In this document: piece by piece, positions 1-64,000 of the stretch
Layout of the letters: each line of letters opens with the position of its first letter
Numbering within the stretch: the first letter of the stretch is position 1
IMG/VR virus record: IMGVR_UViG_3300032294_003343
Coordinates: 1 to 64,000 of that record
Length of the DNA stretch: 64,000 bases
Reading direction: 5' to 3' (one strand)
Origin: a virus
The notes under the pieces: model-generated
Seen by the model: the letters and a program-made list of their open reading frames with translations, nothing else
Database searches by the model: none
Told to the model about the DNA's origin: nothing
Translations under genes and position numbers: made by a program

Positions 1-1691
1 GACGTGATTGCATAACCTGCTTGATGAGAATAAGTAGCAGTTGTAGCTATGCTTGCAGACCCTGATGTTATCGCATATCCAGCCTGATGAGAGTAAGTAG
101 CAGTTGTAGCTAATCCAGCTGTAATTCCATAGCCAGATTGATTTGAATAATTTGAAGTAGTGGCAAATCCAGATGTTGTAGCTGTTCCTGTTAAATTACC
201 TGTGATAATCCCATTGTTTATAATTACGCCAGAAATTGCTGTAGCTGAAGCAACATATAAGCTTCCACCAATTCCAACTCCACCTCCAACAATCAGTGTA
301 CCAGTTGTAGTTGATGTCGAAACTGTTGTGCTTGTAAAACCTACTGAACCTAAAACGTGTAATTTATAACCTGGATTTGTAAGACCAATACCAAAATTTC
401 CAGCATATTCATTTGCAGTTACATTAGCATTTGCATTTGCTCTGATCAATGGGATTCCAGTAATGTCATTTACTGAATATATATATCCTGTTGAAAGATT
501 TGGTGTGATAGAAAATAGCTGACCTTGAGTGCCTTCAAAAGAAATTGAATTATCTTCAAGCACTGACATAAATATAGGATCGCCAGTTTGACCAATCATA
601 GCCATAGTTGGATTTGTGGCTATACCAGTTGTTCCAAAAGATGCTTGATTGAAAGATAATCTACCAGAAATTCCCACTCCACCAGCAACTTGTAAAGCCC
701 CATTTGATGTTGAAGTTGAAGCAGTGGTGGCTGTAATTGCTAAACCAGAAACATTCAATATTTCTGTTGATGGATTGAATGTTATAGTCCCATCACTTGA
801 AACAGCAGAACCAGCAGATAATGAAGCTGGTGTAAATAAAATTGGATGAAAAGCACTTGCATTTCCAGCACTATTTACAACAATATTTTGAGCAGTATTA
901 CCAGAAGCACCACCTGTAGCAGTCATAGGCACCCAAGACATTACACCAGCGGAATCAGATTGTAATACCGATGATCCTGTAGATGGTGATGTAGCTGGTA
1001 AAGTATAGACAGTATTGCCTGAAGCAGAAGAAACAAAAGCAGTGTAATTAGCGCCATTGAATAATTGTAATCTACCACCAACAGAAACAGATTGACCTAT
1101 ACCAACACCACCTGTGACAACTATAGCTCCAGCTGTTGGACTTGTTGATGCAGTAGAACCTGACACACTTGCTGTAGATGTATTGACAGTTGTAGCTGAT
1201 AATGTAGAAAGTGAAATTGTATTTGATGCTGGATTGAATGTAAGACCTGTGTCAGAGGAAACAGCAACTCCACTACCTCCATTTACTGGAGAAAATAAAA
1301 TAAAGTGTGTAGCGTTTGTAGATGCTGCAACTGTATTGATATTTTCAGCAGTTGTAGCTAATCCAGAGGTACCACTTGAAGTGGTCATCGGAACCCAAGA
1401 CATTACACCAGCAGAAGTTGATTGCAGAACAGAAGTTCCCGTGGCTGGTGAAGATGATGGTAATATATATACTGTATTGCCTGATGCAGAAGAAACAAAA
1501 GCAGTGTAATTAGCACCGTTGAATAATTGTAATCTGCCACTTATCGATACAGACTGACCAATTCCAACTCCTCCAGTAGATATAATTGAACCAGTAGTGG
1601 ATGAAACTGAATTCGTATTATTGACAACAAAAATATTATCAGCACTTACCCCAAGTCCACTAGATAATATAAAACTACGCTTTATTGCCAT
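1..1691 (-). CDS. Tail-fibre-like Gly/Ser/Thr-rich structural protein (3' end runs off the window)
   Basis: Absent from the ORF track; manual translation from ATG 1691 gives MAIKRSFILSSGLGVSADN..., open to base 1. Contains GGVGIG repeats, a duplicated 'RLQLFNGANYTAFVSSASGNTVY' unit, tandem 'ATTATYSHQAGYAITS' units and a module shared with the neighbouring fibres. Confidence 0.85.
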   Translation of the reverse strand, partial: MAIKRSFILSSGLGVSADNIFVVNNTNSVSSTTGSIISTGGVGIGQSVSISGRLQLFNGANYTAFVSSASGNTVYILPSSSPATGTSVLQSTSAGVMSWVPMTTSSGTSGLATTAENINTVAASTNATHFILFSPVNGGSGVAVSSDTGLTFNPASNTISLSTLSATTVNTSTASVSGSTASTSPTAGAIVVTGGVGIGQSVSVGGRLQLFNGANYTAFVSSASGNTVYTLPATSPSTGSSVLQSDSAGVMSWVPMTATGGASGNTAQNIVVNSAGNASAFHPILFTPASLSAGSAVSSDGTITFNPSTEILNVSGLAITATTASTSTSNGALQVAGGVGISGRLSFNQASFGTTGIATNPTMAMIGQTGDPIFMSVLEDNSISFEGTQGQLFSITPNLSTGYIYSVNDITGIPLIRANANANVTANEYAGNFGIGLTNPGYKLHVLGSVGFTSTTVSTSTTTGTLIVGGGVGIGGSLYVASATAISGVIINNGIITGNLTGTATTSGFATTSNYSNQSGYGITAGLATTATYSHQAGYAITSGSASIATTATYSHQAGYAIT

Positions 1692-1693
1692 TA

Positions 1694-4600
1694 CTAAATC
1701 CTCATAGCAGAACAAGCAATTTTATAAGTTGTTACTGCATTTGTTGGTGTTACTAAAAATCTCATATTTCCGCCAGAAATATCTCCATCAAATGTTGATC
1801 CAATTGCACCAGTATTGACCATTGCATATTCAGTCATATATACTTGGCTGCCATCATGGACCATCAAAATTTCTTGTGAATGATAATTTGAACCAGATGT
1901 CACTTGAACAAACATCTTTGCTGTTCTAAATGATGATGCGTCTAAAGATAATGCAACTTGATTTACAGTGGTGGCAGATGTTACTAATGTAGATGAAATT
2001 TGATCATAAATTCCATTGATACTAAAAGATGATGCAAATACTGTTCCTACAACTCCAACCCCACCATCAACAATCAAAGCGCCAGTAGAAGTTGATGTAG
2101 AAGGTGTAGTATTAGTTATATGAACAGGTTGAGATAAATCAATACCACTACCAAGAGCGATTTCTACCCATTGAGCCGTATCAACATCATTGTAATAAAC
2201 AAGTAAACCACCATCTAAAGAATTGAACCAAAGATCAGCATTTTTTGGACTTGCTGGAGGTATATCTGAAACAGTTAATGGAGTTACAGTAGTCCAACCA
2301 ATTCCTGATGGCTTAGATGAATCAGCACCTAGAACATAACTATTTATGCCTACAGGAAGCTTGATAAATGTTGATCCAGCACCTACTAGCAAATCTCCAA
2401 GAGTGTAGGAAGTGTTTCCAGTACCACCATATCTAGCTGTTATTGCTGTAGCTGACCAACTTCCAGTAGTTATGACACCATTATTTAAAACTACACCAGA
2501 AATACTACTAGCGGTTGAAGTTCCAGTATATAAGCTTCCACCAATGCCCACTCCACCAGTGATAGTTAAAGCACCAGTGGTAGTAGATGTTGAAACTGTG
2601 CTTGATGAAATTACAGTGTCATTTGTGAAGGTTTTTACACCAGCGAAAGATTGAGCAAGTGTTGAAACAAGACCAGTAGCACCAGTTCCAGCAATGGGAA
2701 TATTGAATGTGTGCGTAGACCCGGAAGAAGATATATTAAATCCAGATCCAGAAGTCCCAGTGGCAAAATATTGCAATCCAGCATTTAATCCGTTAAGGGT
2801 TGTTACGCCTGTCGCTGCTGTTGCTGTCCACTTTACACCACCAGGAGCAGTATTGTCAGCAGTAAGTACAAAATTATTAGTTCCTACAGGTAATTTATAT
2901 AAAGTTGATCCTGCGCCAACTAGTAAATCGCCAACTGTGTATGAATTGTATCCAGTTCCACCATAAAATGCAGTTATTGCAGTTGCTGACCAAGTACCAG
3001 TAGAAATTGTTCCTACTGCAGTCAGAGAAGAATTTGTAACTCCTATACCAAGTGAAGTTGCAGAAAGAACACTATTGCCACCAATACTATAAGATTGTCC
3101 GGCAAGTATACTTACAGAAGTTGCACCAAATGCTCCAGTTGCTGTATTGAATGAAAAGAAACCATTTACAGATGCGCCAATACCACTTGTTGAAGATGCT
3201 GTATTTGAAAGTACAGGGAAGAAAGTTCCAGAGGCAGCATTTGCAACATTTAAGTTTGCAGATGTTGTAGCAAAACCAGAAGTTGTAGCAGTGGTTGCAG
3301 TTCCTGTAAGATTACCCGTAATGATACCATTATTAATGGTTACCCCAGAAATTGCTGTGGCAGATGCAACGTACAAACTACCACCAATTCCAACGCCTCC
3401 AGTGACAATCAATGCACCTGATGATGGACTTGTTGAAGCTGTAGATCCTGTAATACTTGCTGCAACAGTGTTTACAGATACACCTGCAGAAAATGTGTTA
3501 GTTGTGAGTGTGTTTGAAGCTGGATTGAATAATAGTCCAGCATCAGAAGAAACAGCTACACCACTACCTCCATTTGTTGGAGAAAATAAAATGTGATGAT
3601 TTGTGTTTGTACTTGCTGCTACAGTATTTAAATTTATTGCAGTTGTAGCAGTTCCTGAAGTTATTGCGTATCCAGATTGGTGAGCATATGTAGCAGTTGT
3701 GGCTAACCCAACTGACAAAGTGGATTGTGCTACATATGTCGGAGTAGCTCCTGAACCTGCTGAAGTTAAAACATACCCAGCATTCGAATTTGCTGTTAAT
3801 CTTCCCCAAGTACTAGCTGTATTTGCGTAAAGAATATCTCCAACTGTAAAAGATGGAACTAAACCAGTACCACCATATAATGCCGTGATAGCTGTAGCAG
3901 ACCAAGTACCAGTAGTAATTGTTCCTAATGCTGTAAGGCTAGAATTTGTAACTCCAGTGCCTAATGATGTAGCAGAAAGGACAATTCCATTATTTATCTT
4001 AAATGTGTTTCCAGAAGCTAAATTTAAACTTTCTGAAGAAGACCAACCTACACCAGAGTACCAGTTTATAGATTTGTCTGTCCCACCACGTAAAGTAATT
4101 CCACCGCCTTGAGCAGTTAAATCTGTCGGTGTTGCTACAACACCTAATTCAATATTTTTATCAGCAACAGTAATTGTTGTGGAGTTTATAGTGGTGAATG
4201 TACCTTGGACATTCAAATCACCTTGAACATTAAGTGTTCCACCAATACCTACTCCACCAGTAACTACTAAAGCACCAGATGTATACGATCCTGAACCTGT
4301 ATTGTCAGTGATATTAACAGCATTAGTGAAAGTTTTTATTCCAGCAAAACTTTGCGCTTGACTGGAGACTAAACCTGTAGCTCCTGTACCAGCTAATGGA
4401 ATGTTAAGTGTATGTGTAGATCCAGAAGAAGAAAATGCTGGTACGGTTCCAGAATAACCAAAAGCTAAATCTTGTTTTGAAGCAGTGAGACCATTAATAT
4501 TGGTTATTGCTAACCCGGATGCACTAGCCCACTTTATGCCACCTGGAACAGTATTGTCAGCAACTAAAATAAAATTATTAGTTCCAACTGATATTTTAGT

Positions 4601-6664
4601 TAATGTTGAACCAGCACCCGCAAGCAAATCACCAGTGCTATAAGTTTGAAAGCCTGTACCACCATAGAAAGATGTAATAGCTGTAGCAGCCCAAACACCA
4701 GCAGAGATAGTTCCTACTGCAGTAAGTGATGAATTTGTTACTCCAATTCCCAAAGATGTTGAAGAAAGAACTTGAACACCATTGATTCTGTAAACATATC
4801 CTGATGAAAGATTTGTATCTCCAACAACATGTAACTTGTAAGATGGATTTGAAAGACCTATTCCCACATTGGCTGCAAATTCAGCCATTGCAATTGTTCC
4901 ATCAGCATTTGCACGAATTATTGGAAGACCAGATATATCTCCAACATTGAAAATCCAGCCTGATGAAAGATTGTTGTTGATACCAAATAGTTTTCCAGAT
5001 GTACCTTCCCAAAGAAGTGAATTATCTGAAAGAACAGTGAGGGTTATTGGAGCAGCTGTTGTACTACCAATAAACGCCATAGATGGATTAGTTGCACCTG
5101 TATATCCTAAAGCAGCTTGATTGAAAGATAATTGCCCAGAAACACCTAAACCACCATAAACTGTTAATGCGCCAGTATTGAATGCTGTTGAACCAGTTGT
5201 AGAACTAATTATTACATCATTAGTGAATGTCTTAATCCCAGCAAAAGATTGAGCTAATGTAGAGACTAAACCTGTTGCACCCGTTCCTGCAATTGGAATA
5301 TTGAATGTATGAGTAGAACCAGAAGAAGATATATTGAATCCACTTCCAGATGTTCCCGTAGAGAAAAATTGAGCAGAGGCAGTGAGACCATTTACTGAAG
5401 TGATGGAAAGCCCCGCCACACTAGACCACTTAACACCACTAGGAGAAGTAGCATCAGCAGTCAATACAAAATTATCTGTACCTACATTTAATTTAATAAA
5501 TGTATTACCTGATCCGACTAAAATATCACCTTTAGTGTAAGAATTATACCCAGTACCACCATAGAAGCCAGTGATAACGCTTCCTGCCCAAGAGCCTGAA
5601 GTAATTACACCATTATTGACTACAACTCCAGATAAGCTTGATGGTAAAGAACTAGTTAGATATAAACTTCCACCAATTCCAACACCACCTGTGACAGTTA
5701 ATGCACCAGTTGATGTTGATGTGGAAACTGTTGAAGAGGATACAATTAAATCATTAGTGAATGTTTTGATGCCAGCAAATGATTGTGATAAAGTTGATAC
5801 TAAACCTGTAGATCCAGTGCCAGCAATTGGTATGTTAAATGTATGAGTTGATCCTGATGAGGATATATTAAATAAATTACCAGAAGATCCAGTAGCAAAA
5901 TATTGAACACTTGAAGTTATGGAATTGAAATTGGTTATGCCAGTTGCAGCTGTTGGAGACCAAGTCAGACCTGTAGATGATGATGAACTAGCAGTAAGAA
6001 CATAACTATCTGTTCCAACACCTAACTTTATGAAAGTTGAACCAGCGCCTACTAAAATATCGCCTAATGTGTAGGATGTATAACCCAAACCACCATAAGA
6101 TGCTGGAATAATACCTTGAGGTCCAATATATCTGTGGCCAACAATTCTATATGGACCATTTGTAGAAATACCTGTTCCATAAGAGTTGACGTTGTTATTG
6201 AATATCAGAATACCAGTTTGATAATCAAATAACCAGTTAGAATTGTCTGATTTAGTTATAAGATTGTCGTTTTTATCGTAAACTTTAATTTCATAACCAG
6301 CACCAGCGACGGTTCCAAAACCATCGTACTTATCTGATACCCAGTTTCCTAATCTTTGAGATTCTGAAAGAGCAGATCCATCGTTTGCATTTGTAGTGTT
6401 GCCGTATCCAGATGTAGCAAACCAAGTTAAATTTCCTGGGACAGATGTATCAACAGCAAGAGTTTGTCCAATAGCACCAGTATAGTAAAGCACACCTGTG
6501 GTTGCATTTGGAGGAGTACCTGGAATTAATCCTGTTTTAATATCAGGAAGATATAATTCAAGAGTTGAAGCTCCTTTTTCTTCAGGCAGCCCTTTCCCAG
6601 TGCTTGTAGTGATTCTTTTACTTGATAGCTTTTTGAAGCTTGTATCTGTTTGTGTCCAGGGCAT
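1694..6664 (-). CDS. Long tail-fibre-like protein, 1656 aa
   Basis: Four 'SSSGSTHT(F/L)NIP(I/L)AGTG.TGLVS...QSFAG.KTF' units, GAL.V.GGVGIGG motifs, a 'DLWFNS..G.L..YY.D.D..QWVEI' module and a C-terminal 'RTAK..VQ...E.LMVHDG....TEY' domain of the kind seen in phage fibre proteins. Confidence 0.85.
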   Translation of the reverse strand: MPWTQTDTSFKKLSSKRITTSTGKGLPEEKGASTLELYLPDIKTGLIPGTPPNATTGVLYYTGAIGQTLAVDTSVPGNLTWFATSGYGNTTNANDGSALSESQRLGNWVSDKYDGFGTVAGAGYEIKVYDKNDNLITKSDNSNWLFDYQTGILIFNNNVNSYGTGISTNGPYRIVGHRYIGPQGIIPASYGGLGYTSYTLGDILVGAGSTFIKLGVGTDSYVLTASSSSSTGLTWSPTAATGITNFNSITSSVQYFATGSSGNLFNISSSGSTHTFNIPIAGTGSTGLVSTLSQSFAGIKTFTNDLIVSSSTVSTSTSTGALTVTGGVGIGGSLYLTSSLPSSLSGVVVNNGVITSGSWAGSVITGFYGGTGYNSYTKGDILVGSGNTFIKLNVGTDNFVLTADATSPSGVKWSSVAGLSITSVNGLTASAQFFSTGTSGSGFNISSSGSTHTFNIPIAGTGATGLVSTLAQSFAGIKTFTNDVIISSTTGSTAFNTGALTVYGGLGVSGQLSFNQAALGYTGATNPSMAFIGSTTAAPITLTVLSDNSLLWEGTSGKLFGINNNLSSGWIFNVGDISGLPIIRANADGTIAMAEFAANVGIGLSNPSYKLHVVGDTNLSSGYVYRINGVQVLSSTSLGIGVTNSSLTAVGTISAGVWAATAITSFYGGTGFQTYSTGDLLAGAGSTLTKISVGTNNFILVADNTVPGGIKWASASGLAITNINGLTASKQDLAFGYSGTVPAFSSSGSTHTLNIPLAGTGATGLVSSQAQSFAGIKTFTNAVNITDNTGSGSYTSGALVVTGGVGIGGTLNVQGDLNVQGTFTTINSTTITVADKNIELGVVATPTDLTAQGGGITLRGGTDKSINWYSGVGWSSSESLNLASGNTFKINNGIVLSATSLGTGVTNSSLTALGTITTGTWSATAITALYGGTGLVPSFTVGDILYANTASTWGRLTANSNAGYVLTSAGSGATPTYVAQSTLSVGLATTATYAHQSGYAITSGTATTAINLNTVAASTNTNHHILFSPTNGGSGVAVSSDAGLLFNPASNTLTTNTFSAGVSVNTVAASITGSTASTSPSSGALIVTGGVGIGGSLYVASATAISGVTINNGIITGNLTGTATTATTSGFATTSANLNVANAASGTFFPVLSNTASSTSGIGASVNGFFSFNTATGAFGATSVSILAGQSYSIGGNSVLSATSLGIGVTNSSLTAVGTISTGTWSATAITAFYGGTGYNSYTVGDLLVGAGSTLYKLPVGTNNFVLTADNTAPGGVKWTATAATGVTTLNGLNAGLQYFATGTSGSGFNISSSGSTHTFNIPIAGTGATGLVSTLAQSFAGVKTFTNDTVISSSTVSTSTTTGALTITGGVGIGGSLYTGTSTASSISGVVLNNGVITTGSWSATAITARYGGTGNTSYTLGDLLVGAGSTFIKLPVGINSYVLGADSSKPSGIGWTTVTPLTVSDIPPASPKNADLWFNSLDGGLLVYYNDVDTAQWVEIALGSGIDLSQPVHITNTTPSTSTSTGALIVDGGVGVVGTVFASSFSINGIYDQISSTLVTSATTVNQVALSLDASSFRTAKMFVQVTSGSNYHSQEILMVHDGSQVYMTEYAMVNTGAIGSTFDGDISGGNMRFLVTPTNAVTTYKIACSAMRI

Positions 6665-6665
6665 C

Positions 6666-9032
6666 TTATGCGCTCGTTATACTTGTCATTGAATAAGTGT
6701 TGTTTCTCAAAATTACAACTGCTCTATATCTTCCGGAATTACCAGCACCACTAACACCAGTTGTGCTTGTTCCTAAAGACCAGTTGACAGTTCCAGAAGA
6801 TGTTGAGGTTTTTGCTGAAATTGCTTGTGCTCTTGATGATCCATCATTTGCATTAGAACCCTGTAGCACTCCAAGATCAAACCATTTTGCATCACCTTCC
6901 AGATATAAAAGCACATTTAAACTTCCAGTTCCATATGCAGCAATATTTGAAGCTGTAAATCCCCCAAATGTAAGTGAACCAGTGCTTGCAGAAGTTTTAT
7001 AAAAATATCTTTGATACTCTTGATCACCAGTGAATGTGTGTGTACCACCCCATTCAGTGTCATAATCAGCTGCTAATGGATATTGTAAAGTGCCAGATCT
7101 TACCTGGGCATTTCCGTTAGCCATATCTATAGTTGAAGTGAATGCTATGCCTGAACCTATCACTAATCTTCTAGCCTCATCTTGAAAACCTTCATAAGTA
7201 TCTGTTGAAACAGTTCCATAAGTGTTGATTGCTCTCAATATTGATGCATTTTGAGCAGTTGTAGTATTATGAGCTTTATATAAAGTGACTGTCAGATATT
7301 TATTAAAAGAGGACGCATTAGCAGAGTTTAACTGAACTCTTACATGATTTGCACCTGATTTATCTAATTCGTCAGTGTACAAAGGAGGACTTGCAGGAAG
7401 ACCAGTTGATGTGACCAAGCCAGTAGCAGAAATTGCATATGTTTGAGTTACATTGTAACAAGAGCTATATATTCCAGCTGCACCCTTGAAATAAACACTG
7501 AACCCTGTTCCAGTAGTATAATATCCAATTCCAGAAAGCCACTTTAAAGACTGACTATATGTTGAAGCTGTGGCTGATTGTGAGAAAGATGGGGATTTCC
7601 CACTTGACCAAGGGTCATACCACATCGTATAAGATGCAGAAACTTGACTGTTTGTTGAATGAGATATAAATAAAGCTTCATATCCTGCGTGATTTGGAGT
7701 ATATGCATTTATTCTTGCATTTGCTTTTGTCCAAATGCTATTATATACATCCATTGCAGTTAAGACTAAATTTCCACTTGTAAAGCTTGGAGTGTAATTA
7801 GCAACCATATCAATTTGATTGACTGTTGCACCTGAACCTGTAAGATAGTGAGAAGCGCTAAAACTTAATGTTCCATAAGTTGAAGTAACTAAAGTTCCTG
7901 CATAAAATGTTGTTGAAGTGTTTGGTGTTGTTAGTGTATGTGTTCCAGTTACAAAATATTTCGATGATATCAAACTTCCTGTGCCAAAACCTGCTTGATA
8001 CCATTCAGTTCCGAGTCCACCAGCAATTCTTGCACTATAATATGTAGGCACAGAAGTTGCAGTCAAACTCAAACCTGTCATTTCATTTGGCTTGGCAGGG
8101 GCTATCAAAGCTAATAATTCATTTACATCATCAAAAGCATTAGAGATAGTTGTATTATTTGTCCAAGAGTTGAAAAATCCATCAGTATATACTCCATCAG
8201 TTGGAGTGCCTATAACTGTTGTTCCTGAAGCAGATGCTGCCCTCCAAGTTACACCCGTTGATGATGCACTATCTGCTGTAAGAACATATGTGTCAGTTCC
8301 AACGGGGAATTTTGACACAGTATTTCCAGTGCCAACTAAAATGTCGCCTGTAGTATATGAGTTCTGCCCTGTACCACCATAAAGAGATGTAATAACATTT
8401 CCAGCCCAAGCACCAGATGTAATTACTCCATTATTTACTACAACACCAGAAAGACTTGATGGGAACGAACTGGTTAGGAATAAACTTCCACCTATTCCAA
8501 CTCCTCCTGTTATTGTCAATGCACCAGTGGAATCTGAAGTGGAAACTGTTGAACTTGAAACAACTAAATCATTTGTGAAAGTCTTGATTCCAGCAAATGA
8601 TTGATCTAATGTAGAAACAAGACCTGTAGATCCTGTTCCAGCAATTGGAATATTGAAAGTATGAGTGGAACCAGAGGAAGATATGTTAAATAAATTACCA
8701 GAAGTGCCAACAGAAAAATATTGATTGGAAGCAGTTAAGGAATTAAGTGTCGTGATTCCAGTAGCTGCAGCTGGTTTCCAAGTTATCCCAAATGCTGCAG
8801 AATTATCAGCTGTAAGTACAAAATTGTTTGAACCTACAGAAAGAGGATATAATGATGTCCCAGCACCAACAAGAATATCACCAAGGTTATAAAAGGTATT
8901 TCCTGTTCCACCACCTTGAACATTTAATATGTAATAAGTTTTCCAACTTGTGCCGTCAAATCTCCAAGATTTTCCATTAGCTGAATAAATCTGATTTGTC
9001 GATGGTGATGGGGGGAAATTAAGTGCTGCCAT
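6666..9032 (-). CDS. Fibre/virion structural protein, 788 aa
   Basis: N-terminal 'LNFPPSPSTNQIY...WRFDGTSW' module, one copy of the shared fibre repeat, beta-rich C-terminal region; tightly coupled to neighbours. Confidence 0.75.
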   Translation of the reverse strand: MAALNFPPSPSTNQIYSANGKSWRFDGTSWKTYYILNVQGGGTGNTFYNLGDILVGAGTSLYPLSVGSNNFVLTADNSAAFGITWKPAAATGITTLNSLTASNQYFSVGTSGNLFNISSSGSTHTFNIPIAGTGSTGLVSTLDQSFAGIKTFTNDLVVSSSTVSTSDSTGALTITGGVGIGGSLFLTSSFPSSLSGVVVNNGVITSGAWAGNVITSLYGGTGQNSYTTGDILVGTGNTVSKFPVGTDTYVLTADSASSTGVTWRAASASGTTVIGTPTDGVYTDGFFNSWTNNTTISNAFDDVNELLALIAPAKPNEMTGLSLTATSVPTYYSARIAGGLGTEWYQAGFGTGSLISSKYFVTGTHTLTTPNTSTTFYAGTLVTSTYGTLSFSASHYLTGSGATVNQIDMVANYTPSFTSGNLVLTAMDVYNSIWTKANARINAYTPNHAGYEALFISHSTNSQVSASYTMWYDPWSSGKSPSFSQSATASTYSQSLKWLSGIGYYTTGTGFSVYFKGAAGIYSSCYNVTQTYAISATGLVTSTGLPASPPLYTDELDKSGANHVRVQLNSANASSFNKYLTVTLYKAHNTTTAQNASILRAINTYGTVSTDTYEGFQDEARRLVIGSGIAFTSTIDMANGNAQVRSGTLQYPLAADYDTEWGGTHTFTGDQEYQRYFYKTSASTGSLTFGGFTASNIAAYGTGSLNVLLYLEGDAKWFDLGVLQGSNANDGSSRAQAISAKTSTSSGTVNWSLGTSTTGVSGAGNSGRYRAVVILRNNTYSMTSITSA

Positions 9033-9115
9033 TATTTATCCGAATTTAGGTGGGTGCTTATTAAATATTCTTGATTTAACATAATTTCTATTTCTTTTTT
9101 TATAAATGAATCTAA

Positions 9116-9790
9116 CTAAATTCCATATCTGAACTTAAAAGCATAATAATTTTGTAATATTTCAGCTTCGCTCAATGCTCTATTGTAAATAACTGCTTGC
9201 GCTATTTTCCCATTCAGAAGATTTGAACCATCTTGATGCGCAGCTAAATGGATAATTGCATCTCCAGAAGCAAACATAGATGTATCTGGATCTGAAGCTT
9301 CTAAATTTTGATTTAGATATAATTTATATCCTGTAGAGTTTGAAAAACTAACTGCACCAAAATACCATTTATATGTGGAGAGAGATGTTGTAGTTTGAAC
9401 TCTCGTAAAACTTCCTCCAGATCTGTTATTATGTCCAGCAGCTAATTTATTGCCACCTGCCATCCATAAAACGTGTTGAAATGTTGCATCACCACCAATC
9501 AAAACATTTGCACCACTAGTATTATGAATTTGGAATATAGCAATTTTAGTGTAAGCGGTTCTATTTAAGAAAGAAGCACACTCAGAATATTCATCAGTGC
9601 CATTGAATGTCATAGATGATGTATATCCTGTTGAAGCATACCCTGGAGTATTATTTAAGTAAAATGTCGATCCGAACCCACTTAAATCGTAAGCGGTATT
9701 TCCAGATCCAGAGTAACTTCTTGGATTTAACGCATCAAAAAAAGCTTGTAAACCTAATGTTACTATCGAAGGATTTTGAACAATAGCCAT
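9116..9790 (-). CDS. LamG/concanavalin A-like lectin domain virion protein
   Basis: 'FFDALNPRSYSGSG...FNGTDEY...WYFGAV...GKIAQAVIYNRALSEAEILQNY' LamG-3 signature. Confidence 0.85.
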   Translation of the reverse strand: MAIVQNPSIVTLGLQAFFDALNPRSYSGSGNTAYDLSGFGSTFYLNNTPGYASTGYTSSMTFNGTDEYSECASFLNRTAYTKIAIFQIHNTSGANVLIGGDATFQHVLWMAGGNKLAAGHNNRSGGSFTRVQTTTSLSTYKWYFGAVSFSNSTGYKLYLNQNLEASDPDTSMFASGDAIIHLAAHQDGSNLLNGKIAQAVIYNRALSEAEILQNYYAFKFRYGI

Positions 9791-12402
9791 TATGAATAAC
9801 CCTTCTTTATTTCAGACAAATAATTTGTTCCATCATAAAACACATTTATGATATCTATAGAATTTCCAGCAGTTGATAAAGTGTTTACTCCACCAAGAAA
9901 CTTATACGCTCCATTTGGAGAAAGAAGTCTACTTCCTGACACATCTTGAGTAATCACGAGTTGCATTGATGAACCAGTAGGCATCGAAATAGGAGCATTT
10001 AATGTCAAATTATTATTTAAAGTCATAGTTTGGGTGCTTCCGTTATTCCAATTTGGTGTAATTGTGCCAGAAGTAGTACCAAAACCATAAACCGTTTCTA
10101 TAAACCCTCTTGCTGCCTTTGATGTAGTAGAATAAATATCGCCAGAAACTTGCAATTTATATGAAGGATTAGAAAGACCAATACCTACATTGCTACCATA
10201 TTCTGCCATAGTCAAAGTTGAATCTGATTTAACCCTTAATATAGGCAAACCAGACACATCATTAACACTATAAATATAATCAGCAAGAAGATCATTTGAA
10301 ATTTTGAATAATTGACCTGAAGCGCTATCAAAAGACAAAGAATTATCTGGCAAAACATTTAAGGTTATAGGATTATTTGTTTGTCCGATAAATGCTATAG
10401 ATGGAGAGGTAGTTATTCCCGCTGTTCCAATTGATGCAAATGTAAAATTGAGCATTCCAGAAACATTGAAATCATTTTGAAAAGTTTTATTTCCAGAGAA
10501 TGTTTGTGCGATTCCAGACATCAAACCAGTGAATCCAGAACCAGCGAGAGGAATTTGAATTAAGTGTGTACTACCAGAAGAAGCTACATAAAAACTATTA
10601 CCAGCTCCAACATTAATGAATTGAGCACTATCGTATAAGCCATTTATATATGAAATTCCAGAAACTACACCACTACCACTATTTGATGAAGGTGCGTTTC
10701 CAATTTCAACCCATTGTTCTGTACTATCAACATCTACAAAATATACACTTAAAGAGCCATCAATAGAATTCCACCACAAATCACCAGTTATAGCAGGTGT
10801 TGGGGCTGTTTCTGATACATTTACATTTGATATATAAGTCCAACCAAGACCACTAGCATAAGACGTGTTGGATTGTAAAACATATCTATTTGGACCACTT
10901 GCTAAACTGATAAAAGATGATCCAGCTCCTACAAGAAGATCACCTAAATTGTATGAGGTTTTTCCTGTGCCACCGTAAATACTTAATAGCGGTTGATTTG
11001 GTAAAGTAAGGCTTCCATATATAGTAATGCCATTGCCTGAAATTAAGCCATTCTGGAATGTTTTTGTGCCACCAAATGTTTGAGCAATTCCTGATACTAA
11101 ACCAGTAAAACCAACACCGGCAATTGGTATGTTAAATGTATGAGAGCTACCAACAGAAGATATATTGAAAGTATTACCAGCAAAACCTGCAAACAAGAAT
11201 TGCGTGGTAGATCCCAAATTATTAATTTGAGTGATGCCAATTCCGATATTTGTGGGAGGATCTACACCACCAAATGCACTATTGATTTCAACCCATTGTG
11301 ATGTGTCTATATCATTATAATATATATTTAGAGCACCATTTTCAGAGTTGTACCAAAGATCTCCTGGATTTACAGTATATGGTGGAGGATTTTCACCTAT
11401 AAATACTGATGTCCCACTGCCTGAGATTATAGTAGTTCCACCACTACCACCAGTACTAGAAAATATTAATTGCCCATAAGCATAAGAGATTGCTATGCCA
11501 CTACCAGCAACTAAACTATGCCATTCTACATCTCCACCACAATTTGAAACACTTAATACTTGATTTGGTGTTCCTAATGGTAATCTAGCCCAATTTGTGC
11601 CATTGAAGCGTAGAATATCACCTTGTACTTCATAGGCTATAGTAAGCTTAGAAGCATCAAACATTTGAGATGCAGAAAATGTAATTGGCTGGGTGTAAGT
11701 ATGTGTTCCAGTCCAATTGAAATTATATGCTTCGTTAACCCCAACCGTGCCAAAAGTTGTGATAGGATTGTTTGATAATGTGATTCCATTTCCAGCATTT
11801 ATTTGAGTGATGCCAGAACCAACAGGAATCCAAGAACTGCCATTATAAAGATCTAGTTTATTAGTATCTGTGTTGTAATAAACTTGTCCAGCTAATCCCG
11901 CAGATGATCTTGTGGTAAGGTTTGCAAATCTAAGGAATTGACTCCCCATTGAAATTGCACTGGTTGGAACATTTCCGCCATCTAATCTTAAGTATCTACT
12001 ATCAGCAAAAGATTGAGTAATACCAGATGTGCCAGTAGAAGCAATTTCATTCCAAGTTGATCCATCATAAACTTTAAGGACATTGCTTGTGGTGTTGAAG
12101 AACAAAGCACCACCAACACCAACACCTGGATCAGTTAAACCAGAACCAACTGCTAAACCATATTTACCTGGATCTGGTTGGAAAATAATATTAGAAGGAA
12201 CAATGTCCCCAGATTTTTTGATATAAAAATCTGGCTGAATGGAAAGGTTAAAAACTCCGCTGTTTATATTAAGAGTTAAGCCAGTATCAGGCGAGACCTT
12301 AAATGATAAATCACCTTTTAATGTGTTTAAAGACGTGACTACATTAGATCTTTGCAGCGATCCAACTATTAACCTGGGAGGGACAATGTAAAAATCTGAC
12401 AT
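9790..12402 (-). CDS. Tail-fibre-like protein, 870 aa
   Basis: Two G.lyyNt....l.vYdGs.W units, two GDLW(Y/W)NS...QWVEI units, two shared fibre repeats, C-terminal 'LVITQD..GSR...LSTAGNSIDII..FYDGTNY' domain. Confidence 0.8.
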   Translation of the reverse strand: MSDFYIVPPRLIVGSLQRSNVVTSLNTLKGDLSFKVSPDTGLTLNINSGVFNLSIQPDFYIKKSGDIVPSNIIFQPDPGKYGLAVGSGLTDPGVGVGGALFFNTTSNVLKVYDGSTWNEIASTGTSGITQSFADSRYLRLDGGNVPTSAISMGSQFLRFANLTTRSSAGLAGQVYYNTDTNKLDLYNGSSWIPVGSGITQINAGNGITLSNNPITTFGTVGVNEAYNFNWTGTHTYTQPITFSASQMFDASKLTIAYEVQGDILRFNGTNWARLPLGTPNQVLSVSNCGGDVEWHSLVAGSGIAISYAYGQLIFSSTGGSGGTTIISGSGTSVFIGENPPPYTVNPGDLWYNSENGALNIYYNDIDTSQWVEINSAFGGVDPPTNIGIGITQINNLGSTTQFLFAGFAGNTFNISSVGSSHTFNIPIAGVGFTGLVSGIAQTFGGTKTFQNGLISGNGITIYGSLTLPNQPLLSIYGGTGKTSYNLGDLLVGAGSSFISLASGPNRYVLQSNTSYASGLGWTYISNVNVSETAPTPAITGDLWWNSIDGSLSVYFVDVDSTEQWVEIGNAPSSNSGSGVVSGISYINGLYDSAQFINVGAGNSFYVASSGSTHLIQIPLAGSGFTGLMSGIAQTFSGNKTFQNDFNVSGMLNFTFASIGTAGITTSPSIAFIGQTNNPITLNVLPDNSLSFDSASGQLFKISNDLLADYIYSVNDVSGLPILRVKSDSTLTMAEYGSNVGIGLSNPSYKLQVSGDIYSTTSKAARGFIETVYGFGTTSGTITPNWNNGSTQTMTLNNNLTLNAPISMPTGSSMQLVITQDVSGSRLLSPNGAYKFLGGVNTLSTAGNSIDIINVFYDGTNYLSEIKKGYS

Positions 12403-12572
12403 AAAAATTTAGAAAAAACGGGCTGCAATATTATCAGCTGTAATTTTTTTACAGCATCTAGGACTTCATACTTTTTATATTCATTATTTGAGAAAGAAAT
12501 AACTACAAAAATTCTAGAGGAAGAAGATACAGTTTTTCATAAATAAAAAATAATTGCCCAAAACAAGGGTTG

Positions 12573-12600
12573 AAGGTGAAAAATAAAAAGTAATAGAAAT
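12573..12600 (+). promoter_or_regulatory. Putative phage-specific promoter (AAGG-N19-GAAAT)
   Basis: AAGG 12573-12576 and GAAAT 12596-12600; same motif and spacing upstream of several other genes. Confidence 0.45.
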
Positions 12601-12681
12601 AACAAATTGAAAACAAAAAATATAATTTGTTTTAGTTTATGTTTCTTCGAAGAAATAGATAAGGTATAAGGAGTACTTAAT

Positions 12682-13197
12682 ATGCCAACATATCCATCAA
12701 GTTTATACAAAGGTGTCGCTAGATCAGCCAATGGTACTACCAACGATCCAGGTTCCTACCTTTGGAACAACTTAACAACATACCAAGAGCTCAAAGATAC
12801 TGTCATTGGTTATGGTTCAGGCCCAAACGATAGCACAACAGTAACTTACAACTCAGCTGCAAAATATCCAACTGACGTCAGATTTGGTGTTACCGGAATG
12901 GGTACATCAACATTTGAAGATTTTGATCTTGTGCAAGCTAACTTGACCACATTGATTTCAAACTATGCAACAGCTGTAAGTTCAATCACTGCAACAGAAA
13001 GAGAAATTGCAGTTTCATTCTCTGGAATTTCATACAACAATCTCCAATCCAAAATGGAAAAGATTTCATATGAATTTGCAAGATTAATTGCAGATGTAAC
13101 TCTTGTAAACGCTGGTACTGCTGGTGGTGCAACAACCGCTCTCGGAAGATATCCATCATCCAGAAACAGATATACCAACACTGCTGGTGGTTTATAA
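12682..13197 (+). CDS. Hypothetical protein, probably abundant (possibly virion), 171 aa
   Basis: AAGGAG Shine-Dalgarno, own terminator, frequent AAC/TAC/GGT codons; no family recognised. Confidence 0.8.
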   Translation: MPTYPSSLYKGVARSANGTTNDPGSYLWNNLTTYQELKDTVIGYGSGPNDSTTVTYNSAAKYPTDVRFGVTGMGTSTFEDFDLVQANLTTLISNYATAVSSITATEREIAVSFSGISYNNLQSKMEKISYEFARLIADVTLVNAGTAGGATTALGRYPSSRNRYTNTAGGL

Positions 13198-13214
13198 TTA
13201 GTTTATCTAATTGC

Positions 13215-13248
13215 AAAAAGAGGGGAGAATTTTCTCCCCTCTTTTTTT
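13215..13248. terminator. Bidirectional intrinsic terminator
   Basis: AAAAAGAGGGGAGAA-TT-TTCTCCCCTCTTTTTTT between convergent genes. Confidence 0.9.
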
Positions 13249-13865
13249 TATCTCCAAATTGGCCCTTTTTTCAGTTTAGCCTTTAGTGCATCTATAGAAA
13301 GATGTTCTAATCTGGTTTGAACTAGCAATGTCTTCACAGAATATCTATTTTTCATATAAGATCCGTTGTAAGATCTATACATATTTCGATAAGCAGTTCT
13401 ATCAGGTAATTTACTTCTAGAATGCCTTCTTAAATGAACAGATAGCTCCTTTGTTCCAATTGCTATATTCCCATCAATTGTATATGGATTATAGACTCTT
13501 TTGGGGTCATAATACCTAATTGATGGTCTGACTAGCTGCATCATACCAATACAGGGTCTACTAGTCATCTTGAATTCGCTCTCAACATATGCGGTAGAAG
13601 CTATCACATATGGGTCTACTTTGAAAACTGCAGCATACTTCATTATAGCATCTGTAATTTTCTTTATGTATGATTGCGAATATCTCGGTTGAACAAGTTT
13701 GATAAATTTAGAAATTTTTTCTTTTTTATCAAGTTTATCCTTTGAGTTTGATACGGAAATTTTCGCATCTTGATGGTATGGTTTCGGTGAATGAATAACC
13801 CCAATGTTTATCAACAAAAGAATTATGGAAACAATCACCTGACTGATTACCTCAATCATTGTCAT
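13248..13865 (-). CDS. Lytic transglycosylase (SLT family) with N-terminal hydrophobic helix
   Basis: 'VDPYVIASTAYVES' (catalytic Glu-Ser), 'GMMQL', 'NIAIGT..L', 'SYNG'; residues ~3-25 hydrophobic. Confidence 0.85.
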   Translation of the reverse strand: MTMIEVISQVIVSIILLLINIGVIHSPKPYHQDAKISVSNSKDKLDKKEKISKFIKLVQPRYSQSYIKKITDAIMKYAAVFKVDPYVIASTAYVESEFKMTSRPCIGMMQLVRPSIRYYDPKRVYNPYTIDGNIAIGTKELSVHLRRHSRSKLPDRTAYRNMYRSYNGSYMKNRYSVKTLLVQTRLEHLSIDALKAKLKKGPIWR

Positions 13866-13942
13866 CTCCTTTTCATTTCAAGCAGGAAATCACTTGAAAC
13901 TTTTTATAAATAGATTATAGTGTTTTATTTTTGGAAATACTT

Positions 13943-14245
13943 ATGAACCCAATCGACCAAATGAAATCTTATCATACCGTTCCACAAAATGCACCAAAGC
14001 AAAAGATAAATCTAATGCGTCAATGCGAAGTTTGTATGGCTCAGGTACCTATGAATAGTGGCTTGTTTTTCTACTTGCCACAATACACAGAATACGCAAG
14101 CTGGCAACAAGATCGTGTTGGTAAGAGAGTTTGTATTTCGTGTTTACCTCCTCAAATTCAAAAACAACTCACCGAAAGAACTGTCAACGCTTCAAAGAAT
14201 GATTATATTGACAATCTTTTCGCTGAAATCTTTAAGGCAGACTAA
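13943..14245 (+). CDS. Small Cys4 zinc-finger-like hypothetical protein
   Basis: CEVC...CISC; ATG 13943 preferred over TTG 13931. Confidence 0.65.
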   Translation: MNPIDQMKSYHTVPQNAPKQKINLMRQCEVCMAQVPMNSGLFFYLPQYTEYASWQQDRVGKRVCISCLPPQIQKQLTERTVNASKNDYIDNLFAEIFKAD

Positions 14246-14520
14246 TGAATTATAGCAAATTAGCTCAATTAGTGCAAGAATTAGAAGAAAATGGATTCGA
14301 AGAAGAAGCCACAAATCTTGCTGATGCTATGAAGACAGAAGCTAGTCCAGATGTAATTTTTTCAAATGCTGATATTATTTCTGAAATGGACGAAATTATA
14401 GGTGGGGTTTTATATCATTTAAATATTGATAATAACCTAAAATTTGTCGGAAATAATTTATCCCCTCAAAGCATCAATGATATCCAAAATAGTTTGGCAG
14501 GGATTGTAAAGTCAGCTTAG
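14245..14520 (+). CDS. Acidic hypothetical protein carrying the shared N-terminal helix motif
   Basis: TAATG coupling; 'SKLAQLVQELEENGFEEEATNL' aligns with motifs in 16327-17079 and 30331-30909. Confidence 0.7.
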   Translation: MNYSKLAQLVQELEENGFEEEATNLADAMKTEASPDVIFSNADIISEMDEIIGGVLYHLNIDNNLKFVGNNLSPQSINDIQNSLAGIVKSA

Positions 14521-14747
14521 TGCCATTTGTGTTTTTTGTAATCTTCTAAGCAAGACTCTGGCACTTCTTTAATCCTACAATCTTCGCAATTTGTAGAAAT
14601 GTGCATAATATAATCATCCCAAGTTTTTAATTCTTTCTTTTCAGCTCGGGAAAATTTATATCTATTTTTCAAACCTGGCAAATATAATTCATCTTTTAAG
14701 AAAAAACTTTGCCCACATTTTTCACAATAACAAGCTACAGTTGGCAT
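14517..14747 (-). CDS. Small Cys4 zinc-finger-like hypothetical protein
   Basis: CEKC...CEDC; TAATG coupling to the upstream gene. Confidence 0.65.
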   Translation of the reverse strand: MPTVACYCEKCGQSFFLKDELYLPGLKNRYKFSRAEKKELKTWDDYIMHISTNCEDCRIKEVPESCLEDYKKHKWH

Positions 14748-15202
14748 TACTTCACAAAGTCCGATACAGTTTTACCAGTGAATAATTGAAGCACAGTCAA
14801 GAAAGCAATAACTCCACCAATAGTCCACATAATTCTGTTTATTGTGTTTTTAACATCCCAATAGATTTTCTTCATACTTCTGATGTCTTCTTTAACTTCA
14901 CTAATATCAGAGCCAAAATCAGAAATTTGCGCAGTGTATTCAAGAGTTGCTTCTTCTATATCAGAGTCTCTTTTAACTTGGGCTGTTTGGAAATTTTCAA
15001 ATAATCTTTCTAAAACTGCGTAATCTTTAGAAAGTTTCTTAAATTCATCTTCGGATAATAATTTTAAGGATTCTACACGAGCTAATATTTCTTTTTGATT
15101 TGTAAGAATATTGATGAGGGCCATATTAAAATCTAGATATGCCTCTGTCTGTGCTTTATAGACGCTCTTAAGTTGTTCTAATCCGACTTCGTTATCTTGC
15201 AT
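14747..15202 (-). CDS. Coiled-coil protein with C-terminal transmembrane helix (holin-like layout)
   Basis: GGAGG SD before ATG 15202; heptad-rich acidic region then 'IMWTIGGVIAFLTVLQLF'. Confidence 0.7.
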   Translation of the reverse strand: MQDNEVGLEQLKSVYKAQTEAYLDFNMALINILTNQKEILARVESLKLLSEDEFKKLSKDYAVLERLFENFQTAQVKRDSDIEEATLEYTAQISDFGSDISEVKEDIRSMKKIYWDVKNTINRIMWTIGGVIAFLTVLQLFTGKTVSDFVK

Positions 15203-15214
15203 TTTATCCTCCAA

Positions 15215-15541
15215 TTAAAGAGCAGAGAGAACTTGTCGTAATTTCTTTGAGGATTCGGAAAGTTTTACAATAGTGTCATCTACAGTTTCAAGAATAAATA
15301 ATTTACTTTTTGTTCCGTGATTTATATCTTTTTGTTTTAAACTGTATCTTTGATCTCTGAATTGAATATATGATGCTGATAAATAATTTTTTATGTCAAG
15401 ACCTTTCATAAAAAGTTCTTTTGCCTTGTCATTCATTATCAAGTTTTTATTATCATCTAAAATATAGGCTGCACAACTAAAGGTATCAAGAAGACCACAA
15501 ATTAAATTTGATGGGTTATTGCATTCTATATTTTGTTCCAT
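15215..15541 (-). CDS. Stand-alone PAS-like domain protein
   Basis: 'LLDTFSCAAYILDDNKNLIMNDKAKELF' matches the PAS N-terminal pattern (ld....av.ilD.......N..a..lf), followed by beta strands and a C-terminal helix. Confidence 0.55.
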   Translation of the reverse strand: MEQNIECNNPSNLICGLLDTFSCAAYILDDNKNLIMNDKAKELFMKGLDIKNYLSASYIQFRDQRYSLKQKDINHGTKSKLFILETVDDTIVKLSESSKKLRQVLSAL

Positions 15542-15552
15542 TCATTTATGCC

Positions 15553-16302
15553 TCAAAGAAAGATTCTATTGTAGTATTCTTCGAAGACTTGATAACTTTC
15601 CTCGTCTTCCATTACGATAAAAATATTCTTGATATTTGTTTCTTTTGCCGACTGAAGATAGGTCTTGATAGCTGCTAATTGAACTCTTGCAGTGTCATTG
15701 ATATCGTGAGTTCCACAGTCTGCAGGTATAACGAGTACATTTCTAGCTTGTTCTTCATCTGCTAATAACAAAGCTTTTCTCATTGCAGATTTAAGATCAA
15801 CCTCATTTACCAACCTACTTTCTCCCGATACTGTAGCGTGATAAATTTTTCTAGCTTTAACTTTAGAATTTTCATCACCATTTGAAGTGATGTAAACAGT
15901 TCCCATATTAATAGGCTTTTGGAATCTGTCAAGCTCATTTTGAACAATGCCACGGGACATTCTATTAAGGAGCGGATCATCAATAGTAAGGCCAATATTA
16001 GTAGGGTATATCAAAATATCAGCCTTGACCAGATAAGGATTTTCTATCTTATGAATACTGATTTTTGTTTTAGTATCAACAACTGGTTCAGGAGTTGGTT
16101 CTGGTTCTGGAGTAGGTGCAGATTGTTCTTCAATTTGATGCTTAAAAGTACACAAATTGGGATCACCCTGACAATCTTTGCCCCAAGATTCAACTACAAC
16201 ATCAAGCTGAATTTTAGTGAGAAATGAAGATAATCTTGGGTTTGATAATACTTTTACTAAACAATCACCCGAAGATAAATAAACTGGGCATAATTCTGAC
16301 AT
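15553..16302 (-). CDS. Degenerate macrodomain protein with N-terminal Cys domain and Pro/Glu linker
   Basis: 'KADILIYPTN...GTVYITSNG...ARKIYHAT...LKSAMRKALLLAD...VLVIPADCG...IKNIFIV' follows the macro fold order; canonical GD, NAAN, GGG and G(I/V)(F/Y)G motifs are altered. Confidence 0.7.
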   Translation of the reverse strand: MSELCPVYLSSGDCLVKVLSNPRLSSFLTKIQLDVVVESWGKDCQGDPNLCTFKHQIEEQSAPTPEPEPTPEPVVDTKTKISIHKIENPYLVKADILIYPTNIGLTIDDPLLNRMSRGIVQNELDRFQKPINMGTVYITSNGDENSKVKARKIYHATVSGESRLVNEVDLKSAMRKALLLADEEQARNVLVIPADCGTHDINDTARVQLAAIKTYLQSAKETNIKNIFIVMEDEESYQVFEEYYNRIFL

Positions 16303-16326
16303 ATTGTTTTTATACAATATGAGATA

Positions 16327-17079
16327 TTAAGAGCTTTTATCTGAAAAATCTTTAAACTTTGGGTCAGCAACAATTCTATTGTAATATGTTGCATCTTGAT
16401 ATTTTATGTCTTCTAATGCTGATTTTTTAGCATCACCCATTATTTTTCTTATTTGACTAGAATATCCAGGATTTGAATTTGCTGCATTGAAAAAATCATT
16501 CAACTTTGGTTCCCATTGATTAACTGGTGTTCTGGCAAGTAAATTAGCAAGCTGTGTAGACATTGTTCCTGGTAAAACAGTGTTGACAAATTCTTGTTTA
16601 CGTTCTTTGGCTACTCCAGATGCCAGATTTTGAGCAATAAATTTACCTAAATTTACAAATCCTACATTTGAAAGATTCATAAATTGTTGAGCTTTAAGGC
16701 CACCAGATAAGGATAATTGTGCTAAATAGTTTCTTCCCTGTTCTGTTTTTGATAATTCTGCAAATTGTGCTGGAGATAAAGTTGGCAACACAAGTGGTCC
16801 AGAAGGTCCCGTTTTTGATCTAAAAGGGGACTTCGTATCATACATACCTCCACCAGCAAACCCAGATCCTGCAGCAGTATCACTCATATTTTGATACATT
16901 GAATCAATAAGAGGGTTTCCAGTTCTAGGTGGTCCGGTAGGTTCATACTTACCAGGATAAGTAGGCAATAAATTTTGTGAAGTTTTTATTAAATTCTCAA
17001 CTTTATCAGACAAGGCATAGTGGCCTTTATGATCTAAAAGTTGTGCAATTTTTGTTAACTTACTTATATTTGATGTCAT
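16327..17079 (-). CDS. Hypothetical protein, possible internal head protein
   Basis: N-terminal 'KLTKIAQLLDHKGHYALSDKVENLIKTSQ' shared motif. Confidence 0.7.
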   Translation of the reverse strand: MTSNISKLTKIAQLLDHKGHYALSDKVENLIKTSQNLLPTYPGKYEPTGPPRTGNPLIDSMYQNMSDTAAGSGFAGGGMYDTKSPFRSKTGPSGPLVLPTLSPAQFAELSKTEQGRNYLAQLSLSGGLKAQQFMNLSNVGFVNLGKFIAQNLASGVAKERKQEFVNTVLPGTMSTQLANLLARTPVNQWEPKLNDFFNAANSNPGYSSQIRKIMGDAKKSALEDIKYQDATYYNRIVADPKFKDFSDKSS

Positions 17080-17836
17080 TTTTTTTCAAATATTGACTTA
17101 ACGGAGCCATTTCTCTTTCGTATTGGGAAAGAACATTAGTCATGCCTTCACGTTTTTCTTGAGTTGACAAATCTTGCCTAATAGCAACTTTAGCCATTGC
17201 TTGCAAGACATCATTCATATCCCATTTAGGAATTAATTTCTTAAACTCATCAATTTCTTGTTTTTGTGATGTTTTAACAAACTTAGATGATGTATTAGCA
17301 GTGGTGTTTCCAAACAATTTTTCTTTCATATCTTTATATCTGTCTGAAGATTCGTCTAAATTTATATTTTCTAAATTTTCAATGGGTTTATTTGTAAGTA
17401 AATCTTTCATATTTGACGGAGCATTTTTTTTAAAATCTTCCAATTCTTTTTGCAATTCTGGATTTTTCATTTCATATGCACCTTGAGAAAGAGCTGTATC
17501 CTTATAACCTCTATTTTTATCCATTTCAAGAGCATGAATAAAAGCAGATGGTTTATATCTTTCATTGATATTCCAGCCTGGTATCAAAGCTGTCAAATAT
17601 CCCATAGCTTCTTTTATTTCTTCTGGACTAAAATTATCCCCAAATGCTCTATTTCTCATATTTGAAATATAATCGAGCAAATTTGAAATTGGTGATGCAG
17701 GCGAAGTACTAGATGAGCTACCTGAAGATGGACTTGTGCCAGGACTTGATCCACCACCTGCTGAGCTAGGAGGTCTAGATGTTCTACGAGGTCTAGATGG
17801 AGCTGCTATCTTTCTAAATTTTTTAGATTCACTCAT
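17060..17836 (-). CDS. Hypothetical protein, possible internal head protein, Ser/Pro/Arg-rich N-terminus
   Basis: 'FRKIAA' near the N-terminus and internal 'FVKTSQ'; low-complexity linker. Confidence 0.7.
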   Translation of the reverse strand: MSESKKFRKIAAPSRPRRTSRPPSSAGGGSSPGTSPSSGSSSSTSPASPISNLLDYISNMRNRAFGDNFSPEEIKEAMGYLTALIPGWNINERYKPSAFIHALEMDKNRGYKDTALSQGAYEMKNPELQKELEDFKKNAPSNMKDLLTNKPIENLENINLDESSDRYKDMKEKLFGNTTANTSSKFVKTSQKQEIDEFKKLIPKWDMNDVLQAMAKVAIRQDLSTQEKREGMTNVLSQYEREMAPLSQYLKKNDIKYK

Positions 17837-17907
17837 TTTTGTTTAACTTTTCACTTACAAATGTAGATTTATATTTTATAATTACTGAAAATAATTTCCC
17901 ATACCCT

Positions 17908-19260
17908 TTATTCAACAACAAACGCATTAGGATTAGAAACACATTCTTTTCCTATGAATACTTTTTTTGGATTTGGATGATTCATTCCCAATAATTCAAA
18001 TGCTGCACTAGAAATTGAGGCCTTAACAATAGAATTCAATGCTCTGGTTCCTGTGCCGGACTTTATAGCCTTTTCTACTACTTCGTCATAGTAGTTTTCA
18101 TCAAATTCAAGCTTTACATTTGATTCAGCAAACATAATCTGATTTTTAATAATTGGTGAGTCATCTAATTGCAAAAGACAGTAAAGCATTTGTTCTTTTG
18201 ATAGCGGAACCAAAGGTACAATTGATTGAATCCTTCCCACAAATTCAGTGGACATACCATATTCAATCAAGCTCTCAGCTAAAATTTCGTGGGAAGCCTG
18301 ATTGTAAATTTCATAGTTTTTAATTTGACTGTCGTAATCAGCAGTTTTGGTTTTTCTGAAACCAATAGTGCCTTCAGTTAAGCCAAGCTTTTTAGCAACA
18401 ATCTTTTCCAAGCCGTTAAAAGCACCACCAAAACAAAACAAAATACTAGATGTGTCTACTACAATTGGTGGTGTACCTTGTTCTCCAAGAGCAGATGAAT
18501 TTACTTTAACCTTCTTGCCTTCAATAAGTTTGAGTAATGTGCTTTGTGTCGAATAATGAAAACTTTCTAGTCTAGTAGCAGCACTCATATTAGATGCTAA
18601 TTTATCAATTTCATCAATAAAAACTACACCTTTTTCTGCTAATCCAGGTTCACCATTTGATTTCACCAAAAGATCAGTAATTACAGAGTCTGCATCAGAT
18701 CCTTGAAAGCCTGTGGGAGAAAAGGATGTTGCATCTCCAGAAACATATGGAACATCAAGATAACTAGATATAGTATTAACAATCAAAGTCTTTCCGCTTC
18801 CAGAAGGACCTAAAAAGAGTATATTTTGCTTATCATTTAACCTATGATGAACAACATTCCGCATATGCTCAAAGACTGCAATACTAATTCTTTTTTTAGC
18901 ATTTTCTTGACCAACAACTTTTTGATTCAAATTCTCGTACAGATCTTGAGGGGCTACTTTCTTAAATGTATTTAATTTTTTTTCAAATAAGAATTTTTTA
19001 GACAAAGGGGCTACTTCGGCTAACTTCTCTTTAAGGCTTATCACTGGAGCTTCATCTTCTGCATTGATAATCAAAGACATAATGTTTTGATGTATTTGAA
19101 GCTGTCCGAACTTATTTCCAGTTTTATAACTTTTAAAACATTGATCACAAAGATAAATTTTTGCTATTCTCTGCTCAAATATTTCTAATTCACCCAGAAC
19201 ATCTTTAGTGGCAGGTCTATCGCAAAAATTACAGGTGTGAACTAATGTCTTCTTATTCAT
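17908..19260 (-). CDS. clpX: ClpX-like AAA+ unfoldase (divergent)
   Basis: CxxC...CxxC zinc domain, 'VVGQENAK', Walker A GPSGSGKT, Walker B 'FIDEIDK', 'LLKLIEG', 'ILFCFGGAF', IGF loop, 'EFVGR', 'TGTRAL'; AGGAGG SD and TATAAT at 19278-19283. Confidence 0.92.
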   Translation of the reverse strand: MNKKTLVHTCNFCDRPATKDVLGELEIFEQRIAKIYLCDQCFKSYKTGNKFGQLQIHQNIMSLIINAEDEAPVISLKEKLAEVAPLSKKFLFEKKLNTFKKVAPQDLYENLNQKVVGQENAKKRISIAVFEHMRNVVHHRLNDKQNILFLGPSGSGKTLIVNTISSYLDVPYVSGDATSFSPTGFQGSDADSVITDLLVKSNGEPGLAEKGVVFIDEIDKLASNMSAATRLESFHYSTQSTLLKLIEGKKVKVNSSALGEQGTPPIVVDTSSILFCFGGAFNGLEKIVAKKLGLTEGTIGFRKTKTADYDSQIKNYEIYNQASHEILAESLIEYGMSTEFVGRIQSIVPLVPLSKEQMLYCLLQLDDSPIIKNQIMFAESNVKLEFDENYYDEVVEKAIKSGTGTRALNSIVKASISSAAFELLGMNHPNPKKVFIGKECVSNPNAFVVE

Positions 19261-19344
19261 ATTTTTCCCTCCTAAATATTATACAGATAGGTAGGATATA
19301 TGCCATTCGGCAAATAATATTATATTCGCTTTGGAGGAAAAAAT

Positions 19345-19578
19345 ATGGCAACAGTTGATAATAATTCACAAAATAGAGGCAATGGAAAGTGGAAAATTCA
19401 AACCTACAATCCATCAGCACTTATAGGACCAATTGAGGGTGTTCTTATAGTGAATAAAGATTTCTACACTATTTACAAAGATGAAAAAATGGTGATATGT
19501 TTATTCAATGTTCCTAGCCAGAATGTAGCTTTTGCATATAACGAAATTCACGTACAAAATTTAGATATAAGTAAATAA
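19345..19578 (+). CDS. Hypothetical protein
   Basis: GGAGG SD, 77-aa ORF, first of a coupled run. Confidence 0.7.
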   Translation: MATVDNNSQNRGNGKWKIQTYNPSALIGPIEGVLIVNKDFYTIYKDEKMVICLFNVPSQNVAFAYNEIHVQNLDISK

Positions 19579-19579
19579 T

Positions 19580-19843
19580 ATGAGCCAAGAACCAGAAAAG
19601 CAAAATCCAACATACGAAATGAAGATCATAAAGATTGATGGCGAGAATGCTATCAGGAGACTTTGTGCCCTTCAAAAAAACTACAATCCTTCTGAAGTAG
19701 AAGTAAGTAGAAAATTGAAAAGATTATTTAAGTATTTGGAAGAAAGCTACGGTTCAATTGCAAACGTGAGATTATATTCAAAAGGAATGAGTTTGCAGCC
19801 AATCATTACAGAAGCTGTTTATCATTTATTTGGCAAAAAATAA
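19580..19843 (+). CDS. Hypothetical protein
   Basis: 87-aa ORF starting 1 nt after the previous stop. Confidence 0.65.
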   Translation: MSQEPEKQNPTYEMKIIKIDGENAIRRLCALQKNYNPSEVEVSRKLKRLFKYLEESYGSIANVRLYSKGMSLQPIITEAVYHLFGKK

Positions 19844-19849
19844 TGAGAG

Positions 19850-20449
19850 TTGAATACATTAATTGAAATTTCCAATAAAATAACTCAATGCTCTCAAAAT
19901 GATCGTTTGGAAATAATTATCAGTTTGAGAGCTTTTTTATTTGACAGTCCTGTATATTACTGGATAGATTTTACATATTCAGATGATTATGAAAAAGACT
20001 TAATAAACTGTCAAATCCTAAATCCAAATCTTTACAAAAAAATCAATGAAGATAACATAAAAAAGATTGGAATAAAACCTATTGATTTATTTTTATTACC
20101 CAAAAATAAGAAGCTATATCTAATAAATCTTATTGAAGAAATTTTTGAAGATTTACAGCTTAAAGTAGTTTACGATAAAATACGTCTTAACCCATTTTAT
20201 GAAGATGTGCTTTTCAATTTCATAAAAGATCACCAAGATCAATTTTCCAAAAATATATTTGATACTTACAAGACAAGGAACAAAGATCTTAATTATTTGT
20301 TAGAAGAAGCAAATATTGAGCATCAAATTTACGAAACTTGTTTTATCATTGCTAGAAAAAATAAAATTATCGATTATTGGACAAATATTTGGGGTGGGTC
20401 TACAAATTACAAAGATTCAACATTGATCGAACACCTTATCATAAAATGA
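19850..20449 (+). CDS. Hypothetical protein (very AT-rich)
   Basis: 199-aa ORF, TTG start, ATGA overlap with the next gene. Confidence 0.65.
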   Translation: MNTLIEISNKITQCSQNDRLEIIISLRAFLFDSPVYYWIDFTYSDDYEKDLINCQILNPNLYKKINEDNIKKIGIKPIDLFLLPKNKKLYLINLIEEIFEDLQLKVVYDKIRLNPFYEDVLFNFIKDHQDQFSKNIFDTYKTRNKDLNYLLEEANIEHQIYETCFIIARKNKIIDYWTNIWGGSTNYKDSTLIEHLIIK

Positions 20450-21018
20450 AAGCATTCTTAACATTTGCTAGAAGAAAAGAAGATGATGTGCATATGTTAG
20501 GTATTGAAAATCCAACTAACATTTGCGATATTTTGTTTGTAGGTTTGAGGTCTGGTCAGCCTATTCTTCCAATACTTTCAAATAATAAAATTGTTGCTTT
20601 CTATATTTTAGATATTGAGGGTAATTTATATCAAATCGTTGGTGATAGTGATCTTTTATTTGAATTAGATCAACTGACAGATTTATCTTTGAAAAACTTA
20701 CAAAAATATAATTTAATAAAATATTTTGTTTCGCACGTTTTTCAATGTTTGTCTATACAAGAAGCAAAATATAATGCAGAAATCTTTGAGTTATTAGAAG
20801 AAAAAATTTTTTATAATTTATTGCATATTGAAATTGAATTGTTGAAAATCAGACCCGCAATAATTAAAGAAATAAAAAAATCAGAATTGTCTGATGTATT
20901 GAAAGATAGGTTATTGTTTTGTTTGAAACAAGTAAAAAACCCTAACAAAAAGATACTTAATAAAAAGATTGATGTAGATTTATCCGGGTATTCTATTTAC
21001 ATCAATGCCCTTGTTTAA
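20446..21018 (+). CDS. Hypothetical protein (very AT-rich)
   Basis: ATG 20446 overlaps the previous TGA; 3' end overlaps the convergent gene by 39 nt. Confidence 0.65.
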   Translation: MKAFLTFARRKEDDVHMLGIENPTNICDILFVGLRSGQPILPILSNNKIVAFYILDIEGNLYQIVGDSDLLFELDQLTDLSLKNLQKYNLIKYFVSHVFQCLSIQEAKYNAEIFELLEEKIFYNLLHIEIELLKIRPAIIKEIKKSELSDVLKDRLLFCLKQVKNPNKKILNKKIDVDLSGYSIYINALV

Positions 21019-21480
21019 TAATCTTTGAACTTCTGCTTCATTAAATCTCAAAGCAGTTTCATGGCATTTGGGGCAGCAATTATCACTCTTTTGCCAAACT
21101 CTTTTACCATCTCTTACTCCAGGCGTTGAAAGAATAGGTAAGGTTTCAATATAACAATGACATCTATCATGAAGTGGTGGTAATTGAATCAATGCTGTTG
21201 GATCATTTTCAATCTTCTGAACATTGTCTTGTAAATCTTCAGGTGTAAAATTATCGTCCCCTGAAGGATCATCTACTGAAATTTCAAGAGGGTTAGGTGG
21301 TCCAGACTCATCACCCATTTGTTCGTCTCTTTCTTCAGGTAAATCTTCTGCTGGTAATTCTAAAGGAGTTTCTGCAGTTTCGTTCTCATCTGCATCTTCA
21401 TCGGCAAATAAACTAAACTTACGATCTCCAGAAATAGGAAGACCAAACATATTATATTTTTTAGCAAGTCGATACCACAT
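20980..21480 (-). CDS. Acidic protein with MuF-like Cys/His motif, possible head-associated protein
   Basis: 'PPLHDRCHC' resembles the MuF/SPP1 gp7 PPxHPxCRC motif; 'W..SDNCCPKC' follows; begins MWYRLAK. Confidence 0.55.
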   Translation of the reverse strand: MWYRLAKKYNMFGLPISGDRKFSLFADEDADENETAETPLELPAEDLPEERDEQMGDESGPPNPLEISVDDPSGDDNFTPEDLQDNVQKIENDPTALIQLPPLHDRCHCYIETLPILSTPGVRDGKRVWQKSDNCCPKCHETALRFNEAEVQRLLNKGIDVNRIPG

Positions 21481-21516
21481 ATTTGTTTTATTCTCAATTT
21501 CTTTTATAACAGCCTT

Positions 21517-22506
21517 ATGACAAATGAATTTGATCCTAAAAAAATTATTGATTTTGATAAAGATTATTATGAAATTTTAGGATTACAAAAACTTGATTTT
21601 CCTATTGGTAAATCAAGAGCAGATGTTATAAAAACTTCTGAAATTCTTGAAAAAGCATTCCGTGTAAAAGCAAGAAAATGCCATCCTGATTTTGGCGGGT
21701 CTAATGAAGCCTTTTTGGATATTGTTAGAGCGAGAAGAATATTAGAAGATCCATTATTGAGAAAAATCTATGATCAAGGTTTTTTTGAAGAATATACCCT
21801 TGTAGATGAGAACGATAGTTTTAAAGTAGATTGGGCAAAAATCGGGACCTATCGCAAGGGTACACCAGAAGACACTATTGGATTTAGTTTATTTTTGCAA
21901 CTCTGTGATGTGAAAAAAGATTTAGGATTAGTGCCAGCTTTTTTCCCAACAACTAATGAACACAATTACGAGTGGGATTTTGTCATAGAAGGACAAGAAA
22001 AAACAAAATTAGTTATTTCTATCGTAAATGATGAAAATGAAGTGCTGAGATTGACATCAAATGAAGATGTAGAAAAAGCATTACCATTTAAAATTTATAT
22101 TTGTATTCCTAAAGCCAACTTAGTTTTTGTAAGGGAAGAAAATTCTGTTTTATCTCCTGATGGTAAAACTCTAGTAAATGGAAATATCACTAAAGCAGGG
22201 TACAACGATTTAGATTTACTTGAAACAACAAATTTAGATACAGCAAACGATTACATAAAACATAAATTAAAAACAGATTTGATCAAATTTTACAATGGGG
22301 AACTAAAGCCAACAATCAAAGCAAACCAAGCCAAGATGATGGACAGTGATGAAATGAAAAAATTTGACAAAGATAAACTTTCTGAAATATTAAACATTAG
22401 AAAATTTATTTTTGATAATGACGAAAAAGCAGCTGAATTTTTAGAAAATATAGATAATAAAAGACCTGTTTTTAAGAAATCAGCAAAGCCTGAATTACCT
22501 TTTTAG
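21517..22506 (+). CDS. Class C J-domain protein
   Basis: 'DYYEILGL...AFRVKARKCHPDFGGSNEAF..I..A..IL.DP..RKIYD' with intact HPD; ~230-aa unknown C-terminal region. Confidence 0.85.
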   Translation: MTNEFDPKKIIDFDKDYYEILGLQKLDFPIGKSRADVIKTSEILEKAFRVKARKCHPDFGGSNEAFLDIVRARRILEDPLLRKIYDQGFFEEYTLVDENDSFKVDWAKIGTYRKGTPEDTIGFSLFLQLCDVKKDLGLVPAFFPTTNEHNYEWDFVIEGQEKTKLVISIVNDENEVLRLTSNEDVEKALPFKIYICIPKANLVFVREENSVLSPDGKTLVNGNITKAGYNDLDLLETTNLDTANDYIKHKLKTDLIKFYNGELKPTIKANQAKMMDSDEMKKFDKDKLSEILNIRKFIFDNDEKAAEFLENIDNKRPVFKKSAKPELPF

Positions 22507-22581
22507 TAGGGCTTGAGAAGCATAAAAAAGAAAACAATACTGTGATCATAAAATCAACAAAAATGCGAGGAGACCAATAAT

Positions 22582-23949
22582 TTGGCAAAGCATATTTACA
22601 TCATCGACACTTGTGTCTTACTTCACGATCCCCTTGCTCTTTACAAATTCGGTGACAATGATATTTATATACCATTAGCTGTCATCGATGATATGGACGA
22701 CATCAAGACAAGAAAAGAAAATGTTGGATGGTCAGCCAGACAAGTATTTAGAAATTTAGAACATTATTCACTTCAAGATCTTCTTAAAGGCGTAAAAATA
22801 AACGAACTTGGTGGAAGATTGTTTGTCTACAATACAGAGTCTCCTTTACAAAAAAACGAAAGACCTAATATTGTCAAGGTTCATTCTGACAACGCTATTA
22901 TTGAGTGTTGTTTAGCCCTTAAATCTGCTAATCCTAGAAAGAAAGTAGCTATTATCACCAAGGATACAGGACTTCGTATCCGTGCAATTACTTGGGGTTG
23001 TGCTGCTGAAAATTACAGAGCTGATCAACTCAGTGATGAAATTTACACAGGTATCAGAAAGTTTGAAATAAGTAGCGAAACAGATTGGGCATTGCTTTGG
23101 TCTGATTATGAAATTGAACTTAAAAAATTATCTGAAGAAACAGTAACTAAGCTTGGTGATATTTTCCCAAATGAATTTATTTTATTTCACTACGGAGATA
23201 AAATCTGCCCAGCTATTTACAGAAGAGGTATCTTAAAAGTTCTCAAGGAAAAATCAAATGCCAAAGAAGTAAAGGGATACTCCGGTGTTCAAGGGAAAAA
23301 TTTAGAGCAAAAATGTGCTTTAGAAATTCTTGCTGATCTTACTATTCCTCTTGTAACTCTTTCTGGCCCAGCAGGTACAGGTAAATCATTCTTGGCTCTT
23401 GCAGCTGCATTACAAATGATTAACGAAGGTATTTATGACAAAATTGTTGTTATGAAACCTCTTATCGCTGTAGGTGGAAAAGACATTGGTGCTCTTCCTG
23501 GTGATAAATTTGACAAGATTTCTGCTTGGTTAGGTCCAATCAAAGATAATATCGATCAAATCTTAGGTTCCAAGTCACTTTCTGCCAACAATATGTTTGA
23601 AGAAATGGTACGTGACGGCATTATTGAAGTTGAAGCAATGGCTTTCATTCAAGGACGTTCCATACCAAGATCTATCATTATTCTTGATGAAGCTGAAAAC
23701 ATTTCACCTAGAGAAGCAAGGATGGTAGTAGAAAGATGCGGAAAAGACAGTAAAGTCATCCTTCTTGGCGATCTTTCTCAAGTAGAAAATCCTTATCTCG
23801 ATGCCAAATCAAATGGTCTTTCTCACGCTATATCTGGTGGAAAGAAAAGTGATTTAGTCGCTTCTGTAACATTAAGTAAAGTCGAAAGATCCGAATTGGC
23901 TGCTGTGGCTAGTGAAATTTTCAATAGACCAGAAGCTAGAAGAAATTAA
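22582..23949 (+). CDS. phoH: PIN-PhoH (PhoH2-type) ATPase/RNase
   Basis: PIN motifs 'IIDTCVLLHDP', 'SDNAII', 'ITKDTGLRIRA'; GPAGTGKS; 'IGALPG', 'IQGRS', 'LDEAEN', 'GDLSQ', 'ERSELA'. GAGGAG SD before TTG. Confidence 0.93.
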   Translation: MAKHIYIIDTCVLLHDPLALYKFGDNDIYIPLAVIDDMDDIKTRKENVGWSARQVFRNLEHYSLQDLLKGVKINELGGRLFVYNTESPLQKNERPNIVKVHSDNAIIECCLALKSANPRKKVAIITKDTGLRIRAITWGCAAENYRADQLSDEIYTGIRKFEISSETDWALLWSDYEIELKKLSEETVTKLGDIFPNEFILFHYGDKICPAIYRRGILKVLKEKSNAKEVKGYSGVQGKNLEQKCALEILADLTIPLVTLSGPAGTGKSFLALAAALQMINEGIYDKIVVMKPLIAVGGKDIGALPGDKFDKISAWLGPIKDNIDQILGSKSLSANNMFEEMVRDGIIEVEAMAFIQGRSIPRSIIILDEAENISPREARMVVERCGKDSKVILLGDLSQVENPYLDAKSNGLSHAISGGKKSDLVASVTLSKVERSELAAVASEIFNRPEARRN

Positions 23950-23963
23950 TATTGGTAGTATAA

Positions 23964-26900
23964 ATGTCCCACGCTTTCATTTGGTCTGAAGTAAACGCTG
24001 ATAATTCACAATCTGAAATCTCAAGAGAAATTTCAAGTGCTGGATTTGGTACTAACATATCTGGCACTTGGAATAAAAAGTTATTCAGATTAAAATGGAT
24101 CAACACTAATGTCGATGATATTAGACTTTGGATTGATAATGAGTTTGCGGACATTTATACAAACCAACATTACCCAATTATAAAAAATACAGATAATATA
24201 AAGCTTTTGCAAGACTTAGGCTTTGATATAAGATTTACTTTATTTGATTCTTTTATTATCAATAAATTAAATGCAGACGTAGCCACATCAACAAATTTAT
24301 CTGCAGCTTCAATTGGTGGAACAAGTGTCATTTTTGCACCAACTTATGTAGATGGTGTAAAACTTGACAGTAATAAAATTGTTTTAGTTAAATCACAAAC
24401 TTCTGCATTCCAAAACGGTCTATATAGAGTTTCTTCTCAAGTTGGCAGTGGAACTATCGGAGCTATTGTTGCAGAGGATATTCTAACTGCTGGACGTGTT
24501 GCATCTGTAGGCAGCTCATCATTTTATTTGTATAGTCCTTATTTGAATCCTTATGAAACAGCTTCGGCTGGTTCAACTGAATTTATATGGGTCGATAGAA
24601 CAAATAGATATGCTTTAGTACCTGTGCAATGTGCTACTTCTTCAAATTTACAGCAATCATCAACTGGTTTAACTAGTTCGTCAGTTGTGATAGACAATTT
24701 CATCTTGTCAACAAATGACAGAGTGTTAGTGAAAGATCAAACAACCAAATCTCAAAACGGTATATACTACGTCTCTAGTTTGACAAGGCCAAATTCATCT
24801 TCGCTTTTTAACCCTTACACAAGCACTGATCCCGCTGATGATTATTGGAAAACAGCAATAAATTATATAAATGCAAATGTTCCTGTAAATGTTCAATATA
24901 TAAATGCTGGTGTTGCTAAAAGTGGTGGTTATTTTAGATTTTATTCTGCAATAGGATTGACTGGTGGTATAGCATCTACTGCTACGATGAAATGGTCCGA
25001 TGCAACATACAATTATGGCAACACAAACGTTGATTATTATTATGAGATAACATCAGGAAGCGCAATTGGATTTAGCTACGACTTTGGTTCTAACACTGGA
25101 ACCTTAACAAGTACGCCAAGAACAATCACAAATTATTCGGGTGTAGCTACTACTCTGTCTAATTCAAACAGAATTTTAGTAAAACATTATAACCAAAATT
25201 TTAGTGGCATATATTCTGTATCTAATGTTGGATTTGGCAGCACTGGCTATTGGGTAAGAGCATCAGACTTTGATACCACTGCAGAAATTAATAATACGGT
25301 AGTATATGCAGCAAATTCTCGCAATTCATTGGGCGGTAATATTTGGTATTTGGGAAAATCTACTACTTATAATTCAAATTTCAAGATGAATTTTGATGGA
25401 ATTATAATCCAAGAAAGATTTTATCCATATACTTATGAACCTGTAACAAACCTGATTGTCAATAATCAAACTGACTTGACTAATGTCAATGAGGTTGATT
25501 TTATCAACTCTGGAATTGCCATTTCACAAAGAGTATTAGTTGCTGGACAAACTACATATCCAGCACAAAATGGAATTTACAAAGTATCTTCAGTTTGTGA
25601 TACTGTTTTTGGATTGGAGTTCTCTACAGATTATTCAGTTCTTAGAGGTAGTGTTGCCACAATCGCTAATGGCAATACGGGTGCTGGTACTACTTATTTC
25701 TTATATGCGCCCGGAAGTTCAACAGCATCAGGATCAGTGGGTGTTACTTGGGTAAATATTACAAATCAAAACTATCTTTTTGTCACCGCATCAACCACTA
25801 AAGACAAGTTTAGTTCAACATATTTATCCCCTACTGATTTTGATGTTCCAGTGGCTATTGGTACATCGGTATTGGTCAATACCAGTAATGAATTAGTAAA
25901 TGGTGTTTATTCAGTTAGTGCAATTGGAAATTCAACCAAACAAGTATTCAAGTACGATGATAATCTTTCATTATGGACTCAAAACATATTTTCAAATATT
26001 CTGTCTAGTAATGGAAATGGGACTTATGCAATATCACCAAATTTGAAAAAACAAATTTCTGGTATCATGCAAGTTGCTTCTGTTGCTTCAACACATTATG
26101 GCGAAATATTTGTTCCAGAAGTATTATTTCCATCATTTCAAAATTATGAAAATTATTTTAGCTCTGAAGGCAAAGGTAGTTCTATTCTTCAAGAGCTGGA
26201 TTATGATTGGTATGAGCAAGACTATCAAAAATACAATGTAAAAGCTGTTTTATTTGTAAACTCACTTTCTTCACTTCCTACAACATCAGGTACTGCCATT
26301 TCTAGTCTGATTAGAAGCACATCTGGAACTGGTAGAACAATTTTACAAAGTAATGATAGTGTTTTAGTTTTTGTTGGTTCCGGCTATTCTTCCTCTAGTG
26401 TTTCAAATGGTATCTTTAGACCAACATTTACTGGAATAGGTAGCGTTTATTTTACACCTCATGAAGATTTTTATTATAATACAAAATTCACTTTAGGATT
26501 AGATCAAAAATCTTTAGCTTCACCTTATGAAAGACCGACTTTAGTAAAAATTGATTATGGCTACATGGGGGCTGGAACAACTTTCTCATATGATAAAGTT
26601 TATATGCAAGGTGAAGTTGGGATAAGAATAGGCACATTTGCTAGTGATTATGCTTCAACAGATTTAGATAAATATTTACATACTGGATCAGAAGTTTACT
26701 ATCAAGGATCAGAAATAAGACTGAATGCTAATCCTTTAGATTTACCTAAATTCCCAAGAACAGCTCCTATACAACACATATTGGCTGCTGATACAACATT
26801 AGATACTGTCAATCAAGATATATTGATTGTTAGAAGAAATGGCGTTGAATTATTTAGTTTACGTTCAGGCGACGCTGTTCAATACCCATATGAAATAAAT

Positions 26901-29789
26901 GACAGAGTGTTTTATTACTCTGCTAATGAAGATATTTACAATTCAACTGTCAGAAAATCAACAAGTGGAATTTATCAGATTGTTTATATTGATAGTAATT
27001 TCAATTACTACTTAAGAAAAGTAAAATATAATTCTGTAATTGGACATTTAGATCATGCAAAAAATCTAATCAATCATTCTTCATCATTTGGTAATACAAT
27101 TTATTTAGCAAGACCTGAATCATCAAGTTCTGTGTTTACTTGGTCTACATCAAACTATCCTGACTCAATAATGGATGTATATGTGGTTTCTACTGGTGGA
27201 ACCGTGATCAATAAATCGTACAGCACTGATTACACTGTTGACGCTGCAAATGGAAGACTGAATATATCTGGCTCTGGATGGTCTGGTTCCATTTATGCAT
27301 ATTTGTATAGAGATTCTTCTATTCCAAAGTATTATCAAGAGCCAAAGCAGACTTTAAATAGATATTATTATGTACCTCAAGTGCTGAAAGATAAGGCATT
27401 TTTACAATCCCAAGATGTCAAATTATCTGCGACTTGGACTGTAGATACTGAAAATTTTCAAATTGTAAATGTAATTGGGACAGCTACTAGCACTGAAATT
27501 AAATACAACAGAGATAGAAGTTCATGGTTAGCTAGCTATAACTCAAATAAAAATTACTCCTCAAATGCTAATATTGTTTTAGAAAATGACTCTACAACAG
27601 ACTATTTCTTCACCAGTAGATTATCACAGGACGGATTTTATATACAGACTGGACTTGGAAACAGTTCAACATTTAGTGGTAATTTTAACGATCCTGTAAC
27701 GTTAAATCCGATTGGACTATTTTCAGGTGATGTATATCTAGAAAAGGCCTATCAACCATCTGGATTTGCATTAACATCATGGTATTCTGGACTAGGTTTA
27801 TCAACAGATATTAATGTTTTAGTTCTCAAGAATAAAACTACAGCAGACTACTCTGACGTTACAATAGACTCAACATTCGTTAGTTCTTATTATGACGATA
27901 TAAATAGATTGGTAACTCATAATAAAGCTGGTAAACGTGATCAAAAGTTATTTACATTTAAAAGAGCTGAAATTCAAGAAGTTACCTTAAACTACAGTGC
28001 TGCTTTTGGTTCTTCATTATATCCAACAACAGTAAGACTTTCAAATTCTGCTGGATTTGGAACATTTAGTTTGTATTTCAACCCTGCAAGCACAAATATT
28101 AATACATCTGCTAGATCTTGGATTGATGTTAGTACAAGAACAACTTTTGCATCAGCAGTTGGAAATACAGGAAATATTCCAAACTTCAATGATATTACTT
28201 ACATTCCTGTAATAGGTCCTATGGGAGCTCCTACAGGATCTGGCGCAACAGCTTCTTTAGATGGATACACAATTCAAGTTGGAGATAGAATATTAATAAA
28301 ATCTCAAAATGACGATACATTAAATGGTATATACACAGCCGTTCTTAACAATAAATATGTATTGAATAGAACTTCAGATTTAGATGCTACAAGTGAATTA
28401 TATCAATTAGGAAGAGTTGTATTTAACAATAGAACATATGAACTTAATCTTCCTGAAGATTCGTCAGCATATAACTTAGGTGCTTCAGCTTTGAATACTC
28501 CTTTATTTTGGAAGACAATTGGCGCTGAATACACTATTGATGTTGTTGGTCTTGGGCATACTAACTTCTCTAATTTAGGCGCTATTCCTGATAATATAAA
28601 TGGAATTGCAACAACGCAAGGCGACAAAGTTTTATTTATAGGACAAACAACAAGCTCAGAAAATATTGTCGCCAGAATAAATAAAAAAATTGAACCTAAT
28701 TTAGTAAGAGTTGGAAATGGGACATCTACTACTCAATTTCAAATTGCAAGTTTGTTTGTCAATGATGCAAACAGAAATTTAAATTATGAATTATATTTCA
28801 ATCCATCTAATACAACTGTTGGAAGCGATAGCATTCAATGGTTCCAACAAGGATTGCTCTCAAATTTTGCAAATTGTTTATTTGCAAGTACTACTAACTT
28901 AAACCTAAGTTCAAATCTCAATATTCCGGGTTCTCAAAAAGGCGACAGACTATTAGTCAAAAATCAATCTAATCAAACTCAAAATGGAATATATTCAATA
29001 GACGAACTTGTAACTAATTATTTAAATAGGCATGAAGCATTAGATAGTTCATCTGAAATTTCAATAAATAAAAGAGTTTCTGTTTTAAGTGGTATTGCTT
29101 CTAGTGGTATATATGCATTAGTATATGATGAATCAACTACTCCAGCTCTAGATAGTACAAACTTGAATTGGGTTAAGGTAAATACTAATTCTTACTTGAC
29201 TAATACAAAAGTTGCTACTACTTCAGAAATTTCATTGACAAACCCCCCAAGTAAAATTGACGAAGTAATATTGCAAAAATATGACAGAATTTTAGTAAAG
29301 AATCAATCAGATAAAACTACTAATGGTGTTTATGTAGTTTCCTCTATTGGCTCATCAAATGTATGGACAAGATCGACTGATTTAGATACAAGTAGTGAAT
29401 TACTTCCTCAATTATCAATTCAAGTTGGATATGGAACTACTAATGCTGATAAAAACTTCAGAATTAAATTACCAACACCTCGTACTATAACAAATACTCA
29501 AACAACTGCTTACATTTTGGGCACGGATAACATTGATTGGATAGATACAGCGAATTTTCAATTGTATAATTCTTCACCAGATACTTGGCAATCTTTACTG
29601 GCCGGTTACGATAATTCAGTTTATCTTGGTGGAGCTAAATTAGGTATTGATCAAACTGCTAAAAGTAAGAGTTTTGGTATTGCAGTAAAAACACCAAGTT
29701 CTACTGTGCTTGCAACAAACAATATTACAACAAATGGGCAGGTAAGAAATATAAAATTCAAAGTAGAATACATAATAGCAAAGGATTAG
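23964..29789 (+). CDS. Giant virion protein with ~11 'R(V/I)LVKnQ...NG(I/V)Y' modules, 1941 aa
   Basis: Repeated 'AT..n......iDg..l...dRvLVK.Q....qNGiY.v....w.R..d.D' module as seen in phage tail-fibre proteins. Confidence 0.8.
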   Translation: MSHAFIWSEVNADNSQSEISREISSAGFGTNISGTWNKKLFRLKWINTNVDDIRLWIDNEFADIYTNQHYPIIKNTDNIKLLQDLGFDIRFTLFDSFIINKLNADVATSTNLSAASIGGTSVIFAPTYVDGVKLDSNKIVLVKSQTSAFQNGLYRVSSQVGSGTIGAIVAEDILTAGRVASVGSSSFYLYSPYLNPYETASAGSTEFIWVDRTNRYALVPVQCATSSNLQQSSTGLTSSSVVIDNFILSTNDRVLVKDQTTKSQNGIYYVSSLTRPNSSSLFNPYTSTDPADDYWKTAINYINANVPVNVQYINAGVAKSGGYFRFYSAIGLTGGIASTATMKWSDATYNYGNTNVDYYYEITSGSAIGFSYDFGSNTGTLTSTPRTITNYSGVATTLSNSNRILVKHYNQNFSGIYSVSNVGFGSTGYWVRASDFDTTAEINNTVVYAANSRNSLGGNIWYLGKSTTYNSNFKMNFDGIIIQERFYPYTYEPVTNLIVNNQTDLTNVNEVDFINSGIAISQRVLVAGQTTYPAQNGIYKVSSVCDTVFGLEFSTDYSVLRGSVATIANGNTGAGTTYFLYAPGSSTASGSVGVTWVNITNQNYLFVTASTTKDKFSSTYLSPTDFDVPVAIGTSVLVNTSNELVNGVYSVSAIGNSTKQVFKYDDNLSLWTQNIFSNILSSNGNGTYAISPNLKKQISGIMQVASVASTHYGEIFVPEVLFPSFQNYENYFSSEGKGSSILQELDYDWYEQDYQKYNVKAVLFVNSLSSLPTTSGTAISSLIRSTSGTGRTILQSNDSVLVFVGSGYSSSSVSNGIFRPTFTGIGSVYFTPHEDFYYNTKFTLGLDQKSLASPYERPTLVKIDYGYMGAGTTFSYDKVYMQGEVGIRIGTFASDYASTDLDKYLHTGSEVYYQGSEIRLNANPLDLPKFPRTAPIQHILAADTTLDTVNQDILIVRRNGVELFSLRSGDAVQYPYEINDRVFYYSANEDIYNSTVRKSTSGIYQIVYIDSNFNYYLRKVKYNSVIGHLDHAKNLINHSSSFGNTIYLARPESSSSVFTWSTSNYPDSIMDVYVVSTGGTVINKSYSTDYTVDAANGRLNISGSGWSGSIYAYLYRDSSIPKYYQEPKQTLNRYYYVPQVLKDKAFLQSQDVKLSATWTVDTENFQIVNVIGTATSTEIKYNRDRSSWLASYNSNKNYSSNANIVLENDSTTDYFFTSRLSQDGFYIQTGLGNSSTFSGNFNDPVTLNPIGLFSGDVYLEKAYQPSGFALTSWYSGLGLSTDINVLVLKNKTTADYSDVTIDSTFVSSYYDDINRLVTHNKAGKRDQKLFTFKRAEIQEVTLNYSAAFGSSLYPTTVRLSNSAGFGTFSLYFNPASTNINTSARSWIDVSTRTTFASAVGNTGNIPNFNDITYIPVIGPMGAPTGSGATASLDGYTIQVGDRILIKSQNDDTLNGIYTAVLNNKYVLNRTSDLDATSELYQLGRVVFNNRTYELNLPEDSSAYNLGASALNTPLFWKTIGAEYTIDVVGLGHTNFSNLGAIPDNINGIATTQGDKVLFIGQTTSSENIVARINKKIEPNLVRVGNGTSTTQFQIASLFVNDANRNLNYELYFNPSNTTVGSDSIQWFQQGLLSNFANCLFASTTNLNLSSNLNIPGSQKGDRLLVKNQSNQTQNGIYSIDELVTNYLNRHEALDSSSEISINKRVSVLSGIASSGIYALVYDESTTPALDSTNLNWVKVNTNSYLTNTKVATTSEISLTNPPSKIDEVILQKYDRILVKNQSDKTTNGVYVVSSIGSSNVWTRSTDLDTSSELLPQLSIQVGYGTTNADKNFRIKLPTPRTITNTQTTAYILGTDNIDWIDTANFQLYNSSPDTWQSLLAGYDNSVYLGGAKLGIDQTAKSKSFGIAVKTPSSTVLATNNITTNGQVRNIKFKVEYIIAKD

Positions 29790-29852
29790 TAAAGGTATAA
29801 CCCCAGTCTAATTTAAAATATAGTATTAAGAATTTATCAAGAGAGATAAAAT

Positions 29853-30329
29853 ATGCAAAATTTAGAGTCCCAGCTACATACACTTTTAGAAGACATTGCA
29901 CCAGACGTTCACTCCCATGAAGAGCAAGCAAAAATTATTGCCTTAGCTTCTGCAACTATTTCTAAAAAATTTAATGCAAGACGTTTTGCAAAGGCTGACG
30001 GCAGAGTTGTAGAATCACAAATGACAGATGCAATTTTGGTTGCAATGTCTACTTTGTCTTCATGGGATAAAGAGGATGATGAAATTTTTGATGCTAGGGG
30101 ACTTTCTCACTCTCAATTGATAAGAAGAGTTGCTAATACGACAAAACCTAGCTGGGGACAAATGGATATTTTAAATCCTGATGTTATTGAAGATACATTT
30201 TCATTCGAAGAAGATGACGAACCAGACTCTGAAACTAAATTAGAAAATGCGCAACAAACCACAGAAGCCTTTGACACACCAGGTAGAGGCAGACATCGTT
30301 CAGATTTTATTTCAGCTCCAATAAGATAA
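29853..30329 (+). CDS. Acidic hypothetical protein, possible head/scaffold-associated
   Basis: 158-aa ORF; 'ARRFAK' and 'IRRVAN' resemble the shared K/R-x-A motif. Confidence 0.7.
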   Translation: MQNLESQLHTLLEDIAPDVHSHEEQAKIIALASATISKKFNARRFAKADGRVVESQMTDAILVAMSTLSSWDKEDDEIFDARGLSHSQLIRRVANTTKPSWGQMDILNPDVIEDTFSFEEDDEPDSETKLENAQQTTEAFDTPGRGRHRSDFISAPIR

Positions 30330-30330
30330 T

Positions 30331-30909
30331 ATGAAATACGTGAAATTAGCTCAAATGCCACCAATGGATCCTATGATGGGTATGGGTATGCCAGCTATGC
30401 CAATGGCTATGCCTGCTGCTGGTCCTGCTCCCTCTGGACAAAAGAACATAACAGTTCCATTAGCTAATTTAGGATTAATTTTAGCTGACTCTGAAATTGA
30501 AAAAAGATTATTAGAACAACTTGAAGATAACGAGCAAGGGATAGCTAATGAAGTTTGGATTCAATATGGTGGGACAGAAGATGGCGGAGTTGATGTAGAA
30601 AAACGTGGAAAAAGAAAAGATTCAAAAGAAGCAACTCCAGAAGAGGTAAAAGCTACCGATAAAACAAGATGGGAAAGACTTCCAGAGGGTCAAAACTTAA
30701 ATGATCTTGAAATCTCATTAGATGATATGGCTAATGCTGTAAAATTCTTATCTTTTGGATTTGCTAAAAACAAAGGCAAAGAACAAGGTGGCGGAGCAGC
30801 CGGTGGTGGAATGCCTGGTATGGCATCAAGAAAACTTGATAATATGGTCAAATTAGCCCAAAATTTGGATTTATTAGGTATGTATAGTGTAGCGGATCGT
30901 ATCTTATAG
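30331..30909 (+). CDS. Hypothetical protein with Met/Pro/Gly-rich tracts and shared motif at both ends
   Basis: Starts MKYVKLAQ; ends 'MVKLAQNLDLLGMYSVADRIL'. Confidence 0.75.
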   Translation: MKYVKLAQMPPMDPMMGMGMPAMPMAMPAAGPAPSGQKNITVPLANLGLILADSEIEKRLLEQLEDNEQGIANEVWIQYGGTEDGGVDVEKRGKRKDSKEATPEEVKATDKTRWERLPEGQNLNDLEISLDDMANAVKFLSFGFAKNKGKEQGGGAAGGGMPGMASRKLDNMVKLAQNLDLLGMYSVADRIL

Positions 30910-30913
30910 AAAA

Positions 30914-30942
30914 TAGCCAAATTTGCTTGTTTTAGGTATAAT
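30914..30942 (+). promoter_or_regulatory. Sigma70-type promoter for gyrB-gyrA
   Basis: TAGCCA (30914-30919), 17-nt spacer, TATAAT (30937-30942). Confidence 0.55.
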
Positions 30943-30973
30943 GCTGTGGTAATGTAAATCACAGCATTTTTTT
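30940..30973 (+). terminator. Intrinsic terminator overlapping the gyrB promoter
   Basis: AATGCTGTGGT-loop-ATCACAGCATT followed by a T run. Confidence 0.7.
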
Positions 30974-31006
30974 ATGCCTGTATTCGGAATAAACGAAGGA
31001 AAGCAA

Positions 31007-33133
31007 ATGGCAAATCAATACAACGAAAACTCCATTCAGATTTTGGAGAGCCAGGAAGCAGTACGTACACGTCCTGCTATGTATATTGGTGACACTGGTA
31101 AAAAAGGACTTCACCACCTTGTTTGGGAAATTTTGGACAACTCTGTTGATGAGCACATGGCTGGTCATTGTTCAAAGATTGATGTAATTGTTTCTAAAGA
31201 CAACCGCACTCTTACCGTAATTGATAATGGTCGTGGCATTCCTGTAGCAGTAAAGCAAGAAGATCCTAAAAAACGCTCTACTCTTGAAATCGTACTTACC
31301 GAACTTCACGCTGGTGGAAAGTTTGGTGATGATGGATCTGGATACGAAGCATCTGGTGGACTTCACGGTGTTGGAGCTTCCTGTGTAAACTTCCTTTCAA
31401 TAAATCTTGATGTTGAAGTTTGCCGTGATAAGAAGAAATATCAATTATCTTTTGAGCGAGGTATTCCAGTTTCTTCTGTTAAGGAAGTAGGAACATCTAA
31501 TTCTACTAGTACGAAAATTTCTTTCACTCCTGACTATAATATCTTTGGTCAGTTTGCAGTTGAAGATGCTTTTCGTGAATGCCTTGTTGATGACTTTGAA
31601 ATTGACGAAGTGTTCGCTGAATGTTCTGGCAAGTGGCGTAAAGCTTTAATCAATGGTCCAGTCAACGGCGTCACATTCTATGAAGTATTCAAATCTACAA
31701 ATTTGAGTGAGCAACGCTTAGACATCATTTATAAGATTTGGAACAAGCGCTCTAATGACAATATTCAATTTGATGAAACTGTTCTAGTTCGTCGATTGAA
31801 AGAGACCGCTTATCTTAATGGTGGACTTAAGATTGTTTACAAGAATGAGCACACCGGAACTAAAGAAGAGTTCTACTTTGAAGGTGGAATTGCTGACTAT
31901 GTAAGTTATCTTGCATCTACTCGTTCAAATCCTTATCCATCTAAGCCATTCTATTTTGAGAATAAGTCAGGAAAAGTGAATGTTCAAGTTGCATTCCAAT
32001 ACGCAGAGGATGATGATGAAACAACCTATGCCTATGCAAATAACATTAATACCGCTGATGGTGGCACTCATCTTAGTGGCTTCAAAACATCTATCACAAG
32101 AGTAGTAAATCAATTCTCTCGTTCTTTGGGTGTTATCAAGGAAAAAGAACCTAATTTGACTGGTGAAGATATCCGTGAAGGTATTGTTGCCATCATTTCT
32201 GTTCGTCTTCCACAACCTCAATTTGAAGGACAGACAAAGGGTAAGCTTGGCTCTCCTGAGGTTGAAGGCGTTGTAAATAGACTTTTCTCCGAAGCACTTA
32301 CTGAATATTTTGAGAAGAATCCATCTATCCTCAAGATGATTGCTGAACGTGCTTTACGTGCTGCTCGTGCAAGAGCTGCAGCAAAGAAAGCTTCTGAATC
32401 TATTAAGCGTCAAGGTTTTCTTGGTAAGTCAGGTTCACTCCCAGGTAAATTGTCTGACTGTGATACCGAAGATGTAGCAATTTCAGAATTATTCTTGGTT
32501 GAAGGTGATTCTGCTGCTGGATCTTCAAAGGGTGGGCGCAATCCTATCACTCAAGCAATTCTTCCTATTCGTGGAAAAATCATAAATCCAGAGAAGAATG
32601 AACTTGCTAAACTTCTTGCAAATGAAGAAGTTTCTGCACTTATTTCAGCTATTGGCACTGGAATTCGTGATGATTTCAAGATTGAAGATTTGCGATATGG
32701 CAAGATTATCATTATGACTGACGCAGATGATGATGGCGCTCACATTGCAGCTCTTTTGATGACATTCTTCTATCGTTTCATGCGTCCTCTGGTTTTGAAA
32801 GGTCATTTATATCTTGCAAAACCACCTCTATACCGTGTGACTGTAAAGAATAATCACAATTACATTCATACAGAAGAAGAGCTTAATTCCTATCGTGCTA
32901 AGTATGGTGATAAAATTGATGTAACACGATTCAAGGGATTAGGTGAAATGGATGCTGATGAACTTGGACACACAACTATGGAAATTGGCACACGTCAAAT
33001 AATCAAAATTGGTGTCGAAGATGCAGAAGAAGCTTCAAATATGCTCAGTGTTTTGATGGGCAATGAAGTAGGTCCACGTAAGGCTCATATAATCAAAAAG
33101 TCTTTTGATCGTAGTAAGGAAGTTGAAAACTAA
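31007..33133 (+). CDS. gyrB: DNA gyrase subunit B with ~70-aa insertion in the ATPase domain
   Basis: 'VRTRPAMYIG', 'EILDNSVDE', 'DNGRGIP', 'GGLHGVG', 'EGDSA', 'PIRGK', 'DADDDG', 'RFKGLGEM'. ATG 31007 follows an AAGGA SD. Confidence 0.97.
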   Translation: MANQYNENSIQILESQEAVRTRPAMYIGDTGKKGLHHLVWEILDNSVDEHMAGHCSKIDVIVSKDNRTLTVIDNGRGIPVAVKQEDPKKRSTLEIVLTELHAGGKFGDDGSGYEASGGLHGVGASCVNFLSINLDVEVCRDKKKYQLSFERGIPVSSVKEVGTSNSTSTKISFTPDYNIFGQFAVEDAFRECLVDDFEIDEVFAECSGKWRKALINGPVNGVTFYEVFKSTNLSEQRLDIIYKIWNKRSNDNIQFDETVLVRRLKETAYLNGGLKIVYKNEHTGTKEEFYFEGGIADYVSYLASTRSNPYPSKPFYFENKSGKVNVQVAFQYAEDDDETTYAYANNINTADGGTHLSGFKTSITRVVNQFSRSLGVIKEKEPNLTGEDIREGIVAIISVRLPQPQFEGQTKGKLGSPEVEGVVNRLFSEALTEYFEKNPSILKMIAERALRAARARAAAKKASESIKRQGFLGKSGSLPGKLSDCDTEDVAISELFLVEGDSAAGSSKGGRNPITQAILPIRGKIINPEKNELAKLLANEEVSALISAIGTGIRDDFKIEDLRYGKIIIMTDADDDGAHIAALLMTFFYRFMRPLVLKGHLYLAKPPLYRVTVKNNHNYIHTEEELNSYRAKYGDKIDVTRFKGLGEMDADELGHTTMEIGTRQIIKIGVEDAEEASNMLSVLMGNEVGPRKAHIIKKSFDRSKEVEN

Positions 33134-35652
33134 TGGCAAGGAATCTTAAAGTCAAGAATGTTGTAGAAGCATCAAACTTGACAGATACAATTCTTGAAAA
33201 GAATTTTGTTGATCTTATTGATGAACGATTTACTAACTATGCTTTTGCAGTTATGGAAGATCGTGCATTGCCAGATGCTCGTGATGGCCTAAAGCCATCA
33301 CAGCGTCGCACACTTGTTGCTATGGATGACCTTAAGCTCCGTGCATCAGGTAAAACCAAGAAATGTGCAAAGATTTGTGGTGATGTTTCTGGAAATTATC
33401 ACCCACACGGAGAAGCAGTGGTTTATCCTACTCTTGTTCGTATGGCACAAACTTGGTCATTGCGTTACCCACTTATCACACCTCAGGGAAACTTTGGTTC
33501 TCCTGCTCCTGAAGATAAGCCAGCTGCAATGCGTTATACAGAGGCAAAACTGTCTTCATTTGGTGATTTGATGGTTAATGAATTATCTGACCAGGTAGTT
33601 CGTTATCAATCAAACTATAATGATGAAATGATGGAGCCAACTGTACTTCCATCCTTATTCCCTAACTTGATTGTTAATGGATGTAGTGGTATTGCAGTTG
33701 GATGGGCAACAAATATGGCACCTCACAATCTACGTGAAGTAGCCAAGTTAGTTGATGCTTATATCAAGAACCCAGAAATCACAACTGACGAAGCTCTTCA
33801 GATTGTTCCAGGCCCAGACTTTCCAATCCGTTGTAAGGTTTTAGGTTTGGATGGTATCCGTTCATATTTCACAAATGGGCGTGGAACTGTTCAACTTGAA
33901 GGCTATTACGACATTGTTCAAGAGCGAAATCAAGAAATTATCAAGGTAAGTGAATTGCCTTATGGTAGTAGTGCTGAAAGCTTTTGCCGTGAAATCAAAG
34001 ACCTTGTTGAGAGTAAGAAGATTGAGGGAATTACAGGCCTCAAGAACCTTACTAGCAAGAAGGGTATGGATGTCCGTATCTGGCTTCATAAGAGTGCAAG
34101 TTCTCAAGTTGTTCTAAATCAACTTCTTAAGCGTACATCTCTTCGAACAAGTTTCTCTGTCAATTCCACTGTTCTTATGGATGGCAAGAAGGTTGTTGAG
34201 AATGTATCTATTCTTCAATTGGTAAAGGCATTTGTAGACCATCGTAAAGAAGTTCTAACGAATAAATTTACAGCTGAACACGCAAAGAATAGCTCCCGCA
34301 TTCATATTCTTGAGGGTCTTCTTGGAATTACAGATAAGATTGATGCAGTTATCAAGCTTGTTCGTAATGCTGATAATAAAGAAGAAGCAGCTAGAGAACT
34401 TATTGCTCAAGGGTTTGTTTCATCACAAGAACAAGCTGATGCAGTATTAAGAATTACTCTTGGAAACCTTACTAAACTTGACACTCGTGCATTACAAGAC
34501 GAGTTTGACAAGTTGACCAAGCGTAATGAATGGTTGGCTGCTCAATTAGCTTCAGAAAAGAAAATGCTCAATCTTATTTCAAAAGAACAGCTTGAATTAG
34601 CTGAAAAGTTTGGAGATGATCGACGTTCTGAAATCCTTGCCCTTGAAGATGAAATTTCTTATGAAGATCTAATCAAGGAAGAAGAAATCATCGTTTCATT
34701 GACTAAAGATGGATACATTAAGCGTGTTCCTCTTGATACATTTAGAACCCAAAACCGTGGTGGCAAGGGTGTCATTGGAGTCAAGGGACGTGAAGAAGAT
34801 GAAGCTTCTGATATCTTCAGCGGAACCACTCACGACCTGTTCTTATTCTTTACAAATCAAGGTAATTTGTTGAAGAAGAAGGGTTATGAAATTCCTCTTG
34901 CTTCTCGTACTTCAAAGGGTACACACCTTAATAATCTCTTGAATTTGACTGAAGGTGAAGCTGTTTCTTCAACAATTACACTTAAGTCTCTGGACGTTGA
35001 TGGCTTCTTTATTATGGTAACTAATAAGGGATTGATTAAGCGTTCGGAAATTCGAGAATACAATACCAGTTTGCGTAAACGTGGATTGAAAGCAATTTCC
35101 CTTACTGAAGGTGATAACTTAAACTTTGTTATGACCACTGATGGAAATAAAGACGTTATGCTTGTAACATCTATGGGTATGGCTGTTCGATATAATGAAA
35201 CTTTGGTTCGTTGTATCGGTAAAAATGGTCAAGGTAGCCGTTCAATGCTTCTTTCTCCAGACGACAGTATTGCTGCTATGCTTGCTATAGATGCAGAAGC
35301 TGATCCTTCAATTCTTGTTATTACAGAATCAGGAAAGGGAAAGAAGACTTCAGCGTCAGAGTATCGATCTACTGCTGGACGTTCTGTAAAGGGCCAGAGA
35401 ACCATCAATCATCATAAGCGAGAGATTACAGGCAAAATTGTTTCTGCTCTTGCATTGAATGACAGTGATGATATTTTGGTACTTACAAACAAGGGTAAGA
35501 TGATGCGTTGTAATTTGGATAGTCTTAGAAACAAATCCAAGGCAACACAAGCCACTACTATTGTTGCTTTAGATGATAATGATTCCGTACAAACTGCAGT
35601 GGTTGTCCCATATGTAGGCGAATCAGAGTCAGAAGAAGAATTTACAGAATAA
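33133..35652 (+). CDS. gyrA: DNA gyrase subunit A
   Basis: 'RALPDARDGLKP', 'YHPHGE', 'AAMRYTE' catalytic Tyr, GyrA-box QNRGGKG (34750-34770), pinwheel repeats, acidic tail. Confidence 0.97.
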   Translation: MARNLKVKNVVEASNLTDTILEKNFVDLIDERFTNYAFAVMEDRALPDARDGLKPSQRRTLVAMDDLKLRASGKTKKCAKICGDVSGNYHPHGEAVVYPTLVRMAQTWSLRYPLITPQGNFGSPAPEDKPAAMRYTEAKLSSFGDLMVNELSDQVVRYQSNYNDEMMEPTVLPSLFPNLIVNGCSGIAVGWATNMAPHNLREVAKLVDAYIKNPEITTDEALQIVPGPDFPIRCKVLGLDGIRSYFTNGRGTVQLEGYYDIVQERNQEIIKVSELPYGSSAESFCREIKDLVESKKIEGITGLKNLTSKKGMDVRIWLHKSASSQVVLNQLLKRTSLRTSFSVNSTVLMDGKKVVENVSILQLVKAFVDHRKEVLTNKFTAEHAKNSSRIHILEGLLGITDKIDAVIKLVRNADNKEEAARELIAQGFVSSQEQADAVLRITLGNLTKLDTRALQDEFDKLTKRNEWLAAQLASEKKMLNLISKEQLELAEKFGDDRRSEILALEDEISYEDLIKEEEIIVSLTKDGYIKRVPLDTFRTQNRGGKGVIGVKGREEDEASDIFSGTTHDLFLFFTNQGNLLKKKGYEIPLASRTSKGTHLNNLLNLTEGEAVSSTITLKSLDVDGFFIMVTNKGLIKRSEIREYNTSLRKRGLKAISLTEGDNLNFVMTTDGNKDVMLVTSMGMAVRYNETLVRCIGKNGQGSRSMLLSPDDSIAAMLAIDAEADPSILVITESGKGKKTSASEYRSTAGRSVKGQRTINHHKREITGKIVSALALNDSDDILVLTNKGKMMRCNLDSLRNKSKATQATTIVALDDNDSVQTAVVVPYVGESESEEEFTE

Positions 35653-35664
35653 TAGGTGTAAATT

Positions 35665-36051
35665 ATGGCTAACGCATTGTTTGATAGTGGCAGAGATGGT
35701 TTCTTAAATGGTGAATTTAACTGGTCAGCAGATTCTTTCAAAGTAATTTTGCTTTCAAGTCAATACACCGTAGATCTAATCAATCACGTCACTACAGCAA
35801 GCGTTGGAGGAACAGTAGCTATATCAGGAGTTATGACTACCATAACTCCTGGTAAAGGCGTAGCAGATGCAAACGATTTGACAATAGCTGGTGTCGCAGG
35901 AACTACTGTTACTCAATATGTAATTTTTCATGATACATCTAAAAAACTTATTGCTTATTTTGACACATCATCAAATTTACCAGTGGTTCCAAATGGTGGA
36001 AACATTACTCTGCAATGGAGTAATACCGATAACAGAATCTTCAAGCTCTAG
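35665..36051 (+). CDS. Conserved small phage structural (minor tail-type) protein
   Basis: 'MANALFD.GR..FL.G..NW..D..KV.L...LIAYFD....LPV.PNGGNITLQW...NRIFKL' pattern widespread in tailed phages. Confidence 0.75.
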   Translation: MANALFDSGRDGFLNGEFNWSADSFKVILLSSQYTVDLINHVTTASVGGTVAISGVMTTITPGKGVADANDLTIAGVAGTTVTQYVIFHDTSKKLIAYFDTSSNLPVVPNGGNITLQWSNTDNRIFKL

Positions 36052-36070
36052 ATTTTCTAGAGCTTTTTTT
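36043..36070 (+). terminator. Intrinsic terminator
   Basis: AAGCTCTAGA-TTT-TCTAGAGCTT followed by a T run. Confidence 0.8.
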
Positions 36071-36120
36071 ATAGGTAAAAGTGGTCTAAAAATGGGAATT
36101 TTAACAATTGAGACCACAAT

Positions 36121-36954
36121 ATGAACAACGCAACAATCAAATCCTGGATCAATAGAGCATACGTTTTTGAAGAAAGCCATATAAATGCTTTTGTAGCTTC
36201 ATCGTCTGGAGGCAGCGGTGGCACTGGAGGAACTGGTGGTACTGGTGGCACTGGAGGAACTGGTGGTACTGGAGGAACCGGGGGAGCAGGTTCAGGCTCT
36301 ACCGTGTTGTATTTCTCTGTTCCAAATTCTTCTTCATACCCTGGCACTGGATTTACTATATTTGACCTTAGTGGCTACGGTTATAATGGCTATCTATATA
36401 ACGGAACAAATTATGTAGATAGTGGAAACGCTGATTATTTATTCTTTGATGGAACAAACAACTACGTTGGAATAAGCACTACCGTAACTTCTAACACTAA
36501 TGATGTCAACATTACTACTTGGGTAAATTCATCTATAGTCACACAATCAGGGCAAATGATTGTTTACATAGGTAGTGAACAAAACCTTAATGGTTATGGA
36601 ATAGCAATCAATAAAGAATATGTAACATCAGGGAATGTTTACATAAGATATGGAAACGTAAGATGGTACAACTCTGGTATTGCATTATCTTCAAATAGTT
36701 GGAATCATTTATCGCTAAATATAAATAGTGACACATCTAATGATTTATATGTCAATGGTGTATTAAGATATTCTGGTCCTATTTCTGCAATTAATACCCC
36801 GACATTGCACACTGAAATTGGAAGAAGCGATTTTACTACATATGCTTATCCAAGATATTTAAATGGAAAAGTTTCTCAGGTTATTATTTCTAGTGGAATA
36901 TTAACTACAAGTCAAATTTTGTCGCATTATAACTCAACTAAAAATAATTATTAA
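36121..36954 (+). CDS. LamG-like lectin protein with (GGT)n linker
   Basis: GGT repeats then 'SSSYPGTG...FFDGTNNY...WNHL...LYVNG...NGKVSQVII...QILSHYN'. Confidence 0.85.
   Translation: MNNATIKSWINRAYVFEESHINAFVASSSGGSGGTGGTGGTGGTGGTGGTGGTGGAGSGSTVLYFSVPNSSSYPGTGFTIFDLSGYGYNGYLYNGTNYVDSGNADYLFFDGTNNYVGISTTVTSNTNDVNITTWVNSSIVTQSGQMIVYIGSEQNLNGYGIAINKEYVTSGNVYIRYGNVRWYNSGIALSSNSWNHLSLNINSDTSNDLYVNGVLRYSGPISAINTPTLHTEIGRSDFTTYAYPRYLNGKVSQVIISSGILTTSQILSHYNSTKNNY
36208..36290 (+). repeat. 9-nt tandem repeat encoding Gly-Gly-Thr
   Basis: About 8 degenerate GGNGGNACN units, including an exact 27-nt duplication (ggtggcactggaggaactggtggtact x2). Confidence 0.85.
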
Positions 36955-36967
36955 ATGGAATATTGAT

Positions 36968-37285
36968 ATGCTCAACAACGAATATTTATCAGGAACTACC
37001 TTAAAAATATATGCTCATCTCAAAAATGAAAGTGGTACAGGAATTTCTGCAGACAGTTTGACATTTTATATAACTGAACCTGGGGGGATTGGATATACAT
37101 ACTATTACAACATTGGATCTGGTAGTGGTAATTCACAACCTGTCCAATCTACAGACACAGTAGGTATTTATTACAAAGAATGGACCCCTTCAAGAATTGG
37201 AACATATAAATATTCTTGGAAAGCATCAGGGACTATCAATTCTACTTTCAAAAGTTTTTTTGAAGTGAAAGATTATAGGTGGTAA
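36968..37285 (+). CDS. Small Ig-like/baseplate-upper-type virion protein
   Basis: 'GTTLKIYAHLKNESG...GIYYKEWTP..IGTYKYSWKASG...FFEV' beta-sandwich pattern within a tail gene run. Confidence 0.55.
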   Translation: MLNNEYLSGTTLKIYAHLKNESGTGISADSLTFYITEPGGIGYTYYYNIGSGSGNSQPVQSTDTVGIYYKEWTPSRIGTYKYSWKASGTINSTFKSFFEVKDYRW

Positions 37286-38236
37286 ATGGCTTTTCCAGGC
37301 ATACTTACAAGAGGTGAGTTTTCAACAGGTCTTAATACAAAAAGTATATGTGTTAATGGTGCATATCTTATTGTTGAAGAATGTAATATAAATCAGAATC
37401 AAGAGCATAATTTAAATAATTATATTCAAGGTGGTCCTGCTTATGCTGTTTATAATCTTGGAGCAAAGAAATACGAAGGATCAATTTCATTTCCGCTTAG
37501 AGTAGATCAAGATGGCAACTTAGAGCCAGCTGCAATCACTTTGCTTCAATATGCAGCAAAACCAATGTCTGCCCTGACAATCGACACTCATCATTTATTA
37601 TCAATGAAAACAACCACAGTTTTGGATCCTGGAACAGATAACAATAAAAATCTTTCTTTGGATTCAGTTGTAATAAGTAATTTAACAATATCGTGCAGTG
37701 AAAGTAATAAAGTGATGGTCAGAATTGATGTCACTGGTATGGTTGATGAAGAAAAAGAATCTGAATTTAATTTTAGCACAGATTTTTTGTTAGGAAGGGC
37801 TTTGACTTGGGCAGATTGCAATGCTAGTAGAAAAGAATCTTCCATGCGTACTACTTCCAGCATAGAAGTAAGAATTGAAAATGAATTAATTACTCCTGTT
37901 TTTCTTATGCCTTATTTATCATTTCCTGGCGCTGGTGTGACTGAATCTAAAGATCAAATAGAGCTAATTGGAGTTCAATCAACAAAATGGAGTGGAAATG
38001 TCTCTGAAGTTATCAGAAATGGTGCTGATTTACATACATTTATCCATGGTGGTTTGATGCATGATTCCAACTTGGTTTTAGAATTTGGACCTGTGAAAGC
38101 AACATTTCCAAACCCGGTGTTCAAAATTGGACAAACTCCTTTGACTTCTCAAATTATAAGGAGAACAACTGAATGGGCTGGAATAAATAAACCTGATGCT
38201 TCTATGAACGACAATGGCTTATTCACTTTTGTTTAA
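37286..38236 (+). CDS. Tail-tube-like protein (paralogue 1)
   Basis: Two internally similar beta-rich halves ('NLGAKKYEGSISF', 'IGVQSTKWSGNVS'); alignable by eye to 38326-39348. Confidence 0.55.
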   Translation: MAFPGILTRGEFSTGLNTKSICVNGAYLIVEECNINQNQEHNLNNYIQGGPAYAVYNLGAKKYEGSISFPLRVDQDGNLEPAAITLLQYAAKPMSALTIDTHHLLSMKTTTVLDPGTDNNKNLSLDSVVISNLTISCSESNKVMVRIDVTGMVDEEKESEFNFSTDFLLGRALTWADCNASRKESSMRTTSSIEVRIENELITPVFLMPYLSFPGAGVTESKDQIELIGVQSTKWSGNVSEVIRNGADLHTFIHGGLMHDSNLVLEFGPVKATFPNPVFKIGQTPLTSQIIRRTTEWAGINKPDASMNDNGLFTFV

Positions 38237-38237
38237 A

Positions 38238-38264
38238 AAGGTAAGCATCAAGAAAATAAAGAAT
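38238..38264 (+). promoter_or_regulatory. Putative phage-specific promoter (AAGG-N19-GAAT)
   Basis: AAGG 38238-38241, GAAT 38261-38264. Confidence 0.5.
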
Positions 38265-38325
38265 ATTTTGAATAACCTAAAAAAACAAAAGAAGTAAATA
38301 AATCTTTTGAAAGTGAGTTGATAAA

Positions 38326-39348
38326 ATGCCTATTAATAATGATATTCTTGGTATTTACAAATCAGTGTTTATCACAGTTGCTGGTGGAACTGCTAGATCA
38401 TACATTGTTGAAAGTGCCAGTAGATCGGTTACAATTGATGCTTCACCTAAAGTATTAATGCAAGGAAGTCCAAAAACTAGAATTATGGACATCGGTGGAG
38501 TTACTGAAACAATTTCCATTCAGGCTCCTATTTTGATTGGTGGTGGTGCTGCTGCTGATGGTAGAGCTATTGCTACACAAAAAATCAATGAAATTCTTGA
38601 TCCTACAAATGCTACCTTACCTATCCTTAAGTCAGCTTCATTTAGCATCAATGAAGGTGGTGGATCTGTTTCATTAACACTCGAGAGTGATGGTGATTCT
38701 GGTGTTGGAACCTCTGCGTTCTTTGTTGTTAACTCTAACACCCCTCACCCAACATTGAACCCAGTTGGAACTGGTGGCTCAGGTACTACTGCTTTTGGTC
38801 CTACAAGAGTTGCTCGTTTCTATGACTTTAGAGCTCAAATTGGTGAGAGAAAATACTTCATTCAAGAAGCAAATGTTGACGTTAATGTAGAAACTCAAAA
38901 AACCTACTTCATCAACCCTTATGACTTTTCAGATCCTAACATTGGCTACCAATTGAGTGGTGGTGGTGGTACTAGCTTACCATCAGTTCTTTCTGGTAAT
39001 GGTATTTCCTACAAGTATGGAACTCAATTCCCGCACATTGGTGTAAATGGTTTGACCATTTCCGGTAAGGGTAAAGGCGCTGTTGTTGTTGGTTCAACAT
39101 ATGCATCTGAAACAACTGCTGGTGTTACCACTCAATCTGCAGGTAGAACAGTTCTTGCAAGTGCTGGTGATGTTACATTTGCTCTTGAAGTTGCACAACA
39201 AGTTGGATTCAACATGGGTGCATCACCAACTTGGGCAAGTTTGATTCCTGGTATTGGATTATCAAAAGCAATCATCAATGCTACTAACTTCTCTGTAAGC
39301 ACTGGTATCTTGACTGTTGACTTTGACTTTATGTGCTACGTTGTCTAA
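38326..39348 (+). CDS. Tail-tube-like protein (paralogue 2, probably the major form)
   Basis: Two-domain beta-rich protein with its own promoter motif and high-expression-like codon usage. Confidence 0.55.
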   Translation: MPINNDILGIYKSVFITVAGGTARSYIVESASRSVTIDASPKVLMQGSPKTRIMDIGGVTETISIQAPILIGGGAAADGRAIATQKINEILDPTNATLPILKSASFSINEGGGSVSLTLESDGDSGVGTSAFFVVNSNTPHPTLNPVGTGGSGTTAFGPTRVARFYDFRAQIGERKYFIQEANVDVNVETQKTYFINPYDFSDPNIGYQLSGGGGTSLPSVLSGNGISYKYGTQFPHIGVNGLTISGKGKGAVVVGSTYASETTAGVTTQSAGRTVLASAGDVTFALEVAQQVGFNMGASPTWASLIPGIGLSKAIINATNFSVSTGILTVDFDFMCYVV

Positions 39349-39353
39349 TTAGA

Positions 39354-39845
39354 TTAGTCTTCGTCGAACATAAAATTTTCGTAATCCCAATCCTCATCTA
39401 GAGGTTCCATATTATCCCAAACATTAGCAACTATTTTTAAGTTGGTTTGGGATAATATGGACAAGATTATTCCATCACATAATGACATTATCAGATAAAA
39501 ATTATTCAAATTTTTATCAATAAATTTAACTGATGTATATATTACATCACCAACTTTATTTTCAATCTCCACACTTTCTACATCAGATTTATAAATTTCC
39601 AAAATCTTTATTAATGCCTGATGTATCGTTTGTATGTGAGAATTTTTATGATAATCTTTGGCTACAAAAGTAAGCATTCCTGATTCATAAGAATTCATCT
39701 CACAAGCTGATTTTTTATCCCCATCACTAAGGACGACAAAAGATCTGCCTTCAGGGTTTACAACTACACTTTCAACTAAGATAGGTATTAGCTCGTAACG
39801 ATCACTGTTATCAAGCGAATGCCTATCTATTTTTTTGTCACTCAT
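39354..39845 (-). CDS. DUF151/bifunctional-nuclease-like protein (divergent)
   Basis: Element order matches DUF151: 'FVVLSD', 'SYESGML', 'TIHQAL', 'VESVEI...GDVIYTSV', 'CDGIILS'; ATGA overlap with merC. Confidence 0.65.
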   Translation of the reverse strand: MSDKKIDRHSLDNSDRYELIPILVESVVVNPEGRSFVVLSDGDKKSACEMNSYESGMLTFVAKDYHKNSHIQTIHQALIKILEIYKSDVESVEIENKVGDVIYTSVKFIDKNLNNFYLIMSLCDGIILSILSQTNLKIVANVWDNMEPLDEDWDYENFMFDED

Positions 39846-40234
39846 TTTTTTACACCACACTTATTGCAATGACTACACAACTTGTCATTAATGAAAGATG
39901 AAAGAGCCATTAACAATCCTCCTGAGATCATTAAGACATTAAAAACATCAAAATGAATTTTATGATCTTCGGAATGACTATGCATCAATCTACCTAAAAC
40001 GAAGCTAAATATACCAAATGCTAAAACAGCAACTGCTTTATTAGATTTATGTTGTCTATATCCAAAACAAACATTTGTAATATTAAACAAAAGAGATACG
40101 CCTAATAATACAAATTCAAATGTTTCATTGATAAACAAATATACTCCCGTTGTTGGAATTAAAATCATCAATAAAGGCAAAATTGTACAATGAACTGCAC
40201 AAATTAAAGAAGCCCATACACCTGCTTTTTTCAT
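39842..40234 (-). CDS. merC: MerC-family membrane protein
   Basis: 'G.WASLICAVHC..LPLL', 'GYRQHK', four hydrophobic helices, His-rich loop, C-terminal CxxCxxC. Confidence 0.85.
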   Translation of the reverse strand: MKKAGVWASLICAVHCTILPLLMILIPTTGVYLFINETFEFVLLGVSLLFNITNVCFGYRQHKSNKAVAVLAFGIFSFVLGRLMHSHSEDHKIHFDVFNVLMISGGLLMALSSFINDKLCSHCNKCGVKK

Positions 40235-41922
40235 TTCATTTTCTCTTTTGCAATTTCATGAACTGATAAAGATTTTTCTTTAATAGTATCTTTTGCAGAT
40301 TCTAAAAGACTTGACAATAATTCTATATTTTGACTTTTTCCGTCTTCCTTAATAGAATTTTTGAGGTCTTTCAAATCATTGACATCTTCATCAATCAACA
40401 CATTTGTTCTAAGTAATTCTTCAACTTGAATTTCGCAATCATAAAGAAGATCGTGCAAATTTGTAATCTTTCTAAAGTATTCATCTTCTTCTTTGTATTT
40501 TTGTGCGTCGTTAATAATTTTTGATATTTCTTCATTTGATAACGATGCTTGCCCAGTAATCTCAATATCTTTATTGACTCCAGTGTCTAAATCTTGAGCC
40601 TTGACTGAAAGTATACCATTAGCATCAATTTCAAATGCAACTTCAATCTTTGGCACTCCTCTTGGTTTTTTATCTATACCATCAAGCTTAAATTCACCAA
40701 GACATAAATTATCAACCGTCTTTGGTCTTTCACCTTGATAAATCTTTACATCCACAGAAGTTTGGTCGTCATATGCAGTTGTAAAGATTTCCTTAATAAC
40801 TGCTGGAACTTGAGTATTTCTTGGTATCTGCACACTCATAATGCCACCTTGGGTTTCTACACCTAATGAAAGTGGGCAAACATCTAAAAGAAACACTTCT
40901 CTGCTTGATTTTCCTGTCAAAACTGATGCTTGGATTGCTGCGCCTATAGAAACGGCTTCATCAGGATTAATCGACTTATTTGGCTTTTTTCCGAACTTTT
41001 CTTCAATGACTCTTTCAATCATTGGAATTCTGGTACTTCCGCCTACAAAAACAACTTCATCTATTTTGTCAGTTCTTACATTTGCATCCCTTAAAGCATC
41101 ATTTACACAAACTAACGTTTTGTCAACGTAAGGTTTGATGGACACTTCAAATTCTTCACGAGTGATTTTTGTTGGACTTTTTCCAACCATAACATTCGCC
41201 ACTGTCATATGAGAAAGCATTTTTTTAGCTTTTTCCGATATGTTTCTCAATTCAGCAGGTTCTAATGTGTGTGAGGTTCTTTTGGAAATAATTTCACTTA
41301 TAGCAGAATCAAAATCTACACCACCAAGAGAAGTATTTCCTGATGTAGATTGGACATGAAAATCTACTCCGTCCATAAGCTTAAGTAATGTGACGTCAAA
41401 TGTTCCACCACCTAAATCATAAACAAGAATGGTGGCATCATTTTTCTTATCTAAACCATATGCTAAGGATGCTGCAGTAGGTTCATTGATAATTCTTAAT
41501 ACTTTAAGTCCAGCCAATTCTCCAGCTGTTTTTGTTGATTGTCTTTGGTCATTATTGAAATAAGCAGGGACAGTGATAACAGCTTCAGTGACTTCAAAAC
41601 CTAAATGTCTTTCAGCACAATTTTTGAGATATTTTAAAATGTAAGATGAAATTTCTTCTGGGCTGTAAGATTTATCTCCGATGACAAATCTCTTATTAGT
41701 ACCCATATGTCTTTTAACAACACGTATAGTATGAGAAAAGGGCAAATGCTGCTCCATGTCAACAGCATATTGCCCCACATATACTTCATCTCCAAATGAT
41801 ACAACACTTGGAGTAATTCTTTCGCCTAAATCATTTGGAATAACTTCTGCTTGATCGTTCTCATTTACATAAGAAACTACACTAAAAGTACTTCCTAAAT
41901 CAATTCCAATAGCATAACTCAT
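40231..41922 (-). CDS. dnaK: Hsp70/DnaK-family chaperone (compact, 563 aa)
   Basis: 'GIDLGST', 'TVPAYF', 'NEPTAA', 'DLGGGTFDV', 'VGGSTRIP', 'NPDEAV', linker 'VFLLDV.PLSLG', 'QGER', 'IDANGIL'. Confidence 0.95.
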   Translation of the reverse strand: MSYAIGIDLGSTFSVVSYVNENDQAEVIPNDLGERITPSVVSFGDEVYVGQYAVDMEQHLPFSHTIRVVKRHMGTNKRFVIGDKSYSPEEISSYILKYLKNCAERHLGFEVTEAVITVPAYFNNDQRQSTKTAGELAGLKVLRIINEPTAASLAYGLDKKNDATILVYDLGGGTFDVTLLKLMDGVDFHVQSTSGNTSLGGVDFDSAISEIISKRTSHTLEPAELRNISEKAKKMLSHMTVANVMVGKSPTKITREEFEVSIKPYVDKTLVCVNDALRDANVRTDKIDEVVFVGGSTRIPMIERVIEEKFGKKPNKSINPDEAVSIGAAIQASVLTGKSSREVFLLDVCPLSLGVETQGGIMSVQIPRNTQVPAVIKEIFTTAYDDQTSVDVKIYQGERPKTVDNLCLGEFKLDGIDKKPRGVPKIEVAFEIDANGILSVKAQDLDTGVNKDIEITGQASLSNEEISKIINDAQKYKEEDEYFRKITNLHDLLYDCEIQVEELLRTNVLIDEDVNDLKDLKNSIKEDGKSQNIELLSSLLESAKDTIKEKSLSVHEIAKEKMK

Positions 41923-41937
41923 AAGAATAATTGTACA

Positions 41938-42291
41938 TTATTCTGAGTCATCTGGTAAAACAGTACCTCCAGGCACATAACCTTCCATTAATTCTTTCAA
42001 CGAATCTTTATTCTCTAACTTTTTCTTAAAGTCCAATGTTTCTTTTTTTGTTATTGGCCCATTAGGAGATAATTTACTCTCGTCTTTTGGCAAATCTGAT
42101 CTATAATCGTGAGCCATAGACATAAGTTGTGTGACTGCAAATGTGTCTTTACATTTTGGGCATCTCATAATTGCATACACTTCAACTTCTGATTTAGGAA
42201 GCCAACCAAGATGAGAGGCTTTTGTAAATTGAGCTTTGCAATTACGATTAAGACAACATTTAGGTTTGCCGACGATGGTTTGATGAAACAT
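41938..42291 (-). CDS. Zinc-ribbon-like hypothetical protein
   Basis: GGAGGTG SD before ATG 42291; CLNRNC...CPKC. Confidence 0.7.
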   Translation of the reverse strand: MFHQTIVGKPKCCLNRNCKAQFTKASHLGWLPKSEVEVYAIMRCPKCKDTFAVTQLMSMAHDYRSDLPKDESKLSPNGPITKKETLDFKKKLENKDSLKELMEGYVPGGTVLPDDSE

Positions 42292-42391
42292 AGCACACCT
42301 CCAATGCGCAATAAGCACTTTATTATTCCTTGCAAAACATATCCCAACTTTTATTAAGAAACCTTAATAGGAGATAACTCTTTCTATGCTG

Positions 42392-42453
42392 TATACTATT
42401 ATAGTCCACTGGCGGATAAATTGAGGCCAGTGGATATTTTTGTGTAAGGAGGT
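42392..42453 (+). promoter_or_regulatory. -10 box, 5' hairpin and perfect SD of the small peptide gene
   Basis: TATACT 42392-42397; TCCACTGGC (42405-42413)/GCCAGTGGA (42426-42434); AAGGAGGT 42446-42453. Confidence 0.6.
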
Positions 42454-42461
42454 AAATGATT

Positions 42462-42533
42462 ATGAAAATTTTTGAACAAATTGAAGAAATGATGAATCAA
42501 GTAATTTCAGCACTTTTCAGAGTAGAATTGTAA
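42462..42533 (+). CDS. Small 23-aa peptide MKIFEQIEEMMNQVISALFRVEL
   Basis: AAGGAGGT 8 nt before the ATG; flanked by hairpins; below the ORF-track size cutoff. Confidence 0.65.
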   Translation: MKIFEQIEEMMNQVISALFRVEL

Positions 42534-42561
42534 GGCAACTTATAATCTACAATGGCGTAGA

Positions 42562-44328
42562 TTATTTCAACTCATACATCTTCCAAGCACGTTCATTCTT
42601 GTATACTTTCTTTCTCATATTTACATGAGCTCTTAAATTCTTATGACTTGAAGCAAAATCGATAATGATAGCTTCAGGTTTTCCGTTTTTAATAGAGTCC
42701 TCAACATTCTTACCAACACATCGAAGTACTCTACCAACTTGCTGATATGTGGTTACAGGTGATGAGCTTGTACCAGCTAAAATCAGACAAGCAATCTTTG
42801 GAGCATCAACACCAACATTTGCCCATTGAGTTGCTATCAGAACGATTTCATTATTTTCGACAGCATTTAGCATTCTTCTACGGTAATTCTTTTCCTCATC
42901 ACTAGGATCTACTTCACCCTTATCACCACCGGGAACAAATACAGCATCCTCAATCATCCCTTCAAGGATATTTCCGTGTTCCATTCTTTCAACAAGAATA
43001 AGAGTGGGAATGCCTTTTGCTTTCATACCTTCAGCAAATTGTTTTATTCTGAAGTTTCTTTCCCAGCAATTAACTATGTTCAAATTGTAAACTTCGTGAT
43101 AAGTTTGACCAGGTTCTACAGTGCTGATATTTACGACAAAAATCTTGGGTGGAACAAGATAACCTCGCTCAACAAGATCACTAGCACTTACTTCACAGAC
43201 TTTTCCACCTAAAGTACCTTCAATTCTGATTTCTTGATTGTCTGTACGAAATGGTGTAGCGCTCAAACCAAGCCTATAATATGCCTTTTTAGCCTGATTT
43301 CCTATTTCTTCAGTAACAACAGCAGCCAAGTGTGCTTCATCAATAATCAAGGCATTACAGCATTGAATTACGTTTCTTACCTGTGCCTTTTGAAATAATG
43401 TATCCTGCCTATTGTCCCAAGCTGTCTGTGCCTTCTTATATGCAGCTAATTCAGTCTTTATTAATAAACTGATTTCACGTTCATACTTTTTACGTAATTT
43501 ATCTGCATCTTTTGACTGATTTTCTTCTGCTGTTTCAACTTGCACATACAAATCAGAAAGTTTTCCTGATGCAATTTGACGTGCTTTTTTGTATTTGGCT
43601 GTGGCTTCATCTAATTCTTTTTGTAAGAGTCCAGTGGGTTTGGATCCTTCACCAGTGTCTTCTACTATCTTGTTATTGCTTTCCATATACTTCTTATCAA
43701 AAGCAATAAGGGCAGTTTGGTAGGTAATTACATTGATACCCTCCATGTTGATATCGCATAGACCACCTCCAGCAATACCAACTTTGACAGACTGACCATC
43801 AATCTTAAGATATTTCTCAAATTCTTTTTGAGTTTGCTTAAGTAATTCAATAGCTGGAACAATGAATACCACTGGCTTGACTTTGAGTTTATGAAAAATA
43901 TAACAAGAAGTCATAGTCTTTCCAGCACCAGTAGCAAGAGCAAGCATTCCACGTTGATTTTTAAGTGCTAAATCTCCTGAAATCATTTGATAATCACGAA
44001 GATCTTTTCCCATAAAATCACAATTTATGTTGTAATCTCTTACAGGCTTTTCTCTCTTGTCAGTAAATGTGTATTGTTCATTTAATTCATCAAGTAAACG
44101 AGCAACACGCATAGTAAGACCTGTTGGAAATGATTGAGTTCTTTTTACATACAAAGATATCAATCCATCCCATTGACCAGTCTTGTATTTAGCAGACCAT
44201 TCAGAGTCTGGAACTTTATATGATAATTCGTTTCTCAAAGCTTCTTGATATGGGTAAGGCAATTTACCCATAGGATCATTATGGTTTATGATCACGCTTT
44301 TATCATTGTAAACTTCTATTTCTACCAT
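42562..44328 (-). CDS. Superfamily 2 DEAH helicase (UvsW/XPB/ResIII-like) with helical insertion
   Basis: 'WDGLISL', 'LRDYQ', 'ATGAGKT', 'DEAH', 'LSATP', 'VGVDAP', 'QQVGRVLR'. Confidence 0.9.
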   Translation of the reverse strand: MVEIEVYNDKSVIINHNDPMGKLPYPYQEALRNELSYKVPDSEWSAKYKTGQWDGLISLYVKRTQSFPTGLTMRVARLLDELNEQYTFTDKREKPVRDYNINCDFMGKDLRDYQMISGDLALKNQRGMLALATGAGKTMTSCYIFHKLKVKPVVFIVPAIELLKQTQKEFEKYLKIDGQSVKVGIAGGGLCDINMEGINVITYQTALIAFDKKYMESNNKIVEDTGEGSKPTGLLQKELDEATAKYKKARQIASGKLSDLYVQVETAEENQSKDADKLRKKYEREISLLIKTELAAYKKAQTAWDNRQDTLFQKAQVRNVIQCCNALIIDEAHLAAVVTEEIGNQAKKAYYRLGLSATPFRTDNQEIRIEGTLGGKVCEVSASDLVERGYLVPPKIFVVNISTVEPGQTYHEVYNLNIVNCWERNFRIKQFAEGMKAKGIPTLILVERMEHGNILEGMIEDAVFVPGGDKGEVDPSDEEKNYRRRMLNAVENNEIVLIATQWANVGVDAPKIACLILAGTSSSPVTTYQQVGRVLRCVGKNVEDSIKNGKPEAIIIDFASSHKNLRAHVNMRKKVYKNERAWKMYELK

Positions 44329-44348
44329 TCAATCAGTATACCATTAAG

Positions 44349-44390
44349 CAAAACAACCATTTTCGTGATGTCACGAAAATGGTTGTTTTG
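44349..44390. repeat. Perfect 20-bp inverted repeat with 2-nt spacer (terminator/cruciform)
   Basis: CAAAACAACCATTTTCGTGA-TG-TCACGAAAATGGTTGTTTTG. Confidence 0.9.
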
Positions 44391-44404
44391 TCGAAGAAAC
44401 ATCC

Positions 44405-44839
44405 TTATCGATGATTCATTGCGTTGAATTTATTTACAGCAATTTCAATCTGCTTTGGTTTCTTGCCTACAAAAGTCTCCAATGTAGAAAGAACAAGCAT
44501 ATGAATCTTATCAACATCTTCTTCTGAAAGTTCAATGCCCTTTTGAGCACATCCCAAACGAATATATCTCACAAATTGATCAACTGCATCGTCTTGTGAA
44601 AATTCTCCATCTTGAATCTTCTTCAAACCTTCAATCCAAATGTCTAAAATACCATCAGCTTTTTCACCAAGTTTGCTACGAAGAACAAGCTTGATTACTT
44701 CTAGTGTTTGTAAAGCTGCTGAACTTTCAGTTTTTGATTTTGCTAAGAAAAAGAAGACTACGCTACCAAGAATGAAACAAATTACATAGACAATAATCTC
44801 ATTTTGTGTTGACTTCAGAAAATTACTAATTAATTCCAT
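44405..44839 (-). CDS. Single-TM membrane protein, possible LL-H-type holin
   Basis: N-terminal TM 'IIVYVICFILGSVVFFFLA' and 'KGIELSEEDVDKI' reminiscent of LL-H holin C-termini. Confidence 0.45.
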   Translation of the reverse strand: MELISNFLKSTQNEIIVYVICFILGSVVFFFLAKSKTESSAALQTLEVIKLVLRSKLGEKADGILDIWIEGLKKIQDGEFSQDDAVDQFVRYIRLGCAQKGIELSEEDVDKIHMLVLSTLETFVGKKPKQIEIAVNKFNAMNHR

Positions 44840-44841
44840 AA

Positions 44842-45060
44842 TTAACAATCCTTTGCGATAACTGAATCATCTTCATCAGATGCATTAGGATCAAGATCCA
44901 TATCTGTAGTTAAAGGAATAACTAATTCATCCTTAATTTGTGCGGTGACAGTTTCATCTTTCTTTTCATCTGCCCAAACGAGATTGTCAGCCATTACTTC
45001 TTCGCCTTCTGCGTTAGTAAACTTTTCAATCTTGCCTGTAGCTCTCTTTACCATACTCAT
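44842..45060 (-). CDS. Small acidic hypothetical protein
   Basis: ATGA overlap with the dnaJ stop; AGGAGG upstream. Confidence 0.7.
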
Positions 45061-46040
45061 AACATTTGCCTCCTTTTTCTAGATTCGACATATGATTTTA
45101 AAAATTGTGATTCTTCATCAGAAATTTCTTTAGGGATTTTATACATTATTTTGAGGTGCAAATCAGAAAATGTATCGTTTGATGTTGGGATACCTTTGTT
45201 TTTAACTATATGTACGTAGCCATTCTTTACGCTGTTGTTAAACTTGAAATTTAATTTGTTTCCATTTACATGTTGATATTTAAATTCTGGATCAATTAAG
45301 GCCATTACAGGATCAATTTCAAATTCATGAACGAGATTCAAATTAGCATCTATTTCGTATTTATCTCTTGCTTTAGTAATAACTTCTACGATAAGAGGAC
45401 CAGGAGCTTGATGAATATCCCCATGGTTTCCTCTTCCTTGAATCATTGATGATCTAAAAACGTGTCCTTTGTTTATAGTGAGATCAAAATTTTCATACAT
45501 TCTTGTAAAGCCAGAGCCATTGCAGTAATTACAGAAAGATTCAAACTTTTCACCTCTACCATAACAACTACCACAGGGGCCAGCGTAATTTCTAACGTGC
45601 ATGAAACCTAAATTTTGTATGATGTAATGTTCGCCTGATCCCATACAACTCATACAAATAGTTTTGTTTCCACTTCCACCAATTCCTGAACAAGCTCCAC
45701 AAGGTGTCAAACGTTCATAATTAAGAGTTTTAACTACATTTTTGTAAACTTCTTCTAATTCCAATTCGATAGTAACGGTGATTGGAGTGTTAAGATTTTT
45801 TCTGAATGGGTTATGTGGAGTATTTCTAAAGGGATTTGCAGGAGGCTCAAAGTGATGTTGTGGAGGTGGAGGATTTAAGATATCTTCATAAGCTTGAGAT
45901 ATTTCCTTAAATTTTTCTTCTGAGCCAGCTTCTTTGTTTACATCTGGATGGTATTGCTTAGCTAACTTTCTGTAAGCTTTTTTTGCATCGTCAACTGAAG
46001 CGTTGTGTGGCAGACCTAAAACATCATATGGGTTTGGCAT
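45057..46040 (-). CDS. dnaJ: DnaJ class A co-chaperone
   Basis: J domain with HPD, four CxxCxGxG repeats, C-terminal domains; G/F region replaced by a Pro-rich 'NPFR..NPFR' segment. Confidence 0.93.
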
Positions 46041-46047
46041 AAAGTCA

Positions 46048-46722
46048 TTATACTAATTTGGAAAGCATATTAGTAATTTTATTAGAAGGACACACGGCAT
46101 TTTCTCCAACGCCTATATCAGCATGTTGCCCTGTAACACCCATAATTGTGCCATAAACTAAATTGTCTGTTCCAATAACCATTCCGCCCGATGAACCTTC
46201 AAGAATGTCAGCGTCAACAAATATAATATCATTCCATGCTGGCATATTTGGGTCGTTAATTGCTTGATGTAAATTAGAAATTCTTCCCACTGTTGCTGTA
46301 TCATGAAACCCTTCAGGAGATCCTATAACTGCAACAATATCACCAACTTCAATCATATCACTATTCGCAAACTTTAAAGCTGGTATATTTGATGGTATGC
46401 TTTCTGCTTTTACTGCGCCTGAATCAATTGAAGGATCAGAAGTTATAAAAGATGCTGGAATAAAATTTTTATTATCAAAAGTAATAAGAATTTCTGTCAA
46501 TGTTTCATTTGCTGGAACAACATGTCCTGCGGTGATAATAATATTGTTTCCAATGTGAAATCCACTTCCAGACCAGTTTCTCTTTCCAGATCTCACATAT
46601 ATAGAACAAGAAGATTGAAGCCCCAATTGTATTGTTTTTTTAATTGGGTCTTCAATCTTTTCTGCGCTTTGGCTAGTCTTTATCAAACTATCCAAATAGT
46701 TTACATCTAATCTAAAATTCAT
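46048..46722 (-). CDS. Trypsin-like (S1/HtrA-type) serine protease without PDZ
   Basis: 'SGSGF', 'TAGHVV', 'DSGAVK', 'EGSSGG' catalytic triad; N-terminal 'LIKTSQ'. Confidence 0.9.
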
Positions 46723-47177
46723 TGTATTACTTTGTACAAAATCTCATTTTCATCAACAGTTCCAAATCTTCTGCTATCATCTGACTTTGATAAATTATCA
46801 CCAACAAGATAATAATGATTTTTTGGAACTTTTAATTCCATCATATAAGCATCGTCTATATTTTTTATTTCCAAAATAGAATGGTATGAATTATCTATAA
46901 TAAGATCATAAACACCACTTTTTTTCATCATATAATAATAATATTCTTCTGGAGTATACAATATTCTTTTAACGATAAGAGTTCTATCATCACTATAAGC
47001 AACTACAACATCACTCTTTTTGAAATTTTTTGTTCTTTTAGCTAACAAAATCTGTCCATTCTTATAAGTTGGAAACATAGATTCTCCAACTACAACGACT
47101 AATTTGTAAGGTTGTAAATAAGCCAATAACAACAAGATACAACCAATTACCAAAGAAACTATCAATCTCTTTTTCAT
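46719..47177 (-). CDS. Signal peptidase I-like (S26) protease
   Basis: N-terminal TM, 'GESMFPT' (Ser), 'IVKRI' (Lys), 'GDN...SDDSRRFG'. Confidence 0.9.
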   Translation of the reverse strand: MKKRLIVSLVIGCILLLLAYLQPYKLVVVVGESMFPTYKNGQILLAKRTKNFKKSDVVVAYSDDRTLIVKRILYTPEEYYYYMMKKSGVYDLIIDNSYHSILEIKNIDDAYMMELKVPKNHYYLVGDNLSKSDDSRRFGTVDENEILYKVIQ

Positions 47178-47239
47178 GCTTCACCTCTTGTAATAAAAGG
47201 AGCTGAAGACATTTCTTTTTTTTAGCTTTTTGCTCGTAG

Positions 47240-48202
47240 TTAAGATTTTTTAACAGTGATAGTTGACCAATCAATATTTGCAAGTTTAGGAACACCAGGA
47301 CCCCAATTTTGTTCTTCTCCAGGTTGAACATTTACATTTTGTAAACTTGAAATATTTCTCAATGCAATTATCATATCTTCTTGACAAAATTGATTTCCAA
47401 ATTCTGGAAGAAGATTCTGATTTTTCAATGCAGCTTTTATCAATGCGCAAATACCAGCAACAAATGGAGCTGCTTGACTTGTGCCTGACATTTTACAGTA
47501 GTTATTATTCAAGTGAGTTGAATAAATATTAGTGCCTGGAGCAACAATGTCCACTGTAAAATCCCTTGAAGTGAAAGTGGCTAAACTTCCATTTTCATCC
47601 AATGCAGCAACAGCAATAACTTCATCGTATCTTGCTGGATAATTCACTGCGTGTGAGTCGTTTCCGGCAGCTGCAATAACTACAATTCCTTTGGAAACTG
47701 CTTCTTTAATTAAATCGTGAATAAATGATGGTGGTGCAGATGGTGCTCCTAATGACATATTGATAATGTCAACATCCAAATCAATTGCTTTTCTTAAACC
47801 TGCAGCAATTGTGTCATAGCTTCCGCCACCACTATTGTCAAGAACTCTAATACAATAACATTTTGCTTTTGGTGCAACACCAACAACACCAAAGTCATTA
47901 TCAGAACCAGCAATAATTCCAGCTACGTGAACACCATGACCACTACCTGCGTCATTAACACTTGCTTCGCTTGTGCAGTTTACAGCTTCATCTGCCTTCC
48001 AAGCTTCAGCTAAATCTGCGTGTTCTGAAAATCCAGTATCAAGAATTGCAACTTTGATACCTTCACCTTGTTTAGAAACTTCCCAAACATCTTGAATGTT
48101 TGCAATAGCCATACCCCAGTTTTGAGTCTGCGATAATGCTGCAAACGGAACCGATACAACTTTTAAGTCTTCTTCAGGAATAAATTGAATTTTATCTTGC
48201 AT
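47240..48202 (-). CDS. Subtilisin (S8) serine protease, intracellular type
   Basis: 'ILDTG', 'GHGVHVAG', 'AAAGN', 'SGTSQAAP'; no signal peptide or long prodomain; GAGGTG SD before ATG 48202. Confidence 0.95.
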   Translation of the reverse strand: MQDKIQFIPEEDLKVVSVPFAALSQTQNWGMAIANIQDVWEVSKQGEGIKVAILDTGFSEHADLAEAWKADEAVNCTSEASVNDAGSGHGVHVAGIIAGSDNDFGVVGVAPKAKCYCIRVLDNSGGGSYDTIAAGLRKAIDLDVDIINMSLGAPSAPPSFIHDLIKEAVSKGIVVIAAAGNDSHAVNYPARYDEVIAVAALDENGSLATFTSRDFTVDIVAPGTNIYSTHLNNNYCKMSGTSQAAPFVAGICALIKAALKNQNLLPEFGNQFCQEDMIIALRNISSLQNVNVQPGEEQNWGPGVPKLANIDWSTITVKKS

Positions 48203-48254
48203 TTTTTCACCTCGATACAAGTATATTATTCTTTATATAATTTTCCTAATTCCT

Positions 48255-51200
48255 TTACACAATATAAAGAACTTGACTTTCTATTGGTGTTCCGTAAGTG
48301 GTTCCATCATAAGGTTTGACAATAAATGAAATTGCCATATTTCTTAAAACCACAGCAGAATTTAATAAACTTCCTTCAGCTATTTTGTTTGACACTCCAT
48401 TAGTCCATTCAAACCATTCAATAGTAGATAAATCTGAAGAACCATTGAAATTATAGTATGCCTGAAGAACACTATTTGCTGAAATTTTATTATCAACTAT
48501 AGTGTTTATGGATTTTATCTGAACGTCATAAACATAAGGTGCAGATAAATTCTTGACAATTATTGGTTGTGAAGTGTAGGTAATTCCATAGTCAAAATTA
48601 TCATTAGGTTCTAGAGTCACATAAACTTGATCATTGACATTAAAATATCCATTAGCAGCACTTAAATCTGCTTTTCTTTGGACTAATCTATCCCTGTAGT
48701 TAGGTGTAGAATCTAATTCTATGGTAGTTGTTCCACCACCAGATGTTCTTATTCTATACCATCTTGTTCTTGGTTTATATTGTTGATTATCAGAAATATA
48801 ATTATAATCAACATACATTCTTGAAGCACTGGCAAGTTGTTTTGTAGATCCAACAGAAGAATATGAAACATCTGAATTAAGAACCAAACTTCCAGCTTTC
48901 AATGATGGAATATTGGTATTTAAGTAATGTGAATAAACATTTGAATTTGGCACTGTATTGTGAGTAAATTCAAAATTGTAAGTTGTTGATGCAGTAGAAG
49001 AATATGTTTCTACTTTTAATCCCAATCTATATGTTGAATTTTGAAGAATGAATACAGTAATGATATCGGTTGCAGATTTATTAGTATCAAATATAATTCT
49101 GCCATCATATCTGTCTAATTTATATCCACCACGAACTATCTCATTGTTGACAAGTACTACAGCCTTGCTATCTTCAGGCCATCTACCATTTACAACATAA
49201 TAGTTCTTGTAATCTGTAGAAACTGTGCCTTCACCATAAGCTTCGTATCTTGAACCAGTTCTACTAATTGAAACTTGGACAACGTTTCCTGATGGTACCT
49301 CTTGTCTAAATGTAATAGTTCCATTTACATTGTCTATTGTGTAAAGATTGGTGGCAACAAGAACAGAATTTAAATAAACTTCAACAGTATCAGTAAGAAG
49401 CCAAGTAAATCTAGCATTATCATAGTAAACAAAGTAAGTAAAATTATTATTTACTGATTTGATAGAAGTCAGTTTGTCATAAAAAAGAGCATTTGTAAAT
49501 TTGTATGATCTTTGTCTTGAAGAAATTATTCCATTTTTATTTTTTATAAGCTCTTCGTAATCATTCCAATTAGTACTATTACCCTTGCAAATGCCCCAAG
49601 TTAGCTTTGCCTTATCAGTGTCAGAATAGTCTGTCGAAAGGATATATTCAAAAATATCATCTGTGGAAGTAAGGGCAGTTGTAAATAAATAATTGACAGC
49701 TGGAGTTACTTCTGTGTAATACAATTGAGAAACATAAGGAGTAACTGGAAGGCTTGTAGCGTTATTCCATCCTTCTGTCATATCAATTTGGAAACTTAAA
49801 TTTGTAATTTCCTTATTGAGAGTAGATGTAGATGTCAATGTTATCCAATCGCTGTAATTCTTTTTATCAGTGGAATATTTGTATTTGACAATGCAAGAAC
49901 TATCTACACTTTGACCTGTGGAAACTGTGTATGCTGTAGTAATTGATTTTATAAATTTGGAAGTGTTAAACTCTACAGATTTAGTCCAAGAACCAGCAAA
50001 TAATGTGTTAGATCCGCCGTGCAATAAAGCAGTGCTAATTCCTGACCAATATGAACTAGAAGCATCAAAATACAATCCATCTGTATTCTGAACTAACTGT
50101 CTTAAGCTTCCAGTGTTTGTCTTATCATCAACACCAAATGCAACTAGTTTTGTGCCACGATTATTCCAACTATAATTTGTATTATCTTCAATACTTTTTA
50201 GAGAAACTGTCGTATTATTATCAGCATCAGAAACAATAAATGTCAATGGAATATAAGAACTTGACAATATATCCATTTCTTGTTTTGTATCAATAGAACT
50301 AGTTGGTATTGCTGCTGGTTGCTGTCCAATCAAAGCATATTCAAGACAGTCATAAAGATTACTATTTTGACCATCAATCTTCAAAGAACCAATAATTGAT
50401 GTGATTGCTGTGCCTGAAGTTGTAAAACCATTTCCAGTTTCGTGTTTAATAGAAGTGCCAAAAGTCCATAAATCTACAAAAGACAACTGACCATTAGAAG
50501 GATGATTTGTTCTGCTAAGAATATTTGTAAGAAGATTATTAAAACCATTTACATACCCTGAAGACATTTGCATAGAGGCAGAATTGTCAAAAACAGTTGA
50601 AATAACAAATTTTGGTTCTAAATATAAATAACCGTCATTTTCAGCAGAAACACCTTTACCAGCACCACTATTCCAATTTACTTCGGTGTTGTCATAATTT
50701 CCAATAGGAACGATAGTTTCTGTTGGAGCATATGCATTGTCATAGTGTGCTTGGAAGAAGAAGTCATAACTTGTACTTATTCCAGACCAGCTAATAGCAT
50801 TTGAGCTTGAATATCCTAATCCTGAAAATGGATTAATTGTAGATGCTTTCTTCCACTTGAATAAAGGAACAGAGCTTGCAGTTTCTTTGATAACAAGTGC
50901 TAAAGTTGTTGATCCTGTCCCTGGAATATCTAATGTGCTTGTAAGATTGAAACTTGTAAAACCACCAACATTTACACTAGAAGATGTAATAGGACTTGAT
51001 GCAGCTAATTGAGTTTGTGGTTTTACATTAGTGTCAACAGAATAAACATAAGCAGTGAGAGTTGTATTTGCTAAACTATCATTGTAAGAAGAATTTAAAA
51101 GCCCATCTTGTTCTCTAATTGATAAGAATGCAGATACTTTTGATATTGTGCTTGCTGTTGATGATGTAGTGAAAGTTTGAGCTAAATATCCAACAGAACC

Positions 51201-54200
51201 ACTATCACTTGCAATGAATCTTATATCATTGGAAGGTTTTGATGCAAATAAAACTGGGCTATAACCTTCACTAGTATTTTCTCCAGTTCTATACCAGCAA
51301 TCACCATCATCAAGTGTGTACCAAATTCCATTATTAGTACAAGCTACTAAAACATTTTGGGTGATACTGTTGAATGTTGAAGAAAATACTTGGAGATCAT
51401 AAACACAAGTAGGAAGTGCGCCAATGTAGTCAGATCTTTCAAAAGTATTCCCTTCATCAAAAGATCTGTAAACTCCATCATTTGTACCAATGTAAATTTT
51501 GGATTTGCCTGGTGTATTTCCAACGGCAGCTTCAGTGTCTATAGCGTAAGAGAAACAATGAAGTCCTCTCAAGAATCTACTATCAACAATAAAGTCAGAA
51601 GAATTTACATCGTCAGGGTAAGAATATTTCCAATTTCTTACCTTTAAAATTCCATCATTTGTAAGGATAAACAATGGGTTTGCATATGTGGTTTTGTTTA
51701 TTGAAGAAGGAACACTGTATGCTTGGAAAGATTTGTAATACTTATTTACACCTATAGGATTACCAGCAACAAACATTTTTCTAGGGACAAGGAACGATGA
51801 GAATGATGCATATTGAGTATCATTTCCCATTACATAATAACCATCGTCTCCTGCTGCGTGTAAACTTTCGAATTCTTGTACATTGCCTAAACTATTTTTG
51901 ACATATGTACCTTTGAAAATTCCATTTACATTGTTGGTGGTGAGTTTCAAGAAATCAGATAAGAAATTGGTTGTTCCTAATTTGACACTTAATCCATCAC
52001 TTGTTGCAAATGCTTCAAATAAAGTGCCATTCCAGAAACCAGTGAGATAAGCATTTTGTCTTGCTGATGAAGTTTGTTTAGTCCAAGAACCATCATATTT
52101 CCAAAGACCATTAGAAGCACCAGCAATTACATTAAGATTAGGATCAAGAGCAATATAACCAGCATCAAAAGCACCATCTAATGTGCTTTCTAGCTCCCAA
52201 TATCCAGTATATTTCCAAACACCCTTCTCTGTTATGATTCTAGTTCCAGTGCCATCTTTTGTAAGCCCAACAATGCCCTTTACTTGTATTGGATCGCTTT
52301 CAAAATCATTTACAGTGGGGACAAGTTGAGTTCTATTCTTGAAAGATGAATTCAAACTATCAAACTTAGCATTACTTGAAAAATTATCAATTAGTAATGT
52401 ATTTTTCAAACCTCTAGTGTCTGTCTGTGAAATTAATGGTGCAGTGAAATCAAAAATAGTTGAATTTAATGATTTGATCTTTCTTGCTAATTCTTGAATA
52501 TTAGAATTATTTTCTGATGCTAAATTGTAGGTTTGGTTGGATATAGCAAGATACAAATCATCTTCTAATCCAGATACAATCTCATTCTTAATTCCATAAA
52601 CTTCAGCGCCAACATCATAAGTAGTTGTGCTGGTAAGTCTTGCTACTGATAAGGTAATTTCAATAGGATAAACAGTATTGTCAACAGATTTCACCACTGC
52701 TATCTCATACTTATTACCAGCCTTCAATTCGATCAGAGAATAATCGCTAATTCTTTGATTTACGAAGATTTTAGTATCAGTGTTAGAGTTCGCCTTCGCT
52801 AATAATGCAATAGGTGTTTTCGTCTTATATAAGGGTACATAAGTGGAAGAATGAGGCTTTGTTCCAGCATCAGATAATGTTGGGAAATCATTTACTACAG
52901 ATATCTTTACATTATCAATATCACTCTTCAATACTGATTGTGTGAAAGTAATTTTGCCTTCTGATGGGCTGGAATAAAATGGAATAGTACTAGGCTCATT
53001 GTTGATATAAGTGAAAAGTCTAGTGCTATCAGTTTGTGTGTCATTCCAAGGATCAGTGGTAAATGTATTGAAACTCTTCTCGTAGTAAACTTGATCACCA
53101 GGTACATAAGATGATCCCATAGCCACCATTTGATAAGGATAGTTTAAGGTAAAGTTGGTGATTTGATTGTAATCTTTATCAAATACTGCGAATTCTGTTT
53201 CATTTTCAGAGAATGTATCGTTAGGTCTCTTCCATCTGTAATTTAAAGAAACTGTGCTGGATACGTTTACATCTTGCCACAATAATTCAGTGCTAACAAA
53301 AATACCATTAGTTGTTCCAGCATATAACTTACCAAAATTACTACCATCATCAAAACTGTAAAGTGCATTTGCTGACCCTTGGAAAACAGGCTCCCAGAAA
53401 AGTTCACTATAGGCTACAGATGTTCCTAATGATGATTCTTGAACTCTTGCAATACCATTAGAGTGCCCAATGAAGTAATCTGTTGGGAATGTTGTTGAAT
53501 TTCTTTGAGCAACACAATTGATTACACTACTTGCGCCAGCTCCAGAAGGTGTCGAGTTTTGATAAATCTTTAGTCTTTGAACTTCCCAAACAACATCAGA
53601 AGTGCCAAAATCAAATGCATCTTCAACTACAAGATACCAAGTACTGTCGCCATTTACAGTTCCACTTGACACATATACTGTTTTCCAATTTATAAATTCA
53701 GCATTTACATCAAGTTCGGTAGATCTAGTCCAACTTCCAGAAGCTGCAATATAAATTCCATTTTCTGCTTTGTTGGTTTGATTTTTTACTAGAACAATAT
53801 TACCAGCACTAACAGCAACACCATCAATAGTTTGTGTACCAGTGAGATCTATATCTTCTGTAGTGGCGCATAAAGCATTTGAGAAAGATGTTGTTGATTG
53901 AGAGAATGGAAGAGACCAATACTTACCTGTAGCGTCTTCATAATACTTTGCTGTGTGAGTGATAAATGCCTGATAATCATTCCACCAGATAATATTATTT
54001 TTGAATGCGCCATCTTTGATCCAATAAATTCCCTTTACTGGCTCGTTAAATATTTGTGATAATTGGCTGAAATCTCCATAGTACAAACCTTTAGTGCTAG
54101 TTCCAATTGCACCAACATACAATGCTCTTTGGATTGTAATATCATCAGTCTCGCCAGCAACAAATGTAGTCTCCTGTGTTGATACTTCTTCAATTCCAGA

Positions 54201-56471
54201 AAGATTATATATATTTGTTATTGCCACACCAGAAGAATTGTAGAAGGTAGAAATTTCATTCCAATCCCAGTTTTGATATGCTGTATTGTCAGGAATAATA
54301 GCATAGTAAGCTTTACCTGATGTCAAACCATATTGATAAGTTTGATATGTTCCGTCAGCTAATTTGTCAGATGAAATCTTAAAACCAACTAATGTTTTTG
54401 CAATTCCACTAGCATCTCTCGGTAATTTTAGATCTTCCCAAACATTGCTTGTATTGTTGTAATAAACTTTGCCTAATGAAGTGAAAGCATAAACATTTTT
54501 AAAATAATTCTCATTTGTTGGATAAATTATGTTATCTTGAAGCGATAAAATCTTTCCATAATCATTTTGCCAGTTCGTTGTTTGCGCTGTATTGCTGCCC
54601 AAATTGAAGCTGAACAATCCTCTTGAAGACGCAGCATAAATCAAGTTCAAGCTAGTGATAATATTTGCACTCTTATAAAAAGCGCTAATATTATCGTTGT
54701 ATTGGATGTAAGAATTTGTGTTTTGAGGGTGTAAATATGACTTACCAATTCCAGTGGTTAAAAATTTATCTGGGGTAAAAGTCAAAGGCTGCTTATATCT
54801 ATTCTCGCTGTAATGATTGATCTTTAAATTATTTATCGAAATCTTGCCTGTAGATATGCTATTAGCAGATAAATTCTTGATGTAATCATTTGTAAGTTCG
54901 TTCTTAATTTCAGTTTTACGTGCTTTGATTACAACAGACAAATCCAAGAAAGTATATTGAGCATAATCTGGAATTGTATTTTTGAGTAAAATACAACCAG
55001 AATAAGGATTGATTGTATAGTGCACTGGATCTATCAATGTTTGTGCTAAATAAACTTCAGCAGTGTCATATTGAAAATCTGTCCAAGCGAATAGGGTGTA
55101 AAGATCAGTGGTTAAACCAGTAGCGTCAGTGAATTGGTAAATTGTTCCATCACTTAACTTTATGTATGTATTGAATGTTAAAGCTGTGGATAATATTTGT
55201 TGACTTGCATTTACTGCAATCAAAGTCTTGTCAACAGCATATGGTAAATACACTTCAAGCTTGGATGTTGTCTTGATACTTTGGTTTAAATAAATCTTAT
55301 ATGGGCTGCCTGATTCACTTATTGTGTAATCTAAACTGGAAAGAGAAATGCCATCAAGTTTTACAATTGGTGTGCCGTAAGAAGAAAGAGTGTCGTTAAA
55401 TAATGTACCATCAGCATTCTTCAATATAAAAATAGAATTATTCTCATAGCTAGAACTTCCATCATTAGAAGAAGCTGTCAATACCAAGTAATTTCCAAGA
55501 TCTATTTTTTCCGCAGTATTTATTTCACCAAGATGTTTGTGTTTCAAATAAGATAATTGAAGCTGTCTCTGAAATTCTCCAGCAGTTTCATTTATTTGGT
55601 TTCTTCTTTCTTCGTAAATAATTTCTGAAACAGTATTAAAATCATTGTAAGTTGAGTCTGCTTTGTAAGTTACTGTGGCTAGATATACAGCATTGGAATA
55701 GGTGTTGTATTTTGAATCTGGAATTGATGGAAAAGAAATATTGCAAATTTCATCAGATAAGGTTGATATTCCAGATTCAGCCCAGGCATAAAAAGTATTT
55801 GCTATTGTTTGTCTAAAGTAGCGAGGTTTTTCAGTTTTGGCAGCATATTTATCAATAATTCCATCACCAATGCTAACTTTGATACATTGTTTGAAAGCAT
55901 CTTGGAAATAAAGATTTGATGAGCCTAAAGTAAAGTTTGTTGATGAAACTGCACCAAGCCAAAGTGTTTTTTCGTTGGTTGATCCAGAACTTACATAAAC
56001 AACAAAATTATCAGAATAATCAGATGTTGCATCAAGACTTGAGTGTCTGGTCCAAGTTGAACCAGACACAGTATATACGCCATTTTGTGATGCTGTAGAT
56101 TGATCTTTGACTAATACAAGATTGCCAGCAACAACAGAAATTCCATCAATAGTTTGTGCGCCAGAAAGAGTGATATTTGTTGTGGTAGCTGCTAAACAAG
56201 ATACAGTGAAATCAAGATCCAGAGATGATAATTTTTGCCCATATTCACTTGTGGCGCTTGTATTATATCCATCTAGGAGTAATATTTGATCAGCTCTACT
56301 ATCTGCTAATTTAGATACATCCCAGCCATTTATAACTCCAGGACCGAAAAAAGAGTATATGCCTGAAAAATTAGTTTCAGCTGTAAGCATATTTTCATAG
56401 TCAAAACCTGGATACCAAATATCGCCAAATTGTGAATATAAAAACTTGTAAATTGATGTACGATTAGCCAT
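48255..56471 (-). CDS. Giant multidomain tail/adhesin protein, 2738 aa (fibre modules, beta-propellers, vWA, Ig-like)
   Basis: Two 'ATT.nI.L.G.QTIDG..V.AGN.VLVK.Q...NG.Y' modules; Asp-box-like 'SFDEGNTF' and 'TLDDGDCW'; vWA MIDAS 'FDNSAS...IVSDA'; Ig-like C-terminal repeats. Confidence 0.8.
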   Translation of the reverse strand: MANRTSIYKFLYSQFGDIWYPGFDYENMLTAETNFSGIYSFFGPGVINGWDVSKLADSRADQILLLDGYNTSATSEYGQKLSSLDLDFTVSCLAATTTNITLSGAQTIDGISVVAGNLVLVKDQSTASQNGVYTVSGSTWTRHSSLDATSDYSDNFVVYVSSGSTNEKTLWLGAVSSTNFTLGSSNLYFQDAFKQCIKVSIGDGIIDKYAAKTEKPRYFRQTIANTFYAWAESGISTLSDEICNISFPSIPDSKYNTYSNAVYLATVTYKADSTYNDFNTVSEIIYEERRNQINETAGEFQRQLQLSYLKHKHLGEINTAEKIDLGNYLVLTASSNDGSSSYENNSIFILKNADGTLFNDTLSSYGTPIVKLDGISLSSLDYTISESGSPYKIYLNQSIKTTSKLEVYLPYAVDKTLIAVNASQQILSTALTFNTYIKLSDGTIYQFTDATGLTTDLYTLFAWTDFQYDTAEVYLAQTLIDPVHYTINPYSGCILLKNTIPDYAQYTFLDLSVVIKARKTEIKNELTNDYIKNLSANSISTGKISINNLKINHYSENRYKQPLTFTPDKFLTTGIGKSYLHPQNTNSYIQYNDNISAFYKSANIITSLNLIYAASSRGLFSFNLGSNTAQTTNWQNDYGKILSLQDNIIYPTNENYFKNVYAFTSLGKVYYNNTSNVWEDLKLPRDASGIAKTLVGFKISSDKLADGTYQTYQYGLTSGKAYYAIIPDNTAYQNWDWNEISTFYNSSGVAITNIYNLSGIEEVSTQETTFVAGETDDITIQRALYVGAIGTSTKGLYYGDFSQLSQIFNEPVKGIYWIKDGAFKNNIIWWNDYQAFITHTAKYYEDATGKYWSLPFSQSTTSFSNALCATTEDIDLTGTQTIDGVAVSAGNIVLVKNQTNKAENGIYIAASGSWTRSTELDVNAEFINWKTVYVSSGTVNGDSTWYLVVEDAFDFGTSDVVWEVQRLKIYQNSTPSGAGASSVINCVAQRNSTTFPTDYFIGHSNGIARVQESSLGTSVAYSELFWEPVFQGSANALYSFDDGSNFGKLYAGTTNGIFVSTELLWQDVNVSSTVSLNYRWKRPNDTFSENETEFAVFDKDYNQITNFTLNYPYQMVAMGSSYVPGDQVYYEKSFNTFTTDPWNDTQTDSTRLFTYINNEPSTIPFYSSPSEGKITFTQSVLKSDIDNVKISVVNDFPTLSDAGTKPHSSTYVPLYKTKTPIALLAKANSNTDTKIFVNQRISDYSLIELKAGNKYEIAVVKSVDNTVYPIEITLSVARLTSTTTYDVGAEVYGIKNEIVSGLEDDLYLAISNQTYNLASENNSNIQELARKIKSLNSTIFDFTAPLISQTDTRGLKNTLLIDNFSSNAKFDSLNSSFKNRTQLVPTVNDFESDPIQVKGIVGLTKDGTGTRIITEKGVWKYTGYWELESTLDGAFDAGYIALDPNLNVIAGASNGLWKYDGSWTKQTSSARQNAYLTGFWNGTLFEAFATSDGLSVKLGTTNFLSDFLKLTTNNVNGIFKGTYVKNSLGNVQEFESLHAAGDDGYYVMGNDTQYASFSSFLVPRKMFVAGNPIGVNKYYKSFQAYSVPSSINKTTYANPLFILTNDGILKVRNWKYSYPDDVNSSDFIVDSRFLRGLHCFSYAIDTEAAVGNTPGKSKIYIGTNDGVYRSFDEGNTFERSDYIGALPTCVYDLQVFSSTFNSITQNVLVACTNNGIWYTLDDGDCWYRTGENTSEGYSPVLFASKPSNDIRFIASDSGSVGYLAQTFTTSSTASTISKVSAFLSIREQDGLLNSSYNDSLANTTLTAYVYSVDTNVKPQTQLAASSPITSSSVNVGGFTSFNLTSTLDIPGTGSTTLALVIKETASSVPLFKWKKASTINPFSGLGYSSSNAISWSGISTSYDFFFQAHYDNAYAPTETIVPIGNYDNTEVNWNSGAGKGVSAENDGYLYLEPKFVISTVFDNSASMQMSSGYVNGFNNLLTNILSRTNHPSNGQLSFVDLWTFGTSIKHETGNGFTTSGTAITSIIGSLKIDGQNSNLYDCLEYALIGQQPAAIPTSSIDTKQEMDILSSSYIPLTFIVSDADNNTTVSLKSIEDNTNYSWNNRGTKLVAFGVDDKTNTGSLRQLVQNTDGLYFDASSSYWSGISTALLHGGSNTLFAGSWTKSVEFNTSKFIKSITTAYTVSTGQSVDSSCIVKYKYSTDKKNYSDWITLTSTSTLNKEITNLSFQIDMTEGWNNATSLPVTPYVSQLYYTEVTPAVNYLFTTALTSTDDIFEYILSTDYSDTDKAKLTWGICKGNSTNWNDYEELIKNKNGIISSRQRSYKFTNALFYDKLTSIKSVNNNFTYFVYYDNARFTWLLTDTVEVYLNSVLVATNLYTIDNVNGTITFRQEVPSGNVVQVSISRTGSRYEAYGEGTVSTDYKNYYVVNGRWPEDSKAVVLVNNEIVRGGYKLDRYDGRIIFDTNKSATDIITVFILQNSTYRLGLKVETYSSTASTTYNFEFTHNTVPNSNVYSHYLNTNIPSLKAGSLVLNSDVSYSSVGSTKQLASASRMYVDYNYISDNQQYKPRTRWYRIRTSGGGTTTIELDSTPNYRDRLVQRKADLSAANGYFNVNDQVYVTLEPNDNFDYGITYTSQPIIVKNLSAPYVYDVQIKSINTIVDNKISANSVLQAYYNFNGSSDLSTIEWFEWTNGVSNKIAEGSLLNSAVVLRNMAISFIVKPYDGTTYGTPIESQVLYIV

Positions 56472-56477
56472 TACTAC

Positions 56478-59400
56478 CTACGGAGTTGGATTAAATTTAA
56501 TGCTAGCATCTCCTATATCAAGTTGTACGGCAAAATCATACACCATAGATGGAGTTGATCCTACGCTTGTAAGGAAAATTCCGAATCTGATTTTGCTTGA
56601 TGCTTCTGGTAATTCAAAGGTTTGGTTTGGATCAATTACTGTAAAGTTAGCAAAATTGAATGTTTCATTAGTGTCATCAGATGTTGTATATCCGTACACG
56701 ATGCTACCATTGTTTTTTAATTCGTTAGAAGTAAGCAAACCTCTTTTGATCATTGGAGCATCAGTGTCATAATTAGTAGTATCAAACATTCTAGTAAAGA
56801 AATAACTGCCTGATGAAGATGTGTATGAAAGAGTTAATGATAGCAATTCTGGAGTAATATTAGGTGTTGCTGTGATAAGTTCAACCTTATATTGCAACCA
56901 TTTTCCAGAATATGCTGAAAGATCTACAGCCAAAGATTGTGCCGTTGTTGGAGCTAAATTATCATTGATGCTTGATAATGATTGAGCATCACCATAAGAA
57001 GCTGCTATACACTCTGCTCTTGTATTTCCAGTCTTTACATAAATCTTTACTTGAGTTCCATTATCCAAAGTTGTATCTGGAGTTGATGGGTATTTGTTAA
57101 GAATTAAGGCAACAATCTGTGTCCATGTAATAAGTGTTGGTACATATATTGGCTGAACTTCATAAATGCCATACTCTCTGATTTTACGGTCAGGAGCGTA
57201 AACTGGGTAAGCTCTTGAAGGGGGAACATAAATCCCCTTCCTAGATAACGAGTTGTCAGCATTCTTTTGAATTTGATAGATAACGCCTGAATTATTAGTT
57301 GTAGATAAATTCTGGTTATTAGTATTAGTATTCGTTGTTGTTGTCGATCCAGTCCCAGCATTTACTTGCCCTTGTGTCGGATTATTAGTTTGGTTGTTTT
57401 GTGTATTTCCAGTTACAGGGTTGATTGTTGTATTGGTATTAGAAACAACAGTAGTATTTGTGTACTGAATGAATGAACTTGTGTTATTAGCAGTGTTAGC
57501 TACTTGTATCATTTTGTCGCTGATGACAGGGAATCCACTTGCATTTGCTGGCAAAGATACACCTTGAATGTTTCCAGCTTGATCCTTGAATCTTGCATAA
57601 ATAAATCTGTTATTATTTTCATAAGGAGTAGTAGTGAATTCATAAACACTACCATCCATACCAGCTCCATAGAATGTGTTTCCAATTGATGTAACTGATT
57701 TAATTTTGCTTGAACCGTAAAATTGTGAAGCTGGAACTGCCTCAAAAGTTTCTCCAGTGTTCTTTTGCCACAAGAATTTAAAAGTGGTTCCAGAGCCAAC
57801 ATTATTAGTTGTTTGAAGCTTGATTTTTAAGATATCGCCCTCAAGAACATTAAAAGCGTTTGTGGAATAAAGAGTTGACAGCGTTGTTGATTGATTATAA
57901 TTTCCTATTTGTAAAGTATCATTGATAAATAAATTATATCCAACACTACTATCGATTCTAAATGATAAAGCGCCATCTTTTGAAGCTAAAACTGCGCCTT
58001 CAAAAGTTATAGAACTATTTGTAAATCCAGAAGGTGGAACAAATGAACTACCAATTGCACCAGTGTAATTTATTGCTGATGTTTGTCCTCTGTAAGCAAT
58101 AAAATTATAGCTTTCAATGTCTCCAAGATCTGTCCAAGTGATACCAGAACCAGTGTAAGATCTCCAAGTTGAGTTTAATAAATTGGTGTCATATGAATAG
58201 GAAACAATTTTCTTGAAGCCATTTATTGACTTAAAGTATCCATAAGTTCCATTGTCAGCGCTAATATAAATATAATTAGCATTTGGATCATCGTAAATAC
58301 TGAAAATATGATCAGCATATGTGTCATAAAGTTTAGCCCAAGAATTAGCTGTTGCATTTGTAAAAGATAACTCCCAGATTTGCCCACCTCTAAATCCAGC
58401 CATAACAGAATTTCTGGTAGATGATTTAGCTAGACACTCAACATTGTCAAAGTTTGATGATAATGTTTGAACCCATTCAGCATTATAATATTTATAAACT
58501 GCTGAAGCTCTACTGCCATAATCTCCTCCAACACCAACATAAAGAGTAAATTCTTTGGCAGTTAGGGCAGAAACTTGATCGTACGAGGTGAAAGTCTTTA
58601 GTTCTGTAATTGCTTTTCCATTGTATTGATAAACTGAACAGGAACTAGTAGCACCCTTTGTAGACCCCATAAAAAGATTATTGCCCAAAGAAGTCATCGA
58701 AATAATAGGCTTCAATAACTTATAATTTGTGGTAGAAAGTGGGTCTTTTGCGTTTAATATGCTCCAAAATTCACCATTGAAAGAAGTGAAGACTAGACCA
58801 TAATTACTACCTGCATAAGCTCTTCCGTTAAATACGTGAATGCAAGTAATCTGATATTTTTCACCTACAAGAGATTCATTTAATATTTCATAAACTTCAC
58901 CACTTTTGTAGACAAACATTTTATGATTTGCTGCGATTAATATCTTGTCATTAAACGAAGCGATAGCAGTAATTTCAGAAGCAGCATTACCAGTCTTTTT
59001 TGACCATAAATAAGCAGCATTGGTAAGATCAATATTAGTAAATGTTGTCTCACCAGTAGAAAAATCTATAAAACCTTTTGAGTCAGCGTTTGGAAAAGAA
59101 GTAGAATCTCTGAAATCTGCAAATCTTGAAATTTGTGCTGAAACGACATCAGAATATTGATCATAAGCAGCAAGAGTGATATCACCTCTTTGATCAATTG
59201 TGAAATAATCACCGTGGTAGGCAATTCTAGCTGCATAAAGAGATAGTGGAGTGGTGAAAGTGAAATTTAAATAATCAGTTGTCTCTGGATCTGCAATATT
59301 CTCAACAATATCTTCCCAATCTGATGCTTTAGTTTTCTTGACTTGCAATTTATATGTTTTAGTGTTTTTTGCAGTAGCTCCGACTATCAAATTTGTAACT

Positions 59401-60326
59401 GTAGGATAAATATTGTTAGCTGAATTTGTAGCATCTTCATATACAGGATTGAATTTTTTGTATACATAATTAGCTTGATCATTTCCAATAACTTCAAATT
59501 TAGAAAGATCTGAACTACCACCATAAACTGATACTTCTTTTAATGGCACTTCAAAGATATCAAGCAAATAATCTTTAGAAGATAGTTCTGCTGATGAAGT
59601 GTTGAATGCTGTAATTTTATAGTAAGGTGATGTATTTGCTATCCTAATCCAAGTCAAATTGTCAGAATCGTAATATGCAAATTCAGAGTCATTATTTGTA
59701 AAGTTTGCAATATCAATAGTGGCAGATCCAACAGTAGGCATTGGAAGATTGTCCAAAGTTATATGAATCCAATATGTAGTATCTACTGCTAAAGTCAAGC
59801 CCGTATTTGAAAAAGAATAAGACTCAAATGAAGTAGTTAAATCATTGAATTGAATACTTGCGAATGAACCTAAAAGAGTAGATGGAACATCATTGGTAGC
59901 ATCATGAGTGTATATTGCAACATTGATTCTATCTCCAAGATTCACAATACTACCAGTCTTTTTAAACTTAAGAATAATGGTTGAAATGTTTTGATCTTTA
60001 TCAGAAACAATCTTAAAAGCATTAATAGTTTGAGAGAATGAGTAAGAAGTTGTTGTGTCAGTATATTCTGTAGAAATTGAAGAATAACCAGTGCCAGAAA
60101 AATAATGAACTTTTATACCAGGATCAACATCATCTGCTTTTCTGTTTAATATCAAAATGCCTTTAGGTGGGACAGTATCATAAATAACACTGGCATTAGG
60201 ATAGAATTCAGACTTAACAAAAATATCTGTTGTCTCATCCTCAATTTCGTATCCTATTGAAGTGTTGTTATTTAGTGCTTCATTCCAATATTTAGGATCG
60301 AAAAACCCGTAGTTATCATACGCCAT
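56478..60326 (-). CDS. Multidomain tail protein with beta-propeller and PA14 domain, 1282 aa
   Basis: Propeller blades ('[15 protein letters not shown]', '[15 protein letters not shown]'); PA14 pattern 'INY...[27 protein letters not shown]...FLWQ...EAVPASQF'; Asn/Thr-rich linker. Confidence 0.75.
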
Positions 60327-61833
60327 AATTTGATATCAAAAGCGGTTCAAAATTTGCAACAAAGTTATTAGAACTATCTTTCAATGCTGCAGCTCCGCCA
60401 TCCCCACTATAACCAACTCTCACTATGCTGTTAAAATTTATTTTATTGTAAAGAGATAACTTTACATCTGTTGAGAAAGTAATTCCCAATCCTGTTGCTG
60501 ATTTGATAGGAGTAAATTGTCCATCAATTGACACATTGAATGTTTGAATGCCTGTAGCTGGCAACATTGGTCTAGAATTATTTTCTGTAAATTTCAAATA
60601 AATATCTTGCCCGTTTTTATCAATATAACTGTTTGCTGTGTCTAATATTGGGGCAGTTGTATCAGTCAATCTATTTGTAGCTCTTATAGGAGATAATAAA
60701 CTTGCAACCTTATTAGCATTTGAAGTTCTATCAGTTATAAAATTAGAAACTGGCTGGGTGTAATTTACTGTAATGATATCTTCAGGTCCAAAGTAAGAAG
60801 ACATTGTTAAAAGATAAACTGTAGTTGCTACACCACTAAATACCAAGGCAGATGCACCTATACTTGAAATTGTTTTAGCAACATTTGTATATGAGACTCC
60901 AAAACCTGATGGAGACGCTGGAGTTGTGGTAGTGGACATTCTTACATAAACAATATTTCCAGAAACACCAGTACCAGTGTAAGCTTGTGTAATTCTTGGT
61001 AAAAAAGTTGTGCTTGTAAGATTTGTTACAGCGTTTCCCGCAAAAGAAACCGCATAAGTTAACCCAGTTCCAGTACTGTCTTTAATTTTATAAAAATCTG
61101 ATACTGGCTGTGTGTAAGTTATTGTAACTGGATTAGTCCCGTCATTTACACCTAATCTTGAATTTAGATCAAGAACAATAACTTTACCGTTTGTAGCGCT
61201 AGTTGGATCTAAAACATAGGCATTTGAAATCGCAATACCTGAATTATTCTGACTTACTGCAAACCCACTGATATTAGTAGATGGAAGAAGGGGTGGAGTA
61301 GCCTCTGTGTAATAAACGTAAACTTTTGTTCCGTCGGTACTTGTGGTTGAATAATTGTAAACAGGAGGATTAGCTTCTTTAGTAAGATTTGTAATCCCTA
61401 CGCCTGTAAATGATGCTACAAATGATTTTTGTGTATCGTTGTCAGATAATTTTGTAACTGTACTGCCAAATCCAGTTGCGTTATAAGAAACGAAAACTGT
61501 TTGAGCAGTTAAGGCTACCCCACTACCATTATACGAAAAATCTACAATTCTATCAGAGTCTGCTAAAATTAATTGTAAAGTCTTGGGTGAGCTAGCATCG
61601 ACGAAGGTAGATGCAGGAGTAACAGTGGTTGCAATTGCTCCAAATCTTTTGGTAACAGAAAATCTTAACTGCAATCCAGTGGCAGGTTCAAGACCAGTGC
61701 TATCTATGTCTTCAAAGTTTAAATAAATTCTCTTTCCATCAAATGAGGTGTATGATAGATTCGTTAAACTTGTAGAGATTCCAGGACTAGCACCACTGAA
61801 AGCTATGAATGTATTTCTTAAATCTTCGCTCAT
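60316..61833 (-). CDS. Protein of ~4 SwmB-like Ig repeats
   Basis: Repeated 'P......s.dG..vyl.f.E.......F.V......v.l.L.......v.v.Y........l.D...N.va.F.....N' units. Confidence 0.65.
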
Positions 61834-64000
61834 TATGGTTTGATGTTTCCGTAGTGTCCGCTCAAGAACAATTTGCCCTTATAACTTATTGCTGTCAATG
61901 GTCTTATAACACCGTACAAAGTGTAATTACCAGCATTATCAAATACTTTTTTTCTTTCAAAAGTAATATCTTCCAAGAACCAACTTTCTGCATTTGAGTT
62001 GTAATAGAAAATCTTACTTTGTCTATCACTTGGATTTTCAGAAATTTTGTCGCTTATAAATCCATCAGTAGCACAATATAATGTTCCATCGTGATAAGTG
62101 AATAACCTGACTCCACCTGTAGAAGGAAGTACTACAGATTGATTAAAATCAATTACCTTAGCGTTTGTAGGTTCATATGTTTCGCCAATTATAAAAGACA
62201 CATCTGAATATCCGACCAAGGAATCACCAGCATCATTGTTCAGCTTTCCAAATTGGATAAATGGGTGATCGTAGTCGTAAGAATTGGCAGTGGCATCTAA
62301 ATATTTTGGACTATATGTATCTAAAGATATAAAATTTTTCTTTTCAATAAATGGATTCTTTTGTTGACCAAGGTAAATCTTAATATCTCTGTCTTCTACA
62401 ATCCATCTAATTTTTGAGAGCTTGTTATTTATATCGAAAACATCTTCATTTGATTGAATTTGTATTAGGTCAATTACAATCTCGTTAGGTCTATCATTAT
62501 TTTCTGGCAAGTCTGCGAATTCTATTTGAAGTTTTCCAATAGTGCCTTTCCAAATAGGAGAGATTTTATATTGTATGTATTCATCAGATGTGTGCATTGC
62601 TGTTTCTGCACTAATGTTGAAAATACCACCTTCGTATGCCCAATAAGCTTTAATCTTGCCTAAACACAATGTTTTTGATTTAGGTTTTGCTTTGATCCTA
62701 ATTGAAATTACAGATTTTAAATCTACTTCTAAACTTAAGTTATCAATCACAATACAAGGATTACCAGTTAATGCAGGGGTGATTTTCAAGACATATTTAT
62801 CATATGGATCATTGAAAATATCATAGTTGGTTTCTGTTGTTGCTGTTAAATCTGAAACAAATTTTCCAATGACCCAAGATTGCTCGTCAGAAGATACAAC
62901 CCCAGCGCTAGAAACAGAATAGAATTGCCAATCTGCTACCAATCCTGTAGTGGTAATAGTTTTTTCTACGGTATTCATTCCACTAGACAATTTCATAGTT
63001 GTGGAATTAAATTCTATTGAATATTGTCCGTAAAGATCAGCAACTTGAAAACCTTGATATCCGGTGAGAGAATTTGTTGGAATTTGCTCTGAGCTATTTA
63101 AAGTTGTTTCATTTCGTAAATCAGTTGATGTTGCAGCTTGGCTAGTATTAAGGTTGATAACCTTAGCTTCAAAAGTATAGCTTGGTTTATAAACAACAAA
63201 ATTACCAGTGGATAAATAATCAGAATAATTTAATAAATATCTGTTGCCAGTATTTATATAGCCAGTTTCTATATAAAATCCTAAAACTGTACTGCCTGAA
63301 ACAATATATTGTGTAATGTTTACCAATGAAGGTGTGTTGTTTACACCATTATATACATAAATACCATTGTATATTCCATTAGTTCCAGATACTGTTTGGT
63401 CTTTTAGTAAAAATAAATCATTTATTATAAGATCGTGTCCATCTAAAGAAGTGAAGTTGTTCCAGCTTGAAACAGATTTCCAAGACGCACACTTCACATC
63501 AATATAGTTTTGACTTGGTAAATTTTCACGTAAAAGTTGTTCCCAATCGGATCCTTCGGAAATTTCATATAATCTAGAACCATAAGCAGTGGCACCAGTT
63601 GAAGAAACTGTATTTCCTTTGATTACTAAAAATTCATTATATTGTTGATGATTATTTTCTTTAGGAAATCTTGCAATTGCCACATTGTCATCATTTCTTG
63701 ACAAAGTATTGCTATCATAAGAATAAAATTGTGCTGGAGCAGGATCATTCATGAAAATTTCATCAAAAATCATTTTAGTCCAGCTTTCATCAGTTTCTGG
63801 ATTTGATAATGGAATTTCCGAATAAGACCAAACTTCTGGCTTTTTATCAATGCCAGCAAGAACTTGATTCTTTCCTACTGCTAAACATCTAACACCAAAA
63901 TCTGAAGCTTCATAGTCAGTAATATTATTCGAAATAATTGTTGATGTCTCTAAAGATTCAGTTTCAGTTTCTTTGACTATTACTTCTTCTGTAATTAAGT
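61833..64000 (-). CDS. Large virion structural protein (5' end outside the window)
   Basis: Frame of the 61833-63773 ORF stays open to 63998 ([15 protein letters not shown]...WTKM); one 'LDGHDL...LLKDQ...NGIY' module and propeller-like blades. Confidence 0.8.

Follow-up and report, generated by a model that had tools for sequence, protein, structure and literature searches.

Features of the locus

The window, i.e. the whole stretch of DNA analyzed here (64,000 nucleotides), covers the opening 64 kb of a 169-kb fragment from an uncultured giant freshwater phage, whose capsid protein shares 48% identity with its counterpart in Bacillus phage G. It encodes DnaK, two J-domain proteins, a ClpX homologue and three extra proteases, and its tagged genes (Table 1) sit amid chaperone and replication genes, outside the head module. 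The 16327 and 17060 genes (named here by their lower coordinate) adjoin the ClpX homologue, and the three proteases, an HtrA-like S1 enzyme with 533 homologues, a mycosin-like S8 subtilisin and a signal-peptidase-I homologue, are adjacent to each other (46048–48220). All named ORFs and peptides were confirmed at their coordinates, and the proteome compared within the contig comprised 132 proteins.

Table 1. Coordinates of the tagged proteins and of the hairpin and box elements in the window
Feature	Position	Strand	Description or basis
Possible divergent hairpin	14251..14331	(+)	N-terminus of 91-aa protein (14245-14520); L-E-x-x-G replaces L-D-x-x-G
250-aa protein	16327..17079	(-)	N-terminal hairpin tag, box, ~65 disordered residues, C-terminal helical domain
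Hairpin tag of 16327 protein, residues 5-36	16972..17067	(-)	Two helices joined by L-D-x-x-G-x-Y turn, the second with box at its end; translation checked
Box L-I-K-T-S-Q of 16327 protein, residues 30-35	16975..16992	(-)	C-terminal end of helix 2
Internal box F-V-K-T-S-Q of 258-aa protein (17060-17836)	17264..17281	(-)	Ortholog comparison
F-R-K-I-A-A near N-terminus of 17060-17836 protein	17801..17818	(-)	Weak; Ser/Pro/Gly-rich stretch behind
Seven-residue start M-W-Y-R-L-A-K of 166-aa protein (20980-21480)	21460..21480	(-)	Minimal form of box tag
I-R-R-V-A-N in 158-aa protein (29853-30329)	30120..30137	(+)	Weak
192-aa protein	30331..30909	(+)	N-terminal box, Met/Pro-rich low-complexity stretch, hairpin at extreme C-terminus
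N-terminal box Y-V-K-L-A-Q of 30331 protein	30337..30354	(+)	Directly ahead of Met/Pro-rich segment
C-terminal hairpin of 30331 protein, residues 169-192 (protein end)	30835..30906	(+)	phmmer; translation checked
HtrA-like S1 serine protease without PDZ domain	46048..46722	(-)	18-residue leader; Pfam Trypsin_2 9.7e-18; NCBIfam Do-family 6e-22
S1 protease leader	46669..46722	(-)	Short helix ending in box L-I-K-T-S-Q (residues 13-18); orthologues, AF2

The hairpin element

The initial annotation had aligned a 20-residue helix in three proteins. This element is borne out at the N-terminus of the 16327 protein and the C-terminus of the 30331 protein, as a helix-turn-helix of about 30 residues with mutual phmmer matches, but not in the 14245 protein, for which the phmmer match was not significant (E 0.8) and which was missed by a profile built without it. 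The 14245 element is conserved in one relative and has the helix-G-helix layout of the hairpin, and it may be a divergent member. In the 16327 protein, which belongs to a family of 72 clusters and for which fold comparison gave no match, AF2 placed the two helices at residues 2–17 and 23–35 with moderate confidence, and D16, G19, D25, K32, S34 and Q35 are invariant across the orthologues. The C-terminal hairpin of the 30331 protein is retained in two relatives, and the same arrangement is present in other clusters.

Two further copies lie beyond the window, at contig positions 150632–151090 and 162309–162935. In single-sequence phmmer searches of the 132-protein proteome (E 0.003–1.5, most ≤0.1), each of the four copies found the other three among its top five matches. 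The earlier proposal that unrelated proteins carry common tags was corroborated, the tags being modular and conserved and the remainders dissimilar: with their tags removed, the four hairpin proteins showed no mutual similarity. Copies of both the hairpin and the M-W-Y start described below differ in codons, so conservation of the tags acts on the protein. On these sequence comparisons, the hairpin is a real modular element, conserved at the protein level.

Among 1.84 billion cluster representatives, the hairpin profile matched 133 (E≤1e-3) and, besides true tags, it matched only TPR proteins. The resemblance lies in a helix-turn-helix with small and aromatic turn residues (G-x-Y-x-x-A), but in TPR proteins at least three 34-residue repeats follow one another in tandem, whereas the element here is a single hairpin. 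Assignment to the TPR repeat proteins was rejected, as the sole match (TPR_2) scored 16.9 bits against a cut-off of 27 and no TPR model reached its cut-off. No Pfam or PHROG family covers the hairpin. In the 127 non-TPR clusters found worldwide, the best copy is N-terminal in 94 (74%), internal in 22 and C-terminal in 11; 24 clusters have two or three hairpins about 200 residues apart, and the box described below follows only about 29% of copies. The 22 proteins with internal copies and the 24 with multiple copies are unusual for a cleaved leader.

In two near-complete relatives of 358 and 379 kb, the hairpin-bearing proteins number at least 20 and about 15, respectively. Of five IMG/VR records, all of them fragments, that were picked up with a DNA pattern of the hairpin (the known relatives G001 and G002 and two others were left out), three encode a phage-G-type capsid protein (42–43% identity). 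Neither the hairpin nor the M-W-Y start was found in phage G, the only cultured relative, and no hairpin was detected at E≤0.001 in the most distant relatives with the same prohead protease family (34–48% identity).

The six-residue box

Two hydrophobic residues, K/R, a hydrophobic residue or T, and A/S make up the first five positions of the box, and the sixth is usually Q. In the three settings observed, the box opens the protein (M-W-Y-K/R-x-A-Q), ends a short leader helix (S1 protease) or ends the hairpin. The recurrence of a short motif, as originally noted, stands for the strict form of the box (hydrophobic-hydrophobic-K-[TLI]-[AS]-Q), with 6 observed versus 0.4 in shuffled proteomes, a value reached in 0/200 shuffles, but the loose pattern (hydrophobic-x-[KR]-x-[AS]) is barely above chance, with 273 observed versus 242±15 (about 2 SD above; reached in 6/200 shuffles). 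An intermediate pattern, [KR]-[TLIV]-[AS]-[QSAKT], yielded 128 versus 66±8. Within the first 45 residues of proteins, the box is enriched 2–4-fold in all three genomes. The strict box is a real signal. Disordered or low-complexity sequence lies behind most boxes, in agreement with the initial annotation, and AF2 pLDDT is below 50 immediately after the box, which is positioned at a helix end beside a disordered linker, with indels immediately behind.

The individual boxes differ in their conservation. In the 16327 box, K, S and Q do not vary among 18 sequences, with identities as low as 53%, and the sole indel column of the region is directly behind the box. The S1 protease box becomes L-V-K-T-S-Q at 75% identity and L-R-I-A-Q at 51%; the changes stay within residue class at three positions (K/R, T/I, S/A) and Q18 is invariant, whereas the remainder of the leader, for which AF2 gave a helix at residues 7–17 with low confidence, diverges. 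With a scoring matrix trained on relatives, this box scored 9.1, in the same range as chance matches in gyrase A and sugar enzymes. An orthologue of 30% identity has F-V-K-I-S-Q at the internal box of the 17060 protein, and 17 residues are inserted directly behind it. The N-terminal box of the 30331 protein is partly kept, fitting in a 34% relative and imperfect in a 59% relative. Both orthologues of the 20980 protein begin with M-W-Y, and the A of the box is retained at 58% identity but replaced by F at 31%; the same six-residue start is found on three contig proteins, and relatives have 13 and 6–7 such starts. F-R-K-I-A-A is absent from the orthologue of the 17060 protein, and I-R-R-V-A-N is present in a 61% relative and absent from a 41% relative. 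Overall, about five of the "about seven" tagged proteins first listed hold. Two or three of the listed instances are at chance level, and the 17060 N-terminal site and the 29853 site are weak. A hexamer of the box class in the contig gene 105034–105888, outside the window, was rejected as a chance match, since relatives do not keep it.

Head-module proteins and the prohead protease

The box is concentrated in the 17 non-shell proteins of the head module (scaffold, portal, protease fusion and neighbors), with a density of 5.1 per 1000 aa (observed/shuffled 3.7), versus 1.25–1.9 per 1000 aa in enzymes (observed/shuffled 1.6); the strict box is 3–4 times denser in the former. An equal frequency in replication enzymes or shuffled proteomes had been named beforehand as refuting a code, and this outcome was not observed: the motif is more frequent in the head-module proteins than in enzymes and exceeds shuffled proteomes. 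The excess in enzymes is itself 1.6-fold over shuffles, so part of the box signal reflects helix composition. Hits had been expected in the capsid, scaffold and portal proteins; they were found in the scaffold, the portal and the protease fusion, but the capsid protein, like the decoration protein and the 553-aa neighbor, has zero boxes. The head proteins contain 28 box sites, whereas four control patterns similar in composition gave 8–9 sites apiece, and the box sites are kept in 63% of cases versus 49% for the control patterns (p=0.03), a modest difference. At the scaffold box sites, K and R interchange among orthologues.

The gene between the scaffold and portal genes encodes a prohead protease that matches phrog_18299 ("head maturation protease", 9.7e-21) and phage G gp19 (39% identity, BLASTP 2e-37) and has H and S motifs of the HK97 type; no match was obtained in Pfam or PDB sequence searches. 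By sequence match and head-module position, it is an HK97-type prohead protease; it is also the enzyme proposed to cut. A gp21-family protease cutting at L/I-x-E was ruled out by the phrog_18299 match, the HK97-type H/S motifs and the Glu-free box. The prohead protease carries a box at its own start and another behind its catalytic domain. In relatives, it starts M-Y-K/R-V-A-K, with hydrophobic-hydrophobic-K/R-T-A-S about 27 residues further on; even relatives with only 34% identity retain box-like N-termini, and in phage G gp19 a box-like site lies at residue 43.

A possible code for capsid loading and cleavage

The best reading, to which we attach a probability approaching but not reaching even, is that the tags label proteins for loading into the virus head, followed by clipping. 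We infer a docking partner, packaging, cleavage, a cutting enzyme and a cut bond, as follows. The window proteins would belong to a genome-wide tagged set with two nested elements, the box and the hairpin. The hairpin, the box or both would dock the protein onto the assembling head core (the scaffold, the portal or the protease fusion, by way of its long tail), and the prohead protease, itself box-bearing, would cleave the boxes, so that the cargo is set free within the head and can be ejected later. The tagged cargo is similar in type to phage proteins known to be packaged or ejected: the hairpin is found on a GH108 lysozyme in two lineages, M-W-Y opens both an ART-PolyVal ADP-ribosyltransferase and a NUDIX enzyme, and a GNAT enzyme and the S1 protease are also tagged. 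Weighing against this reading are the location of the window's tagged genes outside the head module, the absence of both the hairpin and the M-W-Y start from phage G, the lack of a hairpin at E≤0.001 in the most distant relatives with this protease family, the chance-range score of the S1 protease box, the excess of boxes in enzymes and the modest margin by which box sites in head proteins are kept. In phage G, at least eight proteins start M-K-R-L-I/V/M, followed by K, R or S. Tentatively, and at somewhat longer reach, a two-tier cargo code may extend over this clade of huge freshwater phages, in which the seven-residue M-W-Y-K/R-x-A-Q start or the TPR-like hairpin with the box at its end would dock dozens of swappable enzymes, including the cargo types named above, onto the head core, the HK97-type protease would cut the box, and sister lineages would use their own versions of the tag on similar cargo.

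However, given the low proportion of box-followed copies and the occurrence of internal and multiple copies, the hairpin may serve for docking in general and not as a leader that is cleaved off. It would then be an uncut docking or oligomerization module, a single TPR-like helix pair bundling with other hairpins or with a hub, such as the 30331 protein with its C-terminal hairpin, and gathering proteins away from the capsid, for instance at the phage ClpX/DnaK/DnaJ network, a replication/transcription factory or a membrane complex. The weak TPR_2 match of one hairpin and the restriction of other profile matches to TPR proteins fit this explanation, as do the C-terminal copies and the chaperones and proteases encoded in the window, with ClpX beside two of the tagged genes. 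We nevertheless consider it unlikely, although deserving serious attention, since it leaves unexplained the box enrichment in the scaffold, portal and protease, the box at the protease N-terminus, the minimal M-W-Y tags lacking a hairpin and the match of cargo types with known packaged proteins.

Two other explanations concern the box. It is improbable, in our view, that the hairpin and the M-W-Y start are the only real tags and that the wider "K-x-A/S code" is a by-product of helical composition plus chance matches, with no cleavage code. The marginal excess of the loose motif, the baseline excess in enzymes, the chance-level matches in gyrase A and sugar enzymes, the lack of conservation of the 17060 N-terminal site and of the 105034 hexamer, and a box conservation only modestly above controls speak for such an explanation; the strict-box count, the head-module density, the excess of sites over control patterns, the N-terminal enrichment in three genomes and the class-preserving substitutions in the S1 protease and scaffold speak against it. 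HtrA-type enzymes usually favor aliphatic P1 residues, and this weighs against the suggestion, which we regard as slightly more improbable still, that the box is a processing site for the S1, S8 or signal-peptidase-I homologue, serving propeptide removal or zymogen activation in the infected cell, apart from head assembly. With its invariant K/R, the box would match a trypsin-like preference at P1, the S1 protease leader itself ends in a box, and the three proteases are adjacent, but proximity is the sole link between these enzymes and the tagged set, and the box is densest in head-module proteins and present at the prohead protease N-terminus.

Comparison with known packaging signals

The capsid-loading reading has several precedents. 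The P22 scaffolding protein has a C-terminal helix-turn-helix domain that binds the coat protein, and encapsulins take up cargo through loading peptides. In both cases, a small terminal helical element or peptide docks a protein inside an HK97-fold shell, as putatively here, and the 30331 hairpin lies at the extreme C-terminus, as in the P22 protein; there is, however, no sequence similarity, and the tags described here are mostly N-terminal and on enzymes. In T4, a capsid targeting sequence (CTS) on the internal proteins IPI–III and Alt is removed by the prohead protease gp21 (Mullaney and Black 1996, as reported in PMC9024508). As in T4, a short N-terminal leader is common to unrelated proteins (here, the hairpin on 4–5 and the M-W-Y start on 3 contig proteins, with 13–20 of each in a near-complete relative), the cargo includes an ADP-ribosyltransferase and the leader-ending motif, here a putative recognition motif of the prohead protease, recurs in head-core proteins. 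However, the T4 protease is of the gp21 type and cuts after Glu in L/I-x-E, whereas here the protease is of the HK97 type and the box is K/R-x-A/S-Q, without Glu; furthermore, unlike in T4, there is an optional 30-residue hairpin, some tags are C-terminal or repeated, and the system is a putative one.

The first 30 residues of phage P1 DarB suffice as a capsid targeting signal at the N-terminus (PMC9024508), and P1 head assembly is thought to follow HK97-like lines. The size of this signal, which directs a large enzyme into a myophage head, is similar to that of the hairpin, but the P1 Dar proteins have no common consensus, whereas one consensus extends here over dozens of proteins and many genomes. 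In phiKZ-like phages, such as SPN3US, head and ejection proteins have propeptides, which the prohead protease cuts at a short motif (PMC10052503, PMC7411985). Many head proteins of these giant phages, including the portal and ejection proteins, are cut at one such motif, comparable to the box, at which cutting is proposed here; unlike the box, it ends in Glu, the protease is gp21-like and the propeptides are long, with no common sequence.

Implications

Even if the link to the capsid is wrong, the hairpin would still be an undescribed and widespread phage protein module. If the reading is correct, the tags would be the first signal for capsid loading, other than those of T4 and P1, to be defined by sequence, compact (seven to thirty residues) and distributed over hundreds of uncultured huge phages, and a basic-residue recognition motif would be assigned to an HK97-type head protease. 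The tag would be portable, for packing foreign proteins into large capsids, and the injected proteins of a huge phage could be listed straight from its genome.

The phage, its head module and its relatives

The window covers the first 64 kb of a single contig of 169,183 bp. The contig, with a CheckV completeness estimate of 47% in its IMG/VR record, encodes a major capsid protein of 284 aa with 48% identity to gp27 of Bacillus phage G. In the 1388-aa protein of the head module, the first ~250 residues constitute a head maturation protease (phrog_18299 match; 39% identity to phage G gp19), and this fusion is retained in relatives, at lengths of 1337–2027 aa. The start annotated for this fusion probably lies five codons upstream of the true one, since most relatives begin at M-Y-K/R. 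We identified 72 related head-module loci in IMG/VR (34–98% identity over the protease query), some of them on records of 300–379 kb. For proteome-wide comparisons, two near-complete relatives were stitched, G003 (358 kb) and G006 (379 kb, 100% complete).

A helical hairpin on otherwise dissimilar proteins

The initial annotation described one helix common to three proteins, encoded by genes 16327, 30331 and 14245 (named by their start in the window). The element shared by the 16327 N-terminus and the 30331 C-terminus is real, and two further copies lie outside the window at protein N-termini. In single-sequence searches of the 132-protein proteome, each of these four hairpins ranked the other three among its top five matches, and the proteins stripped of the hairpin had no mutual similarity. 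The consensus reads hydrophobic-hydrophobic-K-hydrophobic-A-x-x-L-D-x-x-G-x-Y-x-x-A-D, after which comes a second helix. The AlphaFold2 prediction for the 16327 protein (18-sequence alignment) has helices at residues 2–17 and 23–35 separated by a five-residue turn, then ~65 disordered residues and a helical domain, for which a PDB search gave no fold match. The third proposed copy, 14245, has the same layout but was missed by phmmer and by a profile built without it; it is a possible divergent member. An RNA or DNA element and a recent duplication were rejected as explanations of the tags, as both codons and upstream DNA vary between copies; since the codons vary among tag copies, selection acts on the protein.

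A six-row hairpin profile searched against 1.84 billion cluster representatives gave 133 matches at E≤1e-3, namely five TPR proteins and the other 127 short metagenomic proteins. Of these 127 proteins, 94 had their best copy at the N-terminus, 11 had it at the very C-terminal end and 22 had it within the chain; two or three copies were carried by 24. The hairpin is covered by no family in Pfam or PHROGs (faint matches only). When two hairpin proteins were compared by tblastn with 50,697 phage records, nothing relevant emerged and no cultured phage with a hairpin was found; phage G was negative for both the hairpin profile and the M-W-Y pattern described below. G003 encodes at least 20 hairpin proteins, some as tandem paralogue arrays, and G006 about 15. 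The hairpin occurs in records down to ~48% protease identity and in none of the most distant ones. A degenerate hairpin DNA pattern led to five IMG/VR records, all fragments, three of which encode a phage-G-type capsid protein (42–43% identity); this count excludes four other pattern matches. In G003 the tagged genes are grouped in islands; six or seven hairpin-tagged paralogues stand in tandem, and a row of five M-W-Y genes adjoins three hairpin genes. Met/Pro runs follow hairpin-like repeats in a 511-aa G003 protein; a similar segment lies in the 30331 gene.

Features of the contig, its relatives and phage G (contig or window positions unless a record is named; L numbers are locus handles)
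Feature	Location	Remarks
Head module	contig 134–157 kb	in order: capsid protein, decoration protein, acidic 569-aa scaffold, 1388-aa protein, portal with C-terminal nuclease domain
Prohead protease fusion	contig 137821–141987 (L001:4821–8987)	protease plus ~1100 further residues without family match
Portal	contig 142098–144470	M-A-N-R-T-S start
2738-aa protein	window 48255–56471	M-A-N-R-T-S start
Two extra hairpin genes	contig 150632–151090; 162309–162935	N-terminal hairpin
Gene with hexamer of the box class	contig 105034–105888	not retained
Overlap of genes 17060 and 16327	window 17060–17079	20 bases, minus strand
Low-complexity segment of 30331	window 30355–30420	Met/Pro/Gly-rich, directly behind the N-terminal box; also in orthologues
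Macro-domain protein	window 15553–16317	254 aa; adjoins tagged genes
Protein-handling genes	window 40231–48220; 17908–19260	dense; DnaK, DnaJ, HtrA-like S1 protease, signal peptidase I homologue, mycosin-like S8 subtilisin, ClpX homologue
GH108 lysozyme of relative G001	L012:1498–2454	hairpin-tagged
Corresponding window gap	window 21480 to 21517	GH108 lysozyme missing
Tagged-gene islands of G003	145–152 kb; 225–231 kb (L095, L099, L100)
M-K-R-L starts of phage G	L004 and NC_023719.1	forward: 11937, 28218, 35181, 73330, 207449, 244460, 446709; reverse: 179204

A six-residue box in the tags and in head proteins

What the tags all have in common is a short box (hydrophobic, K/R, A/S and Q). It terminates the hairpin, with hydrophobic-K/R-I/L/T-A/S-Q as the usual endings in relatives, it terminates a short leader helix in the S1 protease, and in the M-W-Y-K/R-x-A-Q start, common to three proteins of the contig, it directly follows the initiator Met. 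This start was found in 13 proteins of G003 and in six or seven of G006. The loose K-x-A/S motif originally proposed for about seven proteins occurred 273 times against 242±15 in shuffled sequences (~2 SD above, equalled by 6 of 200 shuffles), whereas its strict form is not due to chance (6 observed, 0.4 expected). Within the first 45 residues of proteins the box was enriched 2–4 times in all three genomes. A scoring matrix trained on relatives gave the M-W-Y boxes and the hairpin boxes at least 13, which set them apart from the rest. At 9.1, the S1 box fell among the scores of chance matches in gyrase A and sugar enzymes, so the S1 case rests on position and conservation rather than on the motif match.

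Individual sites fared differently in orthologues. In 16327, K32, S34 and Q35 are invariant across 18 sequences, down to 53% identity, with an indel column directly behind the box. In 120 close homologues of the S1 protease the site reads L-I-K/R-T-S-Q; it becomes L-V-K-T-S-Q at 75% identity and L-R-I-A-Q at 51%, while the leader outside the box diverges. The structural model of this leader has low confidence (pLDDT 54). The internal box of 17060 is still present in an orthologue of 30% identity, which has an insertion of 17 residues directly behind it, whereas the N-terminal site of 17060 is not retained there, and the 29853 site persists in a close relative only. The unretained hexamer in the Table matches by chance and is useful as a negative control. 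The overlap of the box-bearing genes 17060 and 16327 suggests that the two proteins are translationally coupled. Portal and 2738-aa protein begin alike, but their M-A-N-R-T-S start was rejected as a tag, as it is not retained as a common start in relatives (the giant protein of G003 begins M-S-S-R-T-S), and the likeness is probably due to chance.

With the pattern [KR]-[TLIVM]-[AS]-[QSAK], the 17 non-shell head-module proteins contained 5.1 boxes per 1000 aa (observed/shuffled 3.7), against 1.25 in sugar-island enzymes and 1.9 in replication and chaperone enzymes (both 1.6) and 0 in capsid and decoration proteins. The protease fusion (11 boxes vs 2.6 in shuffled sequences), the portal (6 boxes vs 0.9), the scaffold (4 boxes vs 0.7) and a pair of neighbours head the list. 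In these head proteins there are 28 box sites, against 8–9 for each of four control patterns. In relatives, the protease starts with M-Y-K/R-V-A-K, with hydrophobic-hydrophobic-K/R-T-A-S ~27 residues on. Box-like N-termini of the prohead protease are still present in relatives at 34–48% identity, and gp19 of phage G has one at residue 43.

Possible functions of the tags

All of these results are computational, namely the statistics of the box, the worldwide distribution of the hairpin, the N-terminus of the protease and the conservation of individual instances. Their best reading, which we adopt tentatively, is that of a putative capsid-loading and processing tag that would work like the T4 CTS, from which it would differ in the HK97-type protease, the basic box and the optional hairpin of the present phage. 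Against this reading, both tags are missing from phage G, the only cultured relative, and many hairpins worldwide lack the box, are internal or occur in several copies. The main rival, that the hairpin is a general docking module that is not cleaved, appears rather unlikely to us. That there is no cleavage code at all seems improbable, and processing of the box by another phage protease is the least probable of these alternatives.

It also counts against a capsid tag that the conservation signal is modest and that a baseline box excess exists even in enzymes. Diverged orthologues retained the box sites only modestly more often than the control patterns (63% against 49%, p=0.03). A further point against a capsid tag is that the tagged genes of the window adjoin ClpX, amid chaperones and three further proteases (S1, S8 and the signal peptidase I homologue). 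The signal peptidase I homologue has an N-terminal membrane helix (82 bits, cut-off 47), and no ClpP was seen within the contig. The Macro domain scored 22.2 bits, just at the cut-off of 22 bits set by Pfam.

Putative tagged cargo

In relative G001, the hairpin-tagged GH108 lysozyme lies exactly between homologues of the 20980 (M-W-Y) and 21517 (J-domain) genes of the window; lysozymes of this family carry the hairpin in two lineages. In phage G, M-K-R-L-I/V/M plus a K, R or S opens at least eight proteins (gp13, gp38, gp53 and five others), and an H-G-T motif follows in three of them. The underlying DNA pattern matched 10 times in the forward direction, whereas the reversed control matched once; seven of the 10 are starts listed in the Table, the eighth being on the reverse strand. 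The candidate proteins are not mentioned in the text of PMC12484599. The M-K-R-L start may serve phage G as an N-terminal tag of its own. Since gp53, which has this start, shows a weak PARP-type domain match, sister lineages may use tags of their own on similar cargo, which we regard as a lead rather than a result. The M-W-Y-tagged cargo comprises an ART-PolyVal ADP-ribosyltransferase, a NUDIX enzyme and a GNAT enzyme, and the tagged cargo resembles protein classes that T4 (Alt) and other phages are known to package and inject.
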